A stretch of 64,000 bases of DNA from Lingula anatina (lineage: Eukaryota > Animalia > Brachiopoda), in contig CM120643.1 of NCBI GenBank assembly GCA_051362555.1, positions 28,896,848 to 28,960,847 on the forward strand, given 5' to 3'. The position numbers were made by a program, and so were the translations under genes. Positions 1 to 64,000 of the stretch are shown piece after piece (positions within the stretch are counted from its first letter, which is position 1; each line of letters begins with the position of its first letter). Below the pieces are notes generated by a model. It was not told the DNA's origin and made no database searches. It was given only the letters and a program-made list of their open reading frames with translations.

Positions 1-649
1 TCCCTCAAAAAATGAAATAAAATAAAATAGAAATAAATAAATTAATAAATAAATAAAAGCCCTGTTTTTGTCTCTTAATATATTTTTGCTTCTCCTCCCC
101 CGCACAGACACAATGTTCTGGATCTACCTGTGCTGTTTACATTACTGTTACATTTTAATTAAAACAATGTGAAAAGTAAAGTCTTCTGTACCACTCAATA
201 AAGTCTCTGTGCAGTTTACATTAGATGACGTTATGCCTGGTTAAATTTTTGTCCTTGGTTTAGCCTGGATGTAGCTGTCTTCACATCCCTGGGGAGCTGG
301 GATACAGAACTTGTCTTATATTATTATTATTCTTTATTGGTTCTGATGCAGTATAAATACAGGCTATAACCAAACTAAAGTACATGAAATCCATTGAAAC
401 AATATCAATTCTAATACGTACATTACACAATGGGAATTCAATATATTTTTAGCGCAGCTTTGTGTGTGGTGTACCAAATAAGCTCTATAATCTAAACCAT
501 ATGAATTTAATAATCAATACTCACAAGGACATGCCCCCCCTTAAAAAAGAGAAAATAAAATAAAATGACTTCCTGCATCTAGAATGAAATAGTCAAAGGT
601 TTAGGTGGTACGAGCCCTTTATTACTTATTTATCATTCTTTGTACTGGG

Positions 650-3600
650 TTACAAATTAACTGGATTCTGAATTTTCTCCAAGTTATGTTGTACTGCATT
701 TTTCAGAAAAGTGATCCACTGTACATCTTCATCAAATGTCACGTGGGAAGTCCTGAAATGAAGAAGTTCAGCTTTAGAAACAAGAACAAACCTCTACCAT
801 ATTTTACATATACCACCAGTAACCAGATTTCATTATATTTTGAGGAGTGCAACTTGAAGTGCAAAAATATTTTAAAGCTAGAAAATTACTTACTTTAACA
901 TCGTGATGGCAATTATATAGTTTATGGTTTAATACACCAACAACAAGATATTCAGTCAACAGTGCAACATCATTCATCAAATTTTTTATCCACATTCTTA
1001 ATATACTGACAGTCAATGAAAACGCATCAGAAAACTTTCTTGTACTTTTTTACCGAGAATCAATTCCTACCATATAAACGAGTACAAATGCACTTGTTTG
1101 GTCATAAGAGAGTGGGCTGACCACTATTTCATATTTCACATATTTTCTTAATTTGCCAAAGGAACTTAAATATTATTTGATAAATAATGATGTGTTTTCA
1201 TTGACTGTCAGTATATATTAAAGTGAGAATATCACTATCACATTTCTTGAAACAACCACTTTTTAAATGCCTCTTAATTTGTTAGTTATTATTTTCCTGT
1301 CTTATTTAATTCATAAATTTTTAAAATGCCAACGCTACTACACATGTGGGCATATGCATGCCTGCACACACATGTACATTGACATGTGCACACACTTACT
1401 TTGACAGCTCTAAAAGCTCCAATACAATATCTGCCAGTTTTCTTGCCTATAGAACAAAAACCAAAGATGACATTTAAAAGTTGACTTTATGAACGTAATG
1501 TGAAATAGGTAAAATAATATATTTCTAGGTTCAAAAATGTGACTTAAGTTGAAAACACTGAAAAACATACAATTTCATTAATGGATATCAACATTAAATA
1601 TTAAAACAAATCCATTAATTTGAAAAATAACATGAAAGAAAAATCAATGCAAATCATTTGAAAAAATACCAGCTGACATCCATAACTATACAATGAACAC
1701 AACTATTTATTTATTACACATACATTGTCTTTTGCCATATCAAGGTCCAATGGAGCATACAATCCAGAAACAAAGTCATCCACAGCAGGGCTGGTTAACC
1801 TCACAACATCTGCTAATTCGTCCAGTTCTGTGATCTGTGCTGCTGTCGCACATTCTCCGTTAATTCTCACAGCAATGGACGTTTTCTTCAGGCAAGCTTT
1901 TACCGCTTTAACCAGTCCTATGCATGGTGCTATTGTCCTTTTGTCTGCCTCAGACCATGTTTCTTCCTCAAGGTCATCACTGTCAGCATCACCAAGGTCA
2001 AGGTCATCCAAGCGACCTTCATTTTCCACAGCCTGTAATATAATAATACAATTATATTTCACCTCAGTGGGGAAATAAATCATTATCCTTGTTTTCTAAG
2101 TACTAAAATTTTGATTACAGTTTGAAACAAGGTAACATACTGAGGGAGGATATCACCTTCCCCAAGTGAAAGTGAATTTGTGACCTTATAAAAAAGGTCA
2201 AGATGACCTTATTTCATTTTCTCATCCAGTAATCTCTTCTGTATCAAATATTTCCCCTCAACTGTTGTCAGGTTATCTTGTCATAGGGACCAGAAAAACA
2301 CAGACACCTTTTCTATAATGGCTCTTCACCAGGCTATTTAGAAAGAAAGGAATTTGAGAAATTGGTAAATTTCTCACTTCAGTTCAATAATGTAAAATCA
2401 TTGCTCATGTCACTTTTAAATGAGATTAAAATCTCTGTAGAACTTACTGCTTCCAGTTCTTCTAAAGCATCTTTTACCAAGTTACTAGCACCTGTTACCA
2501 CTGTAATCACTGCTGCTTTGTTATCTGGCAAAAGAAAAAAACCTTAATTATCTGTAATACGTAAAGAATAATGAAATTAAACACCATTTGTATTTTATAT
2601 GTCAAGTCTGAATATGAAGTGTACAATTCACGTTGTATTTTTTCTAAACATTTTTACAAGAAATGTGGATGCTGAAAATCTTCCCACAACTAATGAGTAA
2701 AGATAATTTAAAAACCAATAAAAGAAAAATATATAATTTAAATAAATAATTTTTCCTAAATATTACTCTTTGTTAAGCTTGGCATTACTCTTTTCTACAA
2801 AAGGAGAATCTGATATTTTCTTTTAAGTAGAAGACAAAACCTAAAATTTATCACAACACTCAGATACTTATTAATCTACCTTTTGGAGTATCTTTGATGC
2901 CATTGCAACTCTCCCAAACTTTCCCAGTTGACTGCAGCTGATCTGCAGAGCTGGAAAAAATAAGGACACTATTTCATTCTTTGTTTAATTATTAATGCAA
3001 ATCTTTTCTGCTTTAATAAATTTCTAGCTAATTTCTTTTCAAAACCTTAACAAGAAATGTTTCCTCACATTATGTTCCTTCATTTTATTATCCATTCCTT
3101 TATTTATTTATTCATTCATTCAATCACTCAATTATTGATCTATTAATCTTTTTATTATTTCTTTAGTTATTTATTCTACTTTTCTAGCTATATATATACA
3201 GGATGACCACCATCCTTCAAACATAATGTTACAATAAACAATCTGATCATTAGGCTGTGGTTGTCACTCCGAGTCCAGTCTCTGCAAATTTCAGAGGCTT
3301 GTTTATAACAGAGCTGCCTTTCAGGTAATCTCTGCCACTCAGGCCCCTCCCCTCCAAGTCCACAGTTTACCCTGCTGTCTCTGCCTGTGCTATCCTCCTG
3401 ACCAGCTCCTGAACCCCCTCTATGATGTCACAGACTGCATCCACTGATGACTTCCACAAGGTTAAACCTACAGTGCAATAATTGAGAAAAGAATTAAAAG
3501 TATGCATTATATTTAATAGTAACTTGTACTTAACTTTATATATTCAAAATCAACAATGTTCTTATTTCAGGAATGATTTTTGGTTGTAAGACAAAGAGTA

Positions 3601-5281
3601 GAAAGAAAAGGTTCAGTTCAGTTTCAACTGTGGTGTCTGGGGGTGGCTTAAGGTGGAAATTAAACTGCCAAGAAAAATAATATCAAATTTTCAATTTAAA
3701 TATAAAAATGTGTGCCATTATATAACATTTACCACACAGAAAAACCAGGAGGGAGCCTCAATGTTGTATCAAACAATGACACCAGGTGTGACAGGCCAGC
3801 TATATGTATAAAGCTTACAGAAAGTACAGAACAAGCCTGCATTGATGACAGAAAAATAAACCCCTCAAACAGCCAAACAGTCAAACCAGGAAGTAACCTC
3901 AAAATGTTATTTAACATTGACTACAGGTACAATAACCCTCTAACTCAATTGAAACAGGGTGAGAAAACAATATCCACCTCAGGTAAACCAAAGTCTACAA
4001 GAGCACAGGCTGTTGGACATAAAAGAAAACACTCAATTTCTTCAAGATCAGGGTTTTAGAAGATCACCGTGTGCTGTGGCACATGGACGTTACCATGTTC
4101 CTGTTCATTTTTGCCATGGGTTTCAGCACTAGAATGAATCTACCTGTTGAGGCACAGGTTACAGGTGAGTCCAATTAAAAAAAGACAACATCCAACTGTT
4201 TGACGGATAAAAGGCCCCAGGTTAGTGCAATAGAATATATGTAAATTATAAATGTTAGCAATAAAACAGAATTTAAATATTATAACATTCCCTTACAAGA
4301 CATGTGGATGGTGCCCACCCAGACATTTGTTGTCTTTATATCTTTGCAATCTGGTTGGACAAGGGAAATTCATTACTTTTGACATATACATATCTGCACA
4401 ATTATCTAATATATCTTTACCTTAATAACTATTTCCAAACTATCTACTGCCTTCATAAAGTTCAGACTTCTTAAAACTTTATCCAAACGACTTTTTAAAA
4501 GTTTGTGCAAACTTAATAGAAAATATGAGTTAAAAATATTCCACATCATATTTTAGAACAATCCATCATCATCAGTGTCACTTTAACTTCTCTATATTTG
4601 CTCTTGCAGAAATGTTTAGAAGGTCAAGCTGTAAAGGAGATGCCATGGTTCTCATGTGTCCCCAAGGGTCCAGTATCACAGTACTTGAGGCTGTGTATGG
4701 TTACACATTATCAACAGACCACAACTGTGCTGAGGGCAGTCCACCATACTGCAATGTGAACCTCCCAACTGACATACAGCTTACCTGTGATCACAAAGAA
4801 AACTGTACTTTTATTGCAGAATCCAGACATGCTTCATATTGGTTAGGTTGTCCATATAACTTGACCAACAACCTTATTGTTACTTATACCTGCTCTGGGA
4901 TGACACTAACAACTAAAACAACAACAGTGTCTTCCTCCTCACCAGCCACCATTACAGTATACCCAACATACCGCTTTACTTCCCCAGTATCTGCTACAAG
5001 TGCACAGAAAACAACAGCAACAGAGACAGCAAAGCAAGGAAATCCTGAAACAGCCCTTCCTTTTACTAGTTCTATTACAATTATAGGTACTATTTCTGAT
5101 ACTTTAGGATCCACAGTAAACACTTTAAATCCTATAAGAAACTTAAGGATTGATGGAATTCAATGTATGTAATGTAACTTAATACAAGGTCATCAACTTA
5201 TGAGTTAATGCTATTAATTCATAAAAATACATCAGGACAAAGGTGACAGCAATATTGCATTTTTGGTAAAAACTATGACAT

Positions 5282-5352
<71 letters not shown>

Positions 5353-8300
5353 TAGATAACAATTTGAGTCTTTTACAGCACAGTATATCCACTGTTTTAG
5401 GTGCTGTCATTGGAGGCACAATTGGAGCCATATCATTGGGGCTGCTGATTTTTAACATAGCTGCTATCTGCTATATAATCAGGTAAATTAAACTTTGAAC
5501 TTTTTCACTTTCTTTAAAAACTTTATCTGTAACAGGAGCAAGGGAGGGCCCCAAAGACCTGAAATGTTTTCAGAACCAAAACTATGTGTGCTAGTCTTCA
5601 AACCTCTTCCTCAGTTCTGTTGCAAACAAGGCTAAAATGGCAAGCTGAGTCTCAAAGCCCTATACAAATGTGTCATAGGTCATGTGACTTTGAGCCCATT
5701 CCCACAGATCTATCTCCCTGGGGAGTCTCACTAAATTGCTGTCAACATGACCGGCTTAAAGTCTGTCAGACCCGGTAAAGCTGTAAGGGGGAAATTATCT
5801 TTATCTCCTAGGTGATTCGGTAGGCATGAAAGACACATAAGCCAGTTATTTGATAGCAATTTAGTGAGACTCCCCAGAGAGTTAGGTCAATTCAGATGGA
5901 TCGATCTAAGTATGGGAACCCAGTCTTAGTGTCTGCTTTTTTCATATCTAAAAAGGTCTAAAGAAGAAGAACATTTACCTAATTAAAAAATAATCTTATA
6001 AAAGTCAGCTGTATCTGAGGATTTTTTTCTTTACCATTGTAGAAAGAAAAGATCTGAAGAAGCTTTACCCAAATCTCCCGACCATTCTGACCAGACCCAT
6101 GGCAACCAAGATAGCAGTGAGGGTGGGGAAAATGTTTATGCACAGTTAGGAGAGCAGGAACCCCAGCAACAATACACTGAGCTTGAACTCCAGAGAAGAG
6201 GTACTCAGTTCTACGAAGAGAAAGAGAGACAGTACGTGAACCAAGCTTTAGCCCAATCTTCGGACTTTTCTGACCAAACCCACTGGAATCAGGCTGATAG
6301 AGAAGGTGGTGAAAATGTTTATGCACAGTTAGGAGAGCAGGAACCCCAGCACCAATACACTGAACTTGAACTCCAGAGAAGAGGTACTCAGTTCTATGAA
6401 GTGAACGAGAGACAGTACGTGAACCAAGGTTTTCAAATGGGTGTTGCTGACAGCCATGGCATATAAAATCAACTTTTTCAAGATCAAACTGATGATACCC
6501 AGAAAATGGACCTACATGAAATCATAACAGCTGAATGTCAGAAGGAACATATCTATATTACGAACATATTTACCAATAGTATACACAACTGTATGGGACA
6601 GTATATACAAGGCAGCAAAGCTGTCAAATGTACAGACAAAAAGCACATAATAAAGATGCACAAAATATATAATTTTGTCCATTTTGATGCAATAATGCTT
6701 ATAACAGCACAAAATAATAATATATAATGCTTAACAGCATAAGCACCATTACTATTGCTTATATGTGGATATATAGAAAATGATACTTGACGCACAGAGC
6801 TTAAGGTGGATGGGAATGAAAAGTCACATCTTGAAAATGCCATTTTGAAAAATGAAAAAAGGAAACATTACAAAAATATTCCAATAAAGCTGCTATTCAG
6901 TGTAGCCATGTTAATATGATATGAATCATCCCACTTGAGTTTGAAGATAATAAGGCACAGACATCTGTGTCTGTACATAAAAACTGGTACTTCAAAACAG
7001 ACCAGCTACATGTATAAAGCTTATTTATGTACAGAACCTGCACCGATGACAACAATGACAAACCACGCAAAGTTCAAATGAACAATGTTCTTTTTTTGTG
7101 ATGCCAAACAGTCAAACCAGGAAGTAACCTCAAAATGATATTTAACATTGACTACTGGTCCAACAATCCTTCAAATCATTTGAAACAGACTTTACACATC
7201 TCAAGTAAAACCAAAGACTACAAAAACAAAAATTGTTGGACACACGATAAAACACTCAATATCTTCAAAATCAGAGTGTAATAAGATCATTATTTGCTGT
7301 GGAACATGGAAGGCAGGTTTCTTGTAATTTTTGTCTTGGGTTTGAGCATTAGACTGGATGTATCTGGTGGGGCACAGGTTACAGGTGAGTGGAACAGAAG
7401 TCAATATAAGTAAATAAACACAGCATTCTTTTATGGAGCATATGGATGATGCCCACACATATATTTATAGACAATCTTCATATTGGGAGTGTTGCAATTT
7501 AGTTTGATGGGGGAATTTTTGAGAAACTTCTGACATATTTTCAGCACAAATGTCTGTGGTAATCCACTCAAAGTATCAACTGTATTCACTATGCTAAAGT
7601 TTTTCAAAACTTTATGGAAATAATGTTTACAGTTTGTGTACACTTTACTGAAAATATGTGTAAAAAACAAATATTCCATGAACTGTTTGTTATAAAACTT
7701 ATGTTAGAACAATATATACTGTCAATGTCACTGCAAATACTTTCTCTGTTTTTGTTTTTGCTCTTGCAGGTAATATTACAGTAGCAAGCTGTGAGGGAGA
7801 TGTCTTGTTTCTTATGTGTCCCCCAGGGTATCATATCACAGTACTTAGGGCAGTGTATGGCTACACACTATCCACACACAATAACTGTTCTGAGGGAAGC
7901 ATGCCAGAGTGTAACAGAAACCTACCATTTACCATACAGTTGTTCTGTGATAACAGAGAAAACTGTAGTTTTTTAACAGAAGCCAGATTTGTGCCACAAG
8001 GGTCTGGTTGTCCATCTAGCAGAACCAACAACCTTATGATTACATATACCTGTTCAGGGATAACAACAACAACAACAACAACAACAGTGTCTTCCTCCTC
8101 ACCAGCCACCATTACAGTAGCCCCAACATACCACCACACTTCTCTAGTATCTACAACTTTGGTTACTGCTACAAGTACACAGAAAACAACAGTGAAAGAG
8201 ACAACAAAGCAAGGAAACACAGAAACAGCCCTGTCTTTTACCAATTCTATTACCATTATAGGTACTATTTCTGATACTTTAGGATCCACAGTAAACACTT

Positions 8301-11300
8301 TAAATCCTATAAGAAACTGAAGGATGCATACAAAGTCAATTTTTTGTCACAAAAACCAACCAAATGCCAGCATATAGTTTTAAGTAGTATAACTAAGAGA
8401 ATTGCAGAAAGGCAATGTTTAATTTTACCCGAAAATGATGTTTGAACGGGATTTTTCTGCTAGTAGTAGGCTTGTTAAGGACCAAAAAATGGACAAACGC
8501 TGTGTGACGATGTAGTGTGTTAGCTGAGATTATTTTATATTGCTACCGGTAGATGTCTCTGTAAGTAAAGTGTTGTCCGGTGTGCAAGTTTGAATCTCTC
8601 CCGTGATTGGTAACCTAAAGGTAAAACTGTTCACTGTATAGTTGGTTCTGATTGGTAAACGTGTACTATCTGAACTTGTATATAAGGTGTAACGTGAAAT
8701 AAATCGGTCTCTTTGGCTTCTCTCTCTAGCCTCTTTGCGGCTGACTCTTTGGCTCTTTGGCTTCTTTGCGGATCTTTGAGACTCTCTCTATTTATACTCT
8801 GAGACACCAGTAAGTAGCCTACATTGTTATTTGTACCTTCATAAGGCACTCGGCCGCGAAGGCGTAACAATTGGCGCAGCCGACAGGATAGAGTTTGTGT
8901 TGCTTATTAATTGACAGGATAGAATTTTGTGAAGCTAACGTTGTCAATTTACGGGATAGAATTTGTGTAGCTTGTGTAGTTAGAGGATAGAATTAGTAGT
9001 TATTAGTGATATTGGAATTTTTGAAAAGCTTTGTGTATGGCTGAGTGAGAGTTGGAAAGATAGTGACACGTGTTAGTCGGGACTTGTTGCAAGACGCGAA
9101 CTAGTCGGAACATATTGCAGTGATATTTCATTTTCATTGTTGTTTGATACTCGCGGCAATTCAGTAAATATTGTCAAAGTAGTATTCATTTTAGTAGTTT
9201 AGAGATATTTTGTATTAATTTTCTGTTGTGAAACTACACCTGCGGAGATATAGTGGACCACGTGTACTGAGAAGTAGTCGGAAAGACCACGTGTACTGAG
9301 TAGTAGTCGGACAGACCACGTGTAATTACAGGCCAGTGCGTGTAGAGCCTTATGTTGTAATTGGAATACAGAACATAATTTAGTGAGTTTATTTACAAAG
9401 AAAAGCATTTATTTAAAATAAAGGTTTCAAATTTGTGTTTTTCACTGACTTGCTGAATGAAGGAGTGATTGTGAATTGTTTATTGTATATTTTTATCAAT
9501 ATTGCAATAGCATATATTGATAGAGTACTATTCTACCTTGTTCGTCTGTGTTGAAAGTGTTTCATCATAGGTGTACATGTGAGTAGGTTGAATAGTGTGA
9601 GAAATTTGTTTGTATTTACTGTGAAGTTTAGTAGTGGCTTTTTGCTGAAACTTTCTTCAAACAGTAAAGTGTGGTAGTGGTGAAAGTATTTTATTGTGTA
9701 GTTTTTGTGGCACAGCTGCATTGCTATTATCAATAAAATTGTGTAATAGGTTGTGGGAAACTGGAAGTGAAAATGGCGTCGGGTAACGTAGAAAGCAGTG
9801 TTGTGTTGAATGTGCAGACAGCGTCTGAGACAGAATTGAAAAATTTGAAAGGAATTGGTCCAGTGAAAGCTCATAGATTGGTGTCTTTGAGAAATCAAAA
9901 AGGAAAATTGCTGTTGAGTGATTTGGAAGAAATCACTGGTATTAGTGTAGCAGAATGGCAGAAATGGGAAAAGAAGGGTAATGTGATTCTGGGTGTAATG
10001 GAAGAAAAAGATGGTTCAAAAGTTGGAGATGAAAAAAAGGAAGAGAGTGTGAATTGGGAAGAAAAGTATAGAAAGTTGATGGAGCGAGTGAAGGTACAAA
10101 ATGAAATGATATCAAATCTTCGAGATGAGGTTGAAGAAGCTGGAGAAAAGATGGAATTTTTATCAAGTGAATTGGAGATAAATGATGCTAAAGTGAAAAA
10201 GTTGGAAAATGAAAAGAGTGAATGGGAAAAAGAGAAATATGCTTTGGAAAATGAAAAGTATAGTTTGGAAAATGAGAAGTGTGATTTGAAAAATGAAAAT
10301 GATATGTTGAAAGAAAGAAATGTGAAAATTCAGAGTGAGTTGGGAAAAACTAAACAAGTGTTGATGAAAAAAGAAATGGAAATGGAAGAAGAGTGTCGAG
10401 AGTATTCCACAAAAGAAATGATGTTACATACACAGGTTGAAACACAGAATGAATTGTTGAGAAAACGTGTAGAAAGTTTGCAGAAGTGTGAAATTGAAAA
10501 AATGGATTTGAAATTGCAATTGGATGAGATGACAGCCCGTCATGATCATTTGCAAATTCAGTATGAAAGAATGCATTTACAGCATGATTTAGAAAAAATT
10601 CCAAGGCCAACTCCTAGAAATATTAAAACTACTAGACCCACACCTGCACCTAGAAGTAGTAAAAAGAAAAGTTTGGAAACCCCTGTGAAAAAACCAATAC
10701 TGAAACTAGCAGAGAGTGAAAGTGATAGTGAAAGTGAAAGTGAATCTGAATGTGAACAGAAAAGAGTTCCTTTAGTTGAAAGAGAAAAAGGACCTGTTCA
10801 TAAAATGCCTAGTTTTAGTGGGAATGGAAGAGAAAATTGGGAAGCTTTTGTATTTAAATTTGAAGGAATGGCAGAAAGATACGGATGGAATGATAAAAGA
10901 AAAACTAGCAGAATGATTGAATGTTTGGAAGACAGAGCTCTTGAGTATGCGGTGGAGTTTGGAAACTGCAAATATAAACGTTTGAAAGAAGTGATGTCAA
11001 AACGTTTTAGTATGAAAGAGTCTGCTTCATCTGCGCGTAGAGCACTTCAATCAATGAGGCAGGGTGAAAGTGAATCTTTGCAAGATTTTTCTCATCGTGT
11101 GTTCATGGCATCTAGAGAGGGATATGCAGAAGGTGGTGAGGGAATAGCTGTGGATTCATTTTTGAGAGGGTGTCGTGACAAAGAATCTGCAAAATTGGCT
11201 ATGGATAAAGAGCCTAAAGATTTATTTGAAGCGTTAGAGTTTGTGAAAGTTGCAAACAATAACTTCAAAGCTGTGTATGGTACAGGTGGAAGAAATGTGC

Positions 11301-14300
11301 ATATTAGACAAGTTGGAATGTCTGATCAGAGTGTGGAGAATGGAAGTGGAAATCAATTACTCTACAACATGCAAAGAACCATGTCTGCAATGTGTGATCA
11401 GATGAAAAGAATGAATGACACATGGGTGTCACCGTCAAATTCTCAGAGAAATTCTGGTAGAATGATAAAGTCGCCCCAGAATGGAAACATAAATCAAAGT
11501 AGAGGGGGTCCACCACAATGTTTTAAATGTGGAGAAAGAGGTCATGTTCAAAGGGATTGTAAGAATGAAAATGTAGAACATCCACCTAATCCCAATGTTA
11601 GTAAAAATGCCAGCCCAAGTTCTATTTTGATTTGTAATAAATGTGGACAAAGAGGTCACATTCAAACAAATTGCCCTCAAAATAGAGAAATGCCAAAGAA
11701 TCCTCCTCCCGGTGCAAGAAATTCGGTAAACTAGAACGGGACGAATTGACCGACCGGATTTCGGATCCCTTACTTCATGTTGAAGGTCGGATTATGGATA
11801 GTGGAAATGTGAAAATGATGAATGTTGGAGAGTTAGTAGGAGAAAATTTTGTGATTCCTGTTAGTGTAGGTGGTGTGAAAACATTAGCAGTTGTGGATAC
11901 GGCAGCTCAATTTACTATCGTAAATAAAAGATTTTATAGTAAATTGCAGGGTGTGCCTGAGTTTTGTGAGAATTTGAAATTAATGCTTGCTGGAAAAAAT
12001 GCATTTATGATGGGTCATAGAGTAGAAAATTTGAGTATTGAGATAGATGGGATAGAGTATAAGGAAAATGTGTATGTTGCAGATTTGCAAGAAGGAATTG
12101 ATATGTTGTTGGGATTGAAGTTTTTGAAGGAGAGAAATTGTGTGGTGAATTTAGTTGATCAAACATTGATCATTGGAGAGAAATGTGTGCAGGGAAGCAT
12201 AGAAGTTGAAGGTGACTCTGATTTGAGTAAAGTGAATGGTGAGACAGAAGCTAAAAGTGATGAGAGATGTGTTGATGAAATGGAGAGAGAAGTTGAAATT
12301 TGTGAAAATATGGTGAGAACGAAAAAGAGAATAGTAGTTCCTCCATTGACGGTGATGAAAATTTCTGTTTGTGCAGATTATGAGTTAGAGAAAAAGAAAG
12401 AGTATGTGATAGAACCTTGTGTTGATAGACAAGTGTTGGTATCTTGTGCATTAGTTAAAGGTGATGATGTTGTTCCTATAGAGATAGTGAATGATGGAGA
12501 AAGAAATGCTGTTTTGAAAGCAGGTAGTGTGTTAGGTGTTATTAAGGAAGTTGAGACAGTTGATTCTGAAGTGAGATGTGAAGATGTAGATGGAAAAGCT
12601 AGGGTGTCTGCTGTGAATAAAGTTGAAATGAAGTTGAATATAGATGAAAATGTGGATGAAGAAGAAGTGATGAGAAGTTTGAAAAGAGATTTGCCTGAAC
12701 ATTTGCAAAATTTATTTGAAAGGTCAAGTGAGGATCTTGATTCAAATGAAATGGTTGCATTGTGTGAAACTTTGAGAGATTATGAAGATGTATTTGCAAA
12801 GCATGATCTTGATTTAGGATGCATGAAAGGTGTTAAGCATACTATTAACACTGGTAGTGCAGCTCCTGTGAAACAGAAATTGCGTAGAACTCCATTGGGA
12901 ATGGAAGGAGAAGAGAGAAAGATGCTTGAAAAGTTGTTAGCTTCTGATGTTATTCAGCCATCAAATTCTGAATGGGCATCCCCACCAGTATTGATAAGAA
13001 AGAAAGATGGAAGTGTTAGATGGTGTGTGGATTATAGGGAATTAAATAAGAAAACTATCAAAGATTCTTATCCTATTCCAAACATTGGTGATTGTTTAGA
13101 TTGTCTGGCTGGAAATCAATTTTTGAGTTTGATTGATATGGCTCAAGGATATTTTCAAATTGAAATTGATGAGAAAGATAGAAATAAAACTGCTTTTATC
13201 ACCAGATATGGTCTGTATGAGCATAAGAGAATGGCTATGGGACTTACCAATTCTCCTGCAAGTTTTTCGAGAGCAATGCAGTTAGTATTGAGAGGTTTGA
13301 CTTGGGAGAAAGTGTTGGTGTATCTGGATGATATCACAGTGTTGGGAAAGAATTTTGAAGATCATCTTAAGAATTTGAAAGAGGTTTTGGAGAGATTGCG
13401 TTCTTACAACTTGAAGTTAAAGCCTAAGAAATGTTTTCTTTTCCAAACAAAGTGTGAATTCTTAGGAAAGTCAATCAGTAGAGAAGGTGTTGGTATAACT
13501 GAGAGTAAAGTTGAGTGTGTTAAAAAGTGGCCAGTACCTACAAACAAAAAGGAAGTTGAAACATTCCTTGGTTTCATCAATTATCATAGAGATCATATTC
13601 CTCAATTTGCTGAGAAAACTGCTTGTTTGTATGAGTTGACAGGGATTAAAAGTGTTTTCAATTGGTCAAATGAACATCAAATAGCATTTGAAAGTTTAAA
13701 ACAAGAGTTAACAACTGCCCCTTGTTTAGCCTTTCCTTTGTCTGAAGGTGAATTTATACTTGATACAGATGCATCATATTCATGTATAGGAGCAGAACTT
13801 TCACAGATACAACATGGTGAAGAGAAGGTTATTGCTTATGGAAGTAAAATTATGTCACCTATACAGCGGCGTTATTGTACAACTAGAAAAGAGCTCTTGG
13901 CTGTTGTAAACTTCTGTAGACAATATAGACATTATTTGTTGGGAAGAAAGTTCAGAATCCGAACAGATCATCATAGTTTAGTGTGGTTGTTAGGATTTAA
14001 AAACCCAGATGGTCAGTTAGCAAGATGGTTAGAAGAATTATCTCAATATAATTTTACCATTGAACATAGACCAGGAAAGAAGCATGGAAATGCAGATGCA
14101 TTATCAAGAATACCTTTAGCTATGAAAGTGTGTGATTGCTATAAGGTGGGAGTGAAATTGAGTGACTTACCCTGTGAAGGATGTCATTATTGTCAGAGAG
14201 TACATAAAAATTGGTCAAGGTTTGAGACTGATGTGAATGATGTAATTCCTCTGGGAAATAAGAAATCAGATGACAATGTAGTTGAATTGAATGTAGTTGG

Positions 14301-17300
14301 TGATATGAGAAATGAAACAAATTGTGAGAAATTGAGTTCAGTTTTGATGTGTCAGAGGGCTGATACAAATGATAAAACTGACAAGAATGAAAGAGATGAA
14401 TTATGCAATTGGTTGAAAGGATATGACTTGAAAAAATTGCAGAGAAAAGATGCAGATTTGAAAATACTCATAGGTTGGTTAGAGAATGGTGAACCTAAAG
14501 AATCAGAGTTGTATTTGTGTAGTATGGCAGTAAAAGGATTGTGGAATTGCAAAGAGCAGTTGATTCTTTTGAATGATGTGTTATATTACAAATGGGAAGA
14601 AAGAGAGGATAGAAATTTGTGTTTAATTGTACCAAAAGATTTGGTCAATGAAGTTTTATTTTTCTGTCATGATTCAAAAACAGCTGGTCATTTTGCTTAT
14701 GAGAAAACTTTGCAAAAACTCAAACAATCATTCAAGTGGCATGGAATGAATAGAGATTGTAAATTGTATGTAAGTTCATGTGAACTTTGCAATAAAAACA
14801 AGCATAGTACTGTTCGACCAAAAGCCAAAATGAAATTACATCATGCAGGATTTCCTATGGAAAAGGTTCATTTAGATATACTTGGACCATTTACACAAAG
14901 TGAATTTGGAAATTCTTATATTTTGGTGATGATAGATCAGTTTACTAAATGGATAGAGTGTGTGGCATTGCCAAATCAGACAGCTGAATTAGTAGCAAAA
15001 GCATTTTTTGAAAAATTCATAGTTACTTTTGGTTGTCCACAAGAGATATATACAGATCAGGGTTCAAATTTTCAAAGTAGTCTATTTAGAAATTTGTGTA
15101 GACTATTAGAAATCAAACAACTTAGAACAACTGGTTTTAGAGCAAGTGCTAATGGACAAGTTGAAAGATGCATGGGTATTATTACACAGATGATTAGATG
15201 TAATGTAGAAGGGAATGTGAGATATTGGGATAGAGATTTACCTCAATTAGTTATGGCATTACATTCAACTGTGAATGCATCAACAGGGTTTACTCCTAAC
15301 ATGATGATGTTAGGGAGAGAAGTTTTTATGCCATTACACTTACTAACAGGTTGTGTGAATGAAAATTTGATACCATGTGATACTCATGAATGGTTGAGAA
15401 ACTTGAGTGAAAGCCTAAATAGATCACATGAAATGGCTAGAGAAAAATTGAAATGTGTGCAGAAACGTCAAAAACAATTGTACGATGCAAAGTTGAGAGA
15501 GAATGAATATACTTGTGGTCAGAAAGTATATTTGAAGGATGAAAGTCATAAAAAGGGAGAAAGTAAGAAACTTAGACCCTTATATAGAGGACCATATGAG
15601 GTTATCAAAGCATCCCCACCTCTCTATACAATAAAAGATAAAAAAGGAAAAATCCAAGTGGTACATCATGATAGATTGAGAAAATTTGTTGAAAGAGAGA
15701 GTGATTTTCAATTGAATGAACCACAATTGGTAGAACCAATTGTAAAAAGATCAAGATTTGGTAGACAAATTAAAATGCCATCTCATTTAAGAGATTTTGC
15801 GTTAGAATGATCATATTGATGTATATTTAGTTTATTAGTCAAGGTATAGTTGTATATAAATACTTCCTTAATTTTCGGCAGTGCTGAAATAAAAGGAATT
15901 TAATTTAATTTATTTATTTGTATTTTTTTTATTTTTTTTATTTAGAACATGGATGAATCAAACATTATGCACATCTGGGAAGAAGAGTTTCAATGGTGCA
16001 CAGATTGGGTTGAATCTCCAGAACGTTTATATATACTCTCAATCAGAAACATTGAAATAAAAAGTTCAAAACAAGCCAAAATAATCATCCATTTAGGAAA
16101 AATATGGAGAGAGAGATGTTTGTTAGAGACGGGTTATGATTGGTTCATGGACCACGAGAAAGAAATAAACAAAGAATTATCTAAAGAAGATTGTATTGAT
16201 ATTATTTGTTATCTCAGAGACAAACTCTATCAGTATTAAAATATTAGAAAAAATAAACAAGATAATAAAGATATATTTGATGAAGTATATTATAGTTTGT
16301 ACTTCCTATTATATTTCAGGTAATTTGATCAAAACAACAGTCCAAGTTGGTATAGGTTTTCTAAATATTTGTTCGAATTTTATTGTTGAGCATGTTACAT
16401 TGAGCACTGCATGAATAGATTGATAGCTACTTTTGTTTTTTTTTTTGGATTATGGTTATTAAAAAAAAAAAAAAAAAAAAAAAAATTACCTAACATAGTT
16501 ACACTGTTCAAACTAATATGTTGCAGTTGAGCATGTGTTTTGCATGTAAGGTAATTGGATTGGATATTGTTAAGGTAATTTTTTCTTATTATATATTTTC
16601 ATGATAAAGTTTTTCATAGATTTAATATAAAAAGCAATTTAACTTTGCTTTTGATTTGAATAATTGTACATAGTTAATGCGGCAATGCTGTGTTACTATG
16701 TTAGTAATGTAATGCTATGCTGATAGTGTAATACTGTGTTGATAATGTAAAATTATGTTAATATTCATTTGAAAGAAAAGCTCATTATCATGTATGTTCA
16801 TTCAAGAAAATAAACCATTGTATAAGTTTATTTCAGATATGGATGATCTAGACATGTTAGATGAAGCCTGTTTTGTCCCGGATTATGATGACACTGATTT
16901 GGTGGAAGATCCTACTGTCCTAATTGGTGAAGAGGGGGAGGAAGTTACCCACTCAAAGTGCAGAGGGGAGGAACGGAGGAGAGAAGTCCTGTGTGGTTTG
17001 TGTCTGGTGTCCAGTGCTGACCTGAGTAGACATCTTGGACGTCATGTGAAATCTGTTCATTTGCCATGGTATATGACTCCAGGATTGGTGTGCTGGTATT
17101 GCAGATCGATGGAAAAGGACAATTCGCTTTTACGTAAACGTCATGGTGATGTTCATTTGTGTGGAACTGGTGAATTCGAGGAAAAACTGTGGATCCAGTT
17201 GGTGAATGGATTTATACATTTCCTGATATTGACATTAAATATGAGAAATATATGGGAGCTGATGGACTATGTGAAAAGTGAAGGACTAGTAATGTTGCCA

Positions 17301-20300
17301 GATAACTGTTCCAAGGAGGACATTAACTTTGTGAAAATATACATTCATGGAAATGGTATGGAGCCTAAGACTGAGATTCTGAATTCTTTGTTGACTTTGT
17401 TTCACTGGAAAACTTTGTATCATCTGTTACAAAAACTTTCATCAGAGGATCGTGAACTCTGTAGTCATTGGTATCGGCGGATGAAATTTACTTTGCTACA
17501 TGGATGAAAAATGAACTATATAATGATTTTGACATTTCACATTGACATTGTTATCATTAATAATGTTGTTTTGAGCAACTTTGAGTTAAAATCACTTTGT
17601 TTGCTTTTAAAGTTGATTTAAAGTGATAATGGATTTAAAACTTTGTTTTGCATTCCTAAGGATGGACATTTATGCTGAGAGATGGACTTGATTGACTTTG
17701 CTTGTGTTAAAGATAAATGTTGAATCTTGGCATAACAAGAATGACTTATTTGCATTACTTGCGTATTTTAAATGTAAAGTACCATTTCAGTTGTTGAATT
17801 ATAATAATTATTAGTTTAACAATTTAAAGTAATGGTTTATATTGTAATAATAGGGGGGAGTTTTGTTCGTCAAAAGGGGGGAGAGTGTGACGATGTAGTG
17901 TGTTAGCTGAGATTATTTTATATTGCTACCGGTAGATGTCTCTGTAAGTAAAGTGTTGTCCGGTGTGCAAGTTTGAATCTCTCCCGTGATTGGTAACCTA
18001 AAGGTAAAACTGTTCACTGTATAGTTGGTTCTGATTGGTAAACGTGTACTATCTGAACTTGTATATAAGGTGTAACGTGAAATAAATCGGTCTCTTTGGC
18101 TTCTCTCTCTAGCCTCTTTGCGGCTGACTCTTTGGCTCTTTGGCTTCTTTGCGGATCTTTGAGACTCTCTCTATTTATACTCTGAGACACCAGTAAGTAG
18201 CCTACATTGTTATTTGTACCTTCATAAGGCACTCGGCCGCGAAGGCGTAACAGCTGCATTTTGTAGTACAAATGTCTAACTTGGCATAAATGTTCCTTGG
18301 GCCAAAAGAAATTTTTTTATCCAAAGAGACGTGCTCTATCGATGCATAAATTAGCATAAATTATGCAAATTGGGTGCCAAAATATATTATATTTCACATT
18401 TCAATTAATTTTTGGCCTAGAAACATGTACAGATTATCAAACCTGACTAAATTAGGGACAAGGAACCCATTTTTGATCATTGGAAGCAACTGGTGGCCAT
18501 TTTGTGCCTCAAATCCAAGATGGCCGCCACCTGCACTTTTGAAAGTGGACCTTATTTTTGCTATTTTATGTTGAATTTTGAAGCGTTTGGTCTATATATA
18601 CTTGATATATATATCGATTCCTACCATTTTGGGGATGCAAAAGTCATTTTTGATATTGTTATGGTGATAGTAGGTGATTTAAAGGGACAAAGAGGGTGTT
18701 TTAAGTGCCTACCAAGATATGTGTGAACGCTGCAAAACCATGGATATTGATAACCCGTATTCAAATATATCTCAATGCAATTTTTGTGATGTACCTGTAT
18801 AACCATCGCTATTGGACTATATTATGAGCAAAAAACAAATTTCACCATTATGGAGGCCATTGGTGGCCGTTTTATCCCTCAAATCCAATATGGCCGCCAA
18901 AAACCATTTTGAAATTGCACCCTCTTTGGCCCTTCAAATTACCTACTATCATCAAAACAATATCAAAAATGCATCCCCAAAATAGTAGGAATCGATATAT
19001 ATATAAAGTATATATAGACCAAACGCTTCAAAATTCAACATAAAATAGCAAAATTATGGTTTACATGTGTTACTGGGAATCCACGCTCCACCGATGCCTG
19101 GTTCGTATGTACCTTTAAGGATTGGTGGAATTCAATGTATGTAATATAACTTGATACAACATAATCAACTTTTAGCCTTGTTTGCATAAAAAACTGGTAC
19201 CTCAAAACAGACCAGCTACATGTATAAAGCTTATAAATGTACAGAACCTGCACTGACGACGACAATGACAAACCACTTAAACTTTGATTGAATTATGTTC
19301 TTCTTTGTTGTGCCAAACAGTCAAACCAGGAAGTGACCCCAAACTGATATTTAACATTGACTACAGGTACAGCAATCCTTTAAATCAATTGAAACAGGCT
19401 TAAACAGCAATATACTTCTCAAGACTACCAAAGTCTACAAAACCAAAAATTGTTGCACACATGAAAAAACGCTCAATTTCTTCAAAATCAAAGTGTAATA
19501 AGATCAATATTTGTTGAGGAACATGGAAGGCAGGTTTCTTGTAATTTTTGTATTGGGTTTGAGCACTAGACTGTATGTATTTGTTGGGGCACAGGTTACA
19601 GGTGAGTAGAACCAGTGTATGAAATGGCCGCCAGCCCGCCAGCCCGAGGCTGGTAACTTTCAGGCCGGGCGGGTAAGATTTACAAATTACCCGCCCGACG
19701 GGCTGGCTATTTTTATAGCCTATTTTCAACTTTTATTTTGTCTATGTTCACAAGCGATTTCAGCAAAATATCAAACCAACTCACTGTTTTCACCCACTTT
19801 CATAGAAGCAAAGAACTAACCATAGCTTGCAATCGAACGCTCATATCGAAATGTAACCAAGTCTCCCTCTCAGTGGCCTAGTTTTCAAAGTTCCGTCTGT
19901 GTTATATGAAGTTGAAAGACAATTTGAAACGAGGCACATTGTTCTTAACCAGCTTCAGTGCACAGTAGATAACGTTACGTCATTGTTTTGTGTAGAGGAG
20001 ATACCACGAGTAGCAATTTGTAGGTTGAGAGTTATAAAAATGTGAAAATATAAAAAGTTATGATATTGATTAAATAGACTTACAGGTACATGAAGTGCTT
20101 ATAATCAACAGTAACTAGAGGATCAGAGAGGCGATACCGCCTCCGAATATTGTACCACCAGCTGGAGTAAGCGCATTCGTATAGACCCCCACATACACAA
20201 AATAAGGGACAAAGCCACCAGTCTTGTGCTTGACAAGCTGTAAAAATGCAATCAACAAGAATTTTCAAAATATGCAAAAAATATATATAACTAAAAATGG

Positions 20301-23300
20301 TACAATCAAAGTTTAGTTCATCGCAAGGTAGGTCAAAGGTCAATTTCAAGGTCACAGTACATTGCCAGTATATGACTTCCTATTCAACTTCAATGGTAAC
20401 TATGGACCTATCTCTGCCAGGTTTGGAGTTAAAAGAGAAAGAAATCAGCAGAGTTCAGTTCATGATAATAAGTAGGTCAAAGGTCAATTTCAAGGTCACA
20501 TTTAGTTTACCAGTACATGACTTCCTATTCAAGTTCAATAGTAACTATGGACCTATCTCTGCCAGTTTTGGAGATAAAAGGGAAGCAGAATTTGCAAAGG
20601 TTAGTTCATGGTGAAAAGTAGGTCAAAGGTCAATTTTAATGCCAGTATATGACTTCATATTCAAGTTCAATAGAAACTATGGACCTATCTCTGCCAGTTT
20701 TGGAGATAAAAGGGAACCAAAATTTGAAAAGTTCAATTCATGGTGAAAAGTAGGTCAAAGGTCAATTTCAAGGTCACATTTAGATTGCCAGTATATGACT
20801 TCCCATTCAAGTTCAATAGTAACTATAGACCTATCTCTGCCAGTTTTGGAGATAAAAGGGAAGCAAAATTTGCAAAGTTCAGTTCATGATGAAAAGTAGG
20901 TCAAAGGTCAATTTCAAGGTCACAGTAAGATTGCCATTATATGACTTCCTATTCAAGTTCAATAGTAACTATGGACCTATCTCTGCCAGTTTTGGAGATA
21001 AAAAGGAAGCAAAATTTGCAAAGTTCAATTCATGGTGAAAAGTAGGTCAAAGGTCAATTTCAAGGTCACATTTAGATTGCCAGTATATGACTTCTATTCA
21101 AGTTCAATAGTAACTATGGACCTATCTCTGCCAGTTTTGGAGATATAAGGGACTAAATGTTATAATTTTGGAGTTACCATAATGTGCCATAAATTTTCTA
21201 CTGAAAAAAATTAATAAAAATATTTAGAAAAGGTCATTTTGGTCAAAATTCTTGAAATGGGAGGTGCTCTGAAGTTCCAGATGTTCAAATTTGATGAAAT
21301 AATGTCATTTTTGACCACAAGTTGTCTGCTTTGCCAAGCCTTATGTTTTATTTTTCCGGAGTTCAAAATTTATTATCCATTACCGTACTGCACATTTTGC
21401 TTTCACCACCAATATGTACTTTTTGATACAGCGTAACTCGAAAACCGTATGGAATACAAAAAAACGGAGACCACCTTCAGTGTTGGGCTTTACATGCTCT
21501 ACAAAATGCAAAAAAAAGAATGGGTCTCTAGCATTAACGGTTCCCCAATTAGAGACAGTTTTCAGTTTCGGTATCTTATGGCCGCTACTCCAGTGAAAAT
21601 GCACCGATTGACCCCAAATTCACAGAGATGAAAGATGACCTGAAAAGTAACACTTTCCAATAATATTATTGGTTAAGTCTGTGTAGTATCTGAATAACAG
21701 GGCAAATAATTTTTTTTTCGTAAAAAAATTCATTTTTTTGAAAATTTTGGCCCGTTTGACCTTGAAATAAAGGTCAAAGGTCAAATCCAATCGCATATTT
21801 GAAATCTACACATATGACTTTTGGAAAGCCGTCTGTAGAAATTTTTCCCATAATTCCTTCCGTAGGGTAGATAATTAGCATTTAATTTTGCCATTTTTAG
21901 ACAAGGGTGCATTGCAATGAGTGCCACACCTAGACCCCAATACCGACAAAGCCCAAATTTTAAGTGGAACGAGTTGAGGTTATAGGTGACCTAAATCCAA
22001 GAGATGGGTACGGGGGCCCTTACCGTCTAGGAGGAGAAGCGGTAACGGTAGCCGTCCGGCGGAGCCGGCGGAACGATCCGGACGGGACTAAAACCATGTG
22101 TACCGCCAGCGCTAACGCTGGTGGTACAATAGAGGCAACGGAGGCAAATGAAAGGAGAATTTTACAAAAAATTTGAATCCCAAAATTATGAGTGAACATA
22201 CGAGTTTACGCCGTGCGTCAGACGTAGTTCTTTTCCCACGTGCTTTCATCTTGGGCTATCAAAAATAAAAAAAAATTCTATCAAGTTCGATAGAGAAGTT
22301 CACAAAAGAAAAACTATTGAGGGAAGAAATAAAGATAAGAAAGATTATGACAGAACCAAACGAAAGAGAACAAATTTGGACCCATGGAAAGGTGACTTCG
22401 ATTTGCAATGAGTCGAGCGGCAACATTTTTTGTAAAACCGATACTCGAAAGTATCACGCATTGCGACCGAGCGCAAGCATCTCGATCCAATAACTCGCCC
22501 ATACTCGCCCCATATAATATATTGTAGACTCTTTGTGATATAACTATTCTCAATAAGCGATGCTTTTGAGATACGGGGCCCTGCAGGACTGTCTATGGGC
22601 CATTAGCGTGCAGGACCGTTCCCGACCGCTTTAAGCGATATTCAATGGGACCCTACGTGCTGAATTCTTTCTTCTTTATTGTCAGCACAGAGATCAGTTT
22701 ATTTCACAAGAATATATATGTATTTGGTCAAACTTGTTGCAATACAGAAAGGCAGAAATTATGATCAAATGATATCATGAAATCGGAATAAAAGTTATGA
22801 ATAAATTATTGAAGAAGAAATGAGACAGCCTGCAGGGTGAACATAAACTGAATTGACTACCCCCCCTCCCCCACCCGCTAAAGGGCCCTGAAAATTTTTG
22901 GTATTTTAGATAGTGAATGGTGCCATTTGGTGTGGTTTAGAACTATGATTCAACTAGTGAAAAGTCTTATTTCAAGAGGGTTTTTTTTTTGCAGAAATTG
23001 AAAGGGGGGGGGCGTCAGGACCCCCCTGACCCCCCTCTAAATCCAACACTGACAAGGTATCATTCAGTAGAAATTCCAACCAATTTCTAAATTTCCACGC
23101 ATAAGGCATGATATTGCCCTTTCTTTTCCAAATTACTCTCCCCAGAATGCATTCTAGACCCCCTCAGCATACCTCTCTTAACTCTAGGGGTTATCATAAC
23201 TAGGGCAGGTAACTACATGGCTGGGCTGGTAACTTTTCAGAGTTACCTGCCCCGTGGTCTGGCTTGTAATTTCCTTGAATTTCATACACTGGTAGAACAG

Positions 23301-24346
23301 AAGTCAATATCAGTAAATAAACACAGCATTCCTTTATGGAGCATATGGAAGTTGCCCACACATATATTTTAAGTTAATTCTTCTTATTGGGAGTTTTGCT
23401 ATTTAGTTTAATGGAGGAAATTCAAAACTTCTGACATATTTTCAGCACAGATGTTTACGTTAATCCCTGCAAAGTATCAAATGCATTCAGATTTTTCAAA
23501 ACTTTATAGAAATGGCATTTCTACAATTTTTGCACACTTTATAGAAAATATGAGTAAAAAGCAAATATTACATTCACTAGCTGTTTGTTATAAAATATAT
23601 GTTATAAAACACACTGTCAATGCCACTGCAACTTCTTTCTCTGTTTCTGTTTTTGCAGGTCATATTACAGTATCAAGCTGTGAGGGAGATGTCATGGTTC
23701 TTATGTGTCCCCCAGGGTCCAGTATCACAGTACTTGAGGCATTGTTTGGATATACATTATCAACAAACAACAATTGTTCTGAGGACAGTATACCAGAGTG
23801 CACTAGAAACTTCCCAACTGACACACAGTTGCTCTGTGATCACAGAGAAAGCTGCAGTATTATTGCGGTGTCCAGATATGTGTCACCTGGGCCTGGTTGT
23901 CCATCTAACTGGACCAACAGCCTTATGATTACTTATACCTGCTCTGGGATGACAATAACATCTACAACAACAACAACAACAACAGCGTCTTCCTCGTCAC
24001 CAGCCACTATTACAGTCACCCCAACATACCAATTCACTTCCCCAACTCTGGTTACTGCTACTAGTACAAAAGAAACACCAGCAATTACAGAGACAGTAGA
24101 GCAAGGAAACCCTGACATAGCCCTGCCTTTTACTAGTTCTATTACAATTACAGGTACTATTTCTGATACTTTAGGATCCACAGTAAACACTTTAAATCCT
24201 ATAAGAAACTTAAGGATTGATGGAATTCAATGTATGTAATGTAACTTAATACAACATAACTTATGAGTTAATGCTGTTAATTCATAAAAATACATCAGGG
24301 CAAAGGTGACAGCAACAATGCATTTTTGGTAAAAACTGTGACATTG

Positions 24347-24403
<57 letters not shown>

Positions 24404-27400
24404 GATTTGAGTCTTTGAGTCTTTTACAGCACAGTATATCCACTGTTTTAGGTGCTGTCATTGGAAGCACATTGGGGGCCATATCACTGGTGCTGCTAAT
24501 TTTTAATATAGCTGCTATTTGCTATATATTCAGGTGAATTTAACTTTGAACTTTTTCACTTTCTTTAAAAGCTTTATCTGTAACAAGAGCCGTGAAGGGC
24601 CCCAAAGACCTGAAATGTTTTCAGAACCAAAATTATGAGTGCTAGTCTTCAAAGCTCTTTCTCAGCCCTGTTGCAAATAAGGCTAAAATGACAAGCTGAG
24701 TCTCAAAGCCCTATACATATGTGTCATAGGTCATGTGACTTCGACACCATTCCCACAGATATTTGGATCAATCTATCTCCCTGGGGAATCTGACTAAATT
24801 GCTGTCAACTTAACCGGCTTAAATGTCTGTCAGACCCGGTAACGCTGTTAGGGGGTAATTATCTGTACCTCCTAGGTGATTCAGCAGGCGTGACAGACAT
24901 ATAAGCCGGTTATTTGATACACGTAGCAATTTAGTGAGACTACTCAAAGAGTTAGATTGATTCAGATGAATCGATCTAACTATGGGAACCCAGTCTTAGT
25001 GTCTGCTTTTTTCATATCCAAAAAGGTCTAAAGAAGTAAAACATTTACTTCATTAAAAAATAATCTTATAAAAGTCAGCTGTATCTGAGGATTTTTTTCT
25101 TTACCATTGTAGAAATAAAAGATTTGAAGCTTTACCCAAATCTCCCGACCATTCTGACCAGACCCATGGCAACCAAGATAGCAGTGAGGGTGGTGAAAAT
25201 GTTTATGCACAGTTAGGAGAGCAGGAACCACAGCAACAATACACTGAACTTGAACTCCAGAGAAGAGGTACTCAGTTCCACAAAGAGAACGAGAGACAGT
25301 ACGTAAACCAAGCTTTACCCCAATCTTCAGACAACTCTGACCAAATCCACAGGAATCAGGCTGATAGAGAAGGTGGTGAAAATACTTATGCACAGTTAGG
25401 AGAGCAGGAACCCCAGCACCAATACACTGAACTTGAACTCCAGAGAAGAGGTACTCAGTTCTACGAAGTGAACGAGAGACAGTACGTGAACCAAGGTTTT
25501 CAAATGGGTATTGCTGACAGCCATGGCATATAAAATCAACTTTTTCAAGATCAAACTGACGATACCCAGAAAATGGACCTATATGAAATCATGACAGCTG
25601 AATGTCAGAAGGAACATATCTATATTACGAACATATTTACCAATAGTATACACAACTGTATGGGACAGTGTGAACAAGGCAGCTGTCAAATGTACAGACA
25701 AAAAGCACACAATAAAGATGCACAAAATATATCATTTTGTCCATTTTGATGCAATAATGCTTATAACAGCACAAAATAATAATACATAATGCTTAATAGC
25801 ATAAACACCATTACTATTGCTTATGTGGTAATACAGACAAATGTTACTTGTACAGAGCTTCTGGTGGATGGGGGTGAAAAGTCACATCTTGAAAATGCCA
25901 GTTTGAAAAATGAAAATTTAAAAAAGGAAATATTACCAAAATATGCCAATAAAGCTGCTATTCAATCCAGCTGTATTGACATGATATGAATCCCACTTGA
26001 GTTTGAAGATAATAAGGCACAGACATCTGTGTCTGTACATAAAAATTAGTACTTCAAAACAGACCAGCTACACGTATAAAGCTTATAAATGTACAGAACC
26101 TGCATTGATGACAACAATGAAAAACCACTCACAGTTCAAATGAACTATGTTCTTTTTTGTTATGCAAAATAGTCAAACCAGGAAGTAACTTCAAAATGAT
26201 ATTTAACATTGACTACTGATCCAACAATCCTTCAAATCAATTGAAACAGACTTTACACATCTCAAGAAAACCAAAGTCTACAAAAACAAAAATTGTTGGA
26301 CACACGATAAAACGCTCAATTTCTTCCAAATCAGAGTGTAATAAGATCATTATTTGCTGTGGAACATGGAAGGCACATTTCTTTTTATTTTTGTCTTTGG
26401 TTTGAGCACTAGACTGGATGTATCTGGTGGGGCACAGGCTACAGGTGAGTGGAACAGACTAGTAAGAAGTTTTAACTATTATACTAAAATATAAGTAGAT
26501 AAATATGGCCTTCCTTTATAGGACATACGGATGTCTTCATATTCTGAGTGTTGCTGTCTGGTTTAATGGAGGAAATTCAAAACCTACTAACATATTTTCA
26601 GCACAAATGTCTATGGTAATCTATTCAAAATATCAACTGTACTTGTTGAGCTCAGATTTTACAGAAACCATGTTTCTACAGTTTATGCACAATTTATAGG
26701 AAATATGTGTAAAAAACAAATATTCCATGCACTGTTTGTTATGAAATTTACAGAACAATACACTGTCAATGTCACTGCAACTTCTTTCTCTGTTTTCATT
26801 TTTGCTCTTGCAGGTCATATTACAGTAGCAAGCTGTGAGGGAGATGTCACAGTTCTTATGTGTCCCCCTGGGTTCAGTATCACAATAACTGAGGCATTGT
26901 TTGGCTACACACTATCCACAGGCAACAACTGTTCTGAGGGAAGTATACCAGAGTGCAATAGAAACCTACCAGCTACCATAAAACTTATCTGTTATAATAG
27001 AGAAAGCTGCATTTATATCACAGAAAGCAGAATTGTGCCACAAGGGTCTGGTTGTCCATCTAGCAGGACCAATAAACTTATTGCTACATATACCTGCTCA
27101 GGTATGACAATAACAACAACAACAACAGTATCGTCTTTCTCACCATTACATCAGCCACCATTACAGTTACCCCAACATACCAACTCACTTCTCCAGTATC
27201 TACAACTCTAGTTACTGCTACAAGTACACAGAAAACAACAGTGACAGAGTAGCAAAGCATGAAAATCCTGAAACAGCCCTGCCTTTTACTAGTTCTATTT
27301 TCAGTACAGGTGCACGGGGAACTATTATTTCTGATACTTAAGGGGCCAACAGTAACCACAAGAACACCTACATGATATAATCTAAAGTATTTCATGTAAT

Positions 27401-29539
27401 ATTAAGTGCAACATAATCAACTTATGAGATAATACTGTTAATTCATAAAAATACATCAGGGCAAAGGTGACAGCAGCATTGCTTTTTTTGGTAAAAACTG
27501 TAACATTGATTTCAAACTGATCCCTTACCCAAACAAGAGTTTTAATGACTATTTATTCACAATGCCTCACTACACTTGGGTTGACAACTTTGATCAACAT
27601 TTTACAGCAGTTATTTCTTAGCCTTTGATAAGTATGTACTTTACATATATATGGTAAGTGAAGATACACATGGTAAATTGAGTCTTTTACAGCTCAGTAA
27701 TCCACTATTTTAGGTGCTGTCATTGGAGGCACATTGGGAGCCATATCACTGGTGCTGCTGATTCTTATGATAGTTGCTGTCTGCTATATGTTCAGGTGAA
27801 TTCAACTTTGAGCTTTTTTTCACTTTCTTTAAAAGCATTATCTGTAACAGGAGCAAGGGAGGGCCCCAAAGACCTGAAATGTTTTCAGAACCAAAACTAT
27901 GTGCGCTAGTCTTCAGTCTTGTTGCAAACAAGGCTAAAATGGCAAACTGAGCCTCTAACCCCTATACACATGTGTCAAAGATCATTCAACTTTGTGTCTG
28001 CTTTTTTCATATTAAAGAGAGTCTATTGAATTAGAAATGTTAACCTTATAAAAAACACCTCTTTAGATCAGTGGTGTCTGGACATATTTTCTTTTATTAT
28101 CATTTTAGAAAGAAAAAACTTCAAAAATCCCAATCTTCCGACTACTCTGACCAAACCCACAGCAATCAGGAGGACAGAGAAGGTGGTGAAAATACTTATG
28201 CACAGTTAGAAGAGCAGGAACACCAGCAACAGTACACTGAACTTGAACTCCAGAGAAGAAGTACTCAGTTCCACGAAGAGAACGAGAGACAGAGTGTGAA
28301 CCAACGTCTACCCCAATCTTCAGACAACTTTGACCAAACCCACAGCCATCAGGATGACAGAGAAGGTGGTGAAAATACTTATGCACAGTTAGGAGAACAG
28401 GAACCCCAGCAGCAATACACTGAGCTTGAACTCCAGAGAAGAGAATGAGAGATAGTATGATAATCAAGGTATTGAATGGGGTGATCTTGACGACCCTGGA
28501 ATATTAAAAGAACTTTCTCAAGATCAAACTGATAATACCAAGAAATCAAACATGAAATCATGACAGCTGAATGTCAGATGGAACATATCCAGTAAGAGAA
28601 TATTTATCAACAGTATACAAAACTGTATGGGATAGTATGAAAACAATGTATATAACTACACATGTATCATGTTAACAATGAAGCTACCGATCCGGACATT
28701 TTGACAATTCTGCACTGCTTTCATTGTGTATTGTAACAGTATTTTACTAACAAGATTATAATCCCTCTACTTTTTTACTTTAGATACTAAACTGCGCTGG
28801 TTTCAATTCAGAGTATCAAAAAGAATTTTAGCTACAAATAATTTTTTACGAAAAATTGGGATAAAAGACACAGAGACCTGCTCCTTCTGTAACGAACACC
28901 CTGAAACTCTTCAACACTTATTTATTGAGTGCAAAGTAATTGCTCCCCTTTGGGCAAAAATACAAGACTGGATCCATTTAAAGACTGGACTTGTATTACA
29001 ATTAACAGCACCTGATATAATTCTAGGAATTCCAAATTTGAAATGCAATGCGCTCAACAGTTTGCTGATCATAACAAAATTTATTATATATAAATTTAAA
29101 ATGAAAAACATTACCCCGAACATAGAAAATATTAAAATAGAATGGAGACAGGCCTACATCGCAGAGAGAAATATAAGTCTGAGAAACATGACAATAGATA
29201 AATTTAATGAAAAATGGAAAAAGCTGCAGCCTCTCTTCCTGGACTGATATCTTCTATCTGCGTATGTTCCCCTGCCAATATTTGAAAGTAAAACACATAT
29301 TTGTTTTTATCTGTATTAGATCATATTATTTATTAAGTATTATTAAGTATTCTACTATTAGGTTATCAATATATCGTTGTTGACATATATAATAAATGAC
29401 ACAGTAACTATATATATATATATTGCAAATGACTGAGTGTCTCTCTGTGAGTGAGTGAGTGAGAGAGTGAGTGATTTTTATTTAGTTATTTATAAATTTT
29501 GTATTTTTTGCTGAAATCTGTACTTATTTGAGATTTGCA

Positions 29540-29584
<45 letters not shown>

Positions 29585-31831
29585 ATAATCCCTCTATTTT
29601 AAAATGCAGTGATATGAATCTTTTTTATTTACACTTACCAGTACAAGTGTATAAGATGGTTTGTATTTTCACCATTTATAGTCTATTGCAATCTTGGTAT
29701 GGAGGAACTACTATAATTGTTACATATAAATCTAAGTGAAGGAACTGCTTGAAGGTAGCTGACATAATCCCAAATCCAATATCCCATATGTGCATTGTTT
29801 TGCTTCATGTCTGAACATGGGAAATGAAATGCTCTCGAGTGTGATATTGGCACTGGCATTAACACATGTTGTATAAGGCATGTGTGCATGTGTGTGTGTG
29901 TAGTACAGGTTTATATTATTAGTATCTGCTTTATTAGTCTACCAGTATTGTGATCTCATTCTTTAGTTGTTGAACTACTTGAAGGTAGCTGACATAATCT
30001 CCTATCTAATAACCGGTACATGTTCTTGTTTCACCATGGGAAATGAAAAACTCTCGAGTGTAAGACTGGCACTTATATAAACATGTTGTATATTAACCTG
30101 TGCGTGCATGTGTGTGTGCATGTGTGTGTAGTTTAGGCTACAACTCTCTGTGACAGGGTGTGCCTAGTTCATTACCTTGTGATGTGGGTAGAGAATAAAA
30201 AGCTGACACCAGTGCAAGTGTGGCTCTCTCTAGACCAGAAACAAGACCTGAACATTCCTGAAACAAATTGAATAATTCACAATTAAGACATTTGAACATA
30301 AAACTAGAACTATTTTCATATAGTCTGTTTCCTTTTGATTCAGTATCCTCTCTCTCTCCTTTTTTTTTTGCTTTCATGAATTCCTGCCAGTCTATGCTGT
30401 TTGCAAAAAAAAATTGCAAATGTTTTCATGTGAATCATCTTAATTTCATTTTTCTGACATAAACCCATTAAAAAAATTCTTGTTGTGCATGCTTTCTTTT
30501 TCATTCCATCCCTCTCTCCCTCCTCTCTCTCACTCTTTCTATAACACACACAAACATGTAGCACATACTGACACACTGTGCATCAATAGACACAAACCTC
30601 AGGAGCTGGCAGTGGAGGAGTGGAGAAGGCAATACATAACTTGGTACATTCATGGGACACAGCCTTCACTACAGCACCTGGACATTAATATAGCAATAAT
30701 GATAATAATTCATGAAATAAACATATAGAATATTAATGAGCCTGACTTAATTTAATACCATTGGTATAAAATGAATTTGGAAGGTATCTAAGATAAGCAT
30801 ACATGTACACCGTGTACCTATCAAATAAAGATACTTTACCCCCTTTTTAATTTCTAATATTTCATTTTTAATTAATGAATTTATTTATTTATTGGTCAAC
30901 ATATTACATCACAGCAGAAATAGTCATGGAATGCTTAAATAAAATCAAATACTGGAGTATTCCCACATCCAGTATATTAATCTATATGTAATATTTTACC
31001 TAGATGGGTCCAGTACTTGTCAACCTGAAAATCGCCAGTGTCAACTCTGGTTGATTCTCCTTCTGAAATATTGAAATCAATTTTTACATACATGTATAAT
31101 TGCAATCCTTAAAAAAACATTTGCACCTGTTATTTGTTGCAAGACAACATTATTCTTTCATGAACAGTAATTTGCCAAAATATTAGATGCAGGTATAATA
31201 TGTGACAAAGATATACTACCAGTAATTAGTACTACTACCCCCCCCCCAAAAAAAAAAAAGTAATAATAATAAATAAATAAAGATAAATAAATAAACAAAA
31301 ATAAAAAAATTAGTTCTGTTACCTTTATAAAATCCAACATTGTGTTACCCATGTTTTAAATTTAGTGTCAATTTCCCGTTATATTTAATGATAAGATCAA
31401 GCGTTCATAGCTAGTAGGAACACTTTTTGTCACACAAACATAGCAGTTTTGACTTTAAAACTTCACATTTAGATTGTTGTGGAAATTAAAATTGAGCGGC
31501 ATGAAAATTGCGTAGTTGTCCGGTCGCATTCGAACGAACCGGCTAAGAAAGAATTTCACTTTTCTGATCAAACCATCACTTGTTGAACCAGGTTGCCGTA
31601 AAATGATAGAGAGTGGATTTGTTAGTAAGTTGTAGGCAAGTTGGTAACCCACGTGCTCATTTCTTATGGTTTCTCATTTTTCTCTTAAGCTTTATCCATT
31701 TTTCTTGTTATGCATTTGGCCAGTCATACATATAGAAAACATGACTTACTTCTAAGCTGATCTATTACAAGGTCTAAGTTCTCAATGAACGCTTGTAAAA
31801 CCTCTTTCACTGACTTTCCGGATGTTGACAT
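650..31831 (-). CDS. CCNDBP1: Cyclin-D1-binding protein 1 (GCIP/HHM) homologue, 10 coding exons
   Basis: GT-AG exons with matching phases, read on minus: 31750-31831 (MSTSGKSVKEVLQAFIENLDLVIDQLR), 31000-31062 (GESTRVDTGDFQVDKYWTHL), 30598-30677 (AVVKAVSHECTKLCIAFSTPPLPAPE), 30176-30257 (ECSGLVSGLERATLALVSAFYSLPTSQ), 3371-3467 (GLTLWKSSVDAVCDIIEGVQEL), 2880-2950 (QSTGKVWESCNGIKDTPK), 2448-2524 (DNKAAV..VKDALEELEA), 1724-2032 (WSEADK..PCIGLVKAVKACLKK..SPAVDDFVSGLYAP), 1400-1446 (ARKLADIVLELLELSK), 650-752 (SHVT..WITFLKNAVQHNL..stop). Collinear with recalled vertebrate CCNDBP1 motifs (LPKDQGITL, DNKAA, WSEDD..PCLALVRASKACLKK, SPSVDDL). Confidence 0.92.
1001..1216. mobile_element. Small MITE-like inverted-repeat element in a CCNDBP1 intron
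   Basis: About 29-bp inverted repeats ATATACTGACAGTCAATGAAAACGCATCA / TGATGTGTTTTCATTGACTGTCAGTATAT, with TTAA nearby on both sides. Confidence 0.55.
4083..6466 (+). CDS. SUEL-type lectin / mucin stalk / TM / dual-ITAM receptor, copy 1 (intact), nested antisense in CCNDBP1 intron
   Basis: Exon 1 4083-4164 is a signal peptide (MDVTMFLFIFAMGFSTRMNLPVEAQVT, GTGAGT donor). Exon 2 from 4610 has an 8-Cys SUEL/Gal_Lectin pattern (C.G..MVLMCP.G..I.V.EAVYG..C..C..CD.KENC..GCP..TYTC) and a Thr/Ser stalk; donor after 5086 or 5164 (ambiguous). TM exon about 5401-5482 (GAVIGGTIGAISLGLLIFNIAAICYII). Last exon 6043-6466 (RKKR..ENVYAQLGEQEPQQQYTEL..YVNQ, twice). Confidence 0.85.
5284..5348. repeat. (TA)n microsatellite in intron 2 of lectin copy 1; paralogous tract at about 24351-24400 in copy 3
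   Basis: Read directly. Confidence 0.95.
5693..5928. mobile_element. Palindromic MITE family member; other copies at about 24743-24998, 44040-44230, 44320-44539 and 53060-53279
   Basis: Shared core CCCATTCCCA(C/T)AGAT..GATCGATCTA..GGGGAGTCTCACTA..; present in intron 3 of lectin copies 1 and 3 and absent at the homologous site of copy 4 (about 27990). Confidence 0.7.
7306..8320 (+). CDS. SUEL lectin paralogue copy 2: signal peptide + lectin + stalk, with TM and ITAM exons missing (secreted form or pseudogene)
   Basis: Exon 1 7306-7384 (MEGRFLVIFVLGLSIRLDVSGGAQVT). Exon 2 7770-8320 is open to a TGA at the left edge of a transposon insertion. Homology resumes at 19119 for about 60 bp, then jumps straight into the copy-3 upstream region. 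Confidence 0.75.
8503..8869 (+). repeat. 5' LTR (TATA-like TATATAAG at about 8679, AATAAA at about 8698, GTAAGT donor at 8810)
   Basis: Direct repeat of 17886-18252 with TGT..ACA termini. Confidence 0.95.
8872..8889 (+). promoter_or_regulatory. Primer-binding site, probably tRNA-Ser
   Basis: TGGCGCAGCCGACAGGAT lies 2 nt after the LTR; its reverse complement ATCCTGTCGGCTGCG-CCA resembles a tRNA-Ser 3' end. Confidence 0.75.
9773..11734 (+). CDS. gag: Gypsy Gag: N-terminal ComEA-like helix-hairpin-helix, coiled coil, capsid domain, two CCHC zinc knuckles
   Basis: HhH motif LNVQTASETELKNLKGIGPVKA; capsid-like MPSFSG..WEAFVFKFE..YGW; MHR-like Q..ESLQDF; knuckles CFKCGERGHVQRDC and CNKCGQRGHIQTNC. 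Confidence 0.9.
   Translation: MASGNVESSVVLNVQTASETELKNLKGIGPVKAHRLVSLRNQKGKLLLSDLEEITGISVAEWQKWEKKGNVILGVMEEKDGSKVGDEKKEESVNWEEKYRKLMERVKVQNEMISNLRDEVEEAGEKMEFLSSELEINDAKVKKLENEKSEWEKEKYALENEKYSLENEKCDLKNENDMLKERNVKIQSELGKTKQVLMKKEMEMEEECREYSTKEMMLHTQVETQNELLRKRVESLQKCEIEKMDLKLQLDEMTARHDHLQIQYERMHLQHDLEKIPRPTPRNIKTTRPTPAPRSSKKKSLETPVKKPILKLAESESDSESESESECEQKRVPLVEREKGPVHKMPSFSGNGRENWEAFVFKFEGMAERYGWNDKRKTSRMIECLEDRALEYAVEFGNCKYKRLKEVMSKRFSMKESASSARRALQSMRQGESESLQDFSHRVFMASREGYAEGGEGIAVDSFLRGCRDKESAKLAMDKEPKDLFEALEFVKVANNNFKAVYGTGGRNVHIRQVGMSDQSVENGSGNQLLYNMQRTMSAMCDQMKRMNDTWVSPSNSQRNSGRMIKSPQNGNINQSRGGPPQCFKCGERGHVQRDCKNENVEHPPNPNVSKNASPSSILICNKCGQRGHIQTNCPQNREMPKNPPPGARNSVN
11725..15810 (+). 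CDS. pol: Gypsy Pol (aspartic protease, RT, RNase H, integrase), in the -1 frame relative to gag
   Basis: Protease VVDTAA; RT WCVDYRELN and YLDD; RNase H LDTDAS and RTDHHSL; integrase H..H..CELC, VHLD..TDQG..GQVER and GPY. No stops. The frame is open from the G_GTA_AAC heptamer at 11725. Confidence 0.95.
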   Translation, partial: GKLERDELTDRISDPLLHVEGRIMDSGNVKMMNVGELVGENFVIPVSVGGVKTLAVVDTAAQFTIVNKRFYSKLQGVPEFCENLKLMLAGKNAFMMGHRVENLSIEIDGIEYKENVYVADLQEGIDMLLGLKFLKERNCVVNLVDQTLIIGEKCVQGSIEVEGDSDLSKVNGETEAKSDERCVDEMEREVEICENMVRTKKRIVVPPLTVMKISVCADYELEKKKEYVIEPCVDRQVLVSCALVKGDDVVPIEIVNDGERNAVLKAGSVLGVIKEVETVDSEVRCEDVDGKARVSAVNKVEMKLNIDENVDEEEVMRSLKRDLPEHLQNLFERSSEDLDSNEMVALCETLRDYEDVFAKHDLDLGCMKGVKHTINTGSAAPVKQKLRRTPLGMEGEERKMLEKLLASDVIQPSNSEWASPPVLIRKKDGSVRWCVDYRELNKKTIKDSYPIPNIGDCLDCLAGNQFLSLIDMAQGYFQIEIDEKDRNKTAFITRYGLYEHKRMAMGLTNSPASFSRAMQLVLRGLTWEKVLVYLDDITVLGKNFEDHLKNLKEVLERLRSYNLKLKPKKCFLFQTKCEFLGKSISREGVGITESKVECVKKWPVPTNKKEVETFLGFINYHRDHIPQFAEKTACLYELTGIKSVFNWSNEHQIAFESLKQELTTAPCLAFPLSEGEFILDTDASYSCIGAELSQIQHGEEKVIAYGSKIMSPIQRRYCTTRKELLAVVNFCRQYRHYLLGRKFRIRTDHHSLVWLLGFKNPDGQLARWLEELSQYNFTIEHRPGKKHGNADALSRIPLAMKVCDCYKVGVKLSDLPCEGCHYCQRVHKNWSRFETDVNDVIPLGNKKSDDNVVELNVVGDMRNETNCEKLSSVLMCQRADTNDKTDKNERDELCNWLKGYDLKKLQRKDADLKILIGWLENGEPKESELYLCSMAVKGLWNCKEQLILLNDVLYYKWEEREDRNLCLIVPKDLVNEVLFFCHDSKTAGHFAYEKTLQKLKQSFKWHGMNRDCKLYVSSCELCNKNKHSTVRPKAKMKLHHAGFPMEKVHLDILGPFTQSEFGNSYILVMIDQFTKWIECVALPNQTAELVAKAFFEKFIVTFGCPQEIYTDQGSNFQSSLFRNLCRLLEIKQLRTTGFRASANGQVERCMGIITQMIRCNVEGNVRYWDRDLPQLVMALHSTVNASTGFTPNMMMLGREVFMPLHLLTGCVNENLIPCDTHEWLRNLSESLNRSHEMAREKLKCVQKRQKQLYDAKLRENEYTCGQKVYLKDESHKKGESKKLRPLYRGPYEVIKASPPLYTIKDKKGKIQVVHHDRLRKFVERESDFQLNEPQLVEPIVKRSRFGRQIKMPSHLRDFALE
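15949..16239 (+). CDS. Gypsy accessory ORF3, 96 aa, Trp-rich, unknown function
   Basis: The ATG sits 3 nt after a long poly-T tract and TAG acceptor (AG 15944-15945). Intact ORF in otherwise stop-rich AT DNA inside the element. Confidence 0.5.
   Translation: MDESNIMHIWEEEFQWCTDWVESPERLYILSIRNIEIKSSKQAKIIIHLGKIWRERCLLETGYDWFMDHEKEINKELSKEDCIDIICYLRDKLYQY
16839..17507 (+). CDS. Gypsy accessory ORF4, 222 aa, acidic N-terminus and Cys/His zinc-finger-like region
   Basis: ATG 2 nt after a TTTATTTCAG acceptor; CGLC..HLGRHVKSVHLPWY..CWYC..H....H.C. No signal peptide or clear TM, so not Env-like. Confidence 0.7.
   Translation: MDDLDMLDEACFVPDYDDTDLVEDPTVLIGEEGEEVTHSKCRGEERRREVLCGLCLVSSADLSRHLGRHVKSVHLPWYMTPGLVCWYCRSMEKDNSLLRKRHGDVHLCGTGEFEEKLWIQLVNGFIHFLILTLNMRNIWELMDYVKSEGLVMLPDNCSKEDINFVKIYIHGNGMEPKTEILNSLLTLFHWKTLYHLLQKLSSEDRELCSHWYRRMKFTLLHG
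17886..18252 (+). repeat. 3' LTR
   Basis: Preceded by PPT AAAAGGGGGGAGAG and followed by TSD GCTG. Confidence 0.95.
19523..25533 (+). CDS. SUEL lectin / stalk / TM / dual-ITAM receptor, copy 3 (intact; intron 1 enlarged by transposons)
   Basis: Exon 1 19523-19601 (MEGRFLVIFVLGLSTRLYVFVGAQVT); exon 2 from 23659 (lectin and stalk); TM exon about 24452-24533 (GAVIGSTLGAISLVLLIFNIAAICYIF); last exon 25113-25533 with two ENxYAQL-x8-YTEL and two YVNQ. Confidence 0.85.
20114..22130. mobile_element. Helentron-associated non-autonomous element (HINE/DINE-like) with a central tandem array
   Basis: Subterminal ATTGTACCACCAGC (about 20149) is inverted at the other end (GCTGGTGGTACAAT, ending 22130), with terminal hairpin GTACCGCCAGC-GCTAAC-GCTGGTGGTAC and an internal satellite. 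Confidence 0.6.
20310..21150. repeat. Tandem array, about 146-bp unit, about 6 copies
   Basis: AGGTCAAAGGTCA recurs at 20330, 20474, 20620, 20752, 20898 and 21044. Confidence 0.9.
26366..28448 (+). pseudogene. SUEL lectin paralogue copy 4: lectin intact, frameshift in stalk, downstream TM and ITAM exons still open
   Basis: Exon 1 26366-26444; exon 2 from 26814. An 8-nt insertion (TTACATCA, about 27146) shifts the frame to a TAG at 27209-27211. TM exon about 27714-27795; tail exon 28109-28448 keeps both ITAMs but lacks YVN. Confidence 0.7.
28770..29581 (+). mobile_element. 5'-truncated L1/Tx1-clade LINE (3' end of ORF2, 3' UTR, poly-A)
   Basis: zf-RVT-like KLRWFQFR..CSFCNEHPETLQHLFIEC..KFNEKW; AATAAA then about 40 A; 15-bp TSD ATTATAATCCCTCTA at 28755-28769 and 29582-29596. 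Confidence 0.9.
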
Positions 31832-31897
31832 GTTTGTTTCTTTGGCTCCTCTTGGCTGAAATGGGGAAAAAAAAGGCCGTCGATCGAAAAGTTTGAA
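31832..31897. promoter_or_regulatory. 66-bp interval between the divergent start codons of CCNDBP1 and PDCD5 (bidirectional promoter region)
   Basis: CAT at 31829-31831 and ATG at 31898-31900; locally CpG-enriched. Confidence 0.7.
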
Positions 31898-34896
31898 ATG
31901 GCTGACAGTGAACTTGAAGCAATTCGGGCCCGGCGTTTGGCTGAAATGCAGGCCCAGCAACAGGTATATGAGACATTTAACAAAAATAAAATAAACTGTA
32001 AATACAGAGTTACAACCGCAGTTTTGTCATCTGATGCTTTATCACATCCTTTGTGTTAAATTTTATCATTTAGAATGTGATCTCTTCTAAAACCATAGTC
32101 AGTAGAGTTAATCAGTAAATCACGCCTAGCTATTTCCAGTTGTGTTTCTATGATGGATCAACCAGTAAAATGTTTGTTAAAAATGCCAGCCTATGTACGT
32201 TTTAAGATTTTTAATGAAGTCAAAAGTCTGGATCAAAAGGCAGATTCTTCAGCATGACTTCAGCCTTAATATCTGCTCCTGTATTTTCTTTTTATGTTTA
32301 ATGTACATTATCAATTTGTATTGTATGATGTAAGGGAGGCAGAGGTGGGAGAGGAGGCCCTTCCCAGGAAGAACAGGAGGAGATGAAGGCAAAACAAGCA
32401 GACATGAGAAATAGCATTCTATCTCAAGTGCTAGACCAGCAAGCTAGAGCAAGGCGTGAGTAGGATATTAAATCCTGTGCATTATCCACAGTGGTCTATC
32501 TATGATGTGACTCATCTCAGCCTAATGTCGGTCTGTCTTTATCATATTTGATACCAGTCAGTTGAACTTAGTCATCAGTATAATTGGATGACAATAATAA
32601 TCTTAATAAATTATTATAATAATTCAGCTAGAAATTTGCTATTATAATTATTTTTATGGTGCGTTACAGTTTCAATGCGTCTAACATAAAGGGTGAAAAT
32701 AGGAAAACAAATTAGAACTATCTGTTCAATTTTCATAGTATCATATTCAAGGTAACAGTAAATATGACTGTCATAATATTGAAAATGTTATTGTCATGTC
32801 AGGTAAGGAAAATATGTAATTCTTCTATTCATTTTGCCAAAAGTAATTTAATACTTTTCATTATTTTGGCCAGTAAATACCATTGCTGTGGCCAAACCAG
32901 ATAAAGCCAAGAAGGTGGAAGACATGCTCATTCAAATGACACAGATGGGACAGATACAGACAAAGGTAATATACATAATGCTTGACTGCCAAATTTTAAT
33001 CAGGGATTGAGCTCAAAACAGCTGCCAGAACAGGTGGCTTTGGAGAAATACTTTTGTGGCCCTAAGCTCATATAAGGAAGTGAAAGAGAGAAAGTTAAAA
33101 AGACTTAACACATGTTTAGAGCTGACCTTGTAATAAATGATGCACACCAATTCAGGTTTTGATATAAAATGGCGTAAAGCATGTTCAGACAATTTACGAC
33201 TAAGGAAAGAAAATGAATTAATATATAAATCCCTTTTTGAAATTTTTATTAAAAAGTACACACTCTCTCCCTCTCTTATGTCTGCACACACACACACACA
33301 CACACACACACCAAAACACACACACACACACATGCACACACACACACACCAAAACATGCACACACACACATGCACACACACACACACCAAAGCGCACACA
33401 CACACGCACACACACACATACTTGTCTATGTGTACCAACCGAGGACATCAGCACAACACCATACAACCGAGGACATCTTATTCCTTGGTTAAATCAAAAT
33501 AAAAACATTCAATTTAGGGTAAAATCTATTCGAGTATGAATGTTATAAATTAATTTTTTATAAAAACTAATTTTTTGCTGACAAGAATTTTACATTCTAA
33601 CCGAGGACACACACGGACACACACACGGACAGACACTACACATTACAACCGAGGACATGCATGCATCTACATGTAATAATGATTGTACTTTTAATGCAAA
33701 GCAAATTTTATATAGCGTTACTTTGCAGCAATTCACATTTTTATGAAATTCTTTCATATTTAAGGTAAATTCCAAAATAACACCAGAGGTGATGATTAAA
33801 TGAACAGTTATACAATATTTAATGCTGGGCTTTGCCACTTTTTTAGAATTGAAGATTATGAGATAAAACATCAATTAATTTAGGAAAAGAAAGGATACTG
33901 ATGAAATAAAATAAAAGACCAAAGAAATTCGTTTTCAAACATTTTATTTTCATAATGCTTATTTTCTATTTAGCACTCTTTTATTATCATGAATTTTATA
34001 TTTTGATAACACAAAGTGTCGTCCATTGGATACAGACTTGCACAGTACACAATTTTACAATTGAGGACATCATGCCAGCAGCACCCAAAATTGTGCTTTC
34101 TTCCAATTTGATGCAATATTATATAATGCTTAACAGCATAATGATCATCAATTTTTTATAATAAAATATTAGTATCATGAATATTCAGAAAACGTGACTA
34201 GCAAAGGTTTTCAGGTTCATGGAACTCCAAAGTCATACTTTGAAAATGCTAAATGTATACAAGAGAGCACTGTACTGAAATGGGTTTCTTTCCATTTTTA
34301 ACTTTTTTACATAAAATAATACAGTTTACTGCCATTTCACATGATCAACTAAGAAAATTGTTGAGATGGCAAAAATATCAATATAACAAGTTTAAATGTC
34401 CAATTTCCTCCATTCCGAACATTGTGAATGATTGAATCTGACAAACTACAATGATACGAGTTCATTTCCATTTTGGCACTTTTTTTACACAATACAAGAT
34501 AACAGGTTTACCACCATTTTTATATAATCAACTAGCAATATTGTCAAGACGCAGAAATTGTCAAACAACCCATTTTACATATCTAGTAAATTCAATAATG
34601 AGACTGTTTACATGCCTGACAATCAAATCTGAGGAAAACCACTTATATACAAATAAAAGCTGAAGTCCCTCAAAACTCAACCAATCAATCTTATTTTTAA
34701 ATTTGATTTGTATATAGATAACATTGATCACTCTTGTGAGTTTAATGACAACAGGCCTATCGGTTCTCCCTGAAATGTGCTTACAGTGTTACTAATATGC
34801 TTTTACTAATAATCATCAGTTCTGTGAGTTTCATGAAAACAGGCTTTAAGTTATTGGTTCTCCCTGAAATTTGCTTACAGTGTTACATATATGCTG

Positions 34897-34940
<44 letters not shown>

Positions 34941-37900
34941 AAACAAACAAAACAAAACAAAACAAAAAAAAAAAAAAACAGCATAAAATTTGAAAGAAAA
35001 GGGCCTGGTCTTGCTGATTTTCAATCTTGACCATTCTTTTACTAATAATCATCAGTTCTGTGAGTTTCATGAAAACAGGCTTATTGGTTCTCCTTGAAAT
35101 ATGTTAACAGTGTTGCATGTACACTGAAAAAAGGAGAAAAAAATGCAAAACTTTTGAAAATAATCACCCCATTTCCTCCATTTTGAGACACTGTATTACA
35201 CAGTACATGATAACATGTTTACCGTCATATTTATATAATCAACTAGCAATGTTGTAAAGATGCAGAAAATTTCAGACAAACACTAACATATTTACATATC
35301 TAGTTAGTTCAATAACGAAACTGTCAACATGCCTGACAATCAAATCTGAGGAAAACCACTTATATACAAATAAAAGCTTAAGTCCCTCAAAACTCAACCA
35401 ATCAATCTTATTTTTAAACTTAATTTGTATATAGATAACATTGATTACTCCTGTGAGTTTCATGAAAACAGGCTTATTGGTTCTCCCTGAAATGTGCTTA
35501 CAGTGTTACTTATATGCTGAAAAAAAAAAACAGCATAACATTTGAAAGAAAAGGGCCTGGTCATGCTGATTTTCAATCTTGACCATTCTTTTACTTATAA
35601 TCATCAGTTCTGTGAGTTTTATGAAAAGAGGCCTATTGGTTCTCCTTGAAATGTGTTTACAGTGTTACTTATATGCTTAAAAAAAACAGCATAACATTTG
35701 AAAGAAAAGGGCCTGGTCATGCTGATTTTCAATCTTGACCATTCTTTTACTAATAATCATCAGTTCTGTGAGTTTCATGAAAACAGGCTTATTGGTTCTC
35801 CCTGAAATGTGCTTACAGTGTTACTTATATGCTGAAAAAAAAAAACAGCATAACATTTGAAAGAAAAGGGCCTGGTCATGCTGATTTTCAATTTTGACCA
35901 TTCTTTTACTAATAATCATCAGTTCTGTGAGTTTTATGAAAAGAGGCCTATTGGTTCTCCTTGAAATGTGTTTACAGTGTTGCATGTACAATGAAAAAAG
36001 GAGAAAAAATGCAATCAAATCTGAGGAAAACCACTTATATGTATCAAAACAAGGCACAACTTCCACAAAACTCAACCAATCAATCCTATTTTCAAACTTG
36101 ATTTGTATATTGGTAACATTGATCACTCCTGTGAGTTTAATGACAACAGGCCTATCCGTTCTCCCTGAAATGTGCTTACAGTGTTACTTATATGCTGAAA
36201 ATGGCAGAAAAAAAACAGCATAACTTTTGACAAAAAATGGCCCGGATATGCCGATTTTTGATCTTGACAACCCTTTTACTAATAATCATCAGTTCTGTGA
36301 GTTTCATGACAATAGACCTATTGCTTCTCCTTGAACTGTGTTTACAGTGTTGCATGTATGCTGAAAAAAGCAAAAACAACAGCAAATTTTCTGAAAAAAA
36401 AAGCAGCCCATTATGAAGATTTTCAAACTTGACCTGCGTTTAACTAATATTCATCAGTTCTGTGAGTTTCATGAAAATAGACCTATCGGTTCTCTTTAAA
36501 ATGTTGCATCGCATATAATATTTTGCTGAGAAAAGGGAAAAACAGCAACTTTGTATAATTGGCCAGATCACACTGATTACGTTGATTGCAATTTATATAG
36601 CATTCCTTCTGGGAGAGATCGATCCATAGTTAGTACGATAGGATCTGGGAACGGTCCCTTAATCGTTTTTGCCGTGTGCATATCCGAACTGTAGGCCTAT
36701 ATATCAGGACGCGTAATTGTCGGGGCGTCTTTTTTTTTTCTTTTTTTATTTCACAAAGCGGTTCTTGCAAATGCGGTGTTTATGAATATGTGTGCTCTGT
36801 GTTAGCGACATGGACCGACAGGGGCCCATCCAAAATATAATTTCACTTCAGTTGTTAGATTTAGTATTTATTCTAGCAGCCAGGTGTATAACAAACAGGT
36901 CAGATCTACAGGTGAAAAGAAGTGACTGTAGTTCGCAGAGCCATTATGTAATAATAAATGTTTCATAATGTCATAGCCTTCTTCAAACTGTCAGGGGTAG
37001 ATTAATTCATAGTTAGCTAAGGGGCCCTTTACACTGGACGGCGTCCTTTCTGCGTCCTGTAGTACGGATCCATTTGAGAGTACAAAATTATAATACTTAA
37101 CTTTCTGACAACTGACCAATCACCAAATATTCATTTTTTTTTCAACCAAAGCAATGCTTGTACCTCCTTTCTACGACCACAGTGATGCCAGTTTCTTGGT
37201 CGCACAAAGGACGCCGCCCCAGTGTAAAGGGGGTTTACGGACGATCCATTTACCCTTTTCATTTACTCTGAAGTATCGAATAAAAGAACTGATGGAATAA
37301 AAGTACTGGGTGGAAAAAATCTCAAAATTTAATAAAATTACTGATGGAATAAAAGTACTGGGTGTAAAAAATCTCGAAATTTAATAAAAGTACTGGATGG
37401 AATAAAAGTACTGGGTGGAAAAAACCTTTGCACCACTCCCCCCCCCCCCCCCAAAAAAAAAAAATGAAATAAATAAATAAAAGTAAAGAAGAAGAAGAGA
37501 AAGAAAAAAGCTAGCTATTGATCATTGTAAAAAAAAAAAAAAAATTCACCAGGTAAAATTCACTCAGTATTATAATTTATCTTAATATATATATATATTT
37601 GCCATGAGTTAAATTTCATAATCGTCAGGGGCCGAAGGCCCAGATATGTCGCACCTAAGCCGCCTCTGAGAGCCATACGGAGACGTTATTCATAGTAAAT
37701 TTATTCTCAGATATAAGGTTCGTTTTGCATACCTGTAAACTCCTAAGGGTTTATCTTACATAGAAATGTGATTTAACATCGTTTAAATCATAAATCGGCA
37801 TGAAATAATTGACGTTTGAAAACAGGCACAACTTCTTTGCTGCACTTGAAATGACCTCTTTAGCTATAAATATGATCCTATCACCTTGCGACATTGCATC

Positions 37901-38854
37901 ATTCGATCGATGTACATGAGTAGTTGTCACTGTTGAAGGGAAAGCACGTCTATTTATAGGAACTGAAATCAGGTGACGCATGTACTGTTGTGTTCAGAGA
38001 GCGACTTCCGCTTGACCTACTTTCCAGTGCTGTTGGTAGAACAGTCGGTAATGAGTTGAGATCTCAATTTTCTTCTCATTATACTTCAATTTAAGAAAAT
38101 AAAAAGCGTGACTTGTACTTGTGTAATTTCCCACCGGTACAATATGTATTTAATAAACATACCGGGTGGAAGATTTTTGAAAAATTAATAAGCGTACTGG
38201 GTGAAAATGGAGCGTACCGGCGGGAAGAAATTTGGAAAATTAATTAACGTACCGGTACGTTTATTTGATTCTTGCACCCTCAAAAGATTGTCGGTCCTAA
38301 GATCTACCGAGTGAGCCACAAATTCAGACAGTTCTTCTTTATTTAAACCACTCCAAGTCAGTTGTACTAATAAAGAAGCGTGCCGTAATATGTACAGTGC
38401 GATGATAGTTATGTAGTTACGTAACGGCCTAGGAGAGCTTAATTTGATAAAAAAGACCTTTAGTTTAAAAATATGAACTTACTGAATATATAGACATCTG
38501 AGATATAACATTAGTTTCAGTTTAGTCTGCCCTTTACAGCACAACCGAGGACGCGGAATTTGGTCCGCCCTTAACAGCACAACCGAGGACGCGTGTGTAT
38601 AGCCCGATTTCAGACAAAAAGTTGGACAGTATTTCTGATACACTCGTGGCGGGAATTTGGCCCGCGCTATACAGCATAACCGAGGACTGGCTCAGAATAG
38701 CGTCAAATTTCACCACCTAACTTGAAATGGGCCCCTTTATGCATTCCACTGCTTATGTCAACCGAGGACGTCCTCGGTTGGAGGTGTGTCCTCGGTTAGT
38801 GGGTTTCGGGCGGGTGTGTGTCCTCGGTTAGAATGCGTGCACAAGAGCACCAAA

Positions 38855-38902
<48 letters not shown>

Positions 38903-39360
38903 ATTTGATAATTTTGCTTTCAAATTTTCAGCTAAGTGAAGATCAGCTGAAGTCACTATTGGAGAGAGTGAGTGAGCAGACACAGAAAACCAAAGTGAAG
39001 GTAAAAACGCATTTCACAGTTGTGATCACACCTAACACAATTCTGATAACAACCATGACCAACCACCTGGTCACCTATCAATCATGACCAACACAAATGT
39101 GGTCACAGCTAACACAATTGTGGTCACAACAAACACAAATGTGGTCACAGCTAACACAATTGCAGCTTCCATCTTGCTTTGTTAACTTTTTGTGTAGAAA
39201 CATTGCTTGCCAATGCCATGTAAACCAATCGTCAAATTAAAAAGTGATCATCTTTTTTTATACATTTTACAGTATATTTTTGTTATAATATATTGGCCTA
39301 TTCTTCTTTCAGTTTGACAGGCGCAGAGCGGCATTAGATGACTCAGATGATGACATGTGA
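31898..39360 (+). CDS. PDCD5: Programmed cell death protein 5, 5 exons
   Basis: Exons 31898-31963 ([22 protein letters not shown]), 32335-32455 (..[17 protein letters not shown]), 32874-32965 ([22 protein letters not shown]..), 38932-39000 ([23 protein letters not shown]), 39313-39360 ([15 protein letters not shown]). GT-AG boundaries and phases are consistent. Confidence 0.96.
33285..33418. repeat. (CA)n compound microsatellite, continuing at 38848-38900 after the transposon
   Basis: Read directly. Confidence 0.9.
33419..38847. mobile_element. Non-autonomous CACTA/EnSpm-like DNA transposon (5.4 kb) inserted in (CA)n in PDCD5 intron 3
   Basis: Both ends read CTTGT-N11-AACCGAGGACA in inverted orientation, with multiple subterminal AACCGAGGAC repeats, CA on both flanks and internal tandem repeats. 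No transposase ORF. Confidence 0.65.
34610..36500. repeat. Complex tandem repeats (about 155-180 bp, recurring ATCATCAGTTCTGTGAGTTTCATGAAAA..TTGGTTCTCC) inside the CACTA-like element
   Basis: The motif recurs about 10 times with poly-A spacers. Confidence 0.85.
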
Positions 39361-41454
39361 ATTCTGCTTCCAACTGTGATAACAAATGAACTCCTCCACA
39401 TGGCATGTCTGTATTATCGCAGGAAAAATGGCTTGAATGATCTAAGATGGAACACACAGACTGCACGCAGCATTTTGTGTAGGCTTGGTTGTGTGACAGT
39501 GGTAGTTTGGTTATAATTGCTTGACTTGAATGGCCTACAGGAATGGAAAAAGGAAGAGAGATATTTAATATAATTGGCTCCATCTCTTTGCCATTTCTTC
39601 AGATATTTTGTACTGGGATGTGTCCATTCAGTTACTGTCAGTGGTTGACTGTATTTATATAATAAGATAAAAGCTTGTACAGCAGGGCATAAGCCACCCC
39701 TCTCCTCCTTTCCCTGCCCCCCCCCCCCCACCCCCTACCATGCCATAGGGTGCAGTTTTCACGTGTTCTTGTAATTTTTTTTACTTTGAGATTTGAGTTA
39801 ATATTATTTAGTGTCCATACATAACAGTAAATGTAGTCACTGGTGATAAACAAGTTCACATGCAGAGCGTAAATTAATAAAATAGAAGTGTGGTTTCAAT
39901 GGAACAATGATTATGTAAACATGTATGGTGTTTCTTTTTTATGTTTCCTTTTTAATTAACATACTTTTTATGAATGATATGGACTAGGCTCACCATTTTA
40001 AAATCAACTAAGACAGTTCGAATTTTTTCATTTAAAATGTAACTTAGATCTTCAATTATCATTAAATCAATGTTGATATTCGTATTTTGTATGCATCCTT
40101 TCTGTAATATTATACCTCAAGTTCCTCAGTTTTTTGTCTTCTTTTGTATTTTGTGTTTAAATCAAGAAAGCATCTGCACCTTAAAATCTACCTGCTGAGA
40201 ACATGAACCTGGAGCAAAGAAAGACATCTGGCCCGAAGTTGGTGAAGAAAATGTCTCAGATTCTTAGGCATCTGCTTTATGGTTTTATAGAAAAATAGGA
40301 TTGATTTATCATAAACATGGAATAAACAGCTCTGAAATTCGGGTAGATTTTCTTGTCATGTGAAATGAGTATTTTATGACACTTTATGCTGAATCATCTC
40401 TAAATATAGCATGATAAAAATAAAGACTTTAAACCAAACCTTTAAACTTGTCAAAGTTTATAGAAAACAAGAAGCAGTCAAACTTCCCTTCTAAAATTAG
40501 GGTTACAATAATATTGGGTTTTGTTTGCTAAAACCCTGTATATATCCTGGGATTCACTTTCAATGTGTGTCAGCTTCTGCAAGGTTCTGACATCAAAATA
40601 AAGTATTCCTATTTTGATATGCATTAGATGTCAATAATAAAGTCACCCAAGAGAACAAAAAAATTTACTTCAATATTTATTTTATTCTCCCATGATTTTC
40701 AATATCTAAACTAGTTAAAGGTCAGGGCCTCATAAAACCTGCAACAGAAATGGCATCAGTTTGAGAAAATGAGAAGATAAGAAAATCCAATCTTTTACTT
40801 GAAGACCTGCTTTGCTGCACCAAATGTAAAAACATCTAGGCAGATATACCTGTGCTTTTGTGTAAACTGTTTATTTCCCATTTTAGCACTACTTTTGGTG
40901 TATCACAGCACTGAGGCATTTTCTATTGCACCGTGATCATTCATCCATTTAAATATATCAAAGGTCTTTACCATTTTGAAATTATATGTATATCAGTGTG
41001 CTATATGGGTTGTTCCTTTACTTGAGGAACAAGAAATGTCATCACGTCTTTCTTTTCATGGACAGACACTAATCATAATACATGTAGAAATGTAGCCATC
41101 ACCTGTGTCTGTCAGCCCTGCTGCTGTGCACTTTCTACTTGCTTGTCTTTCATGTTGACTTTGTGGAAAATCCCTCTTTAACTCTTTAAGAACATGAACA
41201 TATTATACAATTGGATAATGGATAACTGTTCCACAAATAGATCTAATTGTCATACTATTTATAATTTTGATATCATCACAATCTCTGCTCTGTTCAATAT
41301 ACTGTCATCCTACTTTATAGACAAATATATGCACCATATCATTTCTGTTGCTTATAACATTTAAAGCATATTTAACAATTTTGTTTCAAGCGACAAAAAA
41401 ATGTTATACATCTTGTAGATAAAACCTACCCAGATACAGAAAGACTGTATATGA

Positions 41455-41506
<52 letters not shown>

Positions 41507-41632
41507 CAGAAAAAAGCACCTGTATTTGACAGAAAAATAATTAAAAAAAAATTAAATGTCTACTTCTCATATTCATCTCTTAACTTTCTCACACAAGAAT
41601 ACGTACCATATTTATAATTTAGTCACTAGTTA

Positions 41633-41735
41633 CAACAGAACCAGTATCTTGGATGTGTTCAGACATGTTGACACAACTTCATACTTTAAAAGTTGTGTCA
41701 ACATGTCTGAACACATCAAGATCCTGTTTCTATTG
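41633..41735. repeat. Near-perfect palindrome or hairpin (about 45-bp arms) downstream of the WDR7 stop codon
   Basis: GATGTGTTCAGACATGTTGACACAACTT / AAGTTGTGTCAACATGTCTGAACACATC. Confidence 0.85.
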
Positions 41736-42064
41736 TAAGGAGTGACTGAGATCTACTTCACCTCTCACCTCATAGTCAGCCTATCACCAGAAAATATCAT
41801 TTTACATTTCTAGCATTATATATTCAATCTCTATTCTTTGAGCAGGAAAAAAAAAATTCAAGTCTAGTTTTTACACAGCAAGAGATAATTCATTGCCAGA
41901 AAACTTTTATCTTCTATTGTAAGCAACATTTAAAAACAACATCATATCTGTGTTTGAATTTTTACTTCTTCATAGTTCTATTTTCTTTGTTTCCTTTCCT
42001 TTTCTGTCTTTTGTCTTTTGTGAGAGAATCACGACGCTGGCTTGTCATGGACAGCGTCATAAAA

Positions 42065-61460
<19,396 letters not shown>

Positions 61461-61473
61461 TCAAACATTACAC

Positions 61474-61710
61474 ACCCAGACAGCCTCAGTAATCTGGCCC
61501 ACGTCTGGCCCAGATCTGGCAACGTCTGGATTATCAAAATCTGGCCCAGATATTGCCAGACACTTGCCAGATCTGGGCCAAGTCTGGCAAAGTCTGGCAT
61601 TTATGCCACATTTTGCCAGACACTTGCCAGATCTGGGCCAAATCTGGCAAAGTCTGGCATTTATGCCACATTTTGCCAGATGCTGCCCAGACTTGGGCCA
61701 GATATGGTAC
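61474..61710. repeat. Short repeat cluster with 60-bp tandem units and palindromic GCCAGATCTGG cores, probably a DNA-transposon end
   Basis: 61561-61620 is repeated at 61621-61680. Confidence 0.7.
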
Positions 61711-61845
61711 TTTCATTTTCAATTTTTATTTTCTATTTATTTATTTTTTATTGACCAGTGAGCTGAATGCATTGAACTGACGTCATTTGATAAATTTTGA
61801 TTTAATTTATCTCTCTCTTTTTTCTTCAAAGTCCCCTCATAAGTG

Positions 61846-63303
61846 TGCTATTTGTTTAATTTGACTTGACATTTGAATGAATTCACTGATCTAAAACTTT
61901 TTTGGACTACTCGTTCCGCTGTTGTAAGATTCCGCTTTTTATGCTAAGCCGGTCAAGGACCCGGATGTAGCGTTTCTTAGAGTTATGGATATGAAAAAAG
62001 CACAAGCGTATCAAACTGATACAATTTCGTTGAGTGATTTGATTCGTGGTGCGATTTATTTCGAAGGCATCAACACTGGCGACGAGGATAAACACTAGTG
62101 CAAAACTGTGAGTCAAGTGTCTTTGAAAAAAATGGAGAAAAAATGTGAAGTTACGGAATTCGAACCGTACAGAAGTCCGGAGACATTAGGGTCACGCTCG
62201 ACGCGATGGCTAGACAGTTTAAACTCTTCGCTGACGGAAAAGATTGATCTTTTCAAAACCAACGAACGGCATGAATAATGAACAAAGATAGAAAATTAAA
62301 AATACATGACAAAGGAGACGCGCGCTTATGTTGTATTCAGCAGGGACAGGTGTACAACTTACAAGATATTTTCAGGACTCTCCCAAACACAGGTTAGAAA
62401 CATGAATATACATAAGACAGTTAACGCTTTGAATGAAATTGGAACACCAGAAACTGAGTATGATGAAACTGAAGTCATTTGACAAACCAAGCCAGTCTAA
62501 ACATTACGAGTTTAGACATGAAAAACGAAGTAGAAACTCCCTGACTGAGAAAACATGGAACGTTGGATCACTTTGCAAAACTCTGCAAAACTGAACCTAT
62601 TATTCATGTAAATGACAGCTTTGAACATGATAATCCAGGAGTGCATATACATTTGGTGTGGGAACCAATGCACAGAAGACATGGAGGAAATAGAGGAGGT
62701 GTTAATCTCAGTGTATTACCAGATTCAGGTGCATATTGTAATATCATTGATGAAAATACATGGAGAATGCTGAAATCCAAGAAAAATAAATGTGACTCTT
62801 GTGGAGGACCAGAAAACAAACAGTATTATTCATACACGTCTGAGAAACCTTTAAAAGTGAAGGGAACATTTGAATATGACGTAAAGGCAAGCAAAGGAAG
62901 AGACCAGTAGTAGTGAAAGGACATGGGATTTGATATGAGTTGATTAGTTTTGAGAATTTTCAGTGTGGTTTAAGGAATAAAAGTTGGAGTTCATATGCTA
63001 TTCTGCAAATGTTTGAAAAGACATTTTAAAGACTGAACTGTCAATTAACATGTTTTGAAAGGACCGTTTCTCTCCAAGAAAGGAAGGGATGTTGTGTTTG
63101 GACTTGACATTTGAATGAACTTTTGTTAACTTGGTAGAGTTACTTGTTCCATTGTTGATTCCTTTAATAACTATAAGCTTGTCAAGGAGGCGGGTGTATC
63201 ATTTCTTAGTGTTATGGATTTGAAAAAAGCGCAAGCATTGCAAACTGGTTCAATTCATTGAGTGATTTGATTCATGATGTGATTTAATTCAAAAGCATTG
63301 ATA
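61846..63303 (+). mobile_element. Old, internally deleted Gypsy LTR element
   Basis: Diverged LTRs at about 61846-62075 and 63090-63303; PBS TGGCGACGAGG at 62077; PPT AAGAAAGGAAGGGA before 63090; gag/protease relics (HFAKLC, LPDSGAYCNII) at 62563-62910. Confidence 0.8.
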
Positions 63304-64000
63304 CTGGGGTTTGTTTTTGTGCACATGTAATTCTCTTTTAATTGTACATCTATATCTGTGCTGGAGTATACATATTTTTTTTTTCAGAATTTACATGTAT
63401 GTACAGTACTGTAGCCAGCATGCAAGTTGAATTGAAACAGTTACTGCATGGTTATTTATAATTTTGTTATAACTCTCCATCATCTAAAAAAGAATGTTTT
63501 TTCATTCATTATTCAAGATTTATCCATTACAAAACTATATTCATTAGTGATTATTATTATTAATGATATGTTTGAATTAGTTTAAAAATGACAATGTATA
63601 ATATTATTTAGGTTGAGGTGTGCAAAAATATTTCCCCCTCAAATCCCTCCCCCCCCCCCCTATGTACATGCATAATTAATTACAATTTTTGTAATTTGTG
63701 TTAATTCAGATTCGATGAGCAGCTTTGTGTTGAAAAAAAAATTGTTGTTATAACTGTTTTCTTTACATGTATGTAAGTGACATTTCCTCCTGTTAAGTGT
63801 CTGTATATTTGCCTTTTTGCAGTGTGGTTTTTTTTTTTTTTTTTTTTCAAACATACAAATTGTTTTGTACAAAAAGACAAGGAGTGGCCCTTAATTTGTT
63901 GCATGTTAGTTGCCAGCAAGGTTATATAATGTGTAATAATTTTGTTTAGGGTTTTAGCACAGAATAAATACTTGAATCTTGAATCTTGTATGTCTTTTTT

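Follow-up and report, generated by a model that had tools for sequence, protein, structure and literature searches.

Receptors of the Dectin-1/CLEC-2 type combine a type II topology with a C-type lectin domain and a single hemITAM. DAP12, FcR-gamma, and CD3-zeta have a tiny ectodomain with a cysteine, an acidic residue inside the transmembrane (TM) helix, and an ITAM tail, and the ectodomain of Draper is built of EGF repeats. ITAM receptors are also already known from invertebrates, including oyster, Hydractinia, and Botryllus. That a lectin receptor of an invertebrate may feed into (hem)ITAM-Syk signaling has already been published for the oyster C-type lectins CgCLec-HTM and CgCLec-TM1, which have a C-type CRD and one hemITAM and for which association with Syk and binding of LPS and bacteria are reported (reviewed in PMC13027682). 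Oyster CgIgR is a single-chain receptor with five Ig domains and a classical ITAM that acts via Syk-ERK in hemocytes (PMC6994640). The Alr proteins of Hydractinia (PMC9546547) and the FcoR proteins of Botryllus (PMC12065747) are described as tandemly encoded type I receptors with Ig-superfamily ectodomains, ITAM or hemITAM tails, ITIM-bearing members, pseudogenes, one exon per module, ectodomain-TM alternative splicing, variable gene content, and a genetic tie to allorecognition. Drosophila Draper is a protostome ITAM-Shark engulfment receptor conserved across animals (cited in PMC9546547 and PMC5978004). The RBL fold, finally, is found in the ectodomains of EVA-1/EVA1C, latrophilins, and PKD1L2, where the sugar-binding Glu or Lys is often substituted (PMC2430599).

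The locus described here lies in a 64,000-nucleotide stretch of Lingula DNA (the window), and its sequence supports a type I single-pass protein in which a domain of the SUEL/RBL fold is linked to a pair of conserved ITAMs in tandem. Like the oyster CgCLec proteins, this would be a lophotrochozoan membrane receptor with a lectin fold and a tyrosine activation motif, but with a SUEL fold, two full ITAMs, and a degenerate sugar site. It shares the single chain and the classical ITAM with CgIgR and differs in having a SUEL domain in place of the Ig domains. The tandem arrangement, the pseudogenes, and the modular exons recall Alr and FcoR; in contrast to these, the Lingula cluster has four copies, a SUEL fold, no ITIM-bearing copy among its three tails, and no known tie to allorecognition. 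There is one SUEL domain per gene, compared to two tandem RBL domains in EVA-1, and a single TM helix compared to the 7TM latrophilins. The type I order, the SUEL fold, and the two full ITAMs set the family apart from the Dectin-1/CLEC-2 type, and whereas Draper is conserved across animals, the searches for relatives of this family found none outside Lingula. Searches of sequence databases and the literature found no SUEL+ITAM receptor and returned no ITAM receptor from the brachiopod phylum, in agreement with the first-pass annotation of this DNA, which had considered the architecture undescribed.

Organization of the cluster and exon models

The four copies, here called A to D, are located on the plus strand within a 26.7-kb intron of CCNDBP1/GCIP, which is encoded on the opposite strand and contains the entire cluster (3468..30175, minus strand; tblastn, splice sites, and Pfam GCIP_C). 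The CCNDBP1 exons were placed at 31831-30174 and 3468-653 by tblastn with the L. anatina protein. All four start codons are preceded by an invariant 16-bp block (3879..3894, plus strand, for the first copy) with the 3' end CAGGAAGT, which we take to be an ETS-like core; this 8-mer is found at 3887, 7118, 19327, and 26179. The block is weak evidence, since common descent alone has left 60% of the upstream sequence invariant among the four copies. Two insertions were delimited by reading their junctions. Intron 2 of copy B contains one at 8321..19114 (ends approximate), in which a Gypsy-type element is nested (8502-18252), recognized by its LTRs of 368 bp, which are 100% identical, and its ORFs of 665 and 1374 aa. 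Intron 1 of copy C contains the other (19613..23291), which is bounded by terminal inverted repeats and encloses a tandem array with a unit of ∼146 bp (20307-21152).

Copies A and C (354 and 358 aa, respectively) can be joined at GT-AG sites into one frame running through a leader, an 8-Cys SUEL-fold domain, a Ser/Thr stalk, a TM helix, and two canonical ITAMs. In copy A, exon 1 (4083..4164; this and all following exons on the plus strand) encodes the predicted signal peptide; it is covered by RNA reads in run X7 and shares 81% identity with the N-terminus of the L. anatina RefSeq protein discussed below. Exon 2 (4610..5086), identified by profile and frame, contains the SUEL-fold domain (4612-4899) and the stalk. 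Exon 3 (5401..5482; GT-AG, in frame) encodes the TM helix with GxxxGxxxG, and exon 4 (6043..6466) the basic stop-transfer sequence, with RKKR after the helix, and two 61-aa modules, assigned by their motifs and by X4 reads from the expected strand. The corresponding exons of copy C are located at 19523..19601 (predicted signal peptide), 23659..24153 (SUEL-fold domain at 23661-23948 and stalk; profile, structure model, and frame), 24452..24533 (TM helix), and 25113..25533 (tail).

The acceptor of the TM exon is preferably placed at 5401, 24452, and 27714, because the conserved donor reads into this site in frame, the site is present in all three copies, and the match to the RefSeq ortholog starts at 5401 and continues downstream. 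Acceptors 5379 and 5384 were dropped, being out of frame with donor 5086, as were in-frame alternatives in a search range ending before 5401, which needed weak donors or micro-exons. The X4 depth in the bin preceding the exon was 0.03, compared to an expected 0.12 for acceptor 5401 and 0.34-0.40 for the other acceptors, a comparison that amounts to ∼2 reads.

The other two copies are altered. Copy B retains exon 1 (7306..7384) and exon 2 with SUEL-fold domain and stalk (7770..8320), in which the homologous donor lies at 8261 and reading through it leads to a stop at 8320. Exons for a TM helix and a tail are missing further on: after the ∼10.8-kb insertion, the sequence continues into the upstream region of copy C. 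Judged from its frame, B is a truncated copy that could give at most a secreted 209-aa form. In copy D, the stalk (27102-27309) is frameshifted, and the homologous long exon 2 (496 nt, with +5 and -1 indels) is out of frame and reaches a stop at 27211. A consensus donor, CAG/GTATGA, is located at the end of the D lectin domain and is private to this copy (A, B, and C lack it). Its predicted use would give a short exon 2 with the SUEL-fold domain (26814..27101), and only by this route is copy D predicted to be whole, as a stalkless 262-aa protein, together with exon 1 (26366..26444), exon 3 with the TM helix (27714..27795), and exon 4 with two ITAMs, no YxN site, and a shortened end (28109..28448).

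The first-pass annotation had assigned the full architecture to all four paralogs. This holds for A and C, but not for the truncated B and only conditionally for the frameshifted D. The Thr/Ser stalk (44-49% Ser/Thr), the GxxxG-type TM helix, and the RKKR of the first copy were borne out. A signal peptide had been proposed for every copy; assessed by hydropathy alone in a 19-residue window, the leaders of B, C, and D reach peaks of 1.4-2.0, but that of A stays below 1.3.

Transcripts and the RefSeq ortholog

RNA runs were picked by species label, with a depth of ∼1-2 reads, and were examined for the region of copies A and B. The exon 1-2 splice was found in X4 (four reads, two starts) and X7 (six reads, four starts), and all X4 coverage of the TM and tail exons came from the strand that a plus-strand transcript would give. 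Two of the four runs, X1 and X2, had essentially no exon coverage. These reads point to low expression and support the exon 1-2 splice. The junction check suggested with the original proposal was successful for this splice, but neither a lectin-TM nor a TM-tail junction was among the spliced reads listed for the four runs; we infer these two joints from the sequence and the RefSeq ortholog. We do not attribute the spliced reads of X4 to copy C, as of their five listed differences from B three match C and three match D. The few spliced reads differ from every copy in the window, which fits alleles or further paralogs.

The L. anatina gene LOC106160361 adjoins CCNDBP1 (by accession), encodes leader, TM helix, and ITAM tail in a single protein, and is likely the ortholog, judged from its sequence. 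Its leader resembles that of A, its TM helix and tail those of C, with 87% identity to the A tail. The two models were named automatically, with no reference to an ITAM (XP_013392397.1, "involucrin-like" X1; XP_013392398.1, "uncharacterized" X2) and have three and two ITAM modules, respectively. Both isoforms are without the lectin domain and the stalk, so the lectin-to-ITAM join rests on the frames in the window itself. Between leader and TM helix, this lectin-less form has ∼13 residues with one Cys, and the helix carries an Asp and a Glu at its outer end, not mid-membrane.

Twin ITAMs and probable copy turnover

Six ITAM-pattern motifs are present on the plus strand, each reading E-N-x-YAQL-x8-YTEL, as originally noted: at 6137-6184 and 6320-6367 in copy A, 25204-25251 and 25387-25434 in C, and 28197-28244 and 28380-28427 in D. 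They belong to a duplicated tail module of 61 aa (183 nt). An ITAM is defined as YxxL/I-x6-9-YxxL/I located on the cytoplasmic side of a TM helix, in the tail; the motifs of A, C, D, and the RefSeq ortholog have a spacing of x8 and an acidic residue at -3 and follow a TM helix and basic stop-transfer sequence. When the residues of one module were shuffled 200,000 times, the pattern [DE]xxYxx[LI]x6-8Yxx[LI] arose 44 times, and as many shuffles of the complete A tail gave it 153 times, which argues against chance from composition (323 and 830, respectively, if the acidic residue is not required). All nine modules of the window and the ortholog have the same ITAM tyrosines and leucines, where a loss of the tyrosines would have spoken against the proposal, and the 19-residue core has 4 extra amino-acid states compared to 28 in the 42 flank columns of the six window modules; as these six descend from one, such counts are not independent. 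The proposed constant YVNQ/Grb2 site is less regular: YVN follows the ITAM in five of the nine modules, but is missing from the rest, including all of D. No relatives of the tail were found among proteins of 246-2000 aa (weak evidence), and none with these ITAMs outside Lingula, the conservation being seen within Lingula only. Tail matches to Pfam (DUF3828 and others) were all below the cut-off and were read as chance.

The signaling half is nearly identical in A and C, while the outer domain differs: the two copies share 79.5% of their DNA sequence over the lectin domain, but 97.4% in the 5' part of intron 2, 91.4% in intron 3, 95.2% in the tail, and 94.1% in the 3' UTR. Recombination alone can explain this pattern. 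For the lectin domain, a test for positive selection gave dN/dS values of 0.52-0.99 over six pairs, never above 1. In the tail dN/dS is 0.35-0.40, and pN is below pS beyond the bootstrap interval in two of three pairs. These data bear on the possibility that the cluster is a weakly expressed duplication which is decaying in an intron rich in transposons, and whose ITAM arose once, was multiplied by tandem duplication, and does not signal. Such decay would agree with two of four copies being damaged, two carrying large insertions, the very low read depth, the dN/dS near 1 of the lectin domain for the A-C pair, and the common ancestor of the window modules. But each of the four domains keeps the full set of eight cysteines, with 64-70% of the protein sequence shared with C, the tail has pN < pS, the ITAM core is steadier than its flanks, and the ortholog retains frame and motifs. 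We therefore regard decay as highly improbable.

The outer domain and its possible ligands

The eight cysteines follow the RBL pattern, as seen in an alignment with homologs, and are located at identical positions (7, 16, 39, 47, 59, 65, 80, and 94) in the domains of all four copies, A, B, and D being 64-70% identical to C. Each exon-2 domain matches the whole Pfam profile SUEL_Lectin (PF02140; E 3e-7 to 8e-6), but the 26.7-31.0 bits are slightly below the curated gathering cut-off of 31.4. The best PDB sequence match is the L-rhamnose-binding lectin 5h4s (E 6e-8). A predicted model of the domain, of modest confidence (pLDDT 66), gave only latrophilin Lec domains or RBLs among the top ten PDB ranks in Foldseek (probability 1.00, E 0.003-0.02, none ≤0.001, TMq up to 0.60), the top matches being latrophilin Lec domains in protein complexes. 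Profile, sequence, and structure model thus agree with the 8-Cys SUEL-type domain first proposed. Its closest homologs share ≤38% identity.

The attribute "glycan-sensing" was not supported. The equivalents of R65, G117, and K120 of the latrophilin-1 RBL and the Asp of DPC are replaced in all four domains, the E42 equivalent is lost in A (kept in B, C, D, and A-like reads), and Y63 is F in C and D. The rhamnose-binding signature (YGR and DPC..KYL motifs and the Glu42/Tyr63/Gly117/Lys120 site) is thus not found in these domains, while among 54 distant homologs the Lys is kept in 33 and [YF]GR in 41. In latrophilin-1, K120R and K120A are reported to leave no detectable binding, and loss of sugar-binding residues is described for receptor RBL domains (PMC2430599); the CSL3 site is formed by the same residues (PMC3269628). 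With the usual sugar-binding residues gone, the ligand is probably not rhamnose or galactose. A Dectin-like sensor, whose SUEL domain binds microbial rhamnose, galactose, or LPS-type sugars and triggers ITAM-dependent phagocytosis, is for these reasons unlikely, despite the fold of rhamnose-binding lectins with 5h4s as best match, the retained E42 equivalent, a Lys one position off the canonical K120 in D, and the LPS-binding, hemITAM-Syk-coupled lectins of oyster (PMC13027682). A different sugar site would be compatible with the sequence.

The nearest membrane-bound SUEL proteins are annotated as EVA-1/EVA1C-like, and the top folds are protein-bound latrophilin domains. This could point to a non-immune receptor for adhesion, guidance, gamete recognition, or an epithelial role, in which the YxxL pairs dock Shark/Src adaptors or drive endocytosis; Shark is described in arthropod cytoskeletal and epithelial pathways (PMC13344425). 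But none of the eight homologs (of 54 matches) with a hydrophobic segment beyond residue 35, EVA-like ones included, has an ITAM, and the family, with its restriction to one lineage, turnover of copies, variable number of ITAMs, and divergent outer domain, is closer to Alr/FcoR than to conserved developmental genes. Such a role seems rather unlikely, if somewhat less so than sugar sensing.

On balance, we lean towards viewing the Lingula family as predicted single-pass SUEL-fold surface proteins with two conserved ITAMs, likely activating recognition receptors with a ligand that is probably neither rhamnose nor galactose. In the protein read in frame in A and C, from leader through SUEL domain, stalk, and GxxxGxxxG helix to the twin-ITAM tail, the outer domain would bind a protein or non-canonical surface ligand via two diverged loops, as has been argued for receptor-type RBL domains. 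According to established ITAM biochemistry, ligand-driven clustering, possibly aided by the glycine-rich helix, would lead to phosphorylation of the four tyrosines by a kinase of the Src family; every YAQL-x8-YTEL pair could then serve as a docking site for a tandem-SH2 kinase such as Syk or Shark, and Grb2 may be added where the optional YVN site is present. The output might be engulfment or defense against microbes, damaged cells, or non-self, and CgIgR provides a precedent for ITAM-Syk signaling in another lophotrochozoan (PMC6994640). The family would turn over by birth and death, as partly seen in one truncated copy, one predicted stalkless copy, and an ITAM number of two to three. A bolder version, which we consider doubtful, is that brachiopods independently built a modular SUEL-fold ITAM system, in which diverged outer domains that do not bind sugar read a protein or self/non-self ligand, one locus gives stalked, stalkless, secreted decoy, and lectin-less DAP12/FcR-gamma-like forms, and two to three ITAMs tune the signal.

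Public annotation ("involucrin-like", "uncharacterized") masks this gene and leaves out the lectin exon. Since the usual sugar site is lost, the family offers a compact test of non-carbohydrate ligands for receptor-type RBL domains. The SUEL/RBL fold would be a new addition to the ITAM-coupled outer domains of invertebrates (Ig, C-type lectin, EGF), in support of an ancient ITAM output that has been put to use again and again, with each lineage inventing its sensors anew.

Exon structure and genomic setting of the gene copies

Self-comparison of the window identified four related units (copies A to D) on the plus strand between 4083 and 28448. The first-pass annotation had credited all four with the full architecture of leader, SUEL-type domain, stalk, transmembrane (TM) segment and twin-ITAM tail. 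Exon 1 is present in every copy (79-82 nt, phase 1, CAG/GTGAGT), and exon 2 always opens with a 96-codon Cys-rich domain. Copies A (354 aa, TM acceptor 5401) and C (358 aa, TM acceptor 24452) have GT-AG introns and one terminal stop. The long exon 2 of copy D, in its homologous form, is out of frame owing to +5 and -1 indels. Use of a consensus donor at 27101, private to D and located precisely where the domain ends, is predicted to yield an open, stalkless 262-aa protein via the TM acceptor at 27714. Copy B ends after exon 2, where an insertion of ~10.8 kb harbors a nested LTR element; behind the insertion, ~60 nt of B intron are followed by the upstream region of C. Based on these frames and splice sites, A and C are whole, D is conditionally whole and B is truncated. 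Read-through of B could give a candidate secreted 209-aa protein, and a candidate in-frame splice over 16 kb could join B to the TM exon of C. The Gypsy-type LTR retrotransposon (8502-18252) is nested in another element and its insertion is very recent: the 368-bp LTRs are 100% identical, and both the gag-like frame (665 aa) and the pol-like frame (1374 aa) are open. It also contains a Cys/His-rich frame of 244 aa (16773-17507).

The gene flanking the cluster is CCNDBP1/GCIP, as indicated by a Pfam GCIP_C match. One exon in the window is 89% identical to L. anatina CCNDBP1, the sole match among 452 candidates, and a second L. anatina copy reaches up to 100% identity to the window exons. RefSeq contains two near-identical CCNDBP1 proteins of this species on different contigs. 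Since tblastn places CCNDBP1 exons on each side of the cluster, copies A-D all lie antisense inside one intron of 26.7 kb, delimited by tblastn and splice sites (3468-30175). The sequence CAGGAAGT, with an ETS-like core, occurs five times in the window, four times within a conserved block upstream of each copy (3887, 7118, 19327, 26179). These four sites are related by descent and therefore weigh little as separate evidence. Exons at 39248-61460 on the minus strand belong to a candidate gene that we take to be WDR7 (rabconnectin-3 beta)-like. It harbors a LINE-type reverse transcriptase frame (46355-49801, 1148 aa) and an ORF1-like frame (49998-52400, 800 aa). A 48-bp tandem repeat of ~1.25 kb at 55327-56584 has two open minus-strand frames and gives many spurious YxxI-spaced matches.

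A conserved ITAM tail and a SUEL domain with a substituted sugar site

As first annotated, each tail consists of two 61-aa modules with E-N-x-YAQL-x8-YTEL, which falls within the ITAM consensus Yxx[I/L]x6-9Yxx[L/I] (PMC9546547). The strict pattern arose in 44 of 200,000 shuffles of one module. The Tyr and Leu anchors are unchanged in all nine modules compared, six from the window and three from RefSeq model X1 of the likely orthologue LOC106160361, so that conservation of the ITAM tyrosines holds in this relative; the modules share ancestry and such counts are not independent events. The YVN site reported to follow the ITAM is found in five of the nine and missing from the other four. The ITAM core is less variable than its flanks, and the tail dN/dS is 0.35-0.40. 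The lectin values are higher (0.52-0.99, six pairs), and none of the six pairs exceeds 1.

The SUEL/RBL assignment is secure because three methods agree. The full Pfam SUEL_Lectin profile matched all four domains (E 3e-7 to 8e-6, just below the curated cut-off), and a PDB sequence search returned three matches, an L-rhamnose-binding lectin and two latrophilin Lec domains. An AlphaFold model (8-sequence alignment, pLDDT 66) ranked only latrophilin Lec domains and RBLs among its top 10 folds, none at E<=0.001. The proposed glycan sensing was not supported. In the RBL domain of latrophilin-1, rhamnose is contacted by Glu42, Tyr63, Gly117 and Lys120, Arg65 and Lys120 are buried and have a structural role, and K120R and K120A abolish detectable binding (PMC2430599); CSL3 uses the same site plus YGR and DPC motifs (PMC3269628). 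All four domains carry substitutions at the Arg, Asp, Gly and Lys positions, A also at the Glu and C and D at the Tyr, whereas 33 of 54 distant homologues retain the Lys. Judged from these residues, the domains do not qualify as functional rhamnose-binding lectins. Copy D has a Lys one residue from the canonical position and A-like RNA reads contain the Glu, so residual or altered sugar binding is possible. Receptor RBL domains have been argued to take non-carbohydrate ligands (PMC2430599).

Relatives, divergence between copies and transcripts

A HMMER search with the C domain against 1.84 billion representatives gave 54 proteins at E<=0.001, with at most 38% identity. A hydrophobic segment lies beyond residue 35 in eight of them, none of which contains an ITAM. 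A tail alignment search retained one protein among 7,990 candidates scored, model X2 of LOC106160361 from L. anatina; model X1, in the same cluster, is annotated 'involucrin-like'. Accession numbers and the length of its contig put this locus next to CCNDBP1. In both models an A-like leader, followed by ~12 residues similar to the opening of exon 2, runs straight into a C-like TM exon and two (X2) or three (X1) ITAM modules, without lectin domain and stalk. This layout supports the TM acceptor and the TM-tail join, but not the lectin-TM join. The lectin-less models may reflect alternative splicing, a deletion allele or an artefact of assembly. In them, Asp and Glu take the place of the first two Gly of GxxxGxxxG, and a single Cys precedes them by two residues, a loose and possibly accidental likeness to short ITAM adaptors.

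Between copies A and C, identity is 79.5% over the lectin domain, 87.8% over the TM exon and 91-97% over the introns, the tail and the 3' UTR downstream of the stalk. This contrast suggests that the signalling half was homogenised recently or that the outer half was exchanged. Within intron 2, the 5' part (A, 5087-5280; C, 24154-24345) is 97.4% identical, and the stalk frame stays open for ~28 codons until a stop; gene conversion is possible, as is a secreted form that retains the intron.

Of nine RNA runs available under the species label, four were mapped on 3900-8400, with ~6-25% of each run read; most of the mapped reads lay in repeats of introns or UTRs. In the parts read, runs X1 and X2 gave essentially no exon coverage. 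Run X4 covered the TM and tail exons at ~1-2 reads, solely from the mate direction expected of plus-strand RNA. In 4 reads with 2 starts it also contained a GT-AG joint between exons 1 and 2; this copy is of B/C/D type, and its letters match no window copy exactly. Run X7 covered the copy A exons thinly, with six reads in which exon 1 and the lectin exon, both A-like, are linked (22 letters differ at the joint). The RNA supports the first joint; lectin-TM and TM-tail joints did not reach the threshold of three reads in these partly read runs. Below this threshold, two X7 reads skip 225 tail bases (6109-6335, 3 other letters between), perhaps a variant with fewer modules.

Comparison with known receptors and proposed signalling

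Receptors of invertebrates that combine an ITAM or hemITAM with C-type lectin domains (PMC13027682) or Ig domains (PMC6994640, PMC9546547, PMC12065747) have already been published. A receptor pairing SUEL with an ITAM is not described in the accessible text of PMC13027682, PMC8878817 or PMC5978004, that of PMC13712769 mentions neither, and our literature search, with most subscription journals outside its reach, found none. Together with the eight ITAM-less homologues that carry a hydrophobic segment, this agrees with the initial view that the architecture is undescribed. Taken together, the original observation was confirmed in part and its interpretation is partly supported; the A-D family is neither a Dectin nor EVA-1.

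Syk is reported in invertebrates having CARD-CC/Bcl10 (PMC5978004); the accessible text and supplement of that paper, and the accessible part of PMC13344425, make no statement on Syk in Lingula. For lophotrochozoans, the role of SUEL lectins has been called elusive (PMC8878817). We infer that the A-D family functions in the manner of an activating, single-chain ITAM receptor. By analogy with established ITAM biochemistry and with oyster CgIgR, which signals via Syk-ERK (PMC6994640), clustering would lead to Src phosphorylation and docking of a tandem-SH2 kinase, and thereby to engulfment or defence.

What the first reader, a model, noticed from the sequence alone, without database searches (positions are those of the whole stretch)
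9773..9990. Gypsy Gag with an N-terminal ComEA-like helix-hairpin-helix DNA-binding domain
Seen: Gag starts VVLNVQTASETELKNLKGIGPVKAHRLVSLRNQKGKLLLSDLEEITGIS, followed by a ~200-aa coiled coil. Established: iNiNtAs.eeL..LpGIG...A..Iv..R...G.f....dL..v.Gi is the HHH_3 signature of ComEA, EEPD1 and Tex, a sequence-independent dsDNA-binding module that is not a standard Gag part. Inference: a captured domain that may tether capsids to chromatin or bind and shield cDNA.
Basis: partly seen in the sequence, partly recalled or inferred. Interest (0 to 1): 0.78.

Follow-up and report, generated by a model that had tools for sequence, protein, structure and literature searches.

The report
Retrotransposon capsid with DNA-gripping arm
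The capsid protein of a young, intact jumping gene starts with a bacterial-style helix-hairpin-helix fold that most of its full-length relatives also carry, and it likely uses this fold, on a predicted long stalk outside the capsid, to hold on to host chromosomes.

Summary
Confirmed. The Gag (9773-11734) of an intact Ty3/Gypsy element (8503-18252, identical LTRs, 4-bp TSD; host probably Lingula) begins with a ComEA-type HhH domain (Pfam HHH_3, E 3e-8, above cut-off; modelled fold nearest ComEA). It is no local capture: 84 of 148 related Gags carry it at the N-terminus (41 of 42 with a long N-terminus), it co-diverges with the capsid domain, and copies show purifying selection (12 of 17 changes synonymous). 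New here: only the first hairpin is intact (it keeps the residue matching ComEA K164); the second hairpin's GhG is absent in 84 of 84. A 175-residue heptad coil follows and is predicted to dimerise in parallel. By capsid geometry the domain should face outward, so tethering to host chromatin by avidity is my best reading (0.45); shielding packaged cDNA is unlikely; a protein-binding role stays open. DNA binding is untested, and donor and named Gypsy clade are unresolved. Six literature searches found no description; Repbase, Dfam and GyDB could not be searched. This scan noted the same layout before in a sea-urchin element (e1-7881707).

The parts
8499..8502 (+). 5' target-site duplication GCTG
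   Evidence: same four bases follow the 3' LTR
8503..8869 (+). 5' LTR, 367 bp, TG...CA
   Evidence: identical to the 3' LTR
8872..8889 (+). primer-binding site starting TGG, 2 nt after the LTR; tRNA type not tested (Ser-like by recall)
   Evidence: sequence
9773..11734 (+). gag ORF, 653 aa
9803..9988 (+). ComEA-type HhH domain, Gag residues 11-72 (four helices closed by a short strand pair)
   Evidence: Pfam HHH_3; PDB sequence hits; model pLDDT 85-97 over the core; fold matches
9851..9871 (+). first hairpin, residues 27-33, G-I-G-x-x-K-A; K32 aligns with ComEA K164
   Evidence: alignment to 8dfk, numbering checked against K193/K197 in PMC9747964; family counts
9938..9946 (+). second hairpin, residues 56-58, degenerate (G-I-S; most often h-P in relatives)
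   Evidence: GhG in 0 of 84
10049..10573 (+). coiled coil, residues 93-267, predicted parallel dimer
   Evidence: 3.5-residue periodicity above 2000 of 2000 shuffles; single helix 95-265; dimer model
10574..10804 (+). disordered linker with a basic cluster and an acidic Ser-rich run before CA
   Evidence: pLDDT under 50; sequence; family pattern
10805..11278 (+). capsid domain, residues 345-502
   Evidence: Foldseek PNMA2 capsid E 2.9e-5, dArc, Arc, Ty3; Retrotrans_gag weak
11516..11677 (+). two CCHC zinc knuckles (nucleocapsid)
   Evidence: Pfam zf-CCHC, 2 stretches
11686..15810 (+). pol ORF in the -1 frame, 1374 codons stop to stop: protease, RT, RNase H, integrase
   Evidence: RT-RH best PDB match Ty3 RT E 1e-76
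15949..16239 (+). 96-codon ORF of unknown standing
   Evidence: no Pfam hit
16839..17507 (+). extra 3' ORF, 222 aa, Cys/His zinc-finger-like motif, no family
17872..17885 (+). polypurine tract
17886..18252 (+). 3' LTR
18253..18256 (+). 3' target-site duplication GCTG

Best explanation
The Gag of this intact Gypsy element begins with a ComEA-type helix-hairpin-helix domain shared by most full-length relatives, which is predicted to sit as a pair on a coiled-coil stalk outside the capsid and likely grips host chromosomal DNA without sequence preference, docking the particle near its integration target. Shown: the domain, its clade-wide inheritance with the capsid domain, purifying selection, one intact and one degenerate hairpin, the heptad coil. 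Predicted: parallel dimer of the coil (about 26 nm at 1.5 A per residue, recalled figure). Inferred: outward position (from Ty3), weak binding per domain made strong by many copies, action when chromatin is exposed (cell division or after nuclear import through the basic cluster before CA), and that the arm stays on the capsid after protease action.
For: First hairpin kept: h-G in 69 of 84 and h-G-x-x-[KR] in 54 of 84 HhH-bearing Gags; K32 matches ComEA K164, whose loss abolishes DNA binding (PMC9747964). Present in 81 of 97 relatives with at least 200 residues before CA, always starting within the first 40 residues; 0 of 1628 shuffled or reversed controls hit. 12 of 17 substitutions among copies in codons 1-72 are synonymous against 0.21-0.32 expected, p 1e-3 to 1e-5. 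Dimer model of residues 8-268: score 0.51, best of 3 controls 0.06, runs agree in at least 94% of contacts, pLDDT 82; the mark was reached by 21 of 30 solved pairs and 0 of 23 single chains of microbes, 17 of 29 pairs (animals 7 of 16) and 0 of 30 single chains of eukaryotes, but by only 1 of 7 without an older solved relative, so a coiled coil may pass by likeness. Ty3's N-terminal extension runs outward from the shell (PMC6525542). Precedents: Kid/KIF22 binds dsDNA and chromosome arms through a coiled-coil dimer plus HhH tail (PMC13581288); EEPD1's HhH domains bind only with avidity (PMC12988330); MLV p12 and foamy Gag tether capsids to nucleosomes (PMC6021111 abstract).
Confidence: 0.45

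Rival explanations
1. The domain kept the HhH fold but now serves as a protein-binding or assembly module (a matrix substitute) that contacts a host factor such as a histone tail, a transport protein or other Gag molecules, not DNA.
For: Second hairpin lost in 84 of 84; new conserved features not in the ComEA-like control repeats, W62 in 68 of 83 and P or S at 58 in 56 of 79; median net charge -1. HhH domains mediate protein pairing in XPF-ERCC1 and Mus81-Eme1 (PMC12988330). Other relatives hang Macro or ubiquitin-like domains on the same arm, as expected of a host-facing platform.
Against: The surface residue that ComEA needs for DNA binding is K or R in 58 of 82, the most conserved non-core position, which a pure protein-binding role does not explain. 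The model shows no HhH-HhH contact.
Confidence: 0.27
2. The domain binds the element's own nucleic acid: unassembled Gag uses it to capture or export genomic RNA, or it holds and shields cDNA ends after the shell opens.
For: Cer1 uses a protein that shares Gag's N-terminal peptides for nuclear export of genomic RNA (PMC10309623). EEPD1 protects DNA from nucleases with HhH domains. Tex, an HhH protein, is among the fold matches. 44 of 84 relatives have a basic cluster just before CA.
Confidence: 0.2
3. A recent or local capture, or a passenger domain without function.
For: 24 of 108 relatives with at least 150 residues before CA show no HhH, including a Mytilus coruscus gene model.
Against: Negatives are single scattered tips on the capsid tree (24 changes for 24 rows; 9 for 9). 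One of them, P0012, is a short call whose cluster mate P0168 has the domain, and 4 more show weak remnants at E 0.001-0.07. The capsid nearest neighbour is among the top 3 HhH neighbours in 38 of 80 against 3 expected. Purifying selection among copies.
Confidence: 0.05

Closest known systems
ComEA DNA-binding domain (Pfam HHH_3 PF12836; PDB 8dfk, 8dss, 2duy)
   Different: Second hairpin GhG and its lysines are lost; a Trp-bearing last helix; no membrane anchor or ComEA oligomerisation domain; 40 bits against the TIGR01259 cut-off of 152; fused to a retrotransposon capsid.
Chromokinesin Kid/KIF22 tail (PDB 2edu; PMC13581288)
   Same: Single HhH_3-type domain on a coiled-coil dimer (28.9 bits; Foldseek rank 2); the best functional analogue for a non-specific chromosome grip.
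   Different: No motor domain; domain is N-terminal; KIF22 keeps G-K after its second hairpin, Gag does not.
EEPD1 tandem (HhH)2 domains (PDB 9yi2; PMC12988330)
   Same: Homologous domains (33.2 and 27.1 bits); binding depends on copy number.
   Different: Two domains per chain plus an EEP dimer; not part of a mobile element.
MLV p12 and foamy-virus Gag chromatin-binding sequence (PMC6021111)
   Same: Gag-encoded tether between capsid and host chromatin: the role inferred here.
   Different: Short peptides that bind nucleosomal histones; no HhH fold is described in the abstract read; homology not tested.
C. elegans Cer1 Gag/CERV (PMC10309623)
   Same: Long Gag with an N-terminal coiled region in place of matrix, then CA and NC.
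PNMA2, Arc and Ty3 capsids
   Same: Capsid fold of residues 345-502.
   Different: None of the nearest Gag clusters listed by the ESM Atlas shows an HhH family among its common Pfam families.

Membership tests
Ty3/Gypsy LTR retrotransposon | Two LTRs with TG...CA ends and a target-site duplication | tested here: met
   367-bp identical LTRs, 4-bp TSD
Ty3/Gypsy LTR retrotransposon | PBS after the 5' LTR and PPT before the 3' LTR | tested here: met
   TGG-starting site at 8872, purine run 17872-17885; tRNA identity not tested
Ty3/Gypsy LTR retrotransposon | pol order protease, RT, RNase H, integrase; RT nearest Ty3 | tested here: met
Ty3/Gypsy LTR retrotransposon | Gag with capsid fold and zinc knuckles | tested here: met
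Named Gypsy clade (MolGy1-16, Mag, Osvaldo, Cer1 and others) | RT/RNase H tree position against reference elements | not testable with these tools
   No reference sequences could be fetched; a five-residue RT motif search found no sequence in four readable supplements of PMC6238403
HHH_3 / ComEA-type HhH domain | Pfam PF12836 above the gathering cut-off | tested here: met
   34 bits against 27
HHH_3 / ComEA-type HhH domain | Fold like ComEA DNA-binding domain | tested here: met
HHH_3 / ComEA-type HhH domain | First hairpin G-h-G with basic residue matching K164 | tested here: met
   G27-I28-G29, K32; 54 of 84 relatives h-G-x-x-[KR]
Canonical two-hairpin (HhH)2 DNA-binding domain | Second hairpin G-h-G with following lysines | tested here: not met
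   G-I-S here; GhG in 0 of 84, h-G in 2 of 84
Canonical two-hairpin (HhH)2 DNA-binding domain | Sequence-independent dsDNA binding | not testable with these tools
   needs EMSA or similar
ComEA protein (TIGR01259, TIGR00426) | Score above curated cut-off | tested here: not met
   40.1 against 152.35; 30.5 against 53.1
Kinesin-10 chromokinesins (KIF22/Nod) | Kinesin motor domain | tested here: not met
   no motor domain in Gag; works-like comparison only

The most novel reading that the evidence does not exclude
A large, old Gypsy lineage of marine invertebrates has replaced the retroviral matrix position with a chromokinesin-tail-like arm: hundreds of single-hairpin HhH domains on coiled-coil stalks coat the capsid and clamp it to host chromosomes by avidity, giving a retrotransposon its own capsid-borne DNA tether, with the stalk also serving as a slot for counter-defence modules (Macro, ubiquitin-like) in some branches.
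Probability: 0.3. Interest if true: 0.8.

Novelty: new variant of a known kind. Interest (0 to 1): 0.58.

Why it matters
How non-enveloped LTR retrotransposon particles reach host chromatin is known for few elements, and the known targeting modules sit mostly on integrase (recalled). A folded DNA-binding-type domain fixed at the Gag N-terminus of a whole clade points to a capsid-borne route, parallel to MLV p12 and foamy Gag but built from a different part, and it is testable with a 72-residue domain and one point change. It also defines a marker for an otherwise unnamed Gypsy lineage, and a natural single-hairpin HhH variant. If DNA binding fails, the domain is still a conserved, unexplained matrix substitute.

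Tried and rejected
No whole genome is held for the window, so copy number and insertion-site preference were not measured. Two word-index protein searches with Gag parts found nothing; the full HMMER search did. Locus searches gave 1 weak Gag locus and 4 distant RT loci and none in a second viral scan; none of the 5 loci has an HhH hit, but they are distant (29-39% identity) and some stop short of gag, so an RT-anchored count of the domain was not possible. The ESM Atlas gave only generic Gag clusters under 0.9 for the whole protein and prokaryotic or phage HHH_3 clusters (0.86-0.92) for the domain; leads only. Donor search: per-domain scores favour ComEA over EEPD1 and KIF22 and giant-virus ComEA-like proteins match weakly, but a 75-column tree leaves 50 of 82 forks open and has only one outgroup protein, so no donor is named. 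The wide VIA fold search was never available. The careful capsid tree did not finish; quick and FastTree trees were used. No RNA holder was listed by the run index. A frameshift hairpin after the gag stop folds no better than shuffles (161 of 200 as good). Cer1's 'helix-hairpin-helix' was considered as prior art and rejected. The review 10.1266/ggs.18-00024 is not held and was not seen; one scanned PDF and one slide file among the supplements of PMC6238403 could not be read and may bear on clade placement.

Full report

The element. The ORF is the gag of a full-length Ty3/Gypsy element at 8503-18252: identical 367-bp LTRs, a 4-bp target duplication, a PBS and a PPT, and an open 1374-codon pol in the -1 frame with protease, RT, RNase H and integrase (RT nearest Ty3). 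Identical LTRs and open frames mean a recent insertion. Gag reads HhH (11-72), short linker, one helix 95-265, a disordered linker with basic and acidic Ser-rich runs, capsid 345-502 (PNMA2 capsid E 2.9e-5) and two CCHC knuckles. The best relative is a Lingula anatina gene model, 154 of 183 residues identical, and the 3' ORF also hits L. anatina, so the host is probably Lingula; this is an inference. Ten DNA runs of one coded organism hold 24-60% of the element's words. Four of nine listed RNA runs were laid: 432, 51, 166 and 158 reads at 90% likeness or better; in the HhH bin the deepest run had depth 11.0 on one orientation and 3.4 on the other, the other three 0 to 2.4; no joint was listed in gag. 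The family is transcribed weakly; the reads are mostly from other copies.

Siblings. A full HMMER search with Gag found 2317 proteins at E<=0.001; I examined the best 150. Two were dropped for lacking a capsid match (the Lingula fragment P0005 and a ComEA-repeat protein P0135), leaving 148. Independently of my own profile, Pfam HHH_3 or HHH hits 33 of the first 81 at E<=0.001 (only those 81 and 24 more were scanned). A profile built from these sequences finds the domain in 84 of 148, always starting within the first 40 residues: 0 of 40 with under 150 residues before CA, 84 of 108 with at least 150, 81 of 97 with at least 200, 41 of 42 with at least 400; 0 of 1628 shuffled or reversed controls hit. 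Ranking by whole-protein score favours HhH carriers; among proteins that would rank without the domain the counts are 61 of 76 and 33 of 34. Negatives are scattered tips: 24 changes for 24 rows, no more clustered than shuffles (9 for 9). One negative is a short gene call whose cluster mate has the domain, and 4 more of the 24 show weak remnants; the other 19, a Mytilus gene model among them, could not be checked at DNA level. Median pairwise identity is 27% for HhH and 35% for CA among 80 rows; the CA nearest neighbour is among the top three HhH neighbours in 38 of 80 (3 expected); the Mantel test gives r 0.24, p 0.001, though the rank correlation is only 0.07, so the signal lies in near pairs. 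Eight CA subclades (41 rows) need 12 changes on the HhH tree against 28 for shuffles. This fits one old acquisition and vertical descent; it does not prove one origin. Among copies in four DNA runs, 12 of 17 substitutions in codons 1-72 are synonymous (0.21-0.32 expected; p 1.5e-5 to 1.1e-3), the same as in the next 84 codons (12 of 17); three of the five amino-acid changes are confined to one decayed copy.

What is kept and what is lost. In ComEA, K164 is the key DNA contact: the matching change abolishes binding in EMSA (PMC9747964, passages). Gag K32 aligns with it (numbering checked by the offset of K193 and K197). Across 84 relatives the first hairpin has h-G in 69 and h-G-x-x-[KR] in 54; position 32 is K or R in 58 of 82. 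The second hairpin has G-h-G in 0 of 84, against 6 of 6 in the ComEA-like control repeats, and the positions matching K193, K197 and K199 are basic in 8 of 83, 8 of 83 and 1 of 82. A tryptophan at 62 (68 of 83) and a glycine at 69 (60 of 82) close the fold. Median net charge is -1, range -7 to +5, +3 for this copy. So this is a single-hairpin variant, not a canonical two-hairpin domain.

The stalk. Residues 95-265 have 3.5-residue hydrophobic periodicity above all 2000 shuffles. Two copies of residues 8-268 fold as a parallel, in-register coil over 93-267: score 0.51, best of 3 controls 0.06, at least 94% of contacts shared between runs, pLDDT 82. The mark was reached by 21 of 30 solved pairs and 0 of 23 single chains of microbes, and by 17 of 29 pairs (animals 7 of 16) and 0 of 30 single chains of eukaryotes, but by only 1 of 7 without an older solved relative; coiled coils may pass by likeness. 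The HhH domains are not in the interface. A long charged helix is present in 52 of 84 relatives by a crude filter, and 44 of 84 have a basic cluster just before CA; the spacer varies from 74 to 565 residues in the 40 rows printed.

Mechanism. In the Ty3 capsid the N-terminal extension runs outward and over the shell (PMC6525542, passages), so an arm N-terminal to CA should face the cell, not the packaged genome. Kid/KIF22 binds dsDNA and chromosome arms with an HhH tail on a coiled-coil dimer (PMC13581288, passages); EEPD1's HhH domains do not bind alone and gain from copy number (PMC12988330, passages); MLV p12 and foamy Gag tether capsids to nucleosomes (PMC6021111, abstract). I therefore infer that pairs of single-hairpin domains on stalks give the particle an avid, sequence-blind grip on host chromatin before integration (0.45). 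Rivals: a protein-binding or assembly module that no longer binds DNA (0.27); binding of the element's own RNA or cDNA by unassembled or uncoated Gag (0.2), for which Cer1 is a loose precedent (PMC10309623, passages and section 7); a recent or idle passenger (0.05). Nothing here measures binding, localisation or protease processing.

Verdict. Real, conserved, clade-wide and apparently undescribed; function untested. New variant of a known kind; interest 0.58.

Noticed in passing
proteins P0081, P0115, P0151: Three related Gags carry a Macro domain between the HhH/coil and the capsid (PF01661 E 4.5e-9, 8.6e-26, 8.6e-20), in clusters of 5, 6 and 3 members; P0115 and P0151 keep the N-x-A-N, G-G and G-[IV]-F motifs. 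A possible ADP-ribose counter-defence module on a retrotransposon Gag.
   Followed up: partly
protein P0031: Gag with a ubiquitin-like domain at 190-260 between HhH and capsid (E 1.3e-4, below cut-off).
   Followed up: no
window 16839-17507 and 15949-16239 (+): Extra ORFs between pol and the 3' LTR; the longer has a Cys/His zinc-finger-like motif and no Pfam or PHROG family; its first 50 residues appear at the start of a Lingula gene model with VWD domains.
   Followed up: partly
window 11724-11734: gag ends in a G-GUA-AAC heptamer before the stop, with pol in the -1 frame; many relatives end in L-N, as a shifty site would give. The downstream hairpin is no better than shuffles.
   Followed up: partly
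window 46355-52400 (-): LINE with APE-RT ORF2 and an ORF1 that has a GDSL/SGNH esterase plus an N-terminal DnaJ-like stretch lacking the HPD motif (E 5.8e-6, just under cut-off).
   Followed up: partly
window 4534-5172, 7682-8320, 23412-24239, 26591-27211: Tandem cluster of SUEL rhamnose-binding lectin ORFs; the Gypsy element lies 182 bp after one of them.
   Followed up: no
window 8872-8995: The 3' part of the PBS (GGATAGA) recurs four times in the leader just downstream.
   Followed up: no
window 55183-56634: Array of 48-nt units with two open frames on the minus strand.
   Followed up: no
Pol residues about 205-290 (window about 12300-12560): A beta-rich spacer between protease and RT without a Pfam hit; resembles a degenerate dUTPase-like insert by recall only.
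   Followed up: no

Follow-up and report, generated by a model that had tools for sequence, protein, structure and literature searches.

The 64,000-nt stretch of the Lingula anatina genome analysed here (the window) contains an intact Gypsy retrotransposon of very recent age. On balance, we read its third gene, ORF B, as a probably spliced gene for a module of two zinc fingers and a helical domain, which relatives mostly carry as a fusion with a TatD nuclease. Third genes other than env are already known from LTR retrotransposons, but few of them have conserved, testable biochemistry. In this Gypsy clade, a TatD nuclease predicted to be active accompanies an unnamed zinc-finger module, and natural nuclease-less versions make it possible to study the two parts separately. 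The clade is more striking than this particular copy.

An intact Gypsy element with two open frames behind pol

We assigned the element to Ty3/Gypsy on the basis of direct LTRs with TG...CA ends, a target-site duplication, a primer-binding site, a polypurine tract and a pol in the order protease, RT, RNase H and integrase (Table 1). Both the gag and pol frames are open. In the 5′ LTR, TATATAA lies at 8679 and AATAAA at 8698. An earlier note on this DNA had described a Trp-rich ORF behind a T-tract acceptor (ORF A), a second ORF with an acidic N-terminus and a Cys/His pattern (ORF B), and an LTR splice donor downstream of the TATA box. Every one of these features is present where it had been placed, and the Cys/His pattern of ORF B proved to be conserved in homologues.

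Table 1 Features of the element (positions in the window).
Feature	Position	Strand	Remarks
Target-site duplication, left copy (GCTG)	8499..8502	.	4 bp; right copy at 18253-18256
5′ LTR	8503..8869	+	367 nt, TG...CA; 100% identity with 3′ LTR
Predicted splice donor (GTAAGT)	8810..8815	+	Near LTR 3′ end, inferred U5
Primer-binding site	8872..8889	+	Begins TGG; tRNA not assigned by a tool
gag	9773..11734	+	653 aa: N-terminal helix-hairpin-helix, capsid-like region, two CCHC knuckles
pol	11794..15810	+	1338 aa: protease, RT, RNase H, integrase; Gypsy order
Strong predicted acceptor (ORF A)	15920..15945	+	135 nt past pol stop; zone where most relatives' third gene begins
ORF A	15949..16239	+	96 aa, 5 Trp, acidic, no transmembrane segment, no homologue; coding status uncertain
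AT-rich spacer	16240..16819	+	AATAAA at 16252 and 16264; long A-run near 16461-16484
Predicted acceptor of ORF B	16820..16836	+	
ORF B	16839..17507	+	222 aa; acidic N-terminus with FVPDY motif, basic patch, two C2H2-type fingers, helical domain, no TatD
Polypurine tract	17872..17885	+	
3′ LTR	17886..18252	+	

ORF B encodes a conserved two-finger module

Judged by its sequence, ORF B is a real, conserved, element-borne gene that does not encode an envelope protein. Using full HMMER, we found 174 remote homologues at E ≤ 1e-3; the family surfaced solely in this search, while a word-indexed search returned no relatives of similar length and only one longer match. Both fingers are present in 132 of 150 homologues. 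In ORF B they form two C-x2-C...H-x3-5-H units (C52, C55, H69 and H74; C85, C88, H102 and a His after it) whose ligands are conserved across the family, and the helical domain that follows stops at an HW box. With the family profile, tandem CTCF fingers are matched at E = 4.5e-5; the ORF B sequence by itself gives a weak Pfam C2H2 match (E = 0.2). The finger-helical domain as such scores above threshold for no Pfam family and is unnamed. A further family motif, F.PDY, occurs in 35 of 114 homologues versus 0.04 in shuffles.

The longest ORF B frame starts at 16794 and encodes 237 aa. Across the family the PDY motif usually lies 8–14 residues from the N-terminus, and a start at 16839 places it at residue 14 in ORF B; a RefSeq model begins at the same Met. 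Both support the start at 16839.

The structure model of ORF B is confident (pLDDT 83.8). Fold searches with it gave no match at E ≤ 0.001 in the PDB or BFVD (best Z 2.7), from which fold novelty does not follow, and the ESM Atlas returned only ‘hypothetical’ clusters. We rejected ORF B as an env or transmembrane fusogen: its maximum 19-residue hydropathy is 1.5 and no env family matched, so that the membrane anchor and env-family match of the third ORF in env-bearing errantiviruses are both absent.

Relatives fuse the module to a TatD nuclease

In 72 of 149 scanned homologues, the finger module is followed by a TatD nuclease domain, identified as Pfam TatD_DNase. The metal-binding and catalytic TatD residues (DxHxH, GE, H, H and ExD) are kept in 55–56 of the 56 full-length domains (16 shorter or partial domains were excluded from this count), and the closest solved structures are TatD/YcfH. 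The nuclease of the relatives is predicted to be active, and the element TatDs may be closest to TATDN2.

The Pfam assignments confirm a tie to TatD-annotated proteins that the earlier note had mentioned. Its other statement, that no nuclease domain is visible here, also holds: by Pfam, ORF B has no TatD domain with its DxHxH, GE and ExD motifs, and neither tblastn nor a custom profile detected a TatD remnant in the window. A remnant in the 3′ UTR was rejected as well, ORF B stopping at the domain border and the 378-nt 3′ UTR carrying no trace of TatD. What the family usually encodes is a fusion of the zinc fingers with a TatD nuclease; ORF B represents the form without the nuclease, not a stand-alone transactivator.

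From these domain comparisons, the nuclease appears lost in this copy, as in at least one other lineage: in a quick tree, the TatD-less group of L034, P0013 and P0142 forms a clade of its own. Some seemingly stand-alone database proteins are broken fusions, such as L047, whose ORF terminates before its TatD. We consider it fairly probable that this lineage and others lost TatD independently of each other, with the finger module remaining functional.

The foremost alternative is that ORF B is a decaying remnant, TatD having been lost recently, the finger module being dispensable and the frame remaining open only through the youth of the copy. The long ORF B branch (1.48 versus a median of 0.79 in the quick tree) fits relaxed selection, and broken fusions, the frameshifts of transcribed copies and the lack of listed junction reads (below) point the same way. 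However, although ORF B is only ~30% identical to its nearest fused relatives, none of the zinc ligands has been lost and both the N-terminal motif and the HW box are retained, and the clean end at the domain border and the persistence of an independent TatD-less clade also argue against decay, which we regard as unlikely.

No account of TatD in a Gypsy element turned up in the literature consulted, which did not extend to Repbase, Dfam and subscription journals; the supplements of PMC6238403 and PMC13524379 could list some.

Homologues lie behind Gypsy pol

A motif scan identified 29 homologous loci. Of the 18 loci for which 800 nt or more of upstream DNA was available, 13 have Gypsy pol directly upstream on the same strand, as against 0 of 61 loci lacking the domain. 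One locus, L013, is a near-complete gag-pol-ZF/TatD element, and in most relatives the third gene begins 50–467 nt past the pol stop. The remaining 5 of the 18 informative loci have no pol upstream, and multi-copy proteins account for 7 homologues, some of which carry B-box or ankyrin repeats; thus, the domain is not confined to elements. Of the two accessory ORFs of the earlier note, ORF B has homologues behind pol in related elements; ORF A has none.

The integrases of the 13 pol-linked elements are only 38–52% identical to that of this element. In trees built solely from loci found in this analysis, the integrase places this element with four TatD-bearing elements (100/99), apart from the TatD-less L032 and L034, and the RT tree is mostly unresolved.

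Among viral contigs, neither the integrase nor ORF A nor the ORF B family had relatives, and the 4 motif matches there proved not to belong to the family. Of 45 motif matches in prokaryote genomes, 3 clearly belong to the family; these three sit on short MAG contigs, and we read them as host contamination.

Splice signals recur in relatives

The LTR donor (CCA/GTAAGT) lies 131 nt past TATATAA and 60 nt before the LTR end. In pyrimidine content (15/17), the T-tract before ORF A shares first place among the YAG sites of the element, while the predicted acceptor of ORF B, at 16836, is only middling (83rd percentile of an in-house acceptor score). Three donor-like AG/GTAATT sites lie in the spacer, at 16320, 16551 and 16575.

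The layout of a donor in the LTR and an acceptor before the ATG recurs in relatives. Under rules that were fixed after the sequences had been seen, 5 of 7 relatives have a donor no more than 77 nt from the LTR end, versus 6.5% of background windows, and 14 of 20 have an acceptor-like site ≤12 nt from an early in-frame ATG, where 4.6 would be expected (P = 5e-6). A graded acceptor score gave 7 of 21, which is not significant against non-coding background (P = 0.27). On the basis of pol linkage and these recurring signals, the relatives form a Gypsy clade with a zinc-finger-TatD third gene that is likely spliced. For ORF B itself, translation from a spliced subgenomic RNA is likely.

We searched eight shallow RNA runs, matched by species label, for the two junctions predicted in the earlier note, from 8809 to 15946 and from 8809 to 16837. 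Neither was listed in these runs, the ORF A acceptor lying in a stretch that the tool skipped. In one run, X5, three reads break at 16837 and run on into letters absent from the LTR, and their loose end was accordingly rejected as an LTR exon. At the start of ORF B, RNA depth climbs from 0–0.7 to 6.6–8.7 in 4 of 4 runs. The reads come mostly from diverged copies and from both strands, so this step may simply be due to reads mapping poorly across the AT-rich spacer; some of the transcribed copies carry ORF B frameshifts, at 17069 and 17181.

That ORF B is a passenger host gene fragment, with its own promoter or host exons and no function in the element, is very improbable: the X5 reads, a RefSeq model fusing the first 50 codons of a copy to a host VWD gene and the host-like multi-copy proteins would suit it, but the gene holds the same place and orientation behind pol in 13 elements with integrases as diverged as those above.

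ORF A is probably a lineage-specific insertion

An ORF of ≥96 aa appeared in 6 of 3,000 dinucleotide shuffles of the pol-ORF B spacer (P ≈ 0.002, uncorrected for region choice), and the open frame of ORF A is therefore unlikely by chance. No search, including that of viral contigs, returned a homologue, the ESM Atlas gave nothing usable, and 0 of the 13 pol-linked relatives have a similar ORF in the spacer. The codon-position GC pattern is weak, and the single-sequence model is of low confidence (pLDDT 55), so that a match to MarR-like helices (best Z 5.1) is not meaningful and was rejected. RNA depth over ORF A is 0–0.18, with both neighbouring sides covered. The likeliest reading of ORF A is that of a lineage-specific insertion at the ancestral acceptor; that it makes a functional protein is possible, though we lean slightly against it.

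These results bear on the full model of the earlier note, in which the LTR donor gives two alternatively spliced accessory mRNAs, both ORFs encode regulators and ORF B acts by binding DNA, as a transactivator or against silencing. The acceptor before ORF A is indeed the strongest in the element, and the acidic N-terminus, basic patch and C2H2 pair of ORF B would suit a transcription factor. Weighing the chance-defying open frame of ORF A against its poor coding signals, the RNA gap over it and its absence from relatives, we consider this model quite improbable.

Possible function and implications

If ORF B is the nuclease-less form of a spliced third gene, its message would link the LTR donor with the acceptor immediately ahead of the ATG. 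Its product is predicted to be nuclear and to bind nucleic acid of the element itself. Where the two domains are fused, the finger module would direct the nuclease to RNA:DNA structures of the element, such as R-loops at a transcribed copy or replication intermediates. The nuclease-less form may instead act as an adaptor on element RNA or the LTR, its acidic PDY motif recruiting a host factor. Unspliced genomic RNA would then be made or exported despite the LTR donor, a job like that of CERV or Rev. We offer this division between a targeted nuclease and an adaptor tentatively, as somewhat less probable than not.

A wider scenario is rather doubtful as a whole. A widespread animal Gypsy clade would have captured TatD, fused it to an undescribed two-finger helical domain found also in host-like proteins, and used it, with retrovirus-like splicing, in processing its own RNA:DNA. 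Many invertebrate ‘putative TATDN2/TatD’ entries would be element genes. The present element would be a derived form with two accessory genes, its nuclease dropped and its module a Rev/Tat-like regulator.

The findings suggest that invertebrate annotations include transposon genes among their TatD-like ‘host genes’. They also raise the questions of why a retrotransposon carries a DNA/RNA-processing nuclease besides RNase H, and of how envelope-less elements cope with a splice donor upstream of the packaging region.

Comparison with known systems

In errantiviruses, env is a third gene expressed from a spliced subgenomic RNA. ORF B resembles it as a third gene that is probably spliced, but neither ORF A nor ORF B has a strongly hydrophobic segment or an env-family match. 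The MDG1-group sORF2 is a small accessory ORF of an envelope-less LTR element, described in PMC11952523; unlike that short transmembrane protein, ORF A has no transmembrane segment (maximum 19-residue hydropathy 0.42).

The C-terminal domain of the relatives has TatD_DNase and its active-site residues in common with cellular TatD nucleases, among them bacterial TatD/YcfH/YjjV and human TATDN2 and TATDN3. TATDN2 degrades the RNA strand of R-loops (PMC10711561). Its N-terminus is disordered (PMC12709183), in contrast to the folded finger module of the element proteins, and ORF B itself lacks TatD.

As described in PMC5408684, LTR retrotransposons of bdelloid rotifers carry non-env ORF3s (DEDDy exonuclease, GDSL esterase) that are typically expressed from spliced messages. 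The present clade is similar in that a captured enzyme, in the bdelloids including a 3′ exonuclease, forms the third ORF between pol and the 3′ LTR and is gained and lost across families. It differs from the DEDDy case in that the nuclease is a TatD fused to a two-finger helical domain, of which this copy retains only the finger module.

Our favoured functional model for the nuclease-less ORF B, by analogy, is CERV of Cer1 in C. elegans. According to PMC10309623, CERV is a cysteine-rich, nuclear accessory protein made from a spliced mRNA, with a possible C4 finger and a G-protein-like domain. Unlike the message proposed for ORF B, that mRNA has 5 exons, some of them shared with gag.

A recent Gypsy insertion carries two frames behind pol

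The window contains a complete LTR retrotransposon with a TGG-initial primer-binding site (PBS) and a polypurine tract (PPT). As its LTRs are identical, it has a 4-bp target duplication (GCTG) and both gag and pol are open, it is a very recent insertion. ORF A (96 residues) and ORF B (222 residues), which lie between pol and the 3' LTR, the acceptor-like site in front of each and the LTR donor were all located as an earlier note had placed them. Gag begins with a helix-hairpin-helix, also matched in L013 (304–430, E = 0.0066), a near-complete gag-pol-ZF/TatD element, and possibly a trait of the clade. The insertion point directly follows a lectin-type frame, and similar stretches occur elsewhere in the window.

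Features of the window and their coordinates
Feature	Position	Description
LTR retrotransposon	8503–18252	Complete; LTRs, target duplication, PBS, PPT
LTR pair	8503–8869, 17886–18252	367 nt each, identical, TG...CA ends
Candidate LTR splice donor	8810	Score 7.6
gag	9773–11734	Open frame
Gag helix-hairpin-helix	9773–9950	Pfam HHH_3, E = 1.3e-6
pol	11794–15810	Open frame; protease, RT, RNase H, integrase in Gypsy order
ORF A	15949–16239	Acceptor-like site in front
ORF B	16839–17507	Third gene; acceptor-like site in front
G-for-A differences	16965–16981	Five, clustered
SUEL-lectin and Thr-rich frame	7814–8320	Part of tandemly duplicated gene array
Stretches similar to that frame	near 4554–5187, 23603–24254, 26758–27249	
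48-nt tandem repeats	55183–56634	Long array

ORF B belongs to a two-finger family

Using HMMER against 1.84 billion representatives, we found 174 homologues of ORF B at E ≤ 1e-3; among the 150 matches listed, identity to ORF B is mostly 22–41% and both fingers were found in 132. Of 114 proteins with a testable N terminus, 35 carry an F.PDY motif there, versus 0.04 in shuffles; a basic patch lies ahead of finger 1 in 72 of 121 family proteins. A 44-member family profile resembles the tandem C2H2 fingers of CTCF (E = 4.5e-5). With that alignment as input, the AlphaFold model of ORF B (pLDDT 83.8) predicts a helical domain C-terminal to the fingers; fold searches returned no convincing structural match to the model. 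Judged by its sequence relatives, ORF B is a conserved domain.

The only close database match is a Lingula anatina gene model (P0003, RefSeq LOC106172586), whose residues 1–50 are 84% identical to the ORF B N terminus before it continues as a VWD-domain protein; either the model is chimeric or an element copy has been exonised. By this match, L. anatina or a relative of it is the likely host. Seven long proteins (P0004, P0009, P0022, P0028, P0033, P0055 and P0135) carry 2–6 finger-helix domains in tandem, some with B-box or ankyrin repeats, and are possibly host-domesticated. The G-for-A differences, relative to most transcribed copies, fall in the basic patch ahead of finger 1 and could reflect RNA editing ahead of reverse transcription, or drift.

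A TatD nuclease is fused to the finger module in relatives

The earlier note had tentatively linked a motif of ORF B to TatD-annotated mollusc proteins and had seen no nuclease domain in ORF B, and both points were borne out. Pfam TatD_DNase lies C-terminal to the finger-helix domain in 72 of 149 family proteins scanned (the other 77 include many short proteins that may be broken or cut by contig ends), ORF B stops where TatD would start, and no TatD remnant was found 3' of it in the window. The DxHxH, GxHP, GE, Q, H, H and ExDxP motifs are kept in 55–56 of the 56 full-length TatD domains (a further 16, shorter or partial, are excluded), and this near-invariance suggests that the enzyme is active. 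Among solved structures, the best relatives of the fused domains are YcfH and other TatD proteins. The element TatDs may be TATDN2-like.

Human TATDN2 acts on R-loops, degrading their RNA strand (PMC10711561), and the accessible text of PMC12709183 describes its N terminus as disordered, with no mention of transposons there. A figure legend in PMC6962438 annotates a putative deoxyribonuclease TATDN2 among transposon-like genes in the giant squid Hox cluster, which may be an element gene of the ZF-TatD type. A NADAR domain lies N-terminal to the finger module in P0047 (NADAR-ZF-partial TatD) and at L017 (NADAR-ZF, 357–1793, minus strand).

The family resides in Gypsy elements

Scanning with a degenerate DNA motif gave 90 stretches (86 metagenome, 4 viral), 29 of which match the family profile, 2 weakly. 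Gypsy pol lies directly upstream on the same strand at 13 of the 18 loci with at least 800 nt of upstream DNA, compared with none of the 61 non-family motif loci. These counts place the family in Gypsy elements; the five informative loci without pol directly upstream are L015, L017, L024, L052 and L079. Five further loci with little upstream DNA show a downstream LTR-like end, then a PBS-like site. TatD or a remnant is present at 10 of the 13 pol-linked loci and one is ended by a contig edge; the other two (L032 and L034) reach a purine tract without TatD, like the window element.

At L027, L036, L038, L040, L058, L067 and L074, PBS-like sequence lies 3' of the LTR that follows the third gene. 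This layout suggests that repeat contigs have collapsed or become circular, or that elements lie in tandem. Three family members (L118, L125 and L131) come from bacterial MAGs, where they sit on short contigs; they are likely animal-host contamination.

In an integrase tree of 13 rows (L047, too short, excluded), the window element falls among four elements that bear TatD (support 100/99), apart from L032 and L034, which indicates that TatD status switched at least twice; loss is the simpler reading of this tree, which has no outgroup. A quick finger-domain tree unites L034, P0013 and P0142 in a clade that lacks TatD (support 100); the branch leading to ORF B is long and lies close to two fusions (support 85).

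Splice signals recur at the third gene

The acceptor-like site before ORF A is tied as the most pyrimidine-rich in the element, and that before ORF B is ordinary (83rd percentile). In relatives the third gene starts 50–467 nt past the pol stop. At 10 of 20 loci, one of the first three in-frame ATGs has a YAG and its pyrimidine tract no more than 6 nt away (3.2 expected, P = 3e-4); with 12 nt allowed, the count is 14 of 20 (4.6 expected, P = 5e-6). The rule was chosen after the sequences had been viewed, and the sample excludes 9 of the 29 loci (weak match or no upstream ATG) and includes the near-duplicates L021 and L047. A graded score gave 7 of 21 (window counted), with P = 0.007 against all ATGs and P = 0.27 against non-coding ATGs. 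Of the 7 relatives whose LTR end could be recognised (for L036 and L038, one of two candidates was chosen), 5 have a donor scoring ≥7.5 within the LTR's final 77 nt, versus 6.5% of background windows. These recurring signals support splicing of the third gene, as we infer it.

RNA reads were drawn from eight runs (6–26% of each, depth about 1–12), mostly from diverged copies and both strands. No LTR-to-ORF A or LTR-to-ORF B joint with at least 3 reads, the listing threshold, was seen in these shallow samples; the spliced expression proposed earlier is thus backed by signals in relatives but by neither predicted junction. Given that threshold, the low depth and the skipping of 15885–15947 as a repeat in mapping, the ORF A junction would be hard to see. 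In run X5, three reads break exactly at 16837, continuing into letters other than the LTR exon. Mean depth in one set of runs was 1.1–4.0 at the pol end, 0–0.18 over ORF A, 0–0.65 just 5' of ORF B and 6.6–8.7 over ORF B; in the other set, three runs had more depth over ORF B than over pol, and X1 had about the same over both. Over the LTRs, most reads in X1–X3 have the first mate on the plus strand and come from diverged variants, likely host transcripts running through other copies. Some transcribed LTR variants lack 5 nt at the donor.

ORF A occupies the position of the third-gene start in relatives, and ORF B thereby lies about 1 kb further downstream. An ORF as long arose in 6 of 3,000 spacer shuffles. 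Conservation in relatives, evident for ORF B, did not extend to ORF A: no homologue was found in the protein database (near lengths only), among the 150 family proteins or 90 motif-scan loci, or in the Atlas, Pfam, PDB sequences or viral contigs, and PHROGs gave one weak match (E = 0.03). ORF A has no hydrophobic segment, a poor predicted model and reads near zero; it may be a recently captured gene, or an insert that only some copies carry.

Discussion

The earlier observation is confirmed, and its interpretation, soluble regulators made from spliced RNAs of a complex-retrovirus-like Gypsy, is partly supported. The finding is a Gypsy clade whose third gene is of the zinc-finger-TatD type, present here in nuclease-less form with an extra, unproven ORF. 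We propose that the donor 5' of the PBS would give rise to a subgenomic mRNA that carries the third gene. The short acidic motif of ORF B would likely dock a host factor, the basic patch would likely serve nuclear import, and the two fingers, packed on the helical domain in the predicted model, would likely bind nucleic acid. Most plausibly, the fused form would trim or clear the element's own RNA:DNA structures, because TATDN2 acts on the RNA of R-loops (PMC10711561).

The nuclease-less form might be a mere remnant. That the finger module has outlasted the nuclease in more than one lineage suggests, however, that it likely has a function of its own, and we think it more probable that it would serve unspliced RNA as a CERV/Rev-like adaptor, or would activate the LTR.

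We found no report of TatD in Gypsy elements in the literature, with Repbase, Dfam, subscription journals and supplements lying outside the scope of the search. Look-ups by term in three papers gave no mention of TatD or zinc fingers (PMC13524379), of zinc (PMC6238403), or of a third ORF or nuclease (PMC8220671). Precedents are known in LTR elements: rotifer elements carry non-env third ORFs, including a 3' exonuclease (PMC5408684), Cer1 has a spliced regulator (PMC10309623) and the MDG1 group has small accessory ORFs (PMC11952523). The Gypsy ZF-TatD third gene is a variant of that theme.
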